In this document: one piece after another, positions 1 to 64,000 of the stretch
Layout: each line of letters starts with the position of its first letter
Position numbering within the stretch: position 1 is the stretch's first letter
Source of the DNA: Mobula birostris
Taxonomy: Eukaryota
Length of the DNA: 64,000 bases
Assembly (NCBI RefSeq): GCF_030028105.1
Contig: NC_092401.1
Span: 7,846,984-7,910,983 of the forward strand
Direction of reading: 5' to 3'
Notes under the pieces: model-generated
The model's database searches: none
Told to the model about the DNA's origin: nothing
What the model saw: the letters and a program-made list of their open reading frames with translations, nothing else
Program-made: the position numbers and the translations under genes

Positions 1-1030
1 CGTAGAAACATAGAAAATAGATGCAGGAGTACATTCGGCCCTTCGAGCCTGCACCACCATTCAGTATGATCATGGCTAATCATCCAACTCAGAACCCTGT
101 ACCAGCCTTCCATCCATACCCCCTGATCCCTTTAGCCACAAGGACCATATCTAACTCCCTCTTAAATATAGCCAATGAACTGGCCTCAATTGTTTCCTGT
201 GGCAGAGAATTCCACAGATTCACCACTCACTGTGTGAAGAAGTTTTTCCTAATCTCAGTCCTAAAAGGCTTCCCCTTTATCCTCAAACTGTAACCCCTTG
301 TTCTGGACTTCCCCAACATCAGGAACAATCTTCCTGCATCTAGCCTGTCCAATCTCTTTAGGATTTTATAGGATTCGATAAGATCCCCCCTCAATCTTCT
401 AAATTCCAACGATTATAAGCCTAGTCGATCCAGTCTTTCATCATATGAAAGTCCTGCTATCCCAGGAATCAATCTGGTGAACCTTCTTTGTACTCCCTCT
501 ATGGCAAGGATGTCTTTCCTCAGATTAGGGGACCAAAAGTGCACACAATACTCCAGGTGTGGTCTCACCAAGGCCTTGTACAGCTGCAGTAGTACCTCCC
601 TGATCCTGTACTCGAATCCTCTTGCTATGAATGCCAGCATACCATTGGCCTTTTTCACTGCCTGCTGTACCCGCATGCCCACTTTCAATGACTGGTGTAT
701 AATGACACCCAGGTCTCGTTGCACCTCCCCTTTTCCTAATCAGCCACCATTCAAATAATAATCTGTTTTCCTGTTTTTGCCACCAAAGTGGGATAACCTC
801 ACATTTATCCACATTAAATTGCATCTGCCATGAATTTGCCCACACCTAACCTATCCAAGTCACCCTGCATACTCTTAGCATCCTCCTCACAGCTAACACT
901 GCCGCCCAGCTTCGTGTCATCTGCAAACTTGGAGATGCTGCATTTAATTCCCTCATCTAAGTCATTAATATATATTTAAACAACTGTGGTCCCAGCACTG
1001 AACCTTGCGGTGCCCCACTAGTCACTGCTT
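1..1030 (-). mobile_element. CR1 LINE 3' part
   Basis: Minus ORFs QRDLGV...LVRPHLEYC...RRLRGDLIE; (tttctatg)n tail at the window start. Confidence 0.9.
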
Positions 1031-1499
1031 ACAATGACTCTACCACTGGTGTGTGTTTGTACAATTTACAATGACTCTACCACCGGTATGTGTTTGGACT
1101 GTGGAAGGAAACCAAAGCGCCTGGAAAAACAAGAATAGTGCAGAAGCGACTAACTGGGCCAGTCAAGGTGAAAAAGTTGAGCAAAGTTCAAAGTAAAATT
1201 TATTATCAAGGTACATATATGACAATATGTACAACCCAGAGATCCATTTCCTTGTGGGCATGCTCAATACATCTTTAGAATAATAACCAAAACAGAATCA
1301 ATGAAGACTACACCAACTTGGGAGTTGAATAAGTGTGCAAAAGACAACAAACTGCAAATACAAAAAGAAAAATAAATAATAATAATAAAAAAATATGTAA
1401 GCAGTAAGTATTGAGAACAAGAGATGAAGAGTCTTTGAAAGTGAGTCCATTGGTTGTGGGAAGATTTCAATGATGGGGCAAGTGAAGTTATTCCCTCTG

Positions 1500-2511
1500 T
1501 GTCAGTACGCCCAGTTGAAATTGGTCTTTTTGTATGTTTTCCCCCATAGCCGTCAGTCTGTGGTTTTGTATTGCCATGTGCCCTTGTTTGTTTTCATGCC
1601 CCATGTGCTCCTGTCCCCACTCCTTCTCTACTCCAGCCCCTGTATTACTGAGTACTCTGCCTCTCACTGTTTCTCATTATTACCTGTTTTGCTTTCACTT
1701 CTATCTCATTGTGCTCCACCTATCATCTGCCTCTCTGTTTATTGCTCAGTGTATTTCAGTCCTGTGTTTTCACCTGTTTGTTGCCAGATTGTGCCAGTGA
1801 GTTTTCCTGAGCCTTTCCAGCATTCGATTCTGAACGGAGGCAAAGACAAGACAGATCCCCCTGTGGGGCAATGGCAAAACAGCCTGACTTACCCCACAGA
1901 GGCAAGGACAAGAAGAGAAAAACACCAAAGAATGACAACAACAGGAATTCTGCAGATGCTGGAAATTCAAGCAACACACATAAAAGTTGCTGGTGAACGC
2001 AGCAGGCCAGGCAGCATCTCTAGGAAGAGGTGCTGTCTGGCCTGCTGCGTTCACCAGCAACTTTTATGTGTGTTACCAAAGAATGACAGACAGTTCCATC
2101 TCTGCTCCAGGGAAGCTCCAAGTCTCAGTTCAGCCAGCAACCTCAGCTGGCTATGGAAACAGCCAGATCCCTACCTAGCTTGGAGTGGCTGGCAGCCACT
2201 CAGCTGGCCCGGGAAACAGCCAAATCCATACCGCAAAGACCACTCCAACGAGTGGCAACAAGGCTGCATGAAGAAGTGGTCCTCCAACCAGGCCTAGAGA
2301 TCACTAGCCTTCTATCAGCAGGTTGCTCCAAGGCAGACTGACAAGACAAACCAGCAGCCCACACTCAAGGCTACTTATATTGCAAGCCCAAAGATGGGAA
2401 TCAGGTGCCTATGATTAACTCAAACAAGGGTCATCTGGAAGACCCGGAGTCCTGAATCCACGGACCGGACCGTGAACCGGAATGGGGATTTTACGGACCG
2501 GACCATGACAA
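1500..2511 (-). mobile_element. Solo LTR
   Basis: Minus strand TGTCATGG...CTGACA. Same family as the LTR starting at 63945. No TSD seen. Confidence 0.65.
1938..2074. mobile_element. Short palindromic Penelope-derived insertion, 14-bp TSD
   Basis: TSD accaaagaatgaca at 1924-1937 and 2075-2088. Inverted arm plus forward arm of the terminal repeat. Confidence 0.85.
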
Positions 2512-2519
2512 ATACATAA

Positions 2520-3720
2520 TCTAGCAGAGAGAAAAAAAATAATAAAATAAAACATAATAAAGTAAGTCAATTAGGTATATTGAAATGATTTTTTAAAATG
2601 TGCAAAAACAGAAATACTGTACATTAAATAAGGTGAGATGGTGTCCAAAGCTTCGATGTCCATTTAGGAATTGGATAGCAGAGGGGAAGAAGCTATTCAT
2701 GCATCACTGAGTGTGTGCCTTCAGGCTTCTGTATCTCCTACCTGATGGTAACAGTGAGAAACGGGCATGCCTGGGTGCTGGAGGTCCTTAACAATGGATG
2801 CTGCCTTTCTGAGACACCGCTCCCTAAAGATGTCCTGGGTACTTTGTAGGCTAGTGCCCAAGGTGGAGCTGACTAGATTTACAACTCTCTGCATTCTTTC
2901 GGTCCTGTGCAGTAGCCCCCCCCGCCCCCATACCAGACAGTGATGCAGCCTGTCAGAATGCTCTCCATGGTACATCTATAGAAGTTTTTGAGGGTATTTG
3001 TTGACATGCCAAATCTCTTCAAACTCCTAATAAAGTAAAGCCACTGTCTTGCCTTCTTTATGATGACATCAATTGGGACCAGGTTAGATCCTCAGAGACC
3101 TTGACACCGAGGAACTTGAAGTTGCTCACTCTCTCCACTCCAGATCCCTCTGTGAGAATTGGTATGTGCTCCTTCATCTTACCCTGAAGTCCACAATCAG
3201 CTCTTTTGTCTTACTGCCGTTGAGTACCAGGTTGTTGTTGCGGCACCATTCCACTAGTCGGCATATCTCACTCCTGTACACCCTCTCGTCACCACCAGAA
3301 ATTCTACCAACAATGGCTGTATCGTTAGCAAATTTGTACATGATATTTGAACATACCTAGCCACACAGTCATGTGTTTACAGAGAGTAGAGCAGTGGGCT
3401 AAGCACATACCCCTGAGGTGCACCAGTGTTGATCATCAGCAGGGAGGATATGTTATCACCAATCCACACAGATTGTGGTCTTCTGGTTAGGAAGTCGAGG
3501 ATCCAATTGCAAAGGGAGGTACAGAGGCCCAGGTTCTGCAACTTCTCAAACAGGATTGTGGGAATGATAGTATTAAATGCTGAGCTAGAGTCAATGAACA
3601 GCAGCAGTAGGTGTTCGTGTTGTCCAGGTGGTCTAAACCCGTGTGGAGAGCCACTGAGATTGCACCTACCATTGACCTATGGTGGCGACAGACAAATTGC
3701 AATGGGTCCAGGTCCTTGCT
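2520..3720 (-). mobile_element. Rex1/Babar-type LINE 3' part
   Basis: Minus strand encodes NTGAPQG.VLSPLL-like, KFA(N/D)DT and TIESILT-like motifs. Confidence 0.75.
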
Positions 3721-3724
3721 GAGG

Positions 3725-4065
3725 CCATTCCCCATTCTTGTTTCCCTCTCACACTTTCTCTTCTTACCTGCCCTTCACCTCCCTCTGGCTTTCCTCCTAC
3801 TTTCCTCTCTTCCATGGTCTTCTGTCCACTCCTATCAGACTCCCCCTTCTCCAGCCCTTCAACTTCACCCTTTCCCCCTCTCCTGGTTTCATCTCGCAGC
3901 TGCCACCTTGTACTTCCTCCTCCCCTCTCCCACCTTCTTGTTCTGACTTCTTCCCCTCCCTTCCCAGACCTGAGGAAGGGTCTCAGCCTGAAACGTTGAC
4001 TGTTCATTCGTTTCCGTAGATGCATCCTGGCCTTTTGAGTTCCTCCAACATTTTGTGTGTGCTGC
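3725..4065 (+). mobile_element. Penelope-like terminal fragment
   Basis: Pyrimidine-rich UTR, hammerhead motif and ttttgtgtgt end, like 35735-36098. Confidence 0.7.
3965..4002 (+). ncRNA. Hammerhead ribozyme motif, one stem I mismatch
   Basis: cagac-CTGAGGA-AGGgtctcagCCT-GAAA-CGTT-GACTG. Confidence 0.6.
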
Positions 4066-4129
4066 AAGGGGCTCGGTGATTGTTCAGACCAACCAACAAA
4101 ATGGGAAGGAGATGTGGTCTATGCGACTT

Positions 4130-4460
4130 TGACCATGGAATGAATGTTGGTGCCATTTAGTGTGGTTTGAGTATCGCAGAAACTGCTGATCTCCTGAGAT
4201 TTTCATTCACTCAATAGTCTTTGCAGAGAATGCTGCCAAATGAAACAACTAAGTGAGCGGCAGTTCTGTGGGTGAAAAAGACTTGTTCATGAGGTCAGAG
4301 GAGAATAGCCAGTCTGGTTCAAGCTGACTGAAGGCGACAGTAATTTGAATAACCACACATTAAAACAGTGGTGTGCAGAAAAGCCAACACGTCGATGGAT
4401 AGGCTGCAACGCAGGGGTCGCGAGCATACACTCAGTGGCCACTTTATTAGGTACAGGGAG
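4130..4460 (+). mobile_element. Tc1-derived non-autonomous fragment
   Basis: Homeodomain-like region remnant and TIR-like tacactcagtggccactttattaggtaca at about 4428-4456. Confidence 0.55.
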
Positions 4461-4639
4461 GTAAGTGATAAAGTGGACAACAAACAAAAACTGGTCGAAT
4501 TGTATTTGAGATCACTTGAATCTTGGCGACTGATCCACTGTTTTACGCTCAGACGGGGAGTCGGAATGGATCACCGAGAGGCACGTAGTCCGTAACATAT
4601 CAGCCTCTGTCCAGTCCTTAATACTGAACATGGGAGTAG

Positions 4640-5090
4640 AGGGCAGTAACCGTGAAACAAAATGTCACTCCTCCCACATCACGGGCAAACTGACGTGTAA
4701 AAGTCACAAATTGTGAAATTGTTTGAAAGCTCGTCCGTGAATTGTACAAATATTTACTCGGTACTCATTTTTCCTATTGTTATCTCTCCAACCATTCCGC
4801 AGTTGACATAAAAATCAATGTGAATTTGCTCTTTTGTTCTGCCAAACCAAAGACAATGAAGCAAATCGAGAAACGAGTAATGGTCCGCAGAATAAAGCAC
4901 ACAATGCAAAAATGCACAGTTACTAAGTTCAGTTGTCATCTAATACTCTGAGAGTCCGCGTAAATAGGCGTATATGGAAAATTTTTTAAAAACACTTTAC
5001 CTACCTGTTACTTGGCGAAAGCAACCTGGAATTCATAGCTTTTGAAATCGCCATACCATAAAATCTGCAGATTCTCAAAATCCTCTAGAC
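4640..5090 (-). pseudogene. Degenerate paralogue of ICAM exon 1 and the start of intron 1
   Basis: Collinear exact motifs shared with 60690-60960: agtaaccgtgaaac (4645/60695), gcagaataaag (4887/60735), acctacctgtta containing the donor (4999/60895), aaatctgc (about 5061/60949). The phase-1 frame from ATG 5059 has an internal TGA (MVWRFQKL*IPGCFRQVT). Confidence 0.5.
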
Positions 5091-5116
5091 TCTGGGAGTC
5101 AACACCTCCCACTGCA

Positions 5117-5340
5117 ACACACATCAAAGTTGCTGGTGAACGCAGCAGGCCAGGCAGCATCTCTAGGAAGAGGTGCAGTCGATGTTTCAGGCCAAGACCC
5201 TGACGAAGGGTCTCGGCCTGAAACGTCGACTGCACCTCTTCCTAGAGATGCTGCCTGGCCTGCTGCGTTCACCAGCAACTTTGATGTGTGTTGCTTGAAT
5301 TTCCAGCATCTGCAGAATTCCTGTTGTTTGCGAAAAAAAA
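5117..5340. mobile_element. Palindromic Penelope-derived insertion, 13-bp TSD
   Basis: TSD acctcccactgca at 5104-5116 and 5341-5353. Long inverted arms centred on tgacgaa. Confidence 0.85.
5195..5232 (+). ncRNA. Hammerhead core at the centre of a palindromic element
   Basis: CTGACGA-AGGgtctcggCCT-GAAA-CGTC-GACTG. The 5' stem I strand is replaced by the inverted arm. Confidence 0.5.
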
Positions 5341-5439
5341 ACCTCCCACTGCAGCTGGATCGTTCACTTCCTGATCAACAACTCACGCTCATTAAGGTTG
5401 GAACAACACTTCCACTGTAATTGTAGACACTGGAGCTTT

Positions 5440-6375
5440 ACAAGGACATGTCAGTCCATGGCCTCTTGGGCTGAGATGAAGCCACACTCAGGGTGGGGGA
5501 GCAATACCTTGTTTCTGTCTGGGTAGCCTCCAACTTGATGGCGCGAATATCAATTTCTCCTTACATATAAAAAAAATCCCTCACCCTCCTCTTCTATTAC
5601 CCACTCTGTCCTTTATCTCTCTTCACTTGCTAATCATTTCCCCTGGGATATCTCCTCCTTTCCTTTCTCCTATGGTCCACTCTCCTCTCCTATCAGATTC
5701 CTTCTCCATCCCTTTACCTTTCCCACCCACTTTGCTTAACGTATCACCTTCAAGCTAGCCTCCTTCCCCTCCATCCGCCTTTTTTACTCTGGTGTCTACC
5801 TCCTTCCTTTTCAGTCCTGAAGAAGGGTCTCGACCCAAACTTCAATTGTTTATTCATTTCCATAGATGCTGCCTGACTTGCTGAGTTCCTACGGCATTTT
5901 GTGTGTGTGTGTTGCTTCACGAGTTTCAGTGTTTGCAAACTTTATTCGTGTTTAACATTTATTTCTCCAACTTCTGGTAATTTATGCCGCACACCCTTTC
6001 CCTCTTCTTCCATTCCCTACTCTGCCCTGGCCCTTCTTACCTTATCTCTTCTCCACACCAACCTATCACCTCCCCCAGTGCCCATTCTTCTTCCCTTTCT
6101 CTCACAGTGCACTCTCCTATCCTATCAGATTCATTATTCTTCAGCCCTTTACATTTTCCATCTATTGCCCCTCAGCATCTCACTCCGTTCCCTGACCCAT
6201 CTGCCTTCACCTGTCAGAGAGTACTCCAACCCCTCTCCCTCAAATTCTTATTCTGACTTCTTCCCTCTTCCTTTTTAGTTCTGAAGAAGAGTCTCAACCC
6301 AAAGCATCAACAGTTTATTAGTTCCATAGACAAAACCTGACCTGCAGATTTCCTCCAGCATTTTGTGTCTGTTGT
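5440..6375 (+). mobile_element. Two degraded Penelope-like 3' fragments
   Basis: Degenerate endonuclease end (ctgggtagcctccaacttgatggc) and two eroded hammerhead/tail segments at about 5815 and 6280. Confidence 0.65.
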
Positions 6376-9300
6376 TTCATAAGGTTCCATCCTCAGCCTC
6401 CTCCTCTACCCCTTGTACTCCCATGGCATGTGGCCAGATCCTGCCTATCCCGGTGTATTAAGAATATTAATTAATACCCCAGTATGATAAGTTGAACCGT
6501 ACTTCACCCCTTTATGTTCTTACACTCTTTTGTTCATCTGACTACACTTTCTCTGTAGCTGTTCCCTTTATTCTGCATTCAAATATTGTTTTTACCATGT
6601 GCTCCCCCAATGCACTGTGCACTGGTCTGTTCTGTTTGAGCAGTGTCTTGGGCTGACTGCGGCAGGCTCTGGATGTCCCTCATTAGCGTCACTGACCATC
6701 ACAGAACCCACAGGAAAGAGTGGAAGCAACTTGTCCACAGCCCCAGGAGTAGTCAAAGAAGAAAGATCTGTGTAATGTCCCGTAAATACGTTGCATGAAT
6801 TAATACCAGCTTGGGGAGGAGGTTATCATTGTAATTGTGTAAAGGAGAATATTCCTTCCATCTTCATACCTTGCCCCATGCAGAATTGCCCAATGCGCCT
6901 GGCTGCCAGCTCCCAACTGTGAAGGCAATTCGCGGCAGGTGGAGGACATTTGGCCCCTCAGGCCAGGACTGCCATTCCATCTTCAGGTTGACAGTTTTCC
7001 TCTGCTCCACCCTGTGTCAACATACAAGAGGTTATGACCCATACCATTCCTCCATGTAGATGCTGAACATCAAGAGCTGTGAGCACTGGAAATGAGACTG
7101 ATGGATGGAGTAAGCATCAGCCCCTCAAAAGGCAGCCACATTGTTGAGTTGACCCAGTTAGTCTCGGAACAAGTTACAGGTTTAATCCAGGCAGGGAGTC
7201 AAAAGCTTGATTCTTTGTTAACTTCATTAAAGTTGTATTCTGATCATTCTATCATTTTTTGGATTGTATCCAATCACTGATTTTCATACTCTTCTTTTGA
7301 CAATTAAAGCCACTTCATTCTTTCTGCAGGCTTCCTGCCCACAGTACAAGAAACCGTCTGATGTAAAATAACCCATTTCAGTCCACTTTAGTTCACTAAT
7401 TCCCAATATGTCAATGCTTAGTCTTGCTGTCTCTTTTTTGACGACATCTGTTTTACTTGATACATGGATCTTACATTCCAGTTTCCAAAGGTGTATCGAT
7501 TTTACAGCATTGGACCTTCTTTTCATTTCCAGGCACATCAGCAGTTGGAAGTCCTTTCAGCTTAAATCCAATCATGTCATTAGCTGTGGTACTCCTCATA
7601 CTTGTCCTCCACTCTTGCGTGTCATTCTCATATATCTCTTGTTACTTTTATCAATAAGGTTTTCTTGACAAATTACTGGAGTGAGTTGCCATTTCCTTCT
7701 CTAGTGGACCATATTTAGTGTTACCTCTGTGCTATGACCTGTCCTTACATTGTTTAACTCATAGCGTCACTGAAGTACACAAGCCCCTTACCACGACAAA
7801 GTAATGATCCATGCCAAATTAACTCTCTGGTTATAGAAAATACCCTCTTCCTCCAGCATAAGAGGCAACTCTACACGTGGACATCACCAGACGGTCAACA
7901 CCAAAACCAGATTGACTATATACTTTGCAATCAGAGATGGAAGAGCTCAATACAGTCAGCTAAAACAAGACCAGGGGAAGATTTGGCTCAGGCCATGAGC
8001 AGGCTTGTTGCAAAATTCAGAATGAAGCTGAAGAGCATCAGGAAAACCAATGTAACAGCAAAGTTTGATGTTGATAGCATCCCTCAAGAATATGCCATGG
8101 AGGTGAAGAACAAGTTCAATGGATTAAACCTGGTAGAAAGAAAGCCAGAAAAACTATGGATAGAAGTAAGAAGCATTTTACTAAAGGTGGCATCAAAAAC
8201 AAAATACAGTATTGCAAACAAAAAGAAGACCAGGAAAGCAAGATGGCTTTCTGCGAAGGCTCTACAAGTGACTGAGCAGTGAAAAGGAGTGAAGGCCAAT
8301 GGAGGTGGAAACAAATATTTCCAAATAAATGTAATGTTCAAGAAGACAGCAAGGAAAGATGAGAAAACTTAATTAAAGGAGTGATACAAAGAAGCTGAAG
8401 AAGCCAACAGAATTGGAAAAACAAGAGATCTATTTAAGAAGATCAGAGAAATGAAAGGAACATTTCATGCAAAAATGAGTATAGTAAAAGACAAAGGAGG
8501 GAAAGACCTTACAGAAGTAGAGGACACCAAGAAGAGATGGCAAGAATACACAGAAGATTTGTACAGGAAAGATCCCAGCAATGAAGACACCTGCAATGAC
8601 TCCCTCATTGATCTAGAGCCGGACATTCTGGAAAATGAAGTCGAACGGGCAATGGAAAACATTGCCAATAATAAGGCTGCAGGATGTGACTGGATCCAGT
8701 TGAATTGTTTAAAACTTTAAAAGGTGATGCTGTAAAAGTGTTGCATGGTATTTGCCAGCAGATCTGGAAAACCAAACAATGGCCATTAACCTGGAAAAGA
8801 TCAGTTTGTATGCTAATTCCCAAGAAGGGAAATGTAAAGGAATGTTCAAATTACCAAACAATTTCACATGCTAGTAGGTTAATGCTAAGGATCATGCAAG
8901 CAAGACCCCAGCCATATATGGAACGAGAACTGCCAGATGTACAAGCTGGTTTTAGAAGAGGCAGGGGCACCAGAGAACAAATTGCTAACCTATGCTGGAG
9001 AATGGAGAAATCCAGGGAATTCCAGAAAAGTATTTATCTATATTTTATTGATTCCTCGACAGTGTGGACCTTAATAAACTATGGCAAATCCTTAAAGAAA
9101 TGAGGATACCTGGACATCCGATCTACCTTATGAGAAACTTGTATGAAGATCAAGAAGCAACAATTAGAACTGAACACGGAACAACAAACTGGTTCAAGAT
9201 TGGGAAAGGAGTACGACAAGGCTGCATACTGTCCCTGTGCTTATTTAATCTATATGCTGAACACATCATGAGGAATGCTGGTCTGGAGGACTCAAATGTT

Positions 9301-9418
9301 GGAATCAAAATTTCCAGACGAAATATTAACAACCTCAGATGTGCAGATGATACTACTCTAATGGCTAAAGGTGAGGAGGATCTGAGGAAGCTTCTAATCA
9401 AAGTGAAAGAAGTGCAAA

Positions 9419-10544
9419 TGTTACCACGTTCGGATATGGCCCAATTGCAGAGCAAGAGACACTGAAGCACATCAATAGTTCACAGAGTTTAATGAGAACA
9501 GTGTTAATGGGAAAAGAAAACAATAAATGCTAGGCTGAACAGGGCCGTTAACTATGTAGCCCTCCTGGACACCCTCAGGGTCACTCGGCTCACTGTCGCC
9601 TAGGGAAACAGCCCTCGGCCCCGCCAAACTGGGTAATTAGTTTGTGTGGATGCTGTGTGATATTCCCCACCCCGCCCAAATAACAGACAATACACCAGAT
9701 ACGATTAAATGATTTACAGTTTATAGATATTACTGGAACTAAATAATTAATAAAGAATAAAATATAAAAGGAAAATGAAAGGCGCCACACTTATCAAAGT
9801 TCAATCACTGCGTGCACAAACAGTTGGAGCTCAGGACCCTTCTTCTTCATCCTGCGACCCCTCGGACCATCTCGACTGGCTGCCTGGGACCAACAACGGT
9901 GGTCGACCAGATGCTCTACACGAGTCCGTCTCCGACTCCTCTCCTCGCCGAACGCCCTCCTCGGCGTCCGACCCCGTTAGCGGACATCACAGCACCTGGT
10001 CCATCCTCTGTCTCTCTCTCCCACCTTCTGCCCCAAAACCCCGCGCATATAATATCGTCAAATACACCAAAAACATAACAACTATCCTAATTGGTTGGTA
10101 ACATATTCTTATCACACTCTAACCCAAAACAAGCTGCTAGCGCAAAAACTTTCTCAGCGTTTAACATAACAAAGAAGCATTTCCAAGTATAACATAACAA
10201 AGAAACAATTTTAATTAGTCTACGCAGTAACATAAGAGACAAAACCCCCTTACAACTAAAACACTCAAACAGAAAACAAAGCCAACATTGCAGCTGAAAA
10301 GAACAACTAGGAATAAAATGAATACCGCTAGTCTTCAGGGTCAGTTGACCCGACAGTGCAATTTCTCAGGCAAGGCGAAATGAAAGCAGGCAGCGAAGTG
10401 TTGCTGTGTCCAAGTCTCGACAAATACTACAACGGAATGAATGGAGTGAAATACTATCACAATGAAATAATTAGCTGACACGAACATATTCACGAGTGCA
10501 ATTGCTGAATCTGCTACGCCCCCGAATCCGTGGTTGTGGTAGCA
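9419..10544. mobile_element. Solo LTR inserted in the BovB RT
   Basis: Termini TGTTACCAC...GTGGTAGCA. BovB frame KVKE..SA|KAGLLLNIKK resumes on the right. TSD imperfect. Confidence 0.65.
9555..10254 (-). mobile_element. Solo LTR nested in the 9419-10544 LTR
   Basis: TGTAG...TTACA termini with 4-bp TSD ACTA (9551-9554, 10255-10258). Confidence 0.75.
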
Positions 10545-12284
10545 AAAGCTGGCTTGTTGCTCAATATTAAGAAAACCAAGATTATGTTGACCAATCCTCT
10601 TAACTCCATGGTATAAATAGAAAGGAAGTGGAAGCCGTGACAGATTTTGTATTCCTCGGTTCAAAGATTTCTTTAGATGATAACTGCAGCCACAAAATTA
10701 AATGGTGCCTACTTCTGGGGAGAGGAACAGTGGCAAATTTAGATAAAATACTAAAGAGCAGAGACATAACGTTGTGTACAAAGATCAGTATAGTCAAGTC
10801 TATGGTATTTCCAGTTGTGCTGTATGGCTGAGAGAGCTGGACTATCAGTAAAGCTGAACAGAAAAGAATCAATGCCTTTGAACTTGGATGCTGGAGGGAA
10901 GTGACAAAAGCTCAAATATTCTGGCCACATCATGAGAATAGAGGATTCCTTGGAGAAGACTTTCTCATTTTAGGTAAAACAGAAGCTAAAAGAAGGAGAG
11001 GACGACAGAGGCTACAATGATAATAATACTCACAGAATGCGTATGACCTTGGGGGATATTAGAGAGGCAATTTCCAAAAGGAAGGCTTAGTGTGCAGGAG
11101 TCCATGACGTCACGAAGAGTCGGACTCGACTTAACGGCTGAACAGCAACGAGGCTACAAATTTTTAAACTCAAAGCCCTATACAATGGAAGTAATGAGAA
11201 TCTCAGGCACTTAACAGGTGTCTCGGGAGCAAGGTGGTAGGAGTCAAAAAATTATGTGCAATCATAGACAATGGAAGGCATTTGGTCACAAAGGCAGAGG
11301 AAGTGGATGAGGTCCTTAATGAATATTTTTCATTGGTGTTCACCAGTGTGAAGATCGTAGTAAGATTAAGGGAGAGTATGTTGATTTGGTAAAGGATAGA
11401 CTTATTAGAGATGGTCAGTCGGCTTTCCCGAGGGGAGGTTTGCTCTCACAAGCTTGACTGGAGTGACACAGATAATTTGTGATGGTTGGGCAGTGGATAT
11501 CTTCTACATGAACATCAGTACAGAACTTGACAAGGTATCTCATGATCTGGTGGTCCAGAACACAAGGGGATCTGCAGATGCTGGAAATCATGAGCATACT
11601 TTAGCTAGACCAGCACCGCCAATCAGGCAGCACCTATGGCAGAGAATACACAGTCAACCTCAGTCCTATCATCTTGCTTGCAATACGCCTATAAAATGCC
11701 TTGAGATTCTCCTTAATCCCACTTGGTCAAGACACTTCTTGCGCCTTTGTAATCCTCCAAATTTCTGGTTGAATTTCTTTCCTGTTTCCTCTATACTCTC
11801 AAGGGCGTTGTCTGATTTCAGCTTCCTAAACTGTACATATCCTGCCTTTCTATTTTTCATTATATGTACAATAACTCTAATCCTTCAAGGTCACCAGTGT
11901 TTCCCATGTTTTATTTTCACCCACACATGGACAATTGGTTAGCCTTTAAAACACACTCATCTATGGACAAGACACAATACACCATGACAACAGTAACAGA
12001 ATCACATTTTAATAGAGCAGCATTTTAATGTCACAGTAAAGACAATACATAATACAGAACGGCCATCTTCTGCATTAAATATTTTCAACTTTTGTAAGTT
12101 CTTCAGAGACACTTATCAAAAAACACAGATGTCCCAAGAAATCTGTAAGCCTGAAGACTGGAAGCAGTTCAGGGAGCAGGGATGATGACCAAAAAAAGAT
12201 AAAGAGAGAGTATTTTTACAAAAGTAAAAAGAGAAAGAAGAAAGTAAAATAACAGCCTGTGACTATTAGTGTGGTCAAACCAAG

Positions 12285-13385
12285 GGAAAGTCTGGCTGAG
12301 CAGTTATCCCGATCTGCTAGGGAAATAGTAAGAGAACCTAGAAAGCAGGGAACGGGAGCAGGACGAGAGGATGATATTAGGAAGAGACTGACAGTTCTCC
12401 GAGGGCAGCCCTCACCTCCTCCAGAAGAGCCATAAGGTTTGGCTAACTTTAAAAGTGCTGATAAACTAAACGGAAGCAAAAATAGACGGCGATATATCTA
12501 TCTCAAGAAATACGTGTTATAATGTGGATTTTATATTACTCAATTTTTCAAAATTCATTTACTCATTCCTTTTTCCCGACCTAAATGAGAATATATACGT
12601 GGGAGGAATACACAGGGAAATCATTTCTGGGTAATGGACATAGTTTTTTTTTTACTTACTTTTATAGGTACTGCAACGGGGACTCACAACCCACAGGTAG
12701 GAGGGGCTATCCCCCACAGCTAGACGTTTCTTCTAGCCCAACCCAGGGTCATCTAGAGACCCCAGCCTTGGAATCACACCTTCGTTACCTTTTTTTTTAT
12801 TATTTGCGTTTCTTGGTTCTTATTTGTTCAGGGAGTAGATTGATTGTTATATTCTGCAAATTTCAATGCTATACTAACAGATAAATACACATGGCTAAGG
12901 ACAAAGTAAAATTCATTTATTTTAATGTCAATGGGCTGTTGAATCCAGTCAAGCGCAGTAAAATTCTATCAAAAATGAAAAAAGAACAAGCCCATGTAGT
13001 ATATTTACAGGAAACTCACTTAAGTGATAATGAGCATGGAAAATTAGAGAGAATGGGCTTCACTAATTTGTTTTTCTCCTCATATAAATCAGGACATAGA
13101 AGAGGTGTTGCTATTCTCATCTCAAATAAGCTAAATTTTGAAAAAGTATTCGAAATGGGAGATAAGGAGGGCAGATAGATTCTGGTAAGGGGGAATATAG
13201 TTTGGAAATCCAGTTACTTTATTGAATATATAAGCACCCCCAGGAAGTGATACTAGTTTCTTCTAGAAAATTACTAATATTATGGTAACGGAAACAGAAG
13301 GTCTCTTGATATGTGGCGGAGACTTAAATTTACAATTACAACCAAAGTTAGACTCTTCCAATAGAACTATAAAACTATAAAACCA
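12285..13385 (+). mobile_element. L1 fragment (ORF1 end, spacer, ORF2 endonuclease start)
   Basis: ORF 12891-13178 MAKDKVKFIYFNVNGLLNPVKR...YLQETHL...RGVAILI, then CGGDLN. Confidence 0.8.
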
Positions 13386-13742
13386 TCGATCATCTTAAAA
13401 CCCACGGCTCCCCTGATTTCTCACGTCCCACTCAATCATCGTGTCTTACATTCATTTCCGCTCTTTATGTTAAAAATTGACTTGCGTCTGCGTAATGAAT
13501 TTCACAAAATCTTTTTATGTTTTATGGTAAATAAATAGATTTTTGACGAGTATCTTTTGCAAGAAATTCGGATATCAATGTCAATTTACAGGAAAAGTAT
13601 CCAGAAACTTCAGGACCATGATGAGAATCTTTTCTGACTGTATGGGAGGTAACTATTACTTTGGTAACTACAAAGCATTCAATTAATTCAAAGAAAGACA
13701 TGGGAGTCCTAAATACGAGATTACTTATTAAGCAAGGTATCA

Positions 13743-15625
13743 TGTAGTGACGCGACAATGTATTCATTTTGTGTATTTTTACACATAACCAGTAATTAAT
13801 TATTAAATAAATAATTATTTAATCGAACAAGAATACTTAACCAATATACACACACATACAAAATTGCTCAAATATTATTGAAATGTTAAAAACACAATAC
13901 TCCTCCCTGCTTAGCTATGAACTGCAAATCAATATAGAATGTATTCTACTAGATTCACTGTTTATTAAATAATGCAACTACTATATACAGACATCCCAAG
14001 CATTAGTTAATATTTTGAATTGTCTCATTCATGCCTAAAGATGTAATCGCTGTGGAGGCTTTCTTACTCTTGCAGAATAAGATATTTACTGACAAGGGGG
14101 TAATCACTCTGCTTCGCAGGTGAGACTTGTGGCTGTGAAAACTATCTCAGGTTCTGGGGCCCCCTCCATGGTGTTTGTGGGATTTGATTCCGAGACTGCA
14201 GGATCCTCCTTCCTCATTTAGTTCACTGACTGGAGTATGCTCTTATTAATCCTTCTATTACCCCCTTAAGGATCGGATCTCGCCTCGTGGTTTCCTCATC
14301 CACAACATTATCTGACGAAACCTCTGATTTTGTATCTCCATGACTGTTTTCTTTTTGGCCTTCTCTGCATCCAGCTGGGCTTTGGTCTTTGCATCTACTT
14401 CTACAAACAGCTTTCTGTCTCCCCCTGAAGCTCATGCAATAACCTTAATGCACACTGTGTAGATTCTTGTTCTTTATACTCACAAAAGCCAAAAGCTTGC
14501 AACTTCCCTAAATAGCGGGAGGTATTCCCGGTGAGGGACAAAAAGGTTGGTCTTGGGATTTTGTTCGTCGGGAAATGATGAAGAGAGAAGACAGTGGGGA
14601 GAACCGGTCATAACAGACGATCCGGTGGGAGACCCGTTTGTACGAGATGGATTGCGAGTGACGTTCGGAAGGTGGTGTGTGCGTTCACGTTGACCGAGGA
14701 CCCAGCGCCTGAGTGACAGAGAAGTTTAAGATGAGCTCCAATTTGTGCACATTTGACTGTTTAATTAGAATGGGCCCATTCATTTTTTGTTATTCTTTAC
14801 TAGCCCTTTAGTTAAGTTAAGATTCATAAATATAATTCCTTTAATCGTATGCAGTATTTTGTGTCACAAACTTGTAACAGGGTGGCAAATTACACAGTAT
14901 CCACACAAACCTGGCTTTGGGGTGGGACGAGCCGTCTCCATCTCACGAATTTGGCAGGACTTGAGAGTGTTTTCCCCAGACTTACGTAGCCAAAGAAACC
15001 AGGGCGTTTCACAAGTTTCGCCTTTAAATCTGGATTTGTTTGGTGTACGTGAGCCCCTCCCACAACGTTACACAATTTGTTGTCTAGGCTGGTTTCTGCT
15101 TACGAGCTGCAAATTTATTCGCGCTCAATTTCATTCTTGACTGGAACTCAGTTGCGTTTGTCTGCTGTATCCATTGAAACAGCAATTTAAACTTCTCTTT
15201 TAAATACAAGACGTGCTTCAGTTAGCAGCATTTTTTGGAAGCTTTCTTTAAGATTCTACAAACTAAATGATCTCTCAGTGCATCATTTAGCCCATTACCA
15301 AACTGAGAATACTCAGACAATCTCCTCAATTCAGCCACATACGCTGAAAACGACTCCTTGTTTTTGATTCTACTTATGAAACCTAAAGCGTTCTGTAATC
15401 AACAGTGGCTTTGGTTCCAAATGTTTCTGCATTACTTTGACAATATCAGCAAAGCTAATTTTGGATTGTTTAGTAGTTGGAGCATTTAAAAAACTTCGAA
15501 GCAAACTGTATGTCTTTATGCCCAATGCACTTAGCAAAATTGGTGCTTGTTTCTCATTGCCGATTATGTTTTTCCTGATGTCACTGCACGTGTTGGGCTG
15601 CGTAATTTTGCTCGCCATCTTTTGC
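13743..15625 (-). mobile_element. Heavily deleted Ty3/Gypsy element
   Basis: gag-like ORF 15370-15618 (LLSALGIKTYSLLRS...HLEPKPLLITERFRFHK), PPT-like agcagggaggag near 13900 and a short LTR ending ...actaca at 13743. Confidence 0.55.
14500..15011 (+). mobile_element. Partial solo LTR
   Basis: Similar to 20480-20987. 5' part missing. Confidence 0.7.
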
Positions 15626-16529
15626 TTACATCATTCTGGTAAACCTGTTCTGTGCCCTCTGCAAAGCCTTCAAATCCTTCCTATAAGGTGGAAATCAGAA
15701 CTACACATGGTACTCCAAATGTGAACAAACCCAAAGTTTAATACAGCTGCAATGTGATTTCCCAATCACAATGTCCTAATCAATGGCAGCAACAGAAGAA
15801 TCTCAAGGCATTTTACAAGTGTATTGGAGGCAAGATGGTAGGAGTCAAAAAGTTATGTGCAATCATGGACAATGGAGAGCATTTGGTCACAAAGGCAGTG
15901 GAAGTGGGTGAGGTCCTTAATGAGAACTTTTCATTGGTGTTCACCAGAGAGAAGATCATAGGTGATGGTAAGATTAAAGAGGAGTATGCTGATTTGGTAA
16001 AGGATAGACTTATTAGTAATGGGCAGCCTGGCTTTCTCATCGGGAGGTTCACTCACACAAGCTTAACTGGATTTTTTGAAGGAGTGATGCAGATAATTTG
16101 TGATGGTTGGACAGTGGGTGTTGTCTACATGAACATCAGTAAAGTATTTGACAAGGTACCTTATGGTAGGGTGGTCCAGATCACAAGGGGTTCTGCGGAT
16201 GCTGGAAATTCAAGCAACTCAGCAGGTCAGGCAGCATCTATGGCAGGGAATGCACAGTGAACATTTTGGGCCAAGACCTTGATCCGTTATAGGGCTCCTC
16301 TAAATATAGTCTGGTCCAGAGGGTTTCTTTACCACCCTGACCATTTGTTCTGCTGCCTTCAGCAAGCTGTGGACTTGTACCTCAAGATTCCTCTGTAGAT
16401 CCATGTTCCCAAGGGTCCTGCCATTGACTGTAGACTTTACCCCAGTATTTGACCCTTCAAAATGCATCATTTATTCTTGTCCTGATGAAACTCTAGCTGT
16501 TATTTCTCTGCTTGAATTTACAATTTATC

Positions 16530-17860
16530 ATCAGCATGTGTCATGAAATTGTTAACTTAGCAGCAGCAGTTCAATGCAATACATAACATAGAAAAAGAGG
16601 GAGGGACAAATAAATAAACAAACAAACAAATAAATAAATCAATAAATCAATCAATCAATCAATCACAATCAATGAATAGATTATAAATCATGCAAGAAGA
16701 CCAGAAATAATATACATTTAAAAGGTGAGTTAGTGCTCACGGGTTCAATATCCATTTAGGAATAGGATGGCAGAGAAGAAGCTGTTCTGAATCTCTGAGT
16801 GTGTGCCTTCAGGCTTCTGTACCTCCTCCCTGATTGTAGCAGTGAGAAAAGGGCATGTCCTGGGTGCTGGAGGTCCTTTCAAATGGACGCTGCCTTTCTG
16901 AGACACCGCTCCTTAAAGATGTCCTGGGTATTTTGTAGGCTAGTACTCAAGATGGAGTCCACTAAATTTACAACCCTCTGGAGCTTCTTTTGGTCCTGTA
17001 CAGTAGCCCTCCCCAATACAGGCAATAATACAGCTTGTCAGAATGCTTTCCACAGTACATCTATAGAAGTTTTTGAGTGTATTTGTTGACATCCAAATCT
17101 CTTCAAACTCCTAGTGAAGTATAGTTGCTGGCTTGCCTTCTTTATAACTGCATCACTATGTTGAGACCAGGTTAACGCCTCAAAGATCTTGACATCCAGG
17201 AACATGAGCAGAAGTTGCTCACTCTTTCCACTTCTGATCCCTCTATGAGGATTGGTCTGTGTTTCTTTGTCTTACCCTTCCTGAAGTCCACCATCAGTTC
17301 TTTTGTCATACTAATGTTGATTGCCAGGTTGTTGCTGTAACACCACTCTACTAGTTGGCATCTCTCACTCCTGCACGCCCTGTCATCTCCATCTGAGATT
17401 CTACCAACAAATGGTGTATCATCAGCAATTTTATAGATGGAACTTGAGCTATGACTAGCCACACAGTCACACACAGTCATGAGTACAGAGAGAGTAGAGC
17501 AGTGGGATAAGCACACACCCCGAGGTGCACCAGTGTTGATCATCAACAAGGAGGAGATACGTTATCAGCAATCCACACAAGATGTGGTCTTCCAGTTAGG
17601 ATGTCAAGGATCTGTAACAAGAGACCCAGGTTCTGTAACTTCTCAGTCAAGATTGTGGGAATGATTGTGTTGAATCAATAGTCGATGAACAGCATCCTTA
17701 CATAGGAGTTTGTATTGTCCAGGTGGTCTAAGGCCATGTGAAGAGCCATTGAGATTACATCTACCATTGACCTATTGTGGTGACAGACAAATTCCAATGG
17801 GTCCATTTTGTAGCTGAGGCAGGAGTTCAGTGTAGCCATGACCAACCTCTCAAAGCAAAT
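16530..17860 (-). mobile_element. Rex1/Babar-type LINE 3' part
   Basis: ORF 17172-17549 INTGAPRG...IYKIADDT...NNLAINISMTKELMVDFRK. Confidence 0.8.
16608..16672. repeat. Compound tetranucleotide microsatellite (AAAT/AAAC/CAAT)
   Basis: Directly visible. Confidence 0.85.
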
Positions 17861-20354
17861 CTGTTTTCTGCTCCAACAACTCCACTAATTTCCATCTCAT
17901 CTATACACTTCACGATCAAAGCACATAAAATTTTCATAAAACTCATGAACATATATTACAAAAAAGAACCCCCAGCACTAAGAGTTACAGAATATCAGTG
18001 GTTACTGTCCTCTCATCATGAACAACCTGCCATCACTACCCTCTGTCTTCTGTGACAAAGTCAAATTTGCTCCAATTTATCAACTCACCAATGATCCAAT
18101 TTTGACTAAATCCTCTGGATCAGCCAGTATTTAGTACAGAGACCCTACAGCAGATGAGTTTCTTGGCCTGAAATGTCAACTGTGTACTCTCCACTGTAGG
18201 TGTTGCCTGATTTGTTGAGTTGGTCCAGCTAAAGCATGTTGCTCAATATTTCCAGCATCCACAGATCACCTTGTGTTCTAGACCACCAGACCATGAGGTA
18301 CCTTGTCAAACATTATAGTGATGTTCATGTAGATGACATTCACTGCCCAACCAAAACAAATTCCCTGCATTGCTTGCTCAAAAAGTCCAGTTTGGCTTGC
18401 AAGAGCTCACCTCCCCATGAGAAATCCAGGCTGACTATTACCAATGAGTCTATTCATTACCAAATCAACATACTCCACCTTAATCTTACCATGATCTATG
18501 ATCTTCTCTCTGGTGAACACCAATGCAAAGTTCTCATTAAGGACCTCACCCACTTCCACTGCCTTTGTGGCCAAATGCCACCTATTGTCCAGAATTGGAC
18601 CTACACTCTTGATTCACAATGTACCTATAAAATGCCTTGAGATTCTCCTTAATCCTACTTGGCAAGGACATTTCTTCACCCTTTGTAATTCTCCAAATTT
18701 TGGGTCAAATTTCTTCCCTGCCTCCTTCATGTTCTCAAGGGTTTTGTCTGATTTCAGTTTCCTATCATTGTATCATTTCTTAATGCATGCATTACTAAAT
18801 GACAATAAAAGAGGAGGTGTGTGTCCTCATAATCTAATCTAATCTAATCTAATCTAAACGTTACTTATGCTCCCTTTATTTTTTACTATACATTCAATAA
18901 CTCTTGTCACTCATGTTCACCAATGCTTCCCATGTTTTACATTTTATCCACACAAGGACATGCGCACCCTGAACTAAATTGGCCTATAAAACACATTCAT
19001 CTCTGGACAGGATCTTAACAAATACACAGTACTTCATGAAAACAGGAAAAGATTCACGTTATTTTTATAAGTCAGAATTTTTTCCTGTCACAGTAAAGAC
19101 AATATGTAATACAGAGTAACCAACTTCTGCATTAAATATTTTCAACTCTTGCAAGGTCCTCAGAGAAGCTTATCAAAAAGCACAGATGTCCCAAGAATCT
19201 ATAAGCCTGAGGACTGGAAGCAGCTTTGGAAGCAGGGATATTGACCAAGAAAAGATAAAAGAAGGAGTATTTAGAACAAGAATAAAAAGACAAAGAGGAA
19301 AGTAAAGTAATAACAGCCCGCATCAAACATTCACCCGGCAGAAATCTGCAGGGTGTTCAAGCAGCATCAGTGGGAGAAAAGGAAAGGTTGATTTTGAGTT
19401 GAAGCCCTTCATCATGACAGAGTGGGAGAAGTGAGATGGTCCCCCAGGAGGAGTGGTGAGACAGACCAAAGTGATTAGTGAGCTGACAAGGTGGAAGATG
19501 ATAGACCTCTGTACCAGGTTGAGGAGAAAAAGGCTTGGAGTGGAGTTAGGAGACACTGACGGTGGATTAGACAGAGGCAGAAAAAGGGAGGCAGATGGAG
19601 CAAAGTGTGAGGAGGGGAGTGTTCAGTCTGGAGACAGCTACAGCAGGTAGATAAGCAGGAACACAAAGGGCCACCAGTGCTAGTATCTGATAAGCAAGGA
19701 CTTGAGATTGGGATCTATTAGTGGGGAGTTGAATGGCAACTGCTTAGAGAAAGATTTGCATTTATGGGTTATAGTGTTTAAGAGGCACATCGCACAGAGT
19801 CAGAAACAGAAGGTAAAGTTCTCAGCATGGTGAGTACTCTCTGAAGTCAAGGAGAGTCAGAGGATAGACAATATCTAGAGGTGGAAGGTAGCTTACAAGG
19901 CACCTGAAAACAGGATTAACTACGTGCAGGGAGAGAGAGGCCAGCAAGTGCATTTAAACACAGGAAAGACAGTATAAATCTGGCATTTTGGCCGGTGTTA
20001 ATGAACTACGTGAATGAGTTCTGAGCTGTGTGGTTTGAGCCTTACCTCATTTCCCCTGATGTAGAAATTCCAACTAAACTTAGAAAGAGAATCATTGTGG
20101 GAGAAGCACCTACATACCAAGAATCACCCTCAGAGAATCTCCAAATTTTAGAGCAGAGAGTTTGCACCAATCCAAACCTCAATCAGTCCATGTTCAACAA
20201 AGCCAGACTTGAAGGAATCAGAATGTAAGTTGAAGGAAGTTGTGGAGAAATGGACGGGCACATTTAAGATTCAATGAACTGCATTACAGAGAGATAATGC
20301 AGACGCGCATGGTGAAAGATGGAATGAGAGTGGGACTTGCCCATGACATCCAGG

Positions 20355-20987
20355 TGTAAAGCCCTGCTTCACATCTTTACTGTGATGCTGTAGGGATTTC
20401 ATTGAGCAGCTCTGCTCTGCTGTCAGCCAGTTTGGGTTATTGCTGAAGATAAGGGATGATGTGCAATGTGTGCCATCCAATCAGCAGGAGGTTTTCTTGC
20501 TGAGGGACAATAAGGTTGGTCTTGGGTTTTTTGTTTGTCGGGAGATGATGAAGAGAGAAGACGCTGGGGAGAACCGGTCATAGCATACGATCCAGTGGGA
20601 GACCTGTTTGTTCGCGATGGATTACAAGTGACATTCAGAAAGTGGTGTGGGCGTTCACGCTGACCGTAGGCCCAGCATGTGAGTGCCAGAGAAGTTCAAG
20701 ATGAGCTCCAACTTGTGCACATTTGACTGTTTAATTAAAATGGGCCCTAATGCTATTTGTAATTCTTTACTAACCCTTTAGTTAAGATTCATAAATATAA
20801 TTCCCTTGATTGTACGCAGGGTCCTGTCCGTTATTTGGTGGCACTAATTTGTAACAGGGTCACAAATTACCCAGCCTCCACATAAACCAGGGTTTGGGGA
20901 GGGACGAGCCATCTCAATCTGAAGAGTTTGTGGGACTTGAGAGCGTCTTCCCTCAACTTACGCATCCAACGAAACCAGGGTGTTTCA
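20355..20987 (+). mobile_element. Solo LTR (Gypsy type)
   Basis: TGTAAAG...TTTCA with 4-bp TSD CAGG. Related to 14500-15011 and 45448-46016. Confidence 0.8.
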
Positions 20988-21149
20988 CAGGGAAAACTGG
21001 CATATTGGATGCTGAATGGGCACATGTGGATGATGAGGTGTTTGGTTTTGTGGTTGGAAGCTTGTGACCTGTGGTGTACCACAGTAATCGCTGCTGACCT
21101 TCCTAGCTTCTGCTATAAGTATGAACTTGGAGGTGAATGCAGTTGGTTA

Positions 21150-22650
21150 GTGCATAGATGAGACGAACATTGACTGTTTTGTTGACAGGAGTGTTATCAA
21201 CTGCCAGATGATATTGAAGAGTTGGTAATGTGGGTAGAGCCATGACTGATGGAATTTAATCTCAGTTGGCGTGAACACAGTGGCCAATGGGAACATCTCT
21301 GTGTTGTGTCACTCTGTGACCAACTTACTACTGAACAGGACAAGGGCCATGACTACTTTTAAGGCAATCCAGGAGTAACAGATTTTAACTGGAGGACGTG
21401 ACTCAGCAAAGAACTTAATGTGGCTGAGTTGAAGAAGACCAAAGACTGGTGTCTAGAGAGATTGATGGGGGTAGTGCAGTAGATGTTGTCTACATGGACT
21501 TTAGTAAGGCATTTGACAAAGTTCTTCCTGGGAGGCTAATCCAGAAGATTAAGATGCATGGGGTCTGGATTGGGTGTTTGCATTCAGAACTGGCTTGCCA
21601 ATAGGTGACAGAGGGTAGTGGTTGAAGAGACTTATTCGAGCTGCAGGTCTGTAATTAGTGGAGTTCTGCAGGGATCTCTGCTGGAACCTCTACTGTTTGT
21701 GATGACTTGGACGAAAATGTGGATGAGTGGGTTGTAAGTTTGCAGATGATATCAAGATTGGTGGAGTTGTGGTGAGTGTAGAGGACTGGCAAAGAATACA
21801 GCACAACATAGATCAGTTGGAGATATGAGCAGATAAATGGCAGATGGAGTTTAACCCTGATAATGTGAGGTGTTACACCCTGGTAGGGCAAATGCAAGGA
21901 AACAGTACACAGTTAAGGGCAAGATCCTTAACAGTGATGCTGAGTAGAGAGATCTTGGGATCGAAGTTCACCGTTCCTTGAAAATGGCTACACAGGTTGA
22001 TGAGGTGGTTAAGAAGGTTTATGGAACGCTTGTTTTTATTAGTCAAAGCACTGAGCTCAAAAGTCAGGGGAATATGTTGCAAATTTACAAAACTGATTAG
22101 GCCACATCTGGTGTATTGCATGCAGTTCTGGTTGCTCCACAATATGAAGGATGTTGAGGCTTTGAAGAGGCTGCAGAAGAGGTTTACCAGGATGTTGCCT
22201 GGTTCAGAGGGCATGTGCTATCAAGACAGGCTGGATAAGCTTCGATTGCTTTCTCTGGATCGCCCAAGGCTGAGGGGTGATCTGACAGAGAACTACAAGA
22301 GAGGCAGACACAAGGTGGATAAAGAGTATCTGTTTTCTGGGGGGTTGAAACATCTAGTGCCAGACGGGTGGCATTGAATGTGAGAGCGGACAGGTTCCAG
22401 GTGGATGTGAGGGGTCAGTTTTTTGCTCAGTGTGGTGAATGTCTGGAATACGCTGCCTGGTACGGTGGTAGATGCAAATACATTGGAGGTTTTTAAGAGA
22501 CGTTTGGATAGGCACATGGATGTAAGGAAGATGGAGGGACATGGACATGGTGTAGATCGGAGAGATTGGTGTTTGGGTGTTTTTGATTTGCTTTTTATCT
22601 GGTTCGGGCCAAATGGCCAGTTCCTGTGCTGTCGCTTCTATGTTCTATGA
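21150..22650 (+). mobile_element. Degraded CR1 LINE
   Basis: [16 protein letters not shown] and LIRPHLVYC remnants; ttctatg tail at about 22645. Confidence 0.85.
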
Positions 22651-22684
22651 AGAACTGGGTGGCTGGTTCTGTTGCACAGTCTTG

Positions 22685-23185
22685 AGGGCACCACAGTGGC
22701 ATGGCAGTTGGCACAATGCTATTGCAGATCGGGGCATCAGGAGTTCACTCCTAACGTCCCCTGTAACACGTCTGTACGTCCTCCCCGTGGAGTGCGTGGG
22801 TTTTCCCCGGGTGCTCTGGTTTCCTCCCATAGACCAAACACATATTGGTTATGAGGTTAATTGTCCTTTACAAACTGTCCCGTGATGAGTCTAGGATTAA
22901 ATGGGTGGTTTGCTGGTTATGAGGTTAATTGTTCTTTGTAAACTGTCCCATAATGAGTCTAGGATTAAATCGGTGGGTTGCTGGTTATGAGGTTAATTGT
23001 TCTTTGTAAACTGTCCCATGATGAGGCTAGGATTAAATCGGTGGGTTGCTGGTTATGAGGTTAATTGTTCTTTGTGAACTGTCCCGTGATGAGTCTAGGA
23101 TTAAGTGGGTGGTTTACTGGTGGTGTGACTCGAAGGGCTAGAAGAGCCTGTTCTGTACTGTGTCTCAATAAATAAAAACAATAAA
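22685..23185 (+). mobile_element. SINE with internal 68-bp tandem amplification
   Basis: SINE head and body, then four units starting at 22846, 22914, 22982 and 23050, then an A-rich tail. Confidence 0.8.
22846..23117 (+). repeat. Minisatellite, 68 bp x 4
   Basis: Unit tggttatgaggttaattgttctttgtaaactgtcccatgatgagtctaggattaaatcggtgggttgc. Confidence 0.95.
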
Positions 23186-23990
23186 AAATAGATGGTGAGA
23201 AACATCTGCAGAAACTTGTGGGTGTTGGACATTGTGCCTGATGTGTGATCAAGCACACTGGAGTGAGACATGGCTTCAGTTACTTCCAACACCAACCATG
23301 GTGTGAAAAGATTCTTCTCACCAACAATGATGTTTAATCATGCTTCACCGACAAAATACATTTTCTTCAAAATATACATTCACTTCATTAAAATTTATTA
23401 TACAAACATGTTGACTAGAAACACCCTTTTATATCAATATCGACAATGTTGCTGAGTGGTAGGAACATGAACAGCAGTGCTGAAAATATTGTCTGCACAA
23501 GACATGGTTTATGGATGTCTATGTAATGAAACACACAGTAAATATCCAGTCACCGGCTGCAACAAAAGCTTAAAGATATGACAGTGAAACACGTACTGAT
23601 AAACTTGTAATGCTGTAACAGAAACAGTTTATAATACAGTATAAAGTATTTGCAGTTCGATTGAGTCCACAATGTAGTTATGTAAATACAATAAGCTCAA
23701 GGCAGTGATAAGTGGTGAGCCTGATTATTTCGATTTCGGAAACAGAACTGGGTGAGTCCAAAACTGAGGCAAAAATGAGATGAATTTAACACGAAAAGTA
23801 ATTTAGAAATAATTAGGAGTTAGAGGAAAAAATGGACATCTGACAGTTAATGTAATCACACTGGGGTAGAGTAATGGTGAGAAAGTGTATGTAATTGTGT
23901 AACTATTAGCTCTCAGTTAATGGTAGGGGTCCATGGCATCAAAATGGTTGGGAACACGTAACTGATAGGTTGCGTAGTGGGCCGTATCAG

Positions 23991-24105
23991 ACTGAGTCTG
24001 TGTACAGGAAGGAGACAGATAGACAAATAACTGCATCAGTGTACAGGAAGGAGACAGATAGATAAATAACTGAGTCAGTATGCAGGAAGGAGCGAGATAG
24101 ACAAC
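23991..24105 (+). repeat. Tandem repeat, about 39 bp x 3
   Basis: Unit actgagtcagtgtacaggaaggagacagatagataaata. Confidence 0.85.
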
Positions 24106-25803
24106 AATCCTTCCCAGTGCAGGAAACACCAAAGAACTGGTCACAAGAAACTGCAGGGGGTGTAGACACAGCTCAGCACATCATGGAAACCAGCCTCCCT
24201 TTCAGAGACTCTGTCTACGTTTCATCTGCCTGAGTACAGCAACTGGCATCGTCAAAAACCCCTCCCACCCCGGACATTCTCTCTTCACCCCTCTCCGTAT
24301 GGGCAGGAGATACAAGAGTCTGAAAGCACATAGCACAGGCTCAGGGACTGCTTCTACCCCACTGTTTCAGTACAATAGACTCTTGACCTCACAACCTGCC
24401 TCATTATGCTCTTGTACCTTATTTTCTGCCTGCACTACACCCTCTGTCACTGTTACACCTTACTCTGTGTTCTGATATTGTTTTCCCTTGTACTGCCTCA
24501 GTGCATTGTGTGATGAATTGATCTGTATGTACAGAAACCAAGACAAGCTTTTCACTGTATCTCTGTACATACGACGATAATGCACTCATTCCAATTCCAG
24601 TTCCAGAGCACAAGCTCCTCTGGCAGTAACCACAATTTCAATGGACTCTCAGAACTATTCTGGCTGCAAGATTATTTGAATTACTCTCCCTCCCAGATCC
24701 GACCTTGTTCTAAATGCAGAGCATAAATGGTAGTCAAGTGTTGAACAAGGGTGGACAAATATATGCCAATATTTATGCATATTTGACACCATATCTCTAC
24801 TTTGAACTTTAATTTTATATTAGTCTTTACTATTGTTGTTTTTGTTGCAGGTCACACCAACACACAGAGAAAATTCCTAATTGTAGATGGCAAATAAAAT
24901 TGATTCTCTCTTTATTAAGATATTTGTTTAAAATGAAGATTGATTTGTCCTTGGCTCTTCTCACCTGCCTTTCACCTCCCCCTGGTGCTCCTCCTCTTTC
25001 CCTTTCTCCTCTGATCAACTAACCCCTCCTATCGGATTCTTCCTTCTCCAGCCCGATACCATTCCCACCCACCTGGCTTCACCTCTCATCTTCTAAATAT
25101 TTTCCTTCCCCTCACCCTATGTTTAATTCTGTTCCTCCCAGAACCGGACATCAATCGACACCAGGGGATGATTAAAAAGCAAGAGAGAGACACCTTGTGG
25201 TCTGGGAAGGGAACTGCAGAGTTTAATACTGAAGGCAGCTGCAAGCACAGCTCCCCCTAGTGCAGGGATGAATCAGCAATGGGCAGTCAGAAAGTCCTCG
25301 GGGAGTTGTGTAACTGGATAACAGGGATAGAAAGCGATCGGATATCGACTATTTAATCCAGAGGATGAGAATGTTGCGAAAGGTGTTGCCTCACATTTTA
25401 TCCACTTGTAACATAATATGAAGACAATATTTGTGTCATTTAAGCAGATAGTTACCACAGAAGTAGATGATTGCAACACGTGAACAAGTCTGTGATCCAA
25501 CGGTAATTTCCATGAGTGGGACGGAAACTTGCCAGGCTCAGATGGCCTTACTGCTGAAATAGTCTCAATGCCCATGTTCAGGTGCTGACTCCGTGTTCGT
25601 AGAAATCCAAATCAACTTTTGAATGAGTTGACTCAAAACAGCCCGGAAATCAACACTCTTGGGAATGAAGTGTCCTTGCATTTAGCACAGTATATGTTGC
25701 CGGTAGACTGTAGTATTAGAATCAGAGTCTCCCTCAATAACAATATTCATAAAATTATTATTTTATCTGTGCAGGATTGAATAATACCATATATATGAGT
25801 TCT

Positions 25804-26036
25804 TTAGTGGTTATTGTTTAGAACTCCGTCTGAATTCACTTCTGTTAAAGGAAAAGATTCCTGATCAATCCCAGAAGGGATTTCCTGATTTTTGTGGGGT
25901 GCTGCATTCTTGACCTCGTAATGCCCTGTTTTCTGAGCTCTGTTTCTTCGGATGCAGGCGACGACCAGCACGACTAACAGTATTAGGATGAATGGCGAGA
26001 TTATCAGCACCATCTTCCAAACATCATCTGGGAAAC
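25804..26036 (-). CDS. Exon 10: TM helix and cytoplasmic tail
   Basis: [47 protein letters not shown]...NNNH*. Acceptor ttttgtgcag. Hydrophobic segment followed by a basic stop-transfer sequence and a GxYxV motif recalling VCAM/ICAM tails. Confidence 0.9.
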
Positions 26037-29000
26037 CTGCACAAAAGCCATTACACAATCATTAACCATCTCAGGCAAATACATCAATTGTCAAACCACT
26101 AATCCTTCTGAGAATCCCGGAATCTTGTAGATTGCATGTACCTTACTGTTTACTCTCCCATGCTTTCTCAGATTTTCTAAAAAACACATACTACACATGA
26201 AACATTTTGACATGGTACTTCACAACCAATGAAAATCATTTCTGAGGAGTAATGACTGTGAAGGCCAAATTTCACCCAGCAAGAGCAGAAACAAACACGT
26301 GGCAATGCCATCATCTGCTTTAATAATGCTGATTGAGGGGCAAATAGTGACCAGGATTCCATTAGAAATCATCTGCTGTTCTTTGCGTTTCTCATTTTGT
26401 TTTAGTTACAAGCCTGAGAAAGCAGGCTGTTTAATGCCTCAGCTGGAAGGCAGCACCTCGGAGAGTGCTCCCTCAGGTTGGAAGCCCGTGATGAGCTGTG
26501 TGCCCAGGGTTCAGAGCTAGGCCCATTGCTGTTTGGTCGAGAACATACAGGGACATGATTAGGAAGTTTGCAGATGACAAGAAGAACAGGTGGCATTATG
26601 GACAGTGAAGATGTTTATCGGGAATTACAGAGAAATCTTGATCAGCTAACTTCTGCCTCTGGGACAAGAGGTGCGGGTTGACCCAGAGCCCGACCTGGAA
26701 CCTACACTTAGAAAGAGGACTCTGCGGCAACCTGTCCATGCTGGATTTCAATCAATCGATCAATAAATAAATGTGAGGTGTTGCATTTTGGAAAGTGAAG
26801 TCAGTGTAGGCCTTTTCACTGTGAACGGCAGAGCCCTAGGGGGTGTTGCAGAACAGAAAGATTGAGGGATCTCGGTTCCCTTAAAGTGGTGCCACAGGCA
26901 TACAGTATGGTGACAATGGCTTTTGGCACACTGACCTTCTTCAGTCAGAGTATCGAGGGTAGCGGGTGTACAGGATGTCAATGGGGCCACATTTGGAATA
27001 GTTTTCCGTCCTGCTTGCCCCTTCATAGGAAAGATGTTGCCACCCTCGCCCGCATCTCCTGCATTTCCCGAACATCCGTGCTCACTCCATTATCTCACCA
27101 GCTTTACAGTGATCAGATCCTCTTGTCCTTATCTACAACCCTCTGCATCCAACACATCATTCTCCTCAACGTCCGCCATCTCCAAAACGATCCTACAGCT
27201 AAACATATCGTTACCTCCTCACTCTCTCTGCAGGGATCAATCCCTCAGTGATTTCCTTCTCCATTTGTCCCTCCCCACTAAACTTTTTCCTGGCACGTAT
27301 CCCTGCAGGACTCACGAAGGGATCTGATTAAGGGTGGCGCGAAATATCAACTGTTTGCTCTTTTCCACAGATTCTGCCTGGCCTGCTGAGTTCCTCCAGC
27401 ACCTTGTTAGAGTTGCTTTGGATTTCTAGCATCTACAGAATTTCCTGTGTTTTCCCATTTGCTGCTTTGCTATTAGTGTGCAGAGGAATAGGGGAAAATA
27501 ATGTATTACAGGATGTCAATTGAAGGAACCAGACAGAAGCTCAGTTTAACACCCCCTATGACAGCTGGTATGTCTGAGACTGCTTTCTCGGTGCTGCACA
27601 AGACACTAGCCTGGTCTTAATGCCCAAGGGGACTCTCTTGGCAGTGCTAGATGGAGTAGGTCATTTTTGGCTGGGCTCTGGACAATTTCAATTTTTCTAT
27701 CACCCTTCTATTAATATATTAAAGTGTCTTTAATACCTTTATATGTTTGAATTTTGAACTTTAATCGATGGAAATGTCTAGACTAAGGAAGGCATTAGCC
27801 GAAGGCAAAGAAACTGAGAATGGAAACGGGATGAGGAAGGTACCTTCGAACAACCTAAACAGCCTCAACTTACTTTGCAAGCTATCTTTAACCTATTGGA
27901 TGAAAAACTCAACAAGAGATTCGTTACACTGGAAGTAATGTTGAAGGAGAATCAGAGTAAATTGATAGCACTTGGAAAAGAGAGAGAGGAACAGCAACGG
28001 CAAATTTCAGAGCTTACTGAAGCAGGCAAACAGAGGGATTCCAGAATGAACTCTTTGGAAAAGAAATTAAATTCGACTACTCATACATTGGAGCAGTACA
28101 AGGCCAAGATTATTGAATTGGAGAGTCATAGTCGCAGACAGAATTCACAAATAATAGGATTCAGAGAAGACGTTGAGAGCGGGGACCACACTAAATTTTT
28201 TTTCTCAATTTTAAATGAAAGTCTTTGGCTCAGAAGTCTTCTCTTCTCCTCTGGTACTCGATCGCGCATCCATCGTTAAAAACAAAACCCTCGAAAGAGT
28301 TACATCCACATCTTGTAATTCTCCAGTTTCACTATGTGAGTATTAAGGAGCACTTAATTCGAATTGCTTGTCGGAAGGGAATTATTGTTCATCAAAATCT
28401 TAAGTTTCGTTTGGTTGAAGATTATTGCCCTGAGGTATTCCAAGAAAGATTGTGTTTTAAATCGGTGATGTCGGATTTATATCAAAGGAATTTTCGACTG
28501 GGATTGTTATACCCCGCCCGCTTAAGAGTTGTTTTACCCGATAACTTGTTTAAGTGGTTTAAAACTGTAGAAGATGCACAACAATTTCTCAAAGAACATT
28601 CCTTGAGCTGGATATTTAACTAATTTACCATTCTTTTGAGTTTGTATACACTTGGTTTATTAGTTAAAAACCAGCATATAGATTCGGACATTTTACGTTC
28701 GTAGAGCTTTGGCCTTGGGCTGAGTCTTCTGGTACTTTGTTTTCACTTATCTCTGCTCTATGTTAATATCCCTTTTCGCTTCCTTGATTATTTTATTTTT
28801 CTTTTATTTTTAAACATCCATTTTAGAAAACTATTACGACTTTGACTTGGTGATCATTTGATTTTTCTTGAAATATTATTAAGATTGTACTCTGTTTTAT
28901 TTCTGAAGACCAGGTTTTTTAAAATGGTCTGTAAAGGGTTGTTCTTTTTTCATCTAACTGTGTTTGGCATTCCATTTGCAATGTTTAGACTATGGGTGGT

Positions 29001-32000
29001 TTTTATTTTATTTTTTATAATTGGAGATTTGCCGTCAAGAGAGATGGGGATTGGTGGTTCTTAGTTAGTTTCCTGGCTGCCTATTGGCCAGGTTTTGGGG
29101 CTTTGTGAGAGGGGTAGGGGGTTATTTTTACTTTAGTTTTTTTCACTTGGGCTGACTTGCAACTACAAAAATGTCTGTATTGTCGTAACTTCTGGTTCCT
29201 CTTTAAACTTTTGTTCCTCTTCCTGATTCGTGAATTTCCTGTGCAATTTGGTTAATCCTTTACTTACCATGTGGTTTATTTAAGGAAAATGGACAATATT
29301 ATTAACTTTGTTTCATGGAACACGAATTGTTTGAAACATCCAATTAAATGGAAGAAGATTTTTAAAACTTTTCAGAGATTGAATGCTCAGATTATTTTTG
29401 CTCAGGAGACTCATGTGAGGAAGGAGGATAATCAGCGTTTTTTTAGGTTTTGGAAAGAATAACAGTTTCCCTCAAACTCATCGACCAAAGAGAAGGTGTT
29501 TCCATTTTTATAGATTCTTCGATCTCATTTGTTCATTATGGTATAATCTCAGACCCATATGGTAGATTTCTATTAATTACTGGTTTACTTCATAACCAAA
29601 AAGTAGTTTTGGTTAATGTTTATGCACCAAATATTGATTATCCTGAATTCTTTAAACATTTATTTGTATCTCTTCCTAATTTAAATGAATATATGTTAAT
29701 AATGGGTGGTGATTTTAATTGTTCTTTGAATCTTATGATGGATAGGTCTGCGCCCAATCAGGCACTTCCAAACAAATCTGCTATTTTTATTAATTCCTTT
29801 TTAGTTCACTCAGGAATTTTAGATGTTTGGAGGTTTTTATATCCTAATGATAAAGAGTTCTCTTTCTTTTCTCATGTATATCATAATTACTCTAGAATCA
29901 ATTACTTTTTTATTGATTCTCGATTAGTTTCATTTGTCACTACCTGTGAGTATTATACAGTCGCCATTTCCAATCATGCGCCTTTGAAACTATCAATTAA
30001 ATTTAGGGATGCAATTTTTAGTACTAGACAATGGTGGTTCAATTCTATTTTGCTTCAAGGTTTAAATTTTGATGATTTTATTAAAGAACAGTTTGCAGTT
30101 TTCTTTTCATCTAACTCAATGAAAGAAATTTCCAGTGGGATATTATGGGATACCTTTAAAGTATATATTCACAGACAAATAATTTCATACTCTGCTGGAA
30201 TGAAAAAACGTATTAATAGTGAAATATATACATTGGCTGATAAGATTACAGAAATTGATAAAAAATATTCCATTGCTCCTAATTTGGAGCTTTATAAAGA
30301 CAGAGTTGAACTTCAGATGCAACATAGTTTGTTATTAACAGCCCCGATTGAAAATCAATTACTTAAAACTAAGAGTCAATTTTACATACATGGTGATAAA
30401 TCAGGTAAATTACTGGCTAATCAATTGAAAGCTGCTTTGGCGAAACATCAGATTAATAAAGTTCGTAGACAGGATGGTAATTTGATGGTTGACCATGATG
30501 AAATTAATAAATCTTTTCAAGAATCTTATACCAATTTATATCAATCAGAATTTCCTGATGATCCTACCATAATGCATGATTTTTTAAGGATACTAAACAT
30601 TCCAAAATTACCAGCTGATGAACGTTTAACATTAGATGCACCCATTACTGAAGAGGAAATAAGGAAAGCAATTTTTTCGATGAATTCTGGTAAAGCACCT
30701 GGCCCGGATGGGTATACAGTTGAATTTTATAAATCTTTTTCAGATGTACTTTCTCCCTGGTTATGTAAAATTTTTAAATATGCCTTATCTGTAAGTAAAT
30801 TATCACAATCCTTTTATGAAGCATCTATCTCATTAATTCCAAAAAAAAGATAAAGATCCCACTGACTGTGCATCATATGGACCTATATCTTTGTTGACTG
30901 TGGATTCTAAAATCTTTTCCAAAATATTAGCAATACTACCACAAATTGTCTCTGAAGATCAGACAGGATTTATTAAAAATCGTTACTCACATTTTAATGT
31001 TAGGAGGCTAATGAACGTTGTATTCATTACTTCAGTTAGAATTCCAGAATGTGCTATTTCGCTTGACTCCGAGAAGACATTTGACAGACTTGAATTGGAA
31101 TATTCATTTGATATACTTCAGGAATTTAAATTCAACTCAAAATTTATATCCTGGATTCAACTGATATATTGTACACCTCTGGCTGCTGTATTTACCAATA
31201 ATCAGAGATCCCCGTTCTTCAGGCATTTTCGAGGTACTAGACAGGGCTGTCCTTTAAGCCTTTTACTTTTTGATATTGCCCTGGAGCCCTTGGCAATTGC
31301 TATTTGTCATTCACCTAATATATTTGGTATTATTCATGGGAATGGGACACATAAAGCATTACTATATGCAGATGACCTGTTACTATATATCTCTAACCCA
31401 GAGAAATCCATCCCTGCAGTAATCACACTATTTGCTCAGTTTAGTAGATTTTCTGGTTATAAATTGAATCTTAAAAAGAGTGTGCTTTTCCCATTAAGTA
31501 TGCAAGTTCCAATTTATAGACAATCACCATTTAGATTAGTTACTGATTATTTTACTTACTTGGGCATTAAAATTACTAAGAAGCACAAATTTTTTACCCT
31601 TAATTGACCATGTTAAACAACTGTTTACTAAATGGTCCCCTTTGTCCTTATCCTTGATTGGTCAAATTAATATTATTAAGATGATTATTTTACCTAAATT
31701 TTTGTATCTACTTCAGGCGGTATCAATTTTTATCCCTAAATCTTTTTTTGATATTATCGATTCTAAAATTTCTTCATATATATGGCAGAATAGAAATCCC
31801 AGGTTAAGTAAGAAATATTTACAGAAATCAAAAAAAGAAGGCGGTTTGGCTTTGCCGAATCTTAGATTTTACTACTGGGCAATCAACATTCGATATTTAA
31901 CGTCTTGGACACAAGAATTGGATGAAGCTCAACGTCCACGATGGATGAACCTCGAGCTGGAGAGTCTGTACAGTGTTTCTCACTGGCTTCTATTCTAGGA

Positions 32001-35000
32001 GCTGTGCTTCCCTTTGCACTTACTAAATTGAATAAACAAATGATAAATCCAATAATTAAACATACAATACGAATATGGTTTAAATTTTGTAAATTCTTTG
32101 GATTGAACAAATTTATCCTGTCAAGTTCTATTATATCTAACTTTTTCTTTCAACCATCTAGAGTTGATCAAGCTTTTCTTCTACGGAAAACAAAGGAAAT
32201 AACGTTTTTGTGATTTATTCATGGATGATTGTCTTATGTCTTTTGAACAGTCGTCTAATAAATATAATTTGCCTAGATCACATTTTTTCAGATATTTACA
32301 GATTAGAAACTTATTGAACACTACTTTATCTACCTTTCTGATATCACATCAAATTGAAGTTACAGAAAAAAATTTTAGGTTAAACCCCTATCAGAAGAGT
32401 TTAATAGCAATTATTTATGATCTGATTATGAAAATACGTCTAGGTAAATCTGATTAAATTAAGTATGAGTGGGAAAGAGAACTTCAAATATCTTTACCTA
32501 CAGAGAAATGGGAAAAAAATTCTTCAGTTAGTCAATACTTCCTCAATGTATGCCAGACATGCCTTGATACAATTTAAGGTATTTCACAGGGCTCATATGT
32601 CCAAGGATAAGCTATCTTGTTTTTATTGCCATATAAATCCTGTTTGTGATAGATGTAATTCTGAGGTAGCTTCCTTGACATATATGTTCTGGTCTTGTTC
32701 TCTTCCAGAAAAATATTGGAAAGATATTTTTGATATTATTTCAGTAGTTCTGCGTATTGATTTACAACCTCATCCTATTACTGCAATTTTTGGACTACCA
32801 GTGATAGACTCTAGTCGTTTATACTTGTCAGCTTGTCGTCTAATTGCATTTGTTACATTAATAGCCAGAAGATCCATTATATTGAAATAGAAAGATTCTA
32901 ATCCCCCCCACTACATTTCAATGGTTTTACCAAACGATAGCATGCCTAAACTTGGAAAAAATTAGGAGTGGTACTATGGATCCTTTGGTTAAATTTGAAG
33001 AAACTTAGAGGCCATTTATTCAATATTTTCACATGATGTAAGTTGACCCTTTCTGGATCCCTTGTAGTAAGTTTTTTGTTCATGAATAGAGGAGTGGAGT
33101 TAACGACAAATAATAATTTTAGCTGATGTAGTATGACAGCCCAAGCTTTGTTTGTTTTTTTTTTAGTTTAGTCTTTTTCCAGTTTAGGGGGCTTTCTTTT
33201 TCTTTAATTATAAAATATCTTTTTCATGGTCAGATACTATGAGATTGGGAGGTAAACTATATTTGTTACTTGGAATCTGCGCTTGTACATGTTAATTGTT
33301 ATTATTGTAATCCGGATCTCTATATATCATTACTATTCCTGTTATGTTTAATTTTGAAACTTAATAAAAAGATTTAAAAAGAAAGGATTTAAAGCCCAAG
33401 ATACAAGAGAGGGATTGAACCTCCAATCTCCCGACTCGAGGCAGGAGGACTATCCGACGAGCTACACACCATCTGGTGTAGAGAGAGATTGTACACCTTT
33501 GCTTATCCTGGGCATGTCATAACTCTCAGCATTTACTCGTGATCACACAGGGATGATATCTCGGCTCTGAAAGGGTTATTTATTTATTTTCTCATCCATG
33601 CACTGCGACAAAGGTAACTTACGGACCTTCCATCTTGATTTCCACTTGCTTCTCATCTGTTCCAAATTTATTGCTGGCTCTACACTTGTAAATTCCTTGA
33701 TGTTCTGATGTTGCCTGGGGAATGTGGAGAACCCCAGGAAGGTCAGTTTCCCCTGTGACTCCCTGACCGGAACTTTCCAACTTCAGTGTTACCTGGGGGT
33801 TTCCACTGGAGTGACAGGTGATTGTAACTTCATCATTTACTCTGATGAAGACTGAAAACCTGGACACGGTTTTGTTATTTACTGATATAGTTGTGTTTCG
33901 TGGTTTATCTGGAAAAGAGTGAAAAGAGTGAAATTAACCAGCAACAGTACAGCACGGGGTGGGCCCTTTTTCCCATGATGTTGTACCGACCTTTATAAAC
34001 CTATTCCATCAACAACCCAACCCCTCCCTCCTACACAGCCCATCGTCCTCCATTCTTCTTTCATTCACGTGCCTATCTAATTCTCTTAAATGTCCCTTAT
34101 GTATCCGGCTCAACACCCTCCCCTGACAGTGCAGTCCAGACACTTCCTACTGACTATGTAAAGACCTGCTTCTGACTCCGTGGCTCACCATAAAAGGATG
34201 TCCTCTGCTACAGCCATTACCTGCCGGGGAATTAGGCGCTGGCTGTCCACTCTTCCTACGCCTCTTACAATCTTACACAATCATCCTCCTTGGCTCCAAA
34301 GAGCTCACTCAGCCTTTCCACAGAAGACAGGCTCTCTAATCCAGGCAGCATCCTGGTGAATCTCCTCTGCACCATCTCTAAAGCTTCCTCGTCTTTCCCA
34401 TAATGAGGCGACTGGACATCACTACACTGTGACTCCAAAAGGCTGGAAAATCAAATTTGACTGTGTGCTGAGCTCACTTGTGCCTGGCAGCTCATTCCAC
34501 ACTGTCACAACTCCTCTGAGTGAAGAATGTTCCCCTCATGTTGACCTTAAACTTCTCAGCTTTCACCCCTACCTCATGACCTCTGGTTGTGACCCACCCA
34601 ACCTCAATGGAAAAAGCCTGCTTACATTTACTCTATCGATACCCCTCATAATTTTGTATACCTCTATACAATTCTTCTCAATCTTTTACATTTAAGGAAT
34701 AAACTCCTAGTAATAAATAAAGGTATTTATTACAGCATTTTTCCTTCCTAGAGTCTATAACTATTTTACCTGATTTAGCAATCAATGATATCTATTAACC
34801 CCATCACGTCACTGCACTGAAAACACTTTAAACCATTTTTGATAATGTTGTTCACATTGTAAATCCATGCGTGTATTTCAATATTTATTTAAGTTTTATT
34901 CCACATTCATGCTTTAAAATTTATTTTTATATAATTCTCTGTAAGTGTTGAATGTTGTTGTATTTTGTCACAGTCACACACTCACCAACACACCAGAGCA

Positions 35001-38000
35001 AATTCCTAATCCATATTGTGTATATGGTGAATGAAATTGATCCCCGATAATCTCAGCGCAAAGCTATGATGGCACCCAACAGATATTTTTCAGAAGATTA
35101 TCATCAAATTAGACACACGACCCCCAAAGGGATTTGGCACCCCTCGCTTAGGCTGAATTTACTGTGGTGTTCTGAGGAGGTCCCACACTGGCACTGTCAC
35201 AGTGGGGTGCTGGGAACGTACCCAAATGCAAGACACAGACTCTGAAGTACACGGAACAGGACTGGACTGGAGTAGGGACGTGACAGGATACAGGCAAGGA
35301 GCAGGGACAAGAACGCAGACTTGGGCTGGGGAAAGCGGGACCAGGACTAGGAACCATGGACTAGGTGACAAGGCTTGGACTGTGAGCCTGAGACTGGACA
35401 AGGACCCAGAACATAGGTCTTGCCTTGGGCTCGGACCCCAGAACCAGGCAAAGACATGACATAGGTGCTCCCAATGTGGCCTTTTATATATTGGCGAGAC
35501 CCGACGCAGACTGGGAGACCGCTTTGCTGAACACCTACGCTCTGTCCGCCAGAGAAAGCAGGATCTCCCAGTGGCCACACATTTTAATTCCCCATTCCCA
35601 TTCTGACATGTCTATCCACGGCCTCCTCTACTGTAAAGATGAAGCCACACTCAGGTTGGAGGAACAACACCTTATATTCCGTCTGGGTAGCCTCCAACCT
35701 GATGGCATGAACATCAACTTCTCTAACTTCCGCTAATGCCCCACCTCCCCCTTGTACCCCATCTGTTACTTATTTTTATACACACATTCTTTCTCTCACT
35801 CTCCTTTTTCTCCCTCTGTCCCTCTGAATATACCCCTTGCCCATCCTCTGGGTCCCCCCACCCTTGTCTTTCTTCCCAGACCTCCTGTCCCATGATCCTC
35901 TCATATCCCTTTTGCCAATCACCTGTCCAGCTCTTGGCTCCATCCCTCCCCCTCCTGTCTTCTCCTATCATTTTGGATCTCCCCCTCCCCCTCCAACTTA
36001 GTCCTGACGAAGGGTCTCGGCCTGAAACATCGACTGCACCTCTTCCTAGAGATGCTGCTTGGCCTGCTGCATCCACCAGCAACTTTTATGTGTGTGTTGA
36101 ATGATGAAAGGCCTCGATAGAGTGGATTTGGGGAGGAAAGTGGCAGAGTTTAGGGCTAGAATGGAGAGATGAGGAAGTGGGGGGGGGTTGGGAGTTGATG
36201 TTCTCACAAGTCACCAATTTGTTTTACCGCCTGGGGTTGGCGTGGGGAGGTTTAAATGCTCGTTACCGTTGCCATTTAAACTGGGGTGATTTGTCAGTTT
36301 TCTGTGTTGGGGGCGTGGTTTGAAGAGCTTCCATATTTTTCATTGTTTCCTGGCTATCTGGAGAAGACGAAATACGGGGGTCAGGGGGTATGGAGGGAAG
36401 GCTGGGGCGGGGTTCTGAGTTGGATGATCAGCCATGATCATAATAAATGGCGGTGCAGGCTCAAATGGCCGAATGGCCTACTCCTGCACCTATTTTCTAT
36501 GTTTCTATGTTTCATAATAAATGAACCTTTGCATCTTGATTTGCATTGAATCGAATTAACTTCATTCCTTACATCCTTCATATAAATGAGGAGTAACAAT
36601 CTTTATGTTATGTCTCTGTCTGAACGTGCAATGTGCAGTTTATAGTAACTCATAATAAATAGTGTGTACAACAGGATAGTCAATATAAGATAGAAATACA
36701 GTTGCGTCAGCATAAGTTAAGCAGTCTGATGGCCTGGTGGAAGAAGCTGTGTTAGGGTGATGACGTCTCTGTAGGCTGCCTCATTATCATTATTTGAGAT
36801 TAAGCCAAGCAGTGTAGTGTCATCAGCAAATTTAATTAGCAGATTGGAGCTGTGGGTGGTGACACAGTCATGGGTATACAGAGAGTAAAGGAGAGTAAAA
36901 ATCTTTTTCGTCTGGTAGCTCATTCCATTTAGCCTCTAGATGAAAAGGTGCCTCTCAGGTTCCTGTTGCATCTTCCCCCTCTCAGCTTAAACCAATGCCT
37001 GGGAGAAGCATCACAATCAATACCAGTACAGTCTAACAGTGGCTGTGTTATCCCTAATATTGTCATCTACTGAGTCATTTGCTAAGGGTTAACAGCAAGT
37101 AAGTTTCATGCTTGTAGTTGGCACTGATTCACATTTTGAACAGTCAAAGATGTGCATTACAGCATTAATGCCTGCTAAGCATTGGTAACATCCTGCTTTT
37201 GAGGAGAGCTGAGGAAGCCTGCAGTTCATAGTGATCCCACAAGGTGGCAGTGCATCATACATTTTGATATTGAGCTTCACCTCTTTTAAACCTCCCTACA
37301 CTGAGCCCATTCATTCCCTGAGATCCTCAAAGGAGAGAAAATGAGCATTGTTATTTCAATATTGGTGGAAATTGTATAATTCCAATACACCCACCTTGGA
37401 AATAGCAACAGAAAGGAAAGGTGACAAGTTACAGATCAGAATCAGAATCAGATTTAATATCACAGGTATAGCTCAAAAATGATTTGTTAACTTTACGGAA
37501 GCAGAACAACGAAACAGATTACCAATAAATATATAGAAGGAAAGCTGAATTACACCAAATATATATATATAAATATGTCTATTAAATAGTTAAATTAAAT
37601 TTAGTAGTGCAGAATAAAAAGTAGTGAAAGTGTTCAGGTTCAATGTCATTTAGAAATCAGATACCACCTGCTAGAAGTTTTGGGCAGATATCAGAACCCA
37701 TCCTGGACTGGATTCAGGATCTCTTATTTCCCCAAATCTCTCCCTACTCCACGCTCTCTGGAACACCCGGATGAAATTTTGAGAGTGCAGAGTTTGTATG
37801 TTCCTGTCAGGATTAAAGGCAAATTGAATAGGAATAAGGAACCTTGGTTCTCAAGGGATATTGCAACTCTGATAAAGAAGAAAAGGGAGTTGTATGAAAT
37901 GTATAGGAAACAGGAGGTAAATCAGGTGCTTGAGGAGTATAAGAAGTGCAAGAAAATACTTAAGAAAGAAATCAGGAGGGCTAAAAGAAGACATGAGGTT

Positions 38001-41000
38001 GCCTTGGCAGTCAAAGTGAAGGATAATCCAAGGGGCTTTTACAAGTATATTAAGAGCAAAAGGATTGTAAGGGATAAAATTGGTCCTCTTGAAGATCAGA
38101 GTGGTCGGCTTTGTGCGGAACCAAAGGAAATGGGGGAGATCTTAAATAGGTTTTTTGCGTCTGTATTTACTAAGGAAGCTGGCATGAAATCTATAGAATT
38201 GAGGGAATCAAGTAGTGAGACCATGGAAACTGTACAGATTGAAAAGGAGGAGGTGCTTGCTGTCTTGAGGAAAATTAAAGTGGATAAATCCCCGGGACCT
38301 GACAGAGTGTTCCCTCGGACCTTGAAGGAGACTAGTGTTGAAATTGCGGGGGCCCTGGCAGAAATATTTAAAATGTCGCTGTCCACGGGTGAAGTGCCGG
38401 AGGATTGGAGAGTGGCTCATGTTGTTCCGGTGTTTAAAAAAGGATCGAAGAGTAATCCGGGAAATTATAGGCTGGTGAGTTTAACATCAGCAGTAGGTAA
38501 TTTATTGGAGGGAGTACTAAGAGACAGAATCTACAAGCATTTGGATAGACAGGGGCTTATTAGGGAGAGTCAACATGGCTTTGTGCGTGGTAGGTCATGT
38601 TTGACCAATCTGTTGGAGTTTTTTGAGGAGGTTACCAGGAAAGTGGATGAAGGGAAGGCAGTGGATATTGTCTACATGGACTTCAGTAAGGCCTTTGACA
38701 AGGTCCCGCATGGGAGGTTAGTTAGGAAAATTCATTCGCTAGGTATACATGGAGAGGTGGTAAATTGGATTAGACATTGGCTCGATGGAAGAAGCCAGAG
38801 AGTGGTGGTAGAGAATTGCTTCTCTGAGTGGAGGCCTGTGACTAGTGGTGTGCCACAGGGATCAGTGCTGGGTCCATTGTTATTTGTCATCTATATCAAT
38901 GATCTGGATGATAATGTGGTAAATTGGATCAGCAAGTTTGCTGATGATACAAAGATTGGAGGTGTAGTAGACAGTGAGGAAGGTTTTCAGAGCCTGCAGA
39001 GGGACTTGGACCAGCTGGAAAAATGGGCTGAAAAATGGCAGATGGAGTTTAATACTGACAAGTGTGAGGTATTGCACGTTGGAAGGACAAACCAGCGTAG
39101 AACATACAGGGTTAATGGTAAGGAACTGAGGAGTGCAGTGGAACAGAGGGATCTGGGAATACAGATACAAAATTCCCTAAAAGTGTCATCACAGGTAGAT
39201 AGGGTAGTAAAGAGAGCTTTTGGTACATTGGCCTTTATTAATCAAAGTATTGAGTATAAGAGCTGGAATGTTATGATGAGATTGTATAAGGCATTGGTGA
39301 GGCCGAATCTAGAGTATTGTGTTCAGTTTTGGTCACCAAATTACAGGAAGGATATAAATAAGGTTGAAAGAGTGCAGAGAAGGTTTACAAGGATGTTGCC
39401 GGGACTTAAGAAACTCAGTTACAGAGAAAGGTTGATAGTTTAGGACTTTATTCCCTGGAGCATAGAAGAATGAGGGGAGATTTGATAGAGGTATATAAAA
39501 TTATGATGGGTATAGATAGAGTGAATGCAAGCAGGCTTTTTCCACTGAGGCAAGGGGAGAAAAAAACCAGAGGACATGGGTTAAGGGTGAAGGGGGAAAA
39601 GTTTAAAGGGAACATTAGGGGGGGCTTCTTCACACAGAGAGTGGTGGGAGTATGGAATGAGCTGCCAGATGAGGTGGTAAATGCGGTTCTTTTTTTAACA
39701 TTTAAGAATAAATTGGACAGATACATGGATGGGAGGTGTATGGAGGGATATGGTCCGTGTGCAGGTCAGTGGGACTAGGCAGAAAATGGTTCGGCACAGC
39801 CAAGAAGGGCCAAAGGGCCTGTTTCTGTGCTGTAGTTTCTATGGTTTCTATTAGCCAACCTGAGGTCCCCAAAAGTGCCTGACGAAGAGTCAAAAGCCTG
39901 AGTAAAACTCAACAGCCTTTAGTGTTGATAATCAGATCACTTACACTGGACATCGAGAGTGGCTGACTGCCGTTTAACAATGGTGTTGGAGTGATGGTGA
40001 AGTGTCAGCTCGGCCTCGCAGGTGAACTGCTGTCCATTCAGCTCTGCTCGTGGATTCACAGTGTGGTAGATAGTCAGCCCAATACTGGCTGACCTGTTCA
40101 CTAATATCTCACTTCCCTTCTTCAGTCTGAGTTGAAGTTCCCCTGAGACGTTAAACACACTGCAGGTAATATTCACTGGAATTCCCTCAGTGGTGATCGG
40201 GATTTGGATTTCAGGGTTGGAGAAAACTGTAACAACAGAGAACATTGTTAGAAACTTTCTCAAAGTGAGCTCTGCATCCCTTCTGTGCCACTAGACCGGG
40301 GTAGTCAACCTTAAGCACAAATGATTTACTAGCATGCGTTATTCATTAATTTGAGGAAAAGCATAACTAGATGTATTTAAATGGGTATTTCCCATGTTTC
40401 AAGTTTTTTATGGCATTTATCTGCCCCACCGTCCGCTCATTAATACGCGATCCTACCCACAGAGGCAAAAACCCCTGACCCCTGCACTAGACTGAGGTAG
40501 CAAATGGAACTCTTTTGAAGTCTGTCTGTGGTACAGCACCCACCTACCTCACTGTGTGTCTAGTGGCTAAAGAAGGTGCTGTGGGAATTATGAAAAACCC
40601 TTCCCACAGTTTGATCCATTTGCTGGCAGACTTTAATCTCACTTTCAGTTTCTATCTCTGACAAATTCAATTGCCAGTATTTGATTTTTCATTCTCTTTC
40701 TGCAATACTATATAAATATGTATATCTTACTGTAATTTATAATTTGTTCTTGTTATCATGCATTGTATTGTACTGCTGCTGCAAAACAATAAATTTCATG
40801 ACATGTGCCAATGGTGTTGAACCTGATTCTGATTAATGTCCAGGCTTATTCTCATGCTCCATTGAACCTGCTCCATTGATAAACCCATGGCTAAATAACT
40901 ACATCCAATTCAAAGGTTCATTTTATTGTCAAAGTTTGATACAGAATACAACTCTGGTATTCGTCTTCTCCAGATAGCCATGACATTCAGAAAAACTGTG

Positions 41001-44000
41001 GGCATTGTTGAAAGAAAAGTCATTGACATCCCCCTCCCCATGAAAAAGGTAAAGAAACAAAACTGGCAAACCCGCCCACCCCACCCCTCCTTTGCACAAA
41101 AACTAATGGATCGCCCACATAGAAAACAGCAGCTGGAACATCAAACCCCAAACCTCCCAACCCCTCCCTCACACAAAAATTATCAGATCGCCAACATGGA
41201 AAACAGCAGCTTGAACAAACACCAAACCACCAACCTCGTGAACAAAACAGCAACAATAATATCAAACCCTGACCTCCCAACTCCCTGCCTTAAAATCTAT
41301 TTTCCTTTTTCCCTGTAATTCTATTGATTTCTATTTCAAATATTGATTAACTGAGAATCTGCTCCGTGTTGCTGCCTGTTGACAGTCTAGGAGCAGGTGG
41401 GAAACTCTGAAAGATTACTGTCTAGTCAAAGTGCTCAATTATCCAGCATACTTACCGTACATGTCAATGGTAATGCTATCATTCTTTGATGAAACTGATG
41501 GATAGTCCTTAAAATCTGCCATACAGTTGAGTTCAGTCACACCGGTCTCTCGTGGTGTCCATGTAGCTGTTTCCTGGACTGTGGTGAGATTTGATCTACT
41601 GGCAACTGAATTCCATTCCTCACCATCCTGAAACCACCTTAATCTCACCTTCTCAGCAGGGTAGATGTTTGAGACCTCACATGTCCATGTGGTCTCCTGA
41701 TTTACTTCTACAGGGTCTCTGTTGAGGATCCTTGGAGACTCTGGAAAAGCTGCAATACACACAAGAAATTCACTGCATATTGGTTTGCCTTGGCCTGTTT
41801 CAGACACTGATGGAATGATGCAAAACTGACCAAACCTCTATAAGCCTCTGTACACAACCAGGAGTTCATCAAACCGACGTCAGTATCAGCAGGTTCCATA
41901 CTATGCTCTTTCTCTGAACTCTTTCTGCTCTTCAGGCATCCCAAAAATCTAACTCTGCTCCTCCCATGGGCAGTGATACAGGAGTAACGTTCACTGACTT
42001 ATCAAGAGTGTGATCTCAATGAGCAGCTAGTTTGGGGTGGCACGGTAGTGTAGTGGTTAGCACAACGCTTTACAGTGCAGGTGATCCATGTTCAATTCCC
42101 GATGCTGCCTGTAAGGAGTTTGTACGTTTTCCTGTGACCGTGTGGGTTTCCTCCCACAGTCCAAAGATGTACTGGTTGGTGGGTGAACTGGTCATTGTAA
42201 ATCGTAGTGTGATTAGGCTAGGGTTAAAATGGTGGATTGGTGGGCAGCGTGACTCGAAGGGCCGGGAGGGCCTATTCTGTGTTGTTGTCTTTCAATCTAT
42301 TTTGTTCTGCCCATACTGGCCCAAGAGAAGGGCTGATCCCTAAAAAAGGATCATGATTTTGCCCGGGACCGCAGGACCTGAGTTATGTGGAAAGATTGAA
42401 TAGGTTAGTACTTAATTCCTTGGAATGTAGAAGATTGAGAGGAGATATGATAGATTTATACAAAATTGTGAGGGGTATAGATAGGGTAAATGCAAGCAGG
42501 CTTTTCCCACAGAGGTTGGGTGGGACGACAACTAGAGGTCATGGGTTAAGGGTGAAAGGTGAAAAGTTTAAGGGGAACATGAGGGGAAACTTCATTCAGG
42601 TGGCTGTGAGGATGTGGAACGAGCTGCCAGTGCAAGTGGTGCATGTGAGCTCGATTTCAACATTTAAGAGAAGTTAGGGTAGGTACCTGGTTGGTAGGGG
42701 TATGGAGGGCTGTGGTGCTGATGCAGATTGACGGGAGCAGGTAGATTAAATGGTTCAGCACAAACTAGGTGGGCTGTACTTTTCTATGACTCTATCTATT
42801 ACCACCACCTGCACTGACCACCAAGAGGAACACGGGAGTATCAGGTAAGAGTGCAGAATTTGCAGAAGTTTGGAATTGTTTCAGTGATCTTCAGCCAAAT
42901 AATCTCTTCTACTTCCATGGTTCTCTGAAGTTGTAAACTTTCTGTCTCCGTTCAAGATAAACAAGAACAGATAAAACAAGAACTAAATGTGAAAGCTTTC
43001 AAAACAGGACCGCTCATTGCTTATTCTTGCCAATCTTTAACCAATGTGGGGAGAGGTTAAGGGGCAGTTTGATTTCAAAATGGAACTCACAGTACGTTTG
43101 CAGAGTTACAGATGCGTTTGTGATCCGTTTGGTCGTGTTAGGGCCTAAGTTCAACTCTGCCAAGCAGGTGTACACCAGTCCATCATCTGAAATACTTGGA
43201 CTGAAATTAAAGATGTTCTTCAGTTGACCATCATCTGGGAAACCTGGTTCCTCTGTGGAAATACGTTCTACAACCTCACTCCTTCTGAACCAGGTGAGTA
43301 CGAGTTTGTTCTTTGGATAGACCTTCGGGCCGGTACACTCCAGCTGATATGGTTTGTTAACTTCCAGCACGTCAGGAGGTGGAACAATGCTTATCTCTTG
43401 ATCTGTTAAAGGAGAATCATGTTAACAAAATTCATTCAAATTACAAATCTAGATTATACTTGTATCAAACTCAAGAAAATCTGCAGACACTGGAAATCCG
43501 CAGCAACACACACAAAATGCTGGAGGAACTCAGCAGGCCAGGCAGCATCTATGGAAAAGAGTGAACAGTCAATGCTTCGAGTTCAGACCCTTCATCAGGT
43601 TTGGTAAAAGAAGGGGAGAAGTCAGAACAAGAAGGTGGGAGGAGGGGAGGAAGAAGTACAATGTAAGTGAAAGGGGACACCAGGAACGGGGAGGGGGTGA
43701 AGTTAAGAGCCAGGAAATTGATTGGTGAAAGGGATACAGTAAAGGGCTGGGGAAGGTGGAATCTGATAGGAGAGGATCAAAGACCACGGAAGAAAGGGAA
43801 GGGGGAGGAGCACCACAGGGAGGTGATGGACGGGTAGGGAGATAAGGTGAGACAAGGAACAGGAAAGGGGAATGGTGAAGGAGAGAAGGGAGGCCAATTC
43901 AATGTTCATGCCATCAGGTTGGTAGTTACCCAGACAGAATATTTGTTTCCTTCTCTCACCCGATTTCCTTGCCTGCCCAGTTTCACCCATCACCTGCCAC

Positions 44001-47000
44001 CTTGTACTTCCTTCTTCCCTCCCCCAACTTCTCGTTCTGACTTCTCAGTCCTGAAGAAGGATTTCGGCCCAAAAAGTTGAATGTTTGCTCTTTTCCACAG
44101 CTGCTGCCTGGCCTGCTGAGTTCCTCCAGCATTTTGTACTTGTCCCACCTTTCTTTCCATTCACTGTCATTTCAGGTGACTTCAGAACTTTGAAATACTC
44201 CTTAATATTAAGCCTAACTTCATTAAAAATTTCTTCAAACTTTAATGAATGTCACTAACAAGTGGTGCTCAAGTGTAAAGTTATTTTACCATACATATGT
44301 ACACCACCAAATGAACCAACATCCCTCTGGAGCAAGGTGCACAACACAGTACACATACAGTAAACTCACAGACTACACATAAAGTAATATTACCACAAGT
44401 AACAAGGTGCATTTACAGCACAAGTTAAAATGTAAGCAGTATAATGCTACTGGTGCTTCACACCTGATGAGGCCTGGGTGGTGGCAGGGAGTTCAGTAAT
44501 CTTACAGCCTAGGGGAAGAAGCTCTCTCCCATCCTAACAATACCTGTTTTGATACTACAGTAACCCGTGTCTGATAGTAGGGGTCAAAGAGACTGTTGGA
44601 CGGATGGCAGGGATCATTGTCGATGCTAAGGGCCCTGCATACCTAGCACTCCTGATAAATATCTTCCATGGGTGGAAGAGAGACCCAATGATCCTTTCAG
44701 CAGTCCTTACAATTATTTGTATGGACTTACGGTCAGGTGCCTTGCAATTCCCGTACCAGATAGATATGCAGCTGGTCAGGACACTCTCAATGGTGTTCCT
44801 GTAAAAATTGTTAGCATGGGGTGGCGGGACAGGGTGGGGGTGTGGGAAATGGAAAGCCTTGCTTGCCCCCAATCTCCTCAGGAAATGGAGATGCTGTTGT
44901 ACTTTCTTATCCAAAGAAGTGGTGTTGAGGGACCAGGTGAGACTGTCCATTACGTGCACCCCCAGAAACTTGGTGCTCCTAACTCTATCCACAGAGGAGC
45001 CAAGTCTGCAATCCTCTTTTTAGCGAAGAGCAATAGTACGTGGGCCAGGCCTGGAAATAACACAATTTCTTCAGTCCAGAGTTCTCATGATAGTCCAAAT
45101 ACAGAAGCATCACATTGCTTTTCAGTAACTTTTGTCAGTTTGAGCAAAGTCTAAGAGAACAGTGGGTTAACAAGAGATGAGGTGATGATGTGATCATTGT
45201 AATCCAATATGAGGCACTGTGGATCAAATCCATCCAGAAGTAATTCATTTCTTAACTTAAGCCTGCAATCCCTCACGTAGAAAAATATTTACTTTTGTTT
45301 TTGTATTTGCACAGTTTGTTGTCTTTCGCACACTTGTTGTTTCTCTGCCGTGTTGGATGTGGCCTTTCATTGATTCCATTGTGTTTCTTGGATTAACTGT
45401 GCCCACAAGAAGGTGAATCTCCAGGTTGTATATGGTGACATGCTGCATGTAACACCCCAGGAAAGGTTTCACTGCTGACGTAATGGTCTTTCTGTAGAAG
45501 CTGTGTTTGGGTTATGGTTAGAGATAACGGGGTGCTGTGGAATGTGATCCGTCCAATGAAGGGAGTGTGTTTCGTGTTGTGTGCCTGACACCGGGGTGAG
45601 TTGGGTCTTTTGTTAGGCAGGGATGAAGGGAGAAGTTGCCGGAGAGAAGAGGTCATAAGACCCGACCCAGAGTGGGCCCATGAATGGACGAAGCCCGGCG
45701 TGACCGAAGGAGGGTTGGCAACGTGAGCTCCAACTTGTGCACATTAGACTATTTCATTAAAATTGTCCCTTTTCTTTTTTTGCTTTTTCTTTACTAACCC
45801 TTTAGTTGAAATGAAGATTATAAAGCTGAATTGTTTAATTGCATGTGGTGTACTATCTGTTATTTCGTGTTACCTATTTGTAACAGGGTAACAAATCACG
45901 CAGCATCCACGCCAACAGGGGCTTCGGGGTGGGCTCGCGGCTCAATCTCACACGTTTGGTAGAGCCGGAGATTGTATTGCCTAGATTTACGCAGCCATCG
46001 GAACCAGAGCGTTTCAATTGTGGGGGTATCATCTGGGATCGATTTCGTTGGATGTTGTGTAATTGCCCTGAGCATTGATCCTGTACGTGGTTATGGATGC
46101 TGTCGGGGTTGAGCAGTGGTGCGAATCCATGTATCCCTGATGAATTATTAATTGGAATTTTAAGTACTGTTAAAGCTGCAGGACAAGTTACGATTGTGGA
46201 GTGGAAGTTTGATTAAACGGCAGGTTTCGGCTGTTTAAGTCCAGACGAGCGCTGACGTAACGCAGTGCTCCCTGCTACTACTGGGGCTACGGGGGGGTGG
46301 GGCATGAGCTGTCCACACTTTCCGGGAAGAGGAGAGTGTAGGGAAGTGGGCCGAATCGCAAGTTGAGTCTCCCGTAGCTGGGGATGGAGACTTCAAAGAC
46401 AGGGTGTTCTCGTTTCCGCGGAGCGAGGGGAAGCAGTGGTCTTATTTGGAATGTCCAATGAGTCCCCGAGCGAGGACAGAGAATTCTGAGTTGATAGCAG
46501 TCCTTACATCTCTGGCGAATAAATGGAAAAATGCCCAGGTTCAAAGTCCCAGCTATGGTAGGCTCTGCCTGTTCTCAGGAAGGAAGCCCACCCCTAAAGG
46601 GGAAGAGGAGGATGAGATTTGGGTGGAGCAGACCTCCCAGTTGTGAGATGAGTGACAGTGCTCTGATAACGTTAGACAACAGCGATTGGTTGAAAGTTTG
46701 AGTGGGCGGGCTGATGACGTAGTGAGAACCCCCTTGCCACTTCTGCAGCCGACATGCAAGCGCTAGGAAAGGTGTTTGGTGTGACGGGAAGCCCAATCGA
46801 GCTCATGACGGGGTTTCAGATCGTGCGTCAGGAAGAGGGGGAGAAGCTTTCCGCCTTCATCTTTCGGCTAGAGAGGCAGCTAAATTGTTTGCGGTGTAGA
46901 GAGGCCATTCAGACGGCTGAGGTGAATCAGTTAAGGACGGACCAAATAGCAAAAGGCGCCCACTCCCAGAACCTGATCGCCTGGGGTCTCTGACTGTCTG

Positions 47001-50000
47001 GTAAGACGTGCCCCCCTCCATCGTTTGTTGAGCTGATCAGAGAAGTACAAGAGGAGAGAATGCATCCATCAGCAGGGTACAGTCCTCGGTAGTGGGCCTT
47101 TTGTTGAAGTGACCACAGGTAACTTGCCCCGGGGAATGGTAGATGAGATTGTGGCAGAGTTGAGAACTGAGATGTCCCGGTTGTTATCAGAGGGTGTGCC
47201 CCCCCCCCCATAATGGTGCTGATAGGGAGGCCCTCTGAGGAGACGGACAATGCAGGGGGCTGCAAGTGGCCAGGGTCCGGTATTGTCCGCTATAACTGTG
47301 TGAAGAGAGACACCAGGCGGGAGTGTGAACGATGGAAAACCCTTCGGAGAGTGTGTCCCCGGGTACCTAAGCAGAGAGAGACATTGGGAAAACTTAGAAG
47401 AGACCTAGTGAGGGAATTGCCTGGCGTGTCGGGGGAACACATTCCCAGCAATATATCAACGAACACCCCACAGAAAAAATCCTATTCCCGAAGAGTTAGT
47501 GGGGCCAAGCTCCAGTGTATCACTGCAGATAGAGGGTATTTATACTAGAGCCATACCGGGCACAGGGTCGCAGGTCACTTTGCTGTACTGCTCGTTTTAC
47601 AACCAGTATTTGACACAATTACCATTGCCACCATTCAGTGCACAAGAGATCTGGGGACTCTGTGCGGATGTGCAAGTGGCTGAGGCCCTCGATACATTAG
47701 TGCTGATTTGTCTGGACCCTGTTGAGAGGGTCAGAATTTCACTTCTTTTAGGGACAAATACTTCTATTGGTATGAGGCTAATGGGAGCCTGCAAAGAGAG
47801 AACTGGAGGGAGCTTTCTAAAGACATTGTCTGTTCACCTGGTGTTTCAAGCTGCTCTCGAGGAAGTATGTGGCCACACTGGGCAGGATAATGAGCTTAGA
47901 CAAGGGACTGTGTGGTTTACCCAGTCAAAACCAATTGTGTTGCGGCCTGGGTAAGTAGCGAGAGTGATGGGAAACCCCAAATTTGCCAGATTGCCCGACG
48001 GCGAGGCCCGCTTAGTGAATGCTCCAGAAGACCACGAGGAGGAGTCGGGATTATCTGCTGGGGTTCTAGTGAGGCCCAAACTGCAGAAGCCCTTGGTTCT
48101 ACAGGCAAACAGGATGGCAGTGGCTCTCAGGAACACTATGAAGAGAGAGGTCACCTTCAAGCAGGGGATGCCCCCGACGCATCTCTTTGCGGTGACGGTC
48201 ATGAGACAAGCCAGAGGGAAACTATCTGCAAAAGGGGGAAAGTTGACCACTGAGTTATTCAAATTTGGGTAATCCCTGGTACCTGCGGGCTGGAAGACAT
48301 GATGTTGAAGCTGGAAGGTGTCTTTTCCACTGACGAGTTTGATGTGGGTTGTTCCAAGAGCACTCATCACACTATCCGTGTGACTGAGGACAGCCCGTTC
48401 AGAGAAAGGTCACGGTGACTGGCCCCTGCACAGGTGGAGGACGTTCGGCAGCACTTGTGCAAGTTGAAGGAAGCTGGGATCTTCAATTAGCCCAGAATCC
48501 CCTATGTGTCCCCAATAGTCATAGCCAGGAAGAAGAATGGGAAGGTACGGATGTGTGTGGTCTATAGGACTCCGAACAGTACAGCCCTAACCAGTATACT
48601 GTCCCGAGTATTGAAGACGCGCTGGCCTGCTTGAGTGGTGCAAAGTGGTTTAGTGTGCTGGACTTGAGGAGTGGATATTACCAGATCCCCATGAGTGAGG
48701 CTGACAAAGATAAGGCGGCATTTATAAGTCCACTGGGATATTCCAATTCGAAAGGATGACCCAGGGCATATCGGGACCCTCTGCGACCTTCCAGCGAGTC
48801 ATGGAGAAAACGATGGAGGATATAAACTTGGTGTATTGGTGTATCTGGATGAATTCATAGTCTGTGGTCAGCGGTCAGAAAAGGAGATATGGCCCAGGCG
48901 GAGAAGATGAAACACGTTGTGGTACCTCCATTACTGAGAGAATGGCTCAGATTGGAATTGAGGAACCAGATCCTATTCCGGGTCACGTCGCCTATGGACC
49001 ACCCTCAACATTCCCAGCTGGTTCTGCCTGAGAAGTATCAGAGGATGTGTTGAAGTCACTTCATGATGACTCTGGACATCTGGGGGTTGACAAGACCTGT
49101 GGATTGCTCAGAGATTGGTTTTACTGGCCCCAAATGAAACTGGAGGTGGAAGAATACTGCAGGTCGTACATTCGATGCATACAGAGGGAGACGCTGCCTA
49201 TGAGGGCCACTCCGTCGTCCCACTTGCAGAGTGTGGGACTCCTTGACCTGGTGTGTATGGATTCCCTATCAATAGAGCCAGGTGCAAGCAACGTGGCGAA
49301 TGTCTCAGTCATCACAGATCACTACACCAGGTATGCTCAAGCTTTCCCTACTAAGATCAGAGGGCATCCATGGTGGCCAAAGTTTTATGGGAGAGGTATT
49401 TCATTTGTATGGTATCCCCAGGTGGATACATAGTGATCAGGGATGAGATTCCGAGAGTAGGCTCATACATGAGTTACTGAGCATGCTCAGAGTCGAGAAG
49501 TCAAGGACTACTCCGTATCACCCGCAGGGTGATCCCTGCCCGAGAGGTTTAATTGGACCTTGCTAGACATGCTCGGAACCTTGGAAATCAGCAAGAAGAA
49601 CAAGTGGAGTCAACACATTGGACATCTGTTTCACTGCTACAACTGTACACGAAATGCAACTACCGGGTACTTGCCATATTATCTGATGTTTGGACACGAG
49701 ACAAGGTTGTCCATTGACCTTTGTTTTGGGACTGGTGAGGATGACATTCTCCCTGTCATCACGTGGGTTTCCTCCGGGTGCCCTGGTTTCTTCCCACAGT
49801 CCAAAGACATACCGGTTGGGAGGTTAATACAACCTCAATGCAAGAAGTATCAGGAACAAAGGTGATGAACTGAGAGCTTGGATACATACATGGAATTGTG
49901 ATGTAGTGGCCATTACAGAGACTTGGCTTGCACCAGGGCAGGAATGGATTCTCAATATTTCTGGATTTCAGTGCTTTAAAAGGGATAGAGAGGGGGAAAA

Positions 50001-53000
50001 AGGGGAGGAGGGGTGGCATTACTGGTCAGGGATACTATTACAGCTACAGAAAGGGTGGGTAATGTGGCAGGATCCTCTTTTGAGTCAGTATGGGTGGAAG
50101 TCAGGAACAGGAAGGGAGCAGTTACTCTATTGGGGGTATTCTATAGGCCCCCTGATAGCAGCAGAGATACAGAGGAGCAGATTGGGAGGCAGATTTTGGA
50201 AAGGTGCAAAAATAACAGGGTTGTTATCATGGGTGACTTTAACTTCCCTAATATTGATTGGCACCTAATTAGTTCCAAGGGTTTAGATGGGGCAGAGTTT
50301 GTTAAGTGTGTCCAGGATGGATTCCTGTCACAGTATGTGGACAGACCAACTAGGGGGAATGCCATACTAGATCTAGTACTAGGTAATGAACCGGGTCAGG
50401 TCACAGATCTCTCAGTGGGTGAGCATCTGGGGGACAGTGACCACCGCTCCCTGGCCTTTAGCATTATCATGGAAAAGGATAGAATCAGAGAGGACAGGAA
50501 AATTTTTAATTGGGGAAGGGCAAATTATGATGCTATAAGGCTAGAACTTGCGGGTGTGAATTGGGATGATGTTTTTGCAGGGAAATGTACTATGGACATG
50601 TGGTCGATGTTTAGAGATCTCTTGCAAGATGTTAGGGATAAATTTGTCCCGGTGAGGAAGATAAGGAATGGTAGGGTGAAGGAGTCATGGGTGACAAGTG
50701 AGGTGGAAAATCTAGTCAGGAGGAAGAAGGCAGCATACATGAGGTTTAGGAAGCAAGGATCAGATGGGTCTATTGAGGAATATAGGGAAGCAAGAAAGGA
50801 GCTTAAGAAGGGGCTGAGAAGAGCAAGAAGGGGGCATGAGAAGGCCTTGGCGAGTAGGGTAAAGGAAAACCCCAAGGCATTCTTCAATTATGTGAAGAAA
50901 AAAAGGATGACAGAAGTGAAGGTAGGACCGATTAGAGATAAAGGTGGGAAGATGTGCCTGGAGGCTGTGGAAGCGAGCGAGGTCCTCAATGAATACTTCT
51001 CTTCAGTACTCACCAATGAGAGGGAACTTGGTGATGGTGAGGACAATATGAGTGAGGTTGATGTTCTGGAGCATGTTGATATTAAGGGAGAGGAGGTGTT
51101 GGAGTTGTTAAAATACATTAGGATGAATAAGTCCCCGGGGCTGGACGGATATTCTCCAGGCTGCTCTATGAGGCAAGGGAGGAGATTGCTGAGCCTCTGG
51201 CTAGGATCTTTATGTCCTCATTGTCCACGGGAATGGTACTGGAGGTTTGGAGGGAGGCGAATGCTGTCCCCTTGTTCAAAAAAGGTAGTAGGGATAGTCT
51301 GGGTAATTATAGACCAGTGAGCCTTACATCTGTGGTGGGAAAGCTGCTGGAAAAGATTCTTAGGGATAGGATCTATGAGCATTTAGAGAATCATGGTCTG
51401 ATCAGGGACAGTCAGCATGGCTTTGTGAAGGGCAGATCGTGTCTAACAAGCCTGATAGAGTTCTTTGAGGAGGTGACCAGGCATATAGGTGAGGGTAGTG
51501 CAGTGGATGTGATCTATATGGATTTTAGTAAGGCATTTGACAAGGTTCCACACGGTAGGCTTATTCAGAAAGTCAGAAGGCATGGGATCCAGGGAAGTTT
51601 GGCCAGGTGGATTCAGAATTGGCTTGCCTGCAGAAGGCAGAGGGTGGTGGTGGAGGGAGTACATTCAGATTGGAGGATTGTAACTAGTGGTGTCCCACAA
51701 GGATCTGTTCTGGGACCTCTACTTTTCGTGATTTTTATTAACGAGCTGGATGTTGGGGTAGAAGGCTGGGTTGGCAAGTTTGCAGATGACACAAAGGTTG
51801 GTGGTGTTGTAGATAGTGTAGAGGATTGTCAAAGATTGCAGAGAGACATTGATAGGATGCAGAAGTGGGCTGAGAAGTGGCAGATGGAGTTCAACCCGGA
51901 GAAGTGTGAGGTGGTACACTTTAAGGACAAGCTCCAAGGCAGAGTACAAAGTAAATGGCAGGATACTTGGTAGTGTGGAGGAGCAGAGGGATCTGGGGGT
52001 ACATGTCCACAGATCCCTGAAAGTTGCCTCACAGGTGGATAGGGTAGTTAAGAAAGCTTATGGGGTGTCAGCTTTCATAAGTCAAGGGATAGAGTTTAAG
52101 AGTCACACTGTAATGATGCAGCTCTATAAAACTCTGGTTAGGCCACACTTGGAGTACTGTGTCCAGTTCTGGTTGCCTCACTATAGGAAGGATGTGGAAG
52201 CATTGGAAAGGGTACAGAGATTTACCAGGATGCTGCCTGGTTTAGAGAGTATGCATTATGATCAGAGATTAAGGGAGCTAGGGCTTTACTCTTTGGAGAG
52301 AAGGAGGATGAGAGGAGACATGATAGAGGTGTACAAGATAATAAGAGGAATAGATAGAGTGGATAGCCAGTGCCTCTTCCCCAGGGCACCACTGCTCAAT
52401 ACAAGAGGACATGGCTTTAAGGTAAGGGGTAGGAAGTTCAGGAGGGATACTAGAGGAAGAATTTTTACTCAGAGAGTGGTTGGTGCGTGGAATGCACTGC
52501 CTGAGTCAGTGGTGGAGGCAGATACACTAGTGAAATTTAAGAGACTACTAGACAATTATATGGAGGAATTTAAGGTGGGGGGTTATATGGGAGGCAGGGT
52601 TTGAGGGTCGGCACAACATTATGGGCCAAAGGGCCTGTACTGTGCTGTACTATTCTATTTTCTATGTTAATTGGTCATTGTAAAGTGTCCCATGATCAGG
52701 CTAGGGTTAAATCAGGGGATCACTGGGCAGTGAGGCTCAAAGGGCCAGAATGGCCTATTCTGTGTTGTATCTGAATAAATAAAAATAAATATAACACAGT
52801 ACAAAATAAAAATAAAATATAACTCAGTACAGCCCTTCAGCCCATCTTGTGCACATTGACCATGATACCATTCTAACTGCCTGCACAAAGCCTGTGTCCC
52901 TCTATTCCCTGCCTGTCTAAATATTATTAAAAGTTAAATCATACCTGCTTCTGCGAGCACGTTCCAGGAAGCTACCACTCTTTATGTGACAAAAAAATGA

Positions 53001-54264
53001 CCTTGCACATCTTAAAATCTTCACTCTGTCATTCACCCTCTACCCCGTCCCACAAACAGTCAGGTCCGCATTGGGACCTTGCTGTGTGTGGACTGAGAAT
53101 ACTGTTCACCATTGTACAGCAGGACACTAAAGTACAATGGCCCCATGTGTCTCCACAGTACTGATGCATCAAAATAGGAGAGATGATTGATCCAGTCAAA
53201 CACTCCCAAAACAACACACACACAATGCTGGAGGGACTCAGCAGGTTAGGCAGCATCTATGGAAACGACACTTCAAGCCGAGACCCTTCTTCAGCACTGG
53301 AAAGGAAGGGGGAAGACTGCAGGACACTCCCGTAGTTTGAAGAGTTCTGTATGGAGTGGGAGGAGCGCTTGTTGTTCGTTCATCTGCATTTGAAATAAAG
53401 AACTCAACAGCCTTTGGTGTTGATAATCAGATCACTTACACTGGACATCGAGAGTGGCTGACTGTCGTTTAACAATGGTGTTGGAGTGATGGTGAAGTTT
53501 CAGCTCGGCCTCGCAGGTGAACTGCTGTCCATTCAGCTCTGCTCGTGGATTCACAGTGTGGTAGATAGTCAGCCCAGTACTGGCTGACCTGTTCACTAAT
53601 ATCTCACTTCCCTTCTTCAGTCTGAGTTGAAGTTCCCCTGAGACGTTAAACACACTGCAGGTGATATTCACCGGAATTCCCTCAGTGGTGATCGGGATTT
53701 GGATTTCTGGGTTGGAGAAAACTGTAACAACAGAGAACATTGTTAGAAACTTTCTCAAAGTGAGTTCTGCAGCCCTTCTGTACCACTAGACTGAGGTAGC
53801 AAATGGAACTCTTTTGAAGTCTGTCTGTGATACAGCACCCACCTACCTCACTGTGTGTCTAGTGGCTAAAGAAAGTGCGGTGGGAATTATCAAAATTCCC
53901 CCCCCCCCACAGTTCCCAGCATCATTCACTCCTGACCCAATCTCATCAAGGCAAATGACACACTGGTTCAGTGCATCCGACAGAGTGGAACTTTGCAGCA
54001 CACATACACATACACACACGTAAACACACACACATATACACGCTCGTAAACACACACACATATACACGCTCGTAAACACACACGTATACACACAGATTTA
54101 TTTACAATGTCTTTGAGTCTGAGCAATCCTGGAAAAGCTGTCATTCACCATCACAACAGGGTTGACTTGGCCAGTAACCAGCCAGTGGTTTCTCAGTCAT
54201 TTCAGATGGCACTTTGCCTTCAAAGCAATGGTAAATAATCCACAGAATTAATTCCTTGTGTATG

Positions 54265-54309
<45 letters not shown>

Positions 54310-57300
54310 ATCTAATTGCAACTTATAGATTATTTTATGTATTGCGCTGTACTGCTGCCACAAATCAACAAAATTCACAGCGCATATCAATAATGATAAA
54401 CTGATTCTGATTTAACTTTGCTGCAAACTTCTGTCTCCTTTCTATCTAATGATACGTTTGCTGGCAGCCTTTGATCCCACATTCAGTTTCTATCTCTGAC
54501 AAATTCAATTGCCGGTCGCTGCTTCTGCAACACGATCTTATCCTGGTGCACAGATTTCTGAATGGATGTACACTACCTCAGTATTTGATTTTTTGCTCTC
54601 TTTTTGCAATACCATGCAGATATATATATCTTATTGTAATTTATAATTTGTTCTCGTTCTTCTACATGACACTGCACTGCTGTGGCAAAACAATAAATGT
54701 CATGACATGTGCCAATGGTGTTGAACCAGATTCTGATTAATGTCCAGGCTTAGTCTCATGCTCCATGGAACCTGCTCCATTGATAAACCCATGGCTAAAT
54801 AACTACATCTGATTCAAAGATTCAAAGGTTCATTTTATTGTCAATGTTTGTATGCAGAATACATCTCTCATATTCGTCTTCTCCAGATAGCCATGACATT
54901 CAGAAAAACTGTGGGAGTTGTTGAAAGAAAGGATGTTGACCACCTCCCATCCATCCCTCCCCACATGAAAAGGAAATCTGCTCCGTGTTGCTGCCAGTAG
55001 ACTGTTTAGGAGCAGGTGGGACACTCTGAAAGATTACTGTCTAGTCAAAGTGCTCAATTATCCAGAATGCTTACCGTACACATTAATGGTAATGCTATCA
55101 TTCTTTGATGAAACTGATGGATAGTCCTGAAAATCTGCCATGCATTTCAGTTCAGTCACACTGGTCTCTCGTGGTGTCCATGTAGCTGTTGCCTGGACTG
55201 TGGTGAGATTTGATCTACTGGCAACTGAGTTCCATTCCTCACCATCCTGAAACCACCTTAATCTCACCTTCTCGGCAGGGTAGATGTTTGAGACCTCACA
55301 CGTCAATGTGGTCTCCTGATTTACTTCTACAGGGTCTCTGTTGACAATCCTTGGGGGCTCTGGAAAAGCTGCAATACACACAAGAAATTCACTGCATATT
55401 GGTTTGCCTTGGCCTGTTTCAGATACTGATGGAATGATGCAAAACTGACCAGATCTTTATAAGCCTCTGTACACAACCAGGAGTTCATCAAACCCACGTC
55501 GGTATCAGCAGGTTCCATACTATGCTCTTTCTCTGAACTCTTTCTGCTCTTCAGGCATCCCAAAAATCTAACTCTTTGCTCCTCCCGTGGGCAGTAATAC
55601 AGAGTAAACGCTCACTGACCTATCAAGAGTGTGGTCTCAGTGAGCAGCTAGTTTGGGGTGGCACGGTAGTGTAGTGGTTAGCACAATGCTTTACGGTGCA
55701 GGTGATCCATGTTCAATTCCCGATGCTGCCTGTGAGGAGTTTGTACGTTTTCCTGTGACCGTGTGGGTTTCCTCCCACAGTCCAAAGACGTACTGGTTGG
55801 TGGGTGAACTGGTCATTGTAAAATGTAGTGCGATTAGGCTCGGGTTAAAATGGTGGATTGGTGGGCAGCGTGACTCGAAGGGCTGCGAGGGTGTATTCTG
55901 CATTGCAGTCTTTCAATCTATTTTGTTCTGCCCGTACTGGCCCAAAAGAAGGGCTGATCCCTAAAGAATGGTCATAAAGAAAACTTTAGGCACATTTGCC
56001 TTCATAAATCCAAGTACTGAGTACAGGAGATGGAACATTATGTTGAAGTTTTATTAGGCATTGGTGAAGCCTAATTTGGAGTACTTTATACTTTATAGTT
56101 TATTGTCGCCAAACAATTGATACTAGAATGTACAATCATCACAGCGATATTTGATTCTGCACTTCCCGCTCCCTGGATTACAAATATTAACTATTTAAGA
56201 TATTTAAAATAGTAAAAATTAGTAAATATTAAACATTTAAATTATAAATCATAAATAGAAAATAGAAAAATGGAAAGTAAGGTAGTGCAAAAAAATCCGA
56301 GAGGCAGGTATTGTGTGTAGTTCTGGTCACCTACCTATTGGAAAGATGTAAATGAGGTTGAAAAAGTACAGATAAAATTTACAAGGATTTTGCAAACAAC
56401 AGGAATTCTGCAGATGCTGGAAATTCAAGCAACACACACAAAAGTTGCTGGTGAACGCAGCAGGCCAGGCAGGACCTGATGAAGGGTCTTGGCCTGAAAC
56501 GTCGACTGCACCTCTTCCTAGAGATGCTGCCTGGCCTGCTGCGTTCACCAGCAACTTTTATGTGTGTTACAAGGATTTTGCCCTGGATTGCAGGACCTGA
56601 GTTATGTGGGAAGATTGAATAGGTTAGGACTTTATTCCTTGGAAAGCCGTAGACTAAGAGGAGATTTCATAGAATTACACAAAATTATGAGGGGCAAGCT
56701 TTTCCCACAGAGGTTGGGTGGTACTGCAACTGGAGGTCATGGGTTAAGGGTGAAAGGTGAAAAGTTCATTGGGAAAATGAGAGGAAACTTCTTCATTCAA
56801 ATGGCTGTGAGGTTGTGGAACGAGCTGCCAGTGCAAATGGTGCATGTGAGCTCGATTTGAACATTTAAGAGAAGTTAGGATAGGTACCTGGTTGGTAGGG
56901 GTATGGAGGGCTGTGGTGCTGATGCAGATTGACGGGAGCAGGTAGATTAAATGGTTCAGCACAAACTAGGTGGGCTGTACTTTTCTGTGGGTGTCTATTA
57001 CCCACCACCTGCACTGACCACCAAGAGGGACACGGGAGTATCAGGTAAGAGTGCAGAATTTGCAGGAGTTTGGAATTGTTTCAGTGATCTTCAGCCAAAT
57101 AATCTCTTCTACTTCCATGATTCTCTGAAGTTGTAAACTTTCAGTCTTGGTTGAAGATAAACAAGTTTTGCTGAGTGAATAAAACAAGAACTAAATGTGA
57201 AAACTTTCAAAACAGGACCGCTCATTGCTTATTCTTGCCAATCTTTAACCAATGTGGGGAGAGGCTAAGGGGCAGTTCGATTTCAAAATGGAACTCACAG

Positions 57301-60300
57301 TAAGTTTGCAGAGTCACAGATGCATTTGCAATTTGTTTGGTCCTGTTCAGGTCCAAGTTCAACTCTGACAAGCAGGTGTACACCAGTCCATCGTCTGAAA
57401 TACTTGGAGTGAAATGAAGGATGTTCTTCAGTGGACCATCATCTGGGTAACCTGGTTTCTCTGTGGAAATACTTGCTACAGTCTCACTCCCTCTGAGCCA
57501 GGTGAGTACGAGTTTGTTCCTTGGATAGACCTTCGGGCCAGTACACTCCAGCTGATATGGTTTGTTAACTTCCAGCATGTCAGGAGGTGTAACAACGCTT
57601 AAGTTTCGATCTGTCAAAGGAGAATCATGATTGACAATGGAGATTGGAAAATTCCAAATCAAAAATTACCCTGACCAATGTGCTTGTGGATCATCCCAGC
57701 CTGTGACATTCCCAGATTCTGTGTAACACTTTCAAGTTATACATAATTTTATGTTGCTGCCTTTCATCCTGTTATACTCCGCTATTGGATGTATTTAGAA
57801 CAAAAGTTTTCACTTACTGTACACGGGGACCACCCGTTTGTCCTCCTTCACTGAAGTTTGACATATTACAGTACAGGGCACTGTGAAATCCCATTTCTGA
57901 ACACTCAGAAATCGGTCTGTAATCCACTTATCACCCTTAATTCTGTTGGGATTTATCCCTGGTTTATATTCCAGAGTTATCGATGGATTGTTACACGTTG
58001 TACTGCAGTTCACCTCCAGGGAGTGTCCAAATTCCACCACTAGGGAGTTTGTTTTGACCGAAACCTCAAATCCATTCAGTTTATCTGCCAGAGACACACA
58101 GGGAAATGGAATCTGTTCAGTGAAGTGTTGTGTGCAGTTCAATCTCAGCTGAGAATGGATAGACTTACCGTTCAGACAGTGAGGGGACAGTTCACCAGAC
58201 TGATTCCCAGGATGGCAGGACTGGCACATGAAGAGAGATTGAGTCAACTATGCCCATGTACATTGAGGTTTGGAAAATTAGAGAAAATTGAATCAAACTT
58301 ATGACGTTTTGACAGATTTCAAGAGGTTGGATGCAGGATGTACGTTTTCCCCAGCTGATGAGTGTAAACAAGGGATTGCAGTCTCAGGATGGAGAGATCG
58401 AGCTGTGGAGAAAAATCTTCACACACATGTAGTGAAGACCAAATCACTAAATGTATTTAAATAGGAAGACAGACTTTGAGACACCAGTGGCATTTATGTA
58501 GAGAACACAGGCATCTCTTGTGTGCAACAGTTTGAATGAACTTCATTGCAGTCTGTTCCACACAAAATAAATGTTTGGTTCAATGGTTCCATTTAAAATC
58601 AGACAATGTATATAGTATACAACCTGAAATTCTTGCTCTTCGCAGACGTCCATGAAACAGAAGGGAAAAAAACTCAAAGAATGAATGACAGAAAATGTTT
58701 TAACCCTAAAGCGCCCCCTCCTCCCATGAACAAGCAACAAAAACTTCAGTCTCCCATCCCTCTGACCCCACTTGATCCAGCAAACATCAACTGCGCCCCC
58801 CCCTCTTACCACCCGCCCCCCCCATGCAAGCAAAAGCAAAGCCCCCAGAGACCAAGATCTAGAGTTCATCAGGCAGGATAATTTCATCAGCATAATTTTA
58901 GCCCTTGCAATTCAATCTGATGGAATATTTTCAGTCAAAGACCTTAAAGACTACTAAAAAGGGTGGATCTGATGTCAAACAGTATTACGGACCCCTGAAT
59001 TCTGCAAAAGTTTTCCCTGGAAATAATTAAGCTCCATCTTTCCAAGCATTATTCAGTAGAAATTACCCGATTCAGGTTTAATATCAACATCATATGTTGT
59101 GAGATTTGTTAACTTTGCGGCAGCAGTACAATGAAATACATGATAATTATAGAAAACAACTATATTACAGTAAAGATATGTGGATATTAAATAGTTAAAT
59201 TAAAATAAGTGCTAAATCAGAGATACTGAGGTAGTGTTCATGGGTCAATGTCCATTAGGAATTGGATGGCGGAGAGGAAGAAGCTATTCCTGAATCGCTG
59301 AGTGTGTGCCTTCAGGCTCCTGTACTTCCTTTCTGATGGTAACAATGAGAAGAGGGCATGTCCTGTGTGATGTGTGTGCTTAATGCTGGACGCTGCCTTT
59401 CTGCGGCACCAGTCCTTGAAGATGTCTTGGATACTACGGAGCCTACTGCCCCCGATGGAGCTGACTAACTTTACAATATAAAGTAATGATAAATTTCTGT
59501 CAGTTTTTATAAAGTGAAGCCAAAAATTGAGATAGGAAGCCGCATCTTATAGCACACACTTGTGCTGGAAAGTTTGTGAACCCTGTAGAATTTTCTGTAT
59601 TTCTGCATGAATATGACCTAAAATATGCTCAGATCTTCATGCAAATCATAAAACTAGATAATTAGAACCCAATTAAATAAGTAACATCAAAAATATTATT
59701 GGGAAAAATGACCCAATATTACATGTATTTGCTGGGAAAAGTATGTGAACCTCTGGAGTAATGCCTTCCACAAAAGTTATTTAGAGTCAGGTGCTGCAAT
59801 CAATGAGATGAGATTGGAGGTGTGGGTTGTAGAGATGTGCTGCCCTATAAAACAGACACACAAAGTCAGGTTACTGACAGAGCCTGCTCTTCTCATGAAA
59901 GATCTGTTATGTGCACCATGCCTCAGTCGAAACAACTTTCAGAGGACCTCAGAAGAAGAATTGTAGAGATGCATGAAGCTCGAAAAGGCTGCAAAAGCAT
60001 TTCTAAAGACCTACGTGTTCATCAGTCGACAGTAAGAGAAATCGTCTACAAATGGAGGAAACTGTTGCTACCGTCCCTGGGAATGGGCGTCCTGCAAAGA
60101 TCACACCAAGAGCTTGAAGTGCAGGGCTGAAGGAGATGAAAAAGAACCCAAGAGTAACAGCAAAAGATCTGCAGAAATTTCTAGAACTCACTAAGTCTCT
60201 GTACATGTGTCCACTATAAGAAAAACAAGAATGGTGTTCCTAGAAAAACACCACGGAGGAAATTACTGTTCTCCAAAGAAAAAAAAACATTGCTGCATCT

Positions 60301-60967
60301 CAAGTTTGCAAAAGTCCACCTGCATGTTTTACAGCACTTCTGGGGCAATGTTCTGTGGACAGATGAGACAAAAAGTTTGAACTTTTTGGCAGAAACTGTT
60401 TGGAGGAAAAATGGCACGGCACACCAACACTAAACTCTCATCCGAAATGTGAAGCATGGTGAAAGGATCGTCATGGTTTGGGGCTGCTTTGCTGCCTCAG
60501 TGCCTGGACAGTTTGCAATCGTTGAGAGAACAATGAATTCAAAATTGTGCCAGGACATTTTACAGGAGAATGTCAGGGTAGCAGTCCGTCACCTGAAGCT
60601 TAATAGAAGTTGGATAACACAGAGAACAGGAAGGAGCCCAACGAAGCGTGGCGTCTGCGACCGGCTAAGCTTTCGCCCAGTGAAAAAAGGAACGAGTAAC
60701 CGTGAAACGGTGTGAAACGCTCCCGGCAAGTTATGCAGAATAAAGGGACACTTTCATCAAATGTGGCCGGTTGAAGATCCGTTCACGAGACGCACTCTAA
60801 CCGCCTCGCAGAAACATACAGTTATAAACATTCAGCTTCTGATTCTGCGAGCTCAAACAGATGAATGAACAGTTATTACGTTTAAAGGTATTTGACCTAC
60901 CTGTTATGACGGAAAGTGCTGTGAGAAATAAAACATAACCGCCCGCTGAAATCTGCGTGTAACCCAT
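25804..60967 (-). CDS. ICAM-family cell adhesion molecule, 10 coding exons, 874 aa: signal peptide, 8 Ig domains, TM, cytoplasmic tail
   Basis: Exons 60967-60901, 58084-57818, 57610-57299, 55368-55075, 53721-53440, 43402-43091, 41749-41456, 40226-39945, 33908-33627, 26036-25804. Lengths 67+267+312+294+282+312+294+282+282+233 = 2625 nt = 874 aa plus stop. All junctions are phase 1 with GT-AG. D1 has the ICAM/VCAM double-disulphide pattern ([10 protein letters not shown]...PCTVIC). Orthology to a specific ICAM is not resolved. Confidence 0.88.
27700..33385 (+). mobile_element. Near full-length L1 LINE, inactivated, in the last intron
   Basis: ORF1 from about 27774 to 28623 (frameshifted). ORF2 from 29289: APE (FAQETH, GGDFN, SNHAP), RT ([22 protein letters not shown]), C-terminal CxxC-HMFW-like motif. 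A-rich 3' end about 33360-33385. Confidence 0.9.
33390..33475 (-). mobile_element. tRNA-like SINE head
   Basis: Minus: gtgtagctcgtcgg (A-box-like), ctcctg/cgggag stem, T-arm gagg-ttcaatc-cctc. No acceptor stem. Confidence 0.45.
33627..33908 (-). CDS. Exon 9: Ig domain D8 (membrane-proximal)
   Basis: [39 protein letters not shown]...[23 protein letters not shown]. Acceptor cttttccag. The in-frame phase-1 donor is AAG|GTCCGT; a GTAAGT donor lies 4 nt downstream. Confidence 0.85.
35463..36098 (+). mobile_element. Penelope-like element 3' fragment (GIY-YIG endonuclease end plus terminal repeat with hammerhead)
   Basis: Translates across a frameshift as [28 protein letters not shown]...[24 protein letters not shown]...[27 protein letters not shown]. 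Followed by a pyrimidine-rich UTR, the hammerhead and a tgtgtgtt end. Confidence 0.85.
35999..36036 (+). ncRNA. Minimal type I hammerhead ribozyme motif (best-paired stem I)
   Basis: tAGTC-CTGACGA-AGGgtctcggCCT-GAAA-CATC-GACTg: stem I, CUGANGA core, stem II, GAAA and loopless stem III. A G>A change gives AUC where copies at 5200 and 56476 have GUC. Confidence 0.75.
37770..39850 (+). mobile_element. Young 5'-truncated CR1 LINE
   Basis: ORF 37680-39443 (587 aa) with [33 protein letters not shown]. One frameshift near 39435; tttctatggtttcta tail. Confidence 0.95.
39945..40226 (-). CDS. Exon 8: Ig domain D7 (duplicate of D4)
   Basis: [21 protein letters not shown]...TLDVQ. Splice sites match exon 5, 282 nt. 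Confidence 0.9.
40297..40484. mobile_element. hAT-type MITE, 8-bp TSD
   Basis: TSD CACTAGAC (40289-40296, 40485-40492); termini C(A)GGGGT...ACCCCTG. The paralogous site near 53785 is empty. Confidence 0.85.
41456..41749 (-). CDS. Exon 7: Ig domain D6 (duplicate of D3)
   Basis: [27 protein letters not shown]...ITIDMY. Acceptor gtattgcag, donor G|GTAAGT, 294 nt, open frame. Confidence 0.9.
42034..42297 (+). mobile_element. tRNA-derived SINE (copy B)
   Basis: A-box-like tagtgtagtggtt, B-box-like gttcaattccc, CR1-like 3' end. Paralogue at 55655-55918. Confidence 0.8.
42350..42790 (+). mobile_element. CR1 3' fragment (copy B)
   Basis: RRLRGDMI...RGHGLRVKG; paralogous to 56580-56990. Confidence 0.8.
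43091..43402 (-). CDS. Exon 6: Ig domain D5 (duplicate of D2)
   Basis: [42 protein letters not shown]...VTLQTY. Acceptor cctttaacag, donor T|GTGAGT, 312 nt, open frame. Confidence 0.9.
43500..44135. mobile_element. Back-to-back Penelope-like 3' fragments (minus, then plus)
   Basis: Minus copy 43500-43930 ends in a QPDGMNIE remnant; plus tail at 43960-44135. Both hammerheads are degenerate. Confidence 0.65.
44270..45020 (-). mobile_element. Rex1/Babar-type LINE fragment
   Basis: [12 protein letters not shown]...[10 protein letters not shown]...[19 protein letters not shown]. Confidence 0.8.
45448..49750 (+). mobile_element. Gypsy LTR retrotransposon, degenerate, PNMA-type gag
   Basis: LTR 45448-46016 (TGTAAC...TTTCA) and tRNA-Pro-like PBS tgggggtatcatctgggat at 46021-46039. 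gag [24 protein letters not shown]; protease remnant [11 protein letters not shown]; [16 protein letters not shown]; integrase [12 protein letters not shown]...FYWP...[10 protein letters not shown]. RNase H and 3' LTR missing. Confidence 0.85.
49829..52665 (+). mobile_element. CR1 LINE (most of ORF2) inserted into a SINE, 6-bp TSD
   Basis: APE (GDFNFP, GDSDH) and RT ORFs with frameshifts. TSD GTTAAT at 49823-49828 and 52666-52671. SINE halves at 49757-49828 and 52666-52790. Confidence 0.92.
53440..53721 (-). CDS. Exon 5: Ig domain D4
   Basis: [28 protein letters not shown]...QFTCEAEL...TLDVQ. Acceptor gttgttacag, donor T|GTAAGT, 282 nt. Confidence 0.92.
53995..54095. repeat. Compound (CA)-rich repeat
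   Basis: Repeated acacacatatacacgctcgtaaac units. Confidence 0.85.
54267..54307. repeat. (AC)n microsatellite
   Basis: About 20 perfect AC units. Confidence 0.95.
55075..55368 (-). CDS. Exon 4: Ig domain D3
   Basis: [42 protein letters not shown]...LKCMADF...ITINVY. Acceptor gtattgcag, donor G|GTAAGC, 294 nt. Confidence 0.92.
55655..55918 (+). mobile_element. tRNA-derived SINE (copy A)
   Basis: Near-identical to 42034-42297, same flanks. Confidence 0.8.
56394..56566. mobile_element. Palindromic Penelope-derived insertion, 13-15-bp TSD
   Basis: TSD (tt)acaaggattttgc at 56379-56393 and 56567-56581, interrupting a CR1 fragment. Confidence 0.85.
56471..56508 (+). ncRNA. Hammerhead ribozyme motif, intact core, imperfect stem I
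   Basis: aggac-CTGATGA-AGGgtcttggCCT-GAAA-CGTC-GACTG. Confidence 0.6.
57299..57610 (-). CDS. Exon 3: Ig domain D2
   Basis: [42 protein letters not shown]...YTCLSELNL...VTLQTY. Acceptor cctttgacag, donor T|GTGAGT, 312 nt. Confidence 0.92.
57818..58084 (-). CDS. Exon 2: Ig domain D1 (ICAM N-terminal type)
   Basis: [42 protein letters not shown]...[23 protein letters not shown]. Acceptor tctctggcag, donor A|GTAAGT, 267 nt. Confidence 0.92.
59060..59470 (-). mobile_element. Rex-type LINE 3' fragment
   Basis: Similar to 16530-16980. Confidence 0.65.
59560..60620 (+). mobile_element. Tc1/mariner transposon, 3'-truncated, frameshifted
   Basis: TIR-like gtgctggaaagtttgtgaaccc. ATG 59918 [32 protein letters not shown]; LWTDETK and [16 protein letters not shown] motifs. 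Confidence 0.88.
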
Positions 60968-61200
60968 AATGAGTGCATGTCAAGGAGGGCGTGATCCGGA
61001 GCTGGCGAGGTTCGGGCTCTTGTACTGGTGATCCGCGGCTATCGATGTCGGTGGGTGGGACCAAACATATCCGCTCCGGCCATCAATCAGCGTCCGTGAT
61101 GGTGGGACAGAGTTAATTTGTCATGGTCAGTACGAAGTATCCAGGGAGCTCAGGGCGACTTCACTTTGTGGGTGGATTCAGAGAATCGAAGTACATTTAT
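60620..61200 (-). promoter_or_regulatory. CpG-rich promoter/exon 1 region of the ICAM-like gene
   Basis: Many more CG dinucleotides than the CpG-poor flanks, non-repetitive, surrounds the ATG. No clear TATA box. TSS unknown. Confidence 0.6.
60901..60967 (-). CDS. Exon 1: signal peptide [22 protein letters not shown]
   Basis: ATG in strong Kozak context (attATGG), hydrophobic stretch, donor CAG|GTAGGT in phase 1. Joins D1 as ...[13 protein letters not shown]. Lies in the CpG-rich segment. Too short for the ORF track. Confidence 0.8.
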
Positions 61201-61499
61201 TATCAAAGTACTTATGCAGTGTACAACTCTGAGATTCATCGTCCGCGCAGACAGCCACGAAATAAAGAAAACCGTGGAACCCGTTCAGAGAAAAGTATCA
61301 ACCGCCCCACGAGCAGAATAAAAAACAAATTGCGCAAATGTAACAAATAAAAGAGCGAAAAATACAGAAACTGAAACGCACAATTAAGAGTCCAGGCATA
61401 TTCAGGTCAGCTGTGTTCGCTTTCTGCAGGCTGCCCCAATTCAAAAACGCCCAAAGTAGCAAGAAAAAAAAAGTGGTTACCAGAAACCACAACGTCAAG

Positions 61500-61860
61500 A
61501 TGATGAAAGGCATTATAAGGCGATGAGAGGCATTGATCATGTGGATAGTCAGAGGCTTTTTCCCAGGGCTGAAATGGTTGCCACAAGAGGACACAGGTTT
61601 ATGGCTCTGGGGAGTTGGTACAGAGGAGATGTCAGGGGTAAGTTTTTTTTTACTCAGAGAGTGGTGAGCGCGTGGAATGGGCTGCCGGCAACGGTGATGG
61701 AGGCAGATACGATAAGGTCTTTTAAGAGACTTTTGTTTAGCTTAGAAAACTAGAGGGCTATGCGTAAGCCTAGTAATTTCTATGGTAGGGACATGTTCGG
61801 CACAACTTTGTGGGCCGAACGGCTTGTATTGTGCTCTAGGTTTTCTATGTTTCTATGTTT
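61500..61860 (+). mobile_element. CR1 3' end
   Basis: MRGIDHVDSQRLFPRAE...TQRVV; ttctatgtttctatg tail. Confidence 0.8.
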
Positions 61861-61949
61861 CAACTACAGAGTCCAGTCCATAAACCGGAACTCCGGCACC
61901 ATTCTCCGACAGCATCGAGGGTGAAAGAGAGAGACGGTCACACGCAAAC

Positions 61950-62659
61950 AATTTCCTCGGGCGGCAAAGAGCAAGAGGCCGGTAGACTGGGCTGAACATC
62001 TGCAAGATTTGACAAACTTCTGTAGATGTGTAATGGAGAGTGGTGACTGGCTGCATCAATGCCTTTGAATGAGAACATCAATGCCCTTGGACGAGAATCC
62101 TCCAGAAAGTAGTCGATACTTCCCAGTACATCACAGGTAAAGCCGTCCCCACCACTGAGCACATCTACATGAAATGTTGTCACAGGAAAGCAGCATCCAT
62201 CATCCTGGACCTCTAGTAACCAGGACATGCTCTCTTCTCACTGTTGTCATCAGGAAGAAAAGGTACAGGAGCCTCAGGACTCACACCACCATGTTCAGGA
62301 ACTGTTATTACCCCTCAACCATCAGGCTTTTGAACCAGAGGGAATAACTTCACTTGCCCCATCATTGTAATGTAAACACAACCAATGGACTCACTTTCCA
62401 GGACTCTTCATCTCATGTTCTCGATATTTATTGCTTATTTATTTATTACTATTATTACTTCTTTTCTTCTTCTTTTTGTATTTGCACAATTTGCTGTCTT
62501 TTGGTCATCATTTGAACGCCCAAGTTGGTGTAGTCTTCACTGATTCTGTTTTGGTTATTATTCTAATGATGTATTGAGTATGCCCACAAGGAAATGAATC
62601 TCTGGGTTGTACATGTTGTCATATATGTACTTTGATAATAAATTTTACTTTGAACTTTG
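61950..62659 (+). mobile_element. Rex1/Babar-type LINE 3' end
   Basis: C-terminal remnant plus 3' UTR ending aattttactttgaactttg. Its 3' part matches 1180-1499 in inverted orientation. Confidence 0.7.
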
Positions 62660-62741
62660 CTCAACTTTTCCATCTTGGCTGGCCCAGTTAGTCGCTCCTG
62701 TACTAGTCTTGTTTTTCCAGGCGCTTTGGTTTCCTTCCACA

Positions 62742-62985
62742 GTCCAAACAAATACCGATGGTAGAGTCATTCTAAATTGTCCAAACACACACCGGTGGTA
62801 CAGTCATTGTAAATTGTCCAAACACATACTGGTGGTAGAGTCATTCTAAGTTGTCCAAACGCATACTGGTGGTACAGTCATTGTAAATTGTCCAAACACA
62901 CACCGGTGGTACAGTCATTGTAAATTGTCCAAACGCATACTGGTGGTAGAGTCATTGTAAATTGTCCAAACACACACCGGTGCTA
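62742..62985 (+). repeat. Minisatellite, 37 bp x 6 plus a partial unit, inside a SINE
   Basis: Unit gtccaaacacacaccggtggtacagtcattgtaaatt, head to tail from 62742. Confidence 0.95.
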
Positions 62986-63099
62986 GGGTAATTGGTCATT
63001 GTAAATTGTCCCATGATTAGTCTGGAGTTAAATTGGGGGTTGCTGTATGGTGTGGCTCGAAGGCCTTAAAGGACTACTCCACACTGTATCTCAATCAAT

Positions 63100-63940
63100 A
63101 AATATATATACATATTAAACATTTAGATGATAATGTGGTAAAGTAGATCAGCAAATTTGTGGTTGACACCAAGATACTGGACATCACAGTATGCAGTGTG
63201 ATCTGGACCAGTTGGAAAAATGGACTGAGAAGTGGGAGATGGAATTTAATGCAGACAAGTGTGAGGTGTTGCACGTTGGGAGGACAAACCAGAATAGGAC
63301 TTACACAGTGAGGAGTGTACAACAAAGGGATCAGCAAATTATCAGATTGATAATTCCTAGAAAGTGGCATCACAAGTACATGAGGTCGTAAAGTGACCTC
63401 TTGGCTCAATGGCCTTCATAAATCAGAGCACTGAATATAATAGTTTAGATGTAATATTAAAATTGTAGAAGAACCTAGAACATAGACATAGACATCTACA
63501 GCACGTTACAGGCCATTTGGCCCACAATGTTATGCCAACCATTTAACCTAGTCTAGAAACTGCCTAGAATTTCCTACCACATAACCCTCTACTTTTCTAA
63601 GCTCCGTGTACATATCTAAGAGGCTCTTAAAAGACCCTGTTGTATCAGCTTCCACCACGGCCGCTGGCAGTGCATTCCACACACCCATCACTCTGTGTGG
63701 AAAAACTTACCCCTGACAACCCCCCTGTAGCTACTTCCAAGCACCTTAAAACTACGTCCTGTTGTGTTAGCCATTTCAGCCCTGGAGAAAGCCTCTGGAT
63801 GTCCATATGATCAATGCCTCTCACCATCTTATTCACCTCTATCAAGTCACCTCTCATCCTCCACCGCTCCAAGGAGAAAAGGCAAGTTCACTCAATCTAT
63901 TCTCATATGGCATGCTCTCCAATCCAGGCAACATCCTTGT
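63100..63940. mobile_element. Two CR1 fragments, tail to tail
   Basis: Plus RT remnant 63100-63480; minus 3' end 63480-63940. Confidence 0.75.
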
Positions 63941-63944
63941 GAAT

Positions 63945-64000
63945 TGTCATGATCCAGTCCATAAAGCCCACATTCTGGTTCACAGTCCGGTCCGTCGTTA
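63945..64000 (+). mobile_element. LTR 5' end running off the window
   Basis: tgtcatgatccagtcc...tccggtccgtc matches the reverse complement of 2455-2511. Confidence 0.65.

Follow-up and report, generated by a model that had tools for sequence, protein, structure and literature searches.

A repeated D2-D3-D4 exon cassette in an ICAM-like gene of Mobula birostris predicts a protein of eight Ig domains with a single head

An ICAM-like gene of Mobula birostris contains two collinear copies of a genomic unit with the exons D2, D3 and D4. The gene appears to be a member of a tandem ICAM-like array, and it is predicted to encode a type I membrane protein in which a single integrin-binding D1 head of ICAM type is followed by seven more Ig domains, a transmembrane helix and a tail that is short. 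The explanation that we favour, and consider rather probable as a whole, is that of one gene of the array which gained its second D2-D4 unit by unequal recombination and encodes an eight-Ig protein. The exon structure, the duplication and its age relative to the species split are demonstrated below, as are the affinity to the ICAM family and the conservation of both cassettes in frame. To our knowledge, next to nothing has been published on the ICAM ligands of cartilaginous fish, the group with the earliest joint occurrence of ICAM-type ligands and leukocyte integrins of the alphaL type, and full-text literature searches on chondrichthyan ICAMs and on ICAM exon duplication yielded no paper on either subject.

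The window, by which we mean the whole stretch of 64,000 nt that was analysed, carries the gene on its minus strand. A previous examination of the letters alone, here called the sequence-only reading, had proposed ten in-frame phase-1 exons in the order SP-D1-D2-D3-D4-D2'-D3'-D4'-D8-TM. All ten exons were confirmed at the positions it had given, each with its AG acceptor and GT donor and with introns in phase 1:

60901..60967, minus strand: exon 1, start codon and signal peptide; phase-1 donor GTAGGT, N-terminus identical to that of XP_072104449.1
57818..58084, minus strand: exon 2, D1, the ICAM N-terminal domain; Pfam ICAM_N, alignments with ICAM-2 and ICAM-5, conservation in 42 homologues
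57299..57610, minus strand: exon 3, D2 (block A); splice sites, joint in the RNA of relatives, grouping with M. hypostoma D2
55075..55368, minus strand: exon 4, D3 (block A); splice sites, D3>D4 joint in RNA contigs of relatives
53440..53721, minus strand: exon 5, D4 (block A); splice sites, donor GTAAGT
43091..43402, minus strand: exon 6, D2' (block B); splice sites, the fastest-evolving exon
41456..41749, minus strand: exon 7, D3' (block B); splice sites
39945..40226, minus strand: exon 8, D4' (block B); splice sites
33627..33908, minus strand: exon 9, D8, membrane-proximal I-set/Ig_2 domain; aligns with ICAM-1 D5, weak donor GTCCGT
25804..26036, minus strand: exon 10, transmembrane helix, cytoplasmic tail and stop codon; ends at the stop

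The spliced coding sequence of 2625 nt is translated without internal stops into 874 aa, identical to RefSeq XP_072104449.1, "vascular cell adhesion protein 1-like", of Mobula birostris. The eight-Ig gene model is consequently not new, being already public in RefSeq through automatic annotation and under a VCAM name. The RefSeq record, which lists one isoform only, is itself predicted and could have as its basis the same reasoning as the sequence-only reading.

Self-BLAST and alignment delimited the duplicated unit and the intron between its copies:

53401..57637, minus strand: copy A of the duplicated unit, introns included
39906..43428, minus strand: copy B of the duplicated unit, collinear with copy A
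43429..53400, no strand assigned: intron of about 10 kb from D4 to D2', transposon sequence with no ICAM exon

The outer limits of copy A are about 27 nt upstream of its D2 acceptor and some 39 nt past its D4 donor, and homology between the blocks ends at most 27-39 nt from the outer exons. Introns included, the two units are 88-98% identical, with 2-11% substitutions. Exon identity is 88.8% for D2, 94.2% for D3 and 97.9% for D4, and the introns lie at substitution distances of 0.05-0.13, each copy having its own indels and repeat insertions. The copies are adjacent and collinear, introns included, within one gene and with no foreign exons between them, and form a tandem cassette. These two blocks bear out the proposal that a repeated D2-D3-D4 cassette gives eight Ig exons; the cassette leaves out D1, so that the head is unduplicated and the route unlike that of VCAM-1.

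The intron between the blocks holds LINE endonuclease and reverse transcriptase sequence at 50.0-52.6 kb and an LTR-element integrase at 49.0-49.4 kb, together with dispersed repeats. Its ends are ordinary strong splice sites, with a polypyrimidine tract and AG before D2' and the donor GTAAGT after D4. When 43.4-53.4 kb was searched by tblastn with the signal/D1 and TM ends of all family members, only noise was obtained (E of at least 0.007), and the best 'D1' match in this interval (E=0.11) had no Cys and contained a stop. A reading as two genes was rejected, because tblastn found no signal, D1, D8 or TM exon in the interval; the earlier view of one gene with a single D1 head stands. Compared with the D4'-D8 and D1-D2 introns, the inter-block intron shared dispersed repeats only, and no remnant homology was found.

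By affinity the gene belongs with the ICAM family. Its D1 matches Pfam ICAM_N (PF03921) with E=1.4e-8 and 34.7 bits, the curated cut-off being 21 bits, and has four Cys in the two-disulfide arrangement CxxxC ... CxxxC (CSTTC...CTVIC). These residues, C49, C53, C93 and C97, are invariant across 42 chondrichthyan homologues, and CSTTC aligns with the same motif in ICAM-2. In ICAM-1 the acidic Glu that ends strand C of D1, E34, coordinates the metal of the integrin MIDAS. At least 90% of the 42 homologues share Glu61 of the manta protein (LEYKPG); HMMER pairs this residue with the Glu of GLETS in ICAM-5, but the ICAM-2 alignment is shifted by two residues. Furthermore, in HMMER alignments residues 37-408 correspond to residues 12-375 of ICAM-5, that is D1-D4 (9e-17), residues 30-337 to residues 2-307 of ICAM-1 (1e-10), and residues 517-794 (D3'-D4'-D8) to D3-D5 of ICAM-1 (1e-4), a collinearity that upholds the ICAM-like domain order first read from the motifs. 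The D3 exon alone scores as Pfam ICAM1_3_5_D2, but corresponds to ICAM D3 in the collinear alignment.

Fold comparison does not discriminate between ICAM and VCAM. The AlphaFold model of D1-D2 (pLDDT 93) had as its top 15 matches in the PDB the D1-D2 pairs of ICAM-5, ICAM-1, ICAM-2 and VCAM-1, with a clear gap after them, and the VCAM-1 match was about as good as those of ICAMs. Sequence scores favour ICAM (6e-13 for ICAM-2 vs 1.4e-6 for VCAM-1 D1-D2), the Pfam assignments are ICAM_N and ICAM1_3_5_D2, and VCAM-1 is not the closest relative. VCAM-1 carries its integrin-binding IDSP in the C-D loop of D1, and again in D4; this motif is absent from the manta D1, and the gene has only one D1-type exon. 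Integrins of the alphaL type are reported from cartilaginous fish onward (PMC8359198). We infer that the product is a putative leukocyte-integrin ligand, its single head borne on a longer stalk.

In the domain tree, D2 groups with the D2 of M. hypostoma (100/96), while D2' has a long branch outside this pair and most resembles the paralogue XP_072104326.1. In the block tree, block A pairs with M. hypostoma (99/95), and both blocks lie in a clade confined to Mobula, whose sister group is the stingray orthologues; within it the Mobula copies form a polytomy. An exclusive clade of A and B is marginally rejected (AU p=0.03), a clade of A, B and M. hypostoma A is not (AU p=0.087), and block B stands no nearer to block A than it does to XP_072104326.1 (89% vs 88%). 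Judged by these placements, the copies do not look like recent twins. Because of the positions of D2 and D2', the AU tests and the polytomy, we conclude that the duplication is older than the divergence of the two Mobula species and that it may have been a recombination between tandem paralogues. The lineage-specific D2-D4 duplication of the sequence-only reading is too simple, since D2 goes with M. hypostoma D2 and D2' is nearest to XP_072104326.1; an exchange between tandem paralogues and a plain intragenic duplication are equally likely. We propose that the extra three domains would derive from a second copy of a genomic unit of about 4 kb with the D2, D3 and D4 exons and their introns. This copy would have arisen by unequal recombination within the array, its partner being the same gene or a neighbouring paralogue, in the Mobula lineage, between its split from stingrays and the divergence of M. 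birostris from M. hypostoma, and transposons would afterwards have enlarged the new intron to 10 kb.

A different origin for the same gene is a fusion of neighbouring paralogues, in which SP-D1-D2-D3-D4 of one was joined to D2-D3-D4-(Dx)-D8-TM of an XP_072104326.1-like gene by deletion or unequal crossover, with loss of the D8/TM exons of the first and the signal/D1 exons of the second. This is possible, if somewhat improbable in our judgement, and it concerns the origin only. D2' shares with XP_072104326.1 motifs that D2 does not have, D2' and D3' find their top identity in its domains (83% and 92%), the cytoplasmic tail matches that of XP_072104326.1 without a difference over 41 residues, D2 is nearer to the D2 of several other paralogues than to D2', and the array is large and tandem. 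However, gene conversion among members of the array could produce the same pattern, the polytomy of the block tree leaves A, B and M. hypostoma A compatible with one clade, and the block homology stops close to the outer exons with no remnants of D8, TM, signal or D1 found between them. The D8+TM and D1 trees lack the resolution to separate a fusion from a duplication origin.

Whatever its origin, block B has been held in frame, as has block A. The aligned introns of the two blocks (2139 nt) differ by 15 indel events, whereas the 888 exon nt show none (6.2 expected, P=0.002), and D3 and D4 together have a dN/dS of about 0.26 (Fisher p=0.0015). Taken singly, D3' differs from D3 at 9 of 97 residues (dN/dS 0.29), D4' from D4 at only 2 of 93 (0.15), and D2' from D2 at 24 of 103 (0.87). 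The rate of D2' is close to that of the adjoining intron (dN 0.119 vs intron K 0.082, p=0.14) and fits relaxed constraint; its dN exceeds the flanking intron divergence, and because this excess is not significant we make no claim of positive selection on D2'. If one cassette, most likely block B or at least D2', were a dead remnant that is never spliced in, the eight-Ig protein would be an annotation artefact. The dN/dS and long branch of D2' would suit such a remnant, as would the M. hypostoma model without D2' and the lack of a D4>D2' joint in the RNA of relatives and in the fragment search described below, but all six cassette exons are free of stops and indels and have intact splice sites, D3' and D4' are clearly under purifying selection, and D2' retains the canonical Cys and Trp, which together make a remnant very unlikely. 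A false assembly duplicate, with a haplotype or paralogue misplaced in tandem as the second block, was rejected because substitutions (2-11%), transposon insertions and indels all distinguish the copies, and the window is free of N; with 10 kb of unique transposon sequence between the copies and no gaps, we regard such an error as barely conceivable.

Transcript evidence came from RNA runs of related organisms, which contain at most 0.23 of the query words. In contigs from four runs compared with block A, the joints D2>D3 (57299>55368) and D3>D4 (55075>53721) were seen and a joint going back from D4 to D2 was not. In four runs compared with the D2' exon, D2-type exons were always preceded by the end of D1 (...GTGGTTCCAGTGTACA followed at the joint by ATCGAAACT), and the D2'-specific start was never found. 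A protein-fragment search with a 91-aa peptide across the D4/D2' junction (53440 to 43402) gave no match. The contigs of relatives are not evidence against the D4>D2' junction in M. birostris, because they come from other species or paralogues. We infer that all ten exons are joined in one mRNA. The cassettes might instead be used as alternatives, with five-Ig forms, D1-[D2-D3-D4]-D8-TM and/or D1-[D2'-D3'-D4']-D8-TM, as the main products and the eight-Ig form minor or absent. As the sequence-only reading had pointed out, phase symmetry permits skipping: the cassette exons are all multiples of 3 nt in phase 1, a skip is neutral for the frame, and the skip junctions leave the same residues, Y or N. 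Five to six Ig domains are also the usual form among predicted chondrichthyan models, the D2-type exons of relatives follow D1 in their RNA, and alternative use would likewise maintain purifying selection on both cassettes. Against this, RefSeq has only one isoform, skipping junctions have no evidence in the data examined, strong ordinary splice sites flank the 10-kb intron, and other members of the family with repeats are predicted as long forms; we therefore think it unlikely that alternative five-Ig forms predominate.

The eight-Ig gene, as we favour it, is a clean and datable case of an ICAM stalk lengthened without a second binding site, and together with its relatives it depicts the chondrichthyan ICAM array as structurally restless. 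Its value is limited in that the model is already in RefSeq, the long form is predicted, and exon-cassette duplication in phase-1 IgSF genes is a textbook mechanism. A broader and doubtful idea is that chondrichthyan ICAM-like arrays treat phase-1 Ig exons as interchangeable cassettes, repeated independently behind a single head, the manta gene being an expressed eight-Ig member, possibly with regulated skipping. If this were true, the repeated cassette would be D2-D4 in the manta, D3-D4 in both stingrays and mobulids, D2-D3 in one bamboo shark, and in catsharks D1-D2 or D8. The outcome would be a ligand family with graded stalk lengths, in which selection on a displaced D2' would be altered or positive and D4, the dimerisation domain of ICAM-1, would be nearly invariant.

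Cassette repeats are frequent in chondrichthyan ICAM-like models (D3-D4, D1-D2, D8 and D2-D3, all automatic predictions). The predicted M. hypostoma orthologue XP_062891894.1 (947 aa, D1-D2-D3-D4-D8-D3-D4-Dx-D8-TM) is 93-95% identical to the manta protein in the signal peptide, D1, D2, D3 and D4, has the same type of D8, TM and tail, and also contains a second D3-D4 pair. Unlike the manta gene, its predicted model has no second D2, the middle being D8-D3-D4-Dx. Its extra middle D8 is 99% identical to its last D8, no exon corresponding to this D8 or to Dx was found within the window, and the model may be a merged prediction. In the bamboo shark Hemiscyllium ocellatum, XP_060711116.1 (D1-D2-D3-D4-D2-D3-TM) repeats D2-D3 behind a single D1, and Myliobatiform paralogues (XP_062891853.1, XP_072925481.1 and others) repeat D3-D4 two or three times behind a single D1. 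These automatic predictions involve other cassettes and other lineages than the manta gene, and have no membrane-proximal D8.

The seven-domain form of VCAM-1 repeats D1-D3 as D4-D6, and in both this protein and the manta gene the Ig chain is lengthened through the repeat of a three-domain cassette. The VCAM-1 repeat, however, includes the integrin-binding D1 and gives two heads, whereas the manta cassette excludes D1 and gives one; furthermore, the manta D1 has LEYKPG at the putative position of the ICAM Glu, and not the IDSP loop of VCAM. Human ICAM-5 (telencephalin, nine Ig domains) and ICAM-1 (five) share with the manta gene the single ICAM_N head, type I topology, a short tail, and phase-1 exons with one domain per exon. 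Identity to these human proteins is only 20-29%, and we make no claim of orthology to any one mammalian ICAM. The extra domains of ICAM-5 are old and diverged, whereas those of the manta are a recognisable and fairly recent copy of D2-D4 with its introns.

Ten exon-sized open frames were found on the minus strand of the window, which is transposon-rich vertebrate DNA without N; each has an AG acceptor with a pyrimidine tract and a GT donor, with phase-1 introns throughout. The exons, with primes marking the second cassette copy, are the following.

60967-60901, minus strand, SP (signal) exon
58084-57818, minus strand, D1 exon
57610-57299, minus strand, D2 exon
55368-55075, minus strand, D3 exon
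53721-53440, minus strand, D4 exon
43402-43091, minus strand, D2' exon
41749-41456, minus strand, D3' exon
40226-39945, minus strand, D4' exon
33908-33627, minus strand, D8 exon
26036-25804, minus strand, TM/tail exon

Splicing them yields 2625 nt, in which none of the 874 codons is a stop, and the product matches at 100% of residues XP_072104449.1, 'vascular cell adhesion protein 1-like [Mobula birostris]', which marks the window as giant manta ray DNA. The exon coordinates of the sequence-only reading proved exact. RefSeq already holds the same gene model, as one predicted isoform. The eight-Ig gene structure is thus confirmed, and the interpretation first placed on it is partly supported. 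Frame-neutral skipping of the cassettes, also proposed, is possible; the D4 to D8 joint encodes Y and the D1 to D2' joint N. The D8 donor (33590-33630, minus strand) is a weak GTCCGT, and read-through there reaches a stop two codons on (..MEGP*); after D4 and D4' the stop follows CK*. Because read-through soon meets a stop, intron retention at any of these three exons would result in soluble forms.

Self-BLAST revealed a collinear match, across exons and introns, between 53401-57637 (block A, D2-D3-D4) and 39906-43428 (block B, D2'-D3'-D4'). Nucleotide identity rises from 88.8% for the D2 pair (24 of 103 residues differ) through 94.2% for D3 (9 of 97) to 97.9% for D4 (2 of 93). Upstream, the match extends only about 27 nt beyond the D2/D2' acceptors, and downstream only about 39 nt past the D4/D4' donors, margins barely sufficient to retain the splice signals. 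A false duplicate made in assembly is ruled out, because the copies, though collinear, have diverged by 0.05-0.13 substitutions per site in their introns, each has its own indels and repeat insertions, and the window contains no N. Two complete genes lying in tandem are likewise ruled out: transposon sequence (LINE endonuclease and reverse transcriptase, LTR-element integrase, dispersed repeats) fills the approximately 10 kb that separates the blocks, and there tblastn with family heads and tails found no signal, D1, D8, Dx (a further Ig domain type of some relatives) or TM exon. Diverged, intron-inclusive copies with no head or TM exon between them indicate that the duplication is real and old and lies within a single transcription unit, which has one ICAM head and carries the D2-D4 cassette twice, as had been claimed.

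Three LINE-type elements with reverse transcriptase frames lie in the introns on the plus strand (29450-32890, 37680-39850 and 50013-52700), that at 50.0-52.6 kb having an endonuclease frame besides, and an LTR-retrotransposon fragment at 47.0-49.4 kb encodes an integrase zinc-binding domain. Those at 38.4-39.5 and 51.2-52.4 kb, both LINEs, reach just 71% similarity, which indicates independent insertions beside each D4 copy.

Both cassettes have been held in frame with intact splice signals. Between the blocks, 15 indel events occur in 2139 aligned intron nt and none in 888 nt of cassette exon, where 6.2 were expected (P=0.002), and pairwise dN/dS for D3 plus D4 is about 0.26 (Fisher p=0.0015), against a value near 0.5-0.6 if one copy had drifted freely. 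For D2/D2' the ratio is 0.87; its dN of 0.119 exceeds the flanking intron divergence of 0.082, not significantly (p=0.14), and in the domain tree the D2' branch is long (0.17 versus 0.06 for D2). This pattern fits a D2 that has ceased to pack against D1 and is under relaxed or altered constraint. Across Mobula paralogues and species, D4 proteins are 94-98% identical (D1 70-93%, D2 77-93%), and the intron adjoining D4 is the least diverged (K ~0.055), similarities that point to strong constraint, D4-centred gene conversion, or both.

By each sequence and fold test run, the gene is a member of the ICAM family. D1 scores over the curated threshold for Pfam ICAM_N, has the four-Cys pattern, and carries a Glu (LEYKPG) at least 90% conserved among 42 homologues, which HMMER aligns with the integrin-binding Glu of ICAM-5; the ICAM-2 alignment is shifted by two residues. 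The expected ICAM-like motif order holds: the whole protein is collinear with ICAM-5 D1-D4 (9e-17) and ICAM-1 D1-D3 (1e-10), and D3'-D4'-D8 aligns with ICAM-1 D3-D5 (1e-4). VCAM-1 matches more weakly (2e-6), and neither head motif nor alignment scores back the RefSeq name. For the predicted D1-D2 model (pLDDT 93), the 15 top PDB matches are D1-D2 of ICAM-5, VCAM-1, ICAM-1 and ICAM-2, followed by a clear gap.

Domain-wise trees and AU tests make the duplication older and less simply intragenic than proposed. Block A D2 and D3 group with their first counterparts in Mobula hypostoma (100/96 and 88/88). D2' is excluded from the clade that these D2 copies form with D2 of several other Mobula paralogues, and the nearest match of D2' and D3' is the paralogue XP_072104326.1 (83% and 92%). 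With D2+D3+D4 concatenated, block A joins M. hypostoma A (99/95); this pair groups with block B and three paralogous genes in a Mobula-only polytomy (97/95), sister to stingray orthologues. An exclusive A+B sister constraint is marginally rejected (AU p=0.03), and A+B+M. hypostoma-A is not (AU p=0.087). These placements indicate that the blocks diverged within the mobulid lineage, earlier than the split of the two Mobula species and, as the trees suggest, at about the time when the paralogues of the tandem ICAM-like array arose. The gene may have recombined with itself or with a neighbouring paralogue, an exchange that the array makes plausible; the proteins do not decide between the two, and the trees of D8+TM and of D1 do not help either.

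For transcripts, the comparison covered two related organisms with RNA-like contig sets and a third with a DNA-like set, none of them M. birostris. Contigs from three runs in two studies, differing by 5-10% from the window, cross the exact D2 to D3 (57299>55368) and D3 to D4 (55075>53721) junctions of block A with GT..AG ends. On the D2' exon alone, all contigs reaching the 5' end diverge at 43393 and read 'ATCGAAACT' instead, after a D1-type end (VVPVY); this is the usual D1 to D2 joint in other genes or species. No D4 to D2' junction was seen in these relatives' contigs, which neither support nor refute a long M. birostris mRNA, and a peptide-fragment search across that junction gave no match. 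RNA contigs of a relative (runs X1 and X2) join 30 nt matching mid-D2 (57483-57512) straight to the D4 start (53722) without GT..AG ends, and may reflect a paralogue with a different upstream exon or an assembly chimera.

Expression as an eight-Ig protein is a prediction from the gene model. The mature mRNA probably contains all ten exons; the protein would then display a single integrin-binding D1 on a stalk with three more domains than is usual in the family, and its partner would presumably be an integrin of alphaL-beta2 type, a type reported first from cartilaginous fish (PMC8359198). D4 corresponds to the ICAM-1 dimerisation domain (PDB 2oz4 title) and is nearly invariant across Mobula paralogues, so that a second D4 could, speculatively, alter lateral association.

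About 100 ICAM-like models of chondrichthyans, spanning about 20 species, came from an exhaustive HMMER search with D1 as query and a word-based search that used the closest Mobula protein. They were typed against the exons of the window gene; all are automatic predictions, some probably merged tandem genes. D1-D2-D3-D4-(Dx)-D8-TM is the common architecture, and D1-D2-D8 and D1-D2-D3-D4 are shorter forms. Repeats take several shapes: Myliobatiform paralogues have two or three D3-D4 units, catshark models have three or four copies of D1-D2 and three of D8, and Hemiscyllium reads D1-D2-D3-D4-D2-D3-TM. Genes with D1-D2-D3-D4-D3-D4 (P0004/P0041 versus P0053/P0056) have two D3 types in opposite order in Mobula and stingrays, stingray D3a grouping with Mobula D3b (100/100), which suggests independent cassette insertions or shuffling. 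M. birostris XP_072104331.1 (P0054) and two Scyliorhinus torazame models (P0001/P0002) have 2-4 D1 heads per chain, one with a linker resembling translated non-coding sequence. Each is probably a merge of tandem genes by read-through, and domain counts drawn from such annotations call for caution.

The predicted M. hypostoma orthologue (XP_062891894.1) is 93-95% identical to the manta gene in D1-D4 and shares its tail type. Unlike the manta gene, it reads D1-D2-D3-D4-D8-D3-D4-Dx-D8-TM, and no exon corresponding to its middle D8 or Dx was found in the 64-kb manta window; the two loci differ in structure. Its D8 domains (residues 409-501 and 777-869) are 99% identical, which suggests either that they were duplicated very recently in M. 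hypostoma or that annotation or assembly produced an artefact. Of all the models sampled, XP_072104449.1 alone has the architecture D1-D2-D3-D4-D2-D3-D4-D8, yet it is one case, already annotated, of a common cassette-repeat pattern.

Follow-up and report, generated by a model that had tools for sequence, protein, structure and literature searches.

The Mobula birostris locus analysed here is an eight-Ig ICAM/VCAM-like adhesion gene, and 39 nt into its last intron, which separates the last Ig exon from the exon for the transmembrane (TM) segment and cytoplasmic tail, lies a candidate polyadenylation signal, AATAAAT, that is conserved between rays and a shark. This conserved heptamer, first reported here, is the strongest evidence that the last Ig exon may double as a terminal exon. 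The gene can probably make a secreted form besides the membrane form, and we see about an even chance that it does so through a composite terminal exon in which splicing and polyadenylation compete, as in IgM, and that this arrangement is ancient in elasmobranch ICAM/VCAM-like genes. A first-pass annotation of the same DNA had proposed such a choice between splicing and intronic polyadenylation, with a TM-less eight-Ig protein as its product; the proposal gains from the conserved AATAAAT, from a conserved pyrimidine at donor position +3 and from the gene model, and loses several of its supporting details. Positions throughout are those of the window, the whole analysed stretch of 64,000 nucleotides (Table 1).

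Gene and exon model

The layout of the gene is one Ig domain per phase-1 exon, followed by a single TM/cytoplasmic exon. The translation of the joined exons agrees residue for residue with positions 24-874 of P0159, which NCBI names 'vascular cell adhesion protein 1-like [Mobula birostris]'. Pfam places this protein with the ICAMs, through ICAM_N (PF03921; E = 3.8e-8, 33.3 bits, cut-off 21) and two matches to ICAM1_3_5_D2 (PF21146; 36.5 and 33.0 bits, cut-off 27.5). The junction used by the NCBI model, 33627 to 26036, is in frame and leads into the TM segment, a hydrophobic run followed by RRNR and a short cytoplasmic tail; another in-frame acceptor, 9 nt into the TM exon (exon start 26027), is the one that aligns with the acceptor of the relatives. 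The last intron contains about 5.8 kb (33394-27612) that is absent from Pristis, and the 3' UTR can be aligned with that of Pristis as far as 25154. Protein searches scaled to fragments, full-length and mid-size proteins returned NCBI gene models only and no transcriptome-derived fragments. The first-pass annotation had allowed for an unrecognised phase 2-to-1 exon between 33623 and 26036; such a hidden phase-correcting exon was rejected, as in all the relatives just 1-6 residues separate the last Ig domain from the TM segment, and no extra exon intervenes.

Table 1. Features of the eight-Ig gene, with positions in the window
Feature	Position	Strand	Details
Signal-peptide exon	60901..60967	(-)	ATG at 60967; end ACAG/gtaggt; first 22 residues of P0159 map here
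Seven Ig exons, D1-D7	39945..58084	(-)	Splice-site listing, Pfam matches, joined translation
D1	58084-57818	(-)	Phase 1
D2	57610-57299	(-)	Phase 1
D3	55368-55075	(-)	Phase 1
D4	53721-53440	(-)	Phase 1
D5	43402-43091	(-)	Phase 1
D6	41749-41456	(-)	Phase 1
D7	40226-39945	(-)	Phase 1
Last Ig exon, D8, I-set-like	33627..33908	(-)	Both ends phase 1; Pfam Ig_2, Ig_3, I-set
Last intron	26037..33626	(-)	7590 nt, 36% GC
Conserved block, 5' end of last intron	33480..33626	(-)	Alignments; single copy
In-frame donor GTCCGT after AAG	33621..33626	(-)	Non-consensus at +3 and +4
Donor-like GTAAGT	33617..33622	(-)	4 nt downstream of in-frame donor; exon side TCC
TAA closing the unspliced frame	33619..33621	(-)	Frame ends KMEGP; relatives without this TAA
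Two overlapping AATAAA, proposed proximal poly(A) signal	33579..33588	(-)	33588-33583 and 33584-33579; +39 and +43 from donor
TTTCAG	33572-33567	(-)	TTT invariant; possible cleavage region
TGTGTG	33549-33544	(-)	Possible downstream element, Mobula only
AGTAAA	33532..33537	(-)	Aligned with second AATAAA of Pristis and Heptranchias
TM + cytoplasmic exon	25804..26036	(-)	Stop TAA at 25806-25804
Candidate distal poly(A) hexamers, membrane mRNA	24911..25357	(-)	ATTAAA starts 25357, 25227, 25127; AATAAA start 24916

Conservation at the two ends of the last intron

Five sequences were aligned across the start of the last intron: Mobula, Pristis, Narcine genes A and B, and the shark Heptranchias. M. 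hypostoma, the M. birostris paralogues, Hypanus, Hemitrygon, Carcharodon and Mustelus, and thus the closest species, lie outside this DNA comparison. The overlapping AATAAA hexamers pointed out in the first-pass annotation are present in Mobula, and the first of them, with the T that follows (33588-33582), is kept in the aligned relatives: AATAAAT fills intron columns 39-45 in all five sequences, exceeds every other invariant run of the intron in length, and is unchanged over three batoid orders and a hexanchiform shark (four orders). When the invariant columns were shuffled, a run of at least seven came up in just 58 of 100000 trials. The placement of the AATAAA also exceeds chance: for a random position, the probability of an AATAAA starting at +25 to +60 is 3% across the gene and 6.7% within the AT-rich last intron (2.2 AATAAA per kb), and neither AATAAA nor ATTAAA occurs within 120 nt of any of the other seven Ig-exon donors (0/7).

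Over the first 100 nt of intron, the shark resembles the batoids strongly after D8 (z = 4.3-13.4), as against -0.9 to 1.1 after D1 and 0 to 1.4 after D2. Among batoids, whose introns in this gene align broadly at about 80% identity, the intron starts after D1 to D3 are likewise conserved, and the case from conservation therefore rests largely on one shark sequence. The block was absent from the Stegostoma homologue. It is not a repeat, as its BLAST matches fall at orthologous positions only and it is single copy, and a search of the block against Rfam, at E up to 0.1, gave no match.

The 3' end of the last intron is conserved between shark and rays as well (z = 6.1-16.3), so the 5' block could serve splicing control instead of polyadenylation. 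Splicing to the TM exon would then be constitutive, the block, AATAAAT included, would be an intronic control element for an odd donor and a long intron, and soluble protein would arise by shedding, the main known source of sICAM-1 (PMC10215618). Conservation at both ends is a pattern that fits splicing control, and a U-rich stretch with an invariant CTT lies directly after the donor. This reading also agrees with the single NCBI isoform of the Mobula gene, which is the membrane form, and with the GU-rich candidates downstream of the hexamer, TGTGTG in Mobula and TTTTTGGGG in Narcine A, which show no conservation across the five-sequence alignment. The tgtgtg element of the first-pass annotation is thus present in Mobula but was rejected as a conserved downstream element. 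Against splicing control, however, the canonical hexamer plus T is precisely the run that is conserved best, a second AATAAA about 95 nt into the intron is kept in both Pristis and Heptranchias, and in four of the five sequences the read-through frame reaches its stop ahead of the hexamer or within it. Moreover, AAUAAAU is the site of no splicing factor known to us. On this evidence we regard constitutive splicing with shedding as rather unlikely. Pairing between the 5' and 3' conserved blocks was also considered and rejected, the duplex energies lying within those of shuffles (z = -1.9 to +0.8); the 3' block is in its own right a candidate regulator.

Donors and the read-through frame

On the minus strand D8 ends AAG/GTCCGTAAGT, with codons ATG GAA G/GTCCGT. 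GTAAG or GTGAG stands at each of the gene's seven other Ig-exon donors, and the non-consensus donor at D8 exceeds chance. Its homologues share the peculiarity, being GTCAGT in Pristis, Narcine A and Heptranchias, GTTCGT in Narcine B and GTCAGA in Stegostoma: position +3 is a pyrimidine (C/T) in 6/6 last-Ig donors and a purine (A/G) in 21/21 other Ig-exon donors of the same loci. Donor strength was judged by U1 duplex energy and consensus matches. The first-pass annotation had called the sole donor in frame with the TM exon non-consensus and weak. The letters bear out the former, but weakness is not established, because the duplex energy at D8 (-6.1) is level with those of D1 (-6.4) and D2/D5 (-5.5), in a gene whose other donors span -5.5 to -11.2; the AAG on the exon side offsets the non-consensus +3 and +4.

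Unspliced read-through does end at the TAA of 33621-33619, directly after EGP, as had been claimed, but the immediate stop offers little as support, being ordinary for this gene and confined to Mobula. Read-through tails of two residues follow four of the eight Ig-exon donors (D1, D4 and D7 besides D8), and D3 and D6 give five; short tails are usual for the phase-1 GTAAGT donors of the gene, and the stop was rejected as a signal. In the relatives the tails are 11-31 residues long: up to the stop, Mobula reads GP, Pristis GQYVTLVTIHRCK, Heptranchias GQFLILVTTHLKE and Narcine B GSCVILLVKYR, and the frame of Narcine A continues beyond the hexamer.

A further donor 4 nt downstream had been described as a consensus competitor that, joined to the TM exon, would read EGPFPR. 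The letters and the translation are correct: joining 33623 to 26036 gives KMEGPFPR and a stop, and joining it to 26027 gives EGP and a stop, by frameshift. The site is consensus on the intron side only, however, with a TCC exon side that has no match to the donor consensus, and at its place the relatives have GTATGT, GTGTGT, GTTGTT or GTTTTT. The two sites together, GTCCGT then AAGT, make a GYNNGY pair (GY at +1/+2 and +5/+6), a pattern in no excess over chance, as a GT at +5/+6 is part of the donor consensus. The standing of the downstream donor as a second, independent route to a soluble protein, also put forward in the first-pass annotation, is thus speculative.

If Mobula nevertheless mainly used TCC/GTAAGT, its protein would end frameshifted at EGPFPR or EGP, the gene would have come to make a mainly soluble product or would itself be decaying, and the NCBI junction would have been picked for keeping the frame. 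The downstream site offers U1 six contiguous pairs, as against a split helix at GTCCGT, at similar energies (-5.7 vs -6.1), and both the change of A to C at +4 and the gain of GTAAGT are found in Mobula alone. Shifts of 4 nt are the commonest among human tandem donors (PMC8055015), a frameshift immediately ahead of the TM region underlies a sICAM-1 mRNA in human (PMC10215618), and with the stop in the last coding exon we would not expect nonsense-mediated decay. The TM/cytoplasmic exon is nonetheless intact and similar to its counterparts in the paralogues and in M. hypostoma, which suggests that the in-frame junction is still used and, together with the TCC exon side, makes predominant use of the downstream donor quite improbable. 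Least probable of all is that nothing here is functional and that hexamer and donor are neutral remnants in elasmobranch introns that evolve slowly, a reading consistent with the broad alignment of batoid introns, the D1 to D3 intron starts conserved among batoids and the frequency of AATAAA in the last intron, but set against the shark-ray similarity that is strong after D8 and lacking after D1 and D2, the rarity of an invariant run of seven and the +3 pyrimidine in 6/6 against 0/21 donors.

A proposed membrane/secreted switch and its counterparts

Under the composite terminal exon that we favour, U1 would recognise AAG/GTCCGT, the 7.6-kb last intron would be removed and the TM/cytoplasmic exon joined, yielding the membrane protein of the NCBI model. 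Should the donor not be used early enough, cleavage and polyadenylation factors would recognise AAUAAA 39 nt into the intron and cleave about 15-25 nt beyond it; the frame of the short mRNA would stop two residues on, at KMEGP, and the product would be a secreted eight-Ig protein, which may act as a soluble integrin ligand or decoy. The 4-nt downstream donor would be a Mobula-specific extra that, if used, gives a nearly identical truncated protein. In favour of a switch, four NCBI isoforms of Narcine gene A lose the TM exon after the homologous last-Ig exon, and VCAM1- and ICAM-annotated proteins have been detected in nurse shark plasma (PMC9207270). None of the four Narcine isoforms is the read-through form, however; they use other terminal exons (L002 55531, 58121, 77105) and were rejected as direct proof of read-through.

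It is tempting to speculate further that the switch is ancestral to the elasmobranch ICAM/VCAM-like family, some 250-300 My old, that both conserved ends of the last intron control it, and that it was reinforced in the manta, where three RNA routes would lead to a KMEGP end: read-through, the 4-nt donor with 26027, and the 4-nt donor with 26036 (three extra residues). We consider this wider reading less likely than not. Sharks and rays split roughly 250-300 million years ago. If the wider reading is true, circulating adhesion-molecule decoys would be a programmed RNA-level output of cartilaginous fish and not a by-product of shedding. Soluble ICAM and VCAM are widely measured markers of inflammation in mammals, where they are mostly ascribed to shedding; if cartilaginous fish have a deeply conserved route to it built into their RNA processing, the soluble form would be a selected product with its own regulation, and the IgM-type switch would gain an adhesion-molecule example in the oldest jawed-vertebrate immune systems. 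For annotation of the expanding shark and ray gene clusters, the rule would be to look for a short terminal isoform that ends beyond the last Ig exon.

In the IgM heavy chain gene (IGHM, mu-s vs M1/M2), the donor sits within the C-mu-4 exon, and the secreted form carries a functional tailpiece. The manta donor, in contrast, is a normal exon end, use of its poly(A) site is predicted, and the elasmobranch tail has 31 residues in Narcine A and 2-13, unconserved, in the other four sequences. The two genes nevertheless share an Ig exon, an intronic poly(A) signal and one or more TM exons downstream, and loss of the TM segment in IgM yields a secreted protein by an event of the composite-terminal-exon type, described along with others of its kind (PMC5928244), the same outcome that we propose for Mobula. 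Beyond the Ig fold, the IgM and ICAM/VCAM-like families are unrelated.

Soluble FLT1 is another counterpart, in which a multi-Ig membrane receptor becomes a soluble decoy via an intronic poly(A) site, as proposed for the manta gene. sFlt1 depends on polyadenylation in intron 13, where splicing and polyadenylation are under reciprocal control by conserved cis-elements of the intron (PMC2926593). FLT1 is a receptor tyrosine kinase and its case is experimentally shown, whereas the manta gene encodes an adhesion ligand and its switch is a prediction. The poly(A) sites of FLT1 lie much further into the intron.

Human ICAM-1 belongs to the same family by Pfam (ICAM_N, ICAM D2), and its alternative mRNA, in which the last Ig exon carries a small deletion at its end that causes a frameshift and a stop before the TM segment (PMC10215618), resembles the 4-nt donor route of Mobula. 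Mammalian sICAM-1 comes mostly from shedding, and no intronic poly(A) route is described in the review PMC10215618. Tandem GYNNGY donors likewise have GT at +1/+2 and +5/+6 with a 4-nt shift; such pairs usually yield frameshifted transcripts that are regarded as noise or as targets of decay, whereas the Mobula stop would lie in the last coding exon. In intron 3 of CstF-77 (CSTF3), a weak 5' splice site accompanies a poly(A) site that is conserved and controlled by U1 snRNP (PMC3708835), but its product is non-coding or autoregulatory, its intron very large and its site far from the donor, unlike those of the manta gene. The mechanism of intronic polyadenylation is thus already established elsewhere, and to this set the manta gene would add an adhesion-molecule candidate.

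Gene model and relatives

The exon model was built by listing in-phase acceptors and donors for each Ig block (see table), and a Pfam scan of the open frames of the window recovered one ICAM_N, two ICAM D2-type and further Ig domains. Translation of the joined exons matches residues 24-874 of P0159 (NCBI 'vascular cell adhesion protein 1-like [Mobula birostris]') at 100% of residues, and both the eight-Ig structure and the 33627-to-26036 junction of the first-pass annotation are as in this NCBI model, the only isoform given for the manta gene. The window accordingly comes from the giant manta ray or is identical in sequence to it. The last Ig exon, D8, ends ...ATG GAA G, followed by GTCCGTAAGT. 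Within the gene the D2-D3-D4 cassette is duplicated with uneven divergence (residues in common: D2/D5 79/103, D3/D6 88/97, D4/D7 91/93). The manta protein terminates in ...NNNH*; several paralogues and orthologues run past this point through a further exon (...NNNHSQTN...AQIKQ), and the manta cytoplasmic tail is therefore shortened.

Coordinates of the manta gene, its last intron and homologous loci (window positions unless a locus is named)
Feature	Position	Strand	Basis or remark
Signal exon	60967-60901	minus	
D1	58084-57818	minus	in-phase splice-site listing
D2	57610-57299	minus	in-phase splice-site listing
D3	55368-55075	minus	in-phase splice-site listing
D4	53721-53440	minus	in-phase splice-site listing
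D5	43402-43091	minus	in-phase splice-site listing
D6	41749-41456	minus	in-phase splice-site listing
D7	40226-39945	minus	in-phase splice-site listing
D8	33908-33627	minus	in-phase splice-site listing
TM/cytoplasmic exon	26036-25807	minus	in-phase splice-site listing
Duplicated cassette	39945-57610	minus	
AATAAAT	33588-33582		intron columns 39-45
SINE-looking stretch	~33470-33400		
Extra intron sequence	27612-33394	minus	~5.8 kb
Conserved 3' block	~26038-26140	minus	
Tandem acceptors	26027-26038	minus	9 nt apart
Protein C-terminus	25804-25815	minus	...NNNH*
Stegostoma last-Ig exon region	L001 10479-12672		
Narcine gene A	L002 45995, 55531, 57540, 58121, 77105		isoform-related positions

Queried library-wide, the last Ig domain retrieved a shark and ray family of ICAM/VCAM-like proteins. 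In all those found, the TM segment lies 1-6 residues after the last Ig domain, and a hidden exon in the last intron (D8 to TM exon) is therefore unneeded. DNA was compared at five homologous loci, Stegostoma (L001), Narcine genes A (L002) and B (L004), Pristis (L003) and Heptranchias (L005), without Mobula hypostoma, the manta paralogues, Hypanus, Hemitrygon, Carcharodon or Mustelus; taxonomic orders were confirmed for Pristis, Narcine, Heptranchias and Mobula. In Stegostoma tigrinum the homologous last-Ig exon belongs to a 144-residue NCBI model, 'limbic system-associated membrane protein-like', which splices into a tiny exon within SINE-like sequence. In L001 no TM exon was found within 10 kb and the conserved poly(A) block is absent, and this homologue is possibly a gene fragment.

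Conservation at both ends of the last intron

The first ~100 bases of the last intron are alignable among Mobula, Pristis, both Narcine genes and Heptranchias, and the longest invariant run of this five-sequence alignment is AATAAAT. Judged from these sequences, the poly(A) hexamer marking the candidate switch has been kept since before the shark/ray split. A second AATAAA, ~95 nt into the intron, is common to Pristis and Heptranchias (AGTAAA in Mobula). In four of the five sequences, read-through meets a stop either ahead of the first hexamer or within it (tails GP*, GQYVTLVTIHRCK*, GQFLILVTTHLKE* and GSCVILLVKYR*), and the Narcine A tail runs to 31 residues. The TGTGTG element, put forward as a further component, proved to be confined to Mobula among the aligned sequences, as are the immediate stop and the GTAAGT at a 4-nt shift.

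Among batoids, the introns following D1 to D3 have conserved starts too (z up to 17), and conservation within batoids is therefore of little weight. For the hexanchiform shark Heptranchias against the batoids, z is -0.9 to 1.1 after D1, 0 to 1.4 after D2 and 4.3 to 13.4 after D8. In addition, the ~100 nt preceding the TM exon show shark-ray conservation (z = 6.1-16.3), more strongly than do the 3' ends of the introns that precede D1, D2 and D8 (z = -0.4 to 6.8). The last intron is thus special at both ends, a pattern that fits regulated processing of an unspecified kind. The main rival reading, that the conserved block is a splicing-control element whose hexamer goes unused, draws on the same pattern; we consider it unlikely, though not negligible.

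The 5' block is single copy and matched no Rfam family, and base pairing between the two blocks did not exceed that of shuffles. The 3' block (gattgtgtaatggcttttgtg...) has counterparts upstream of the TM exons of Pristis, both Narcine genes and Heptranchias. Immediately after the conserved 5' block, the manta intron carries sequence absent from Pristis that opens with a tRNA-like, SINE-looking stretch.

Donors and predicted splice outcomes

All letters cited in the first-pass annotation were found on the minus strand at the D8 end, last intron and TM exon. The in-frame D8 donor is indeed the odd one out, as the other seven Ig-exon donors all read GTAAG or GTGAG. A pyrimidine occupies +3 of this donor in every homologue (GTCAGT shared by Pristis, Narcine A and Heptranchias; Stegostoma GTCAGA; Narcine B GTTCGT; Mobula GTCCGT), and at the other Ig-exon donors obtained from these loci the position is A or G in 21/21. 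The description of this donor as weak is only partly borne out: its sequence is unusual, but it matches 6/9 consensus positions and its folding with the U1 5' end (-6.1 kcal/mol) falls among the values for the gene's remaining donors (-5.5 to -11.2). The competing GTAAGT is present 4 nt downstream, but with TCC on its exon side it also reaches 6/9 (-5.7 kcal/mol, likewise among those values) and is 'consensus' on the intron side alone. Nor is the immediate stop special, two-residue read-through tails occurring also at D1, D4 and D7 and five-residue tails at D3 and D6.

Read-through gives ...KMEGP*. Donor 33627 retains the TM segment with acceptor 26036 and, as ...KMEDDVWKM..., with 26027; donor 33623 yields ...KMEGPFPR* with 26036 and ...KMEGP* with 26027. 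Of the two in-frame acceptors, tttcccag/ATGATG (26027) lines up with the one acceptor present in Pristis, both Narcine genes and Heptranchias, and gtgcag/GTTTCC (26036), the choice of the NCBI model, looks like a novelty of the Mobula lineage. A second rival is that the shifted donor dominates in Mobula. Four-nucleotide shifts are the commonest kind of tandem donor (PMC8055015), and one human soluble ICAM-1 mRNA arises by a frameshift immediately ahead of the TM region (PMC10215618); we nevertheless regard this reading as improbable.

Pure chance is likewise improbable. An invariant run of at least 7 arose in 58/100000 shuffles of the invariant columns, and an AATAAA starting 25-60 nt downstream is expected at 3% of random gene positions (6.7% in the AT-rich last intron). 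The AATAAA pair is unusual, with no AATAAA or ATTAAA in the first 120 intron bases after the other donors (0/7).

Soluble forms and a candidate switch

Narcine gene A (Narcine bancroftii) has five NCBI isoforms, four of which lack the TM exon after the same last Ig exon. In one, this exon is followed by the TM exon (57540). In three others another small terminal exon (55531, 58121 or 77105) takes its place, with loss of the TM segment; for the fourth TM-less isoform (...SKG*), no terminal exon was located in L002. These forms are not read-through products, other terminal exons being used instead. In nurse shark plasma, VCAM1- and ICAM-annotated proteins have been detected, the VCAM1-annotated one rising after immunisation (PMC9207270); soluble family members thus exist in a shark.

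The intronic-polyadenylation mechanism, and soluble ICAM and VCAM in mammals, are already known, and a specialist would find nothing surprising in the mechanism itself. The novelty lies in a candidate RNA-level switch for the ICAM/VCAM-like family in cartilaginous fish, with a clean comparative signal that is testable with existing reads. The gene combines an unusual donor and a stop with a deeply conserved AAUAAA lying ~40 nt inside the intron, and its TM exon is kilobases away. On sequence grounds this layout is of the composite-terminal-exon type of intronic polyadenylation. The D8 exon would have two fates, splicing to the TM exon or termination at the proximal site, a reading to which we give an even chance, and termination there would yield a secreted eight-Ig protein. 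We infer use of the proximal site, donor/poly(A) competition and a decoy function alike. We favour the splice-or-end reading because of this layout and two parallels. In FLT1, the same choice between splicing and polyadenylation is governed by conserved intronic elements (PMC2926593). CstF-77 likewise has a conserved intronic poly(A) site paired with a 5' splice site, which in that gene is weak and under U1 control (PMC3708835).
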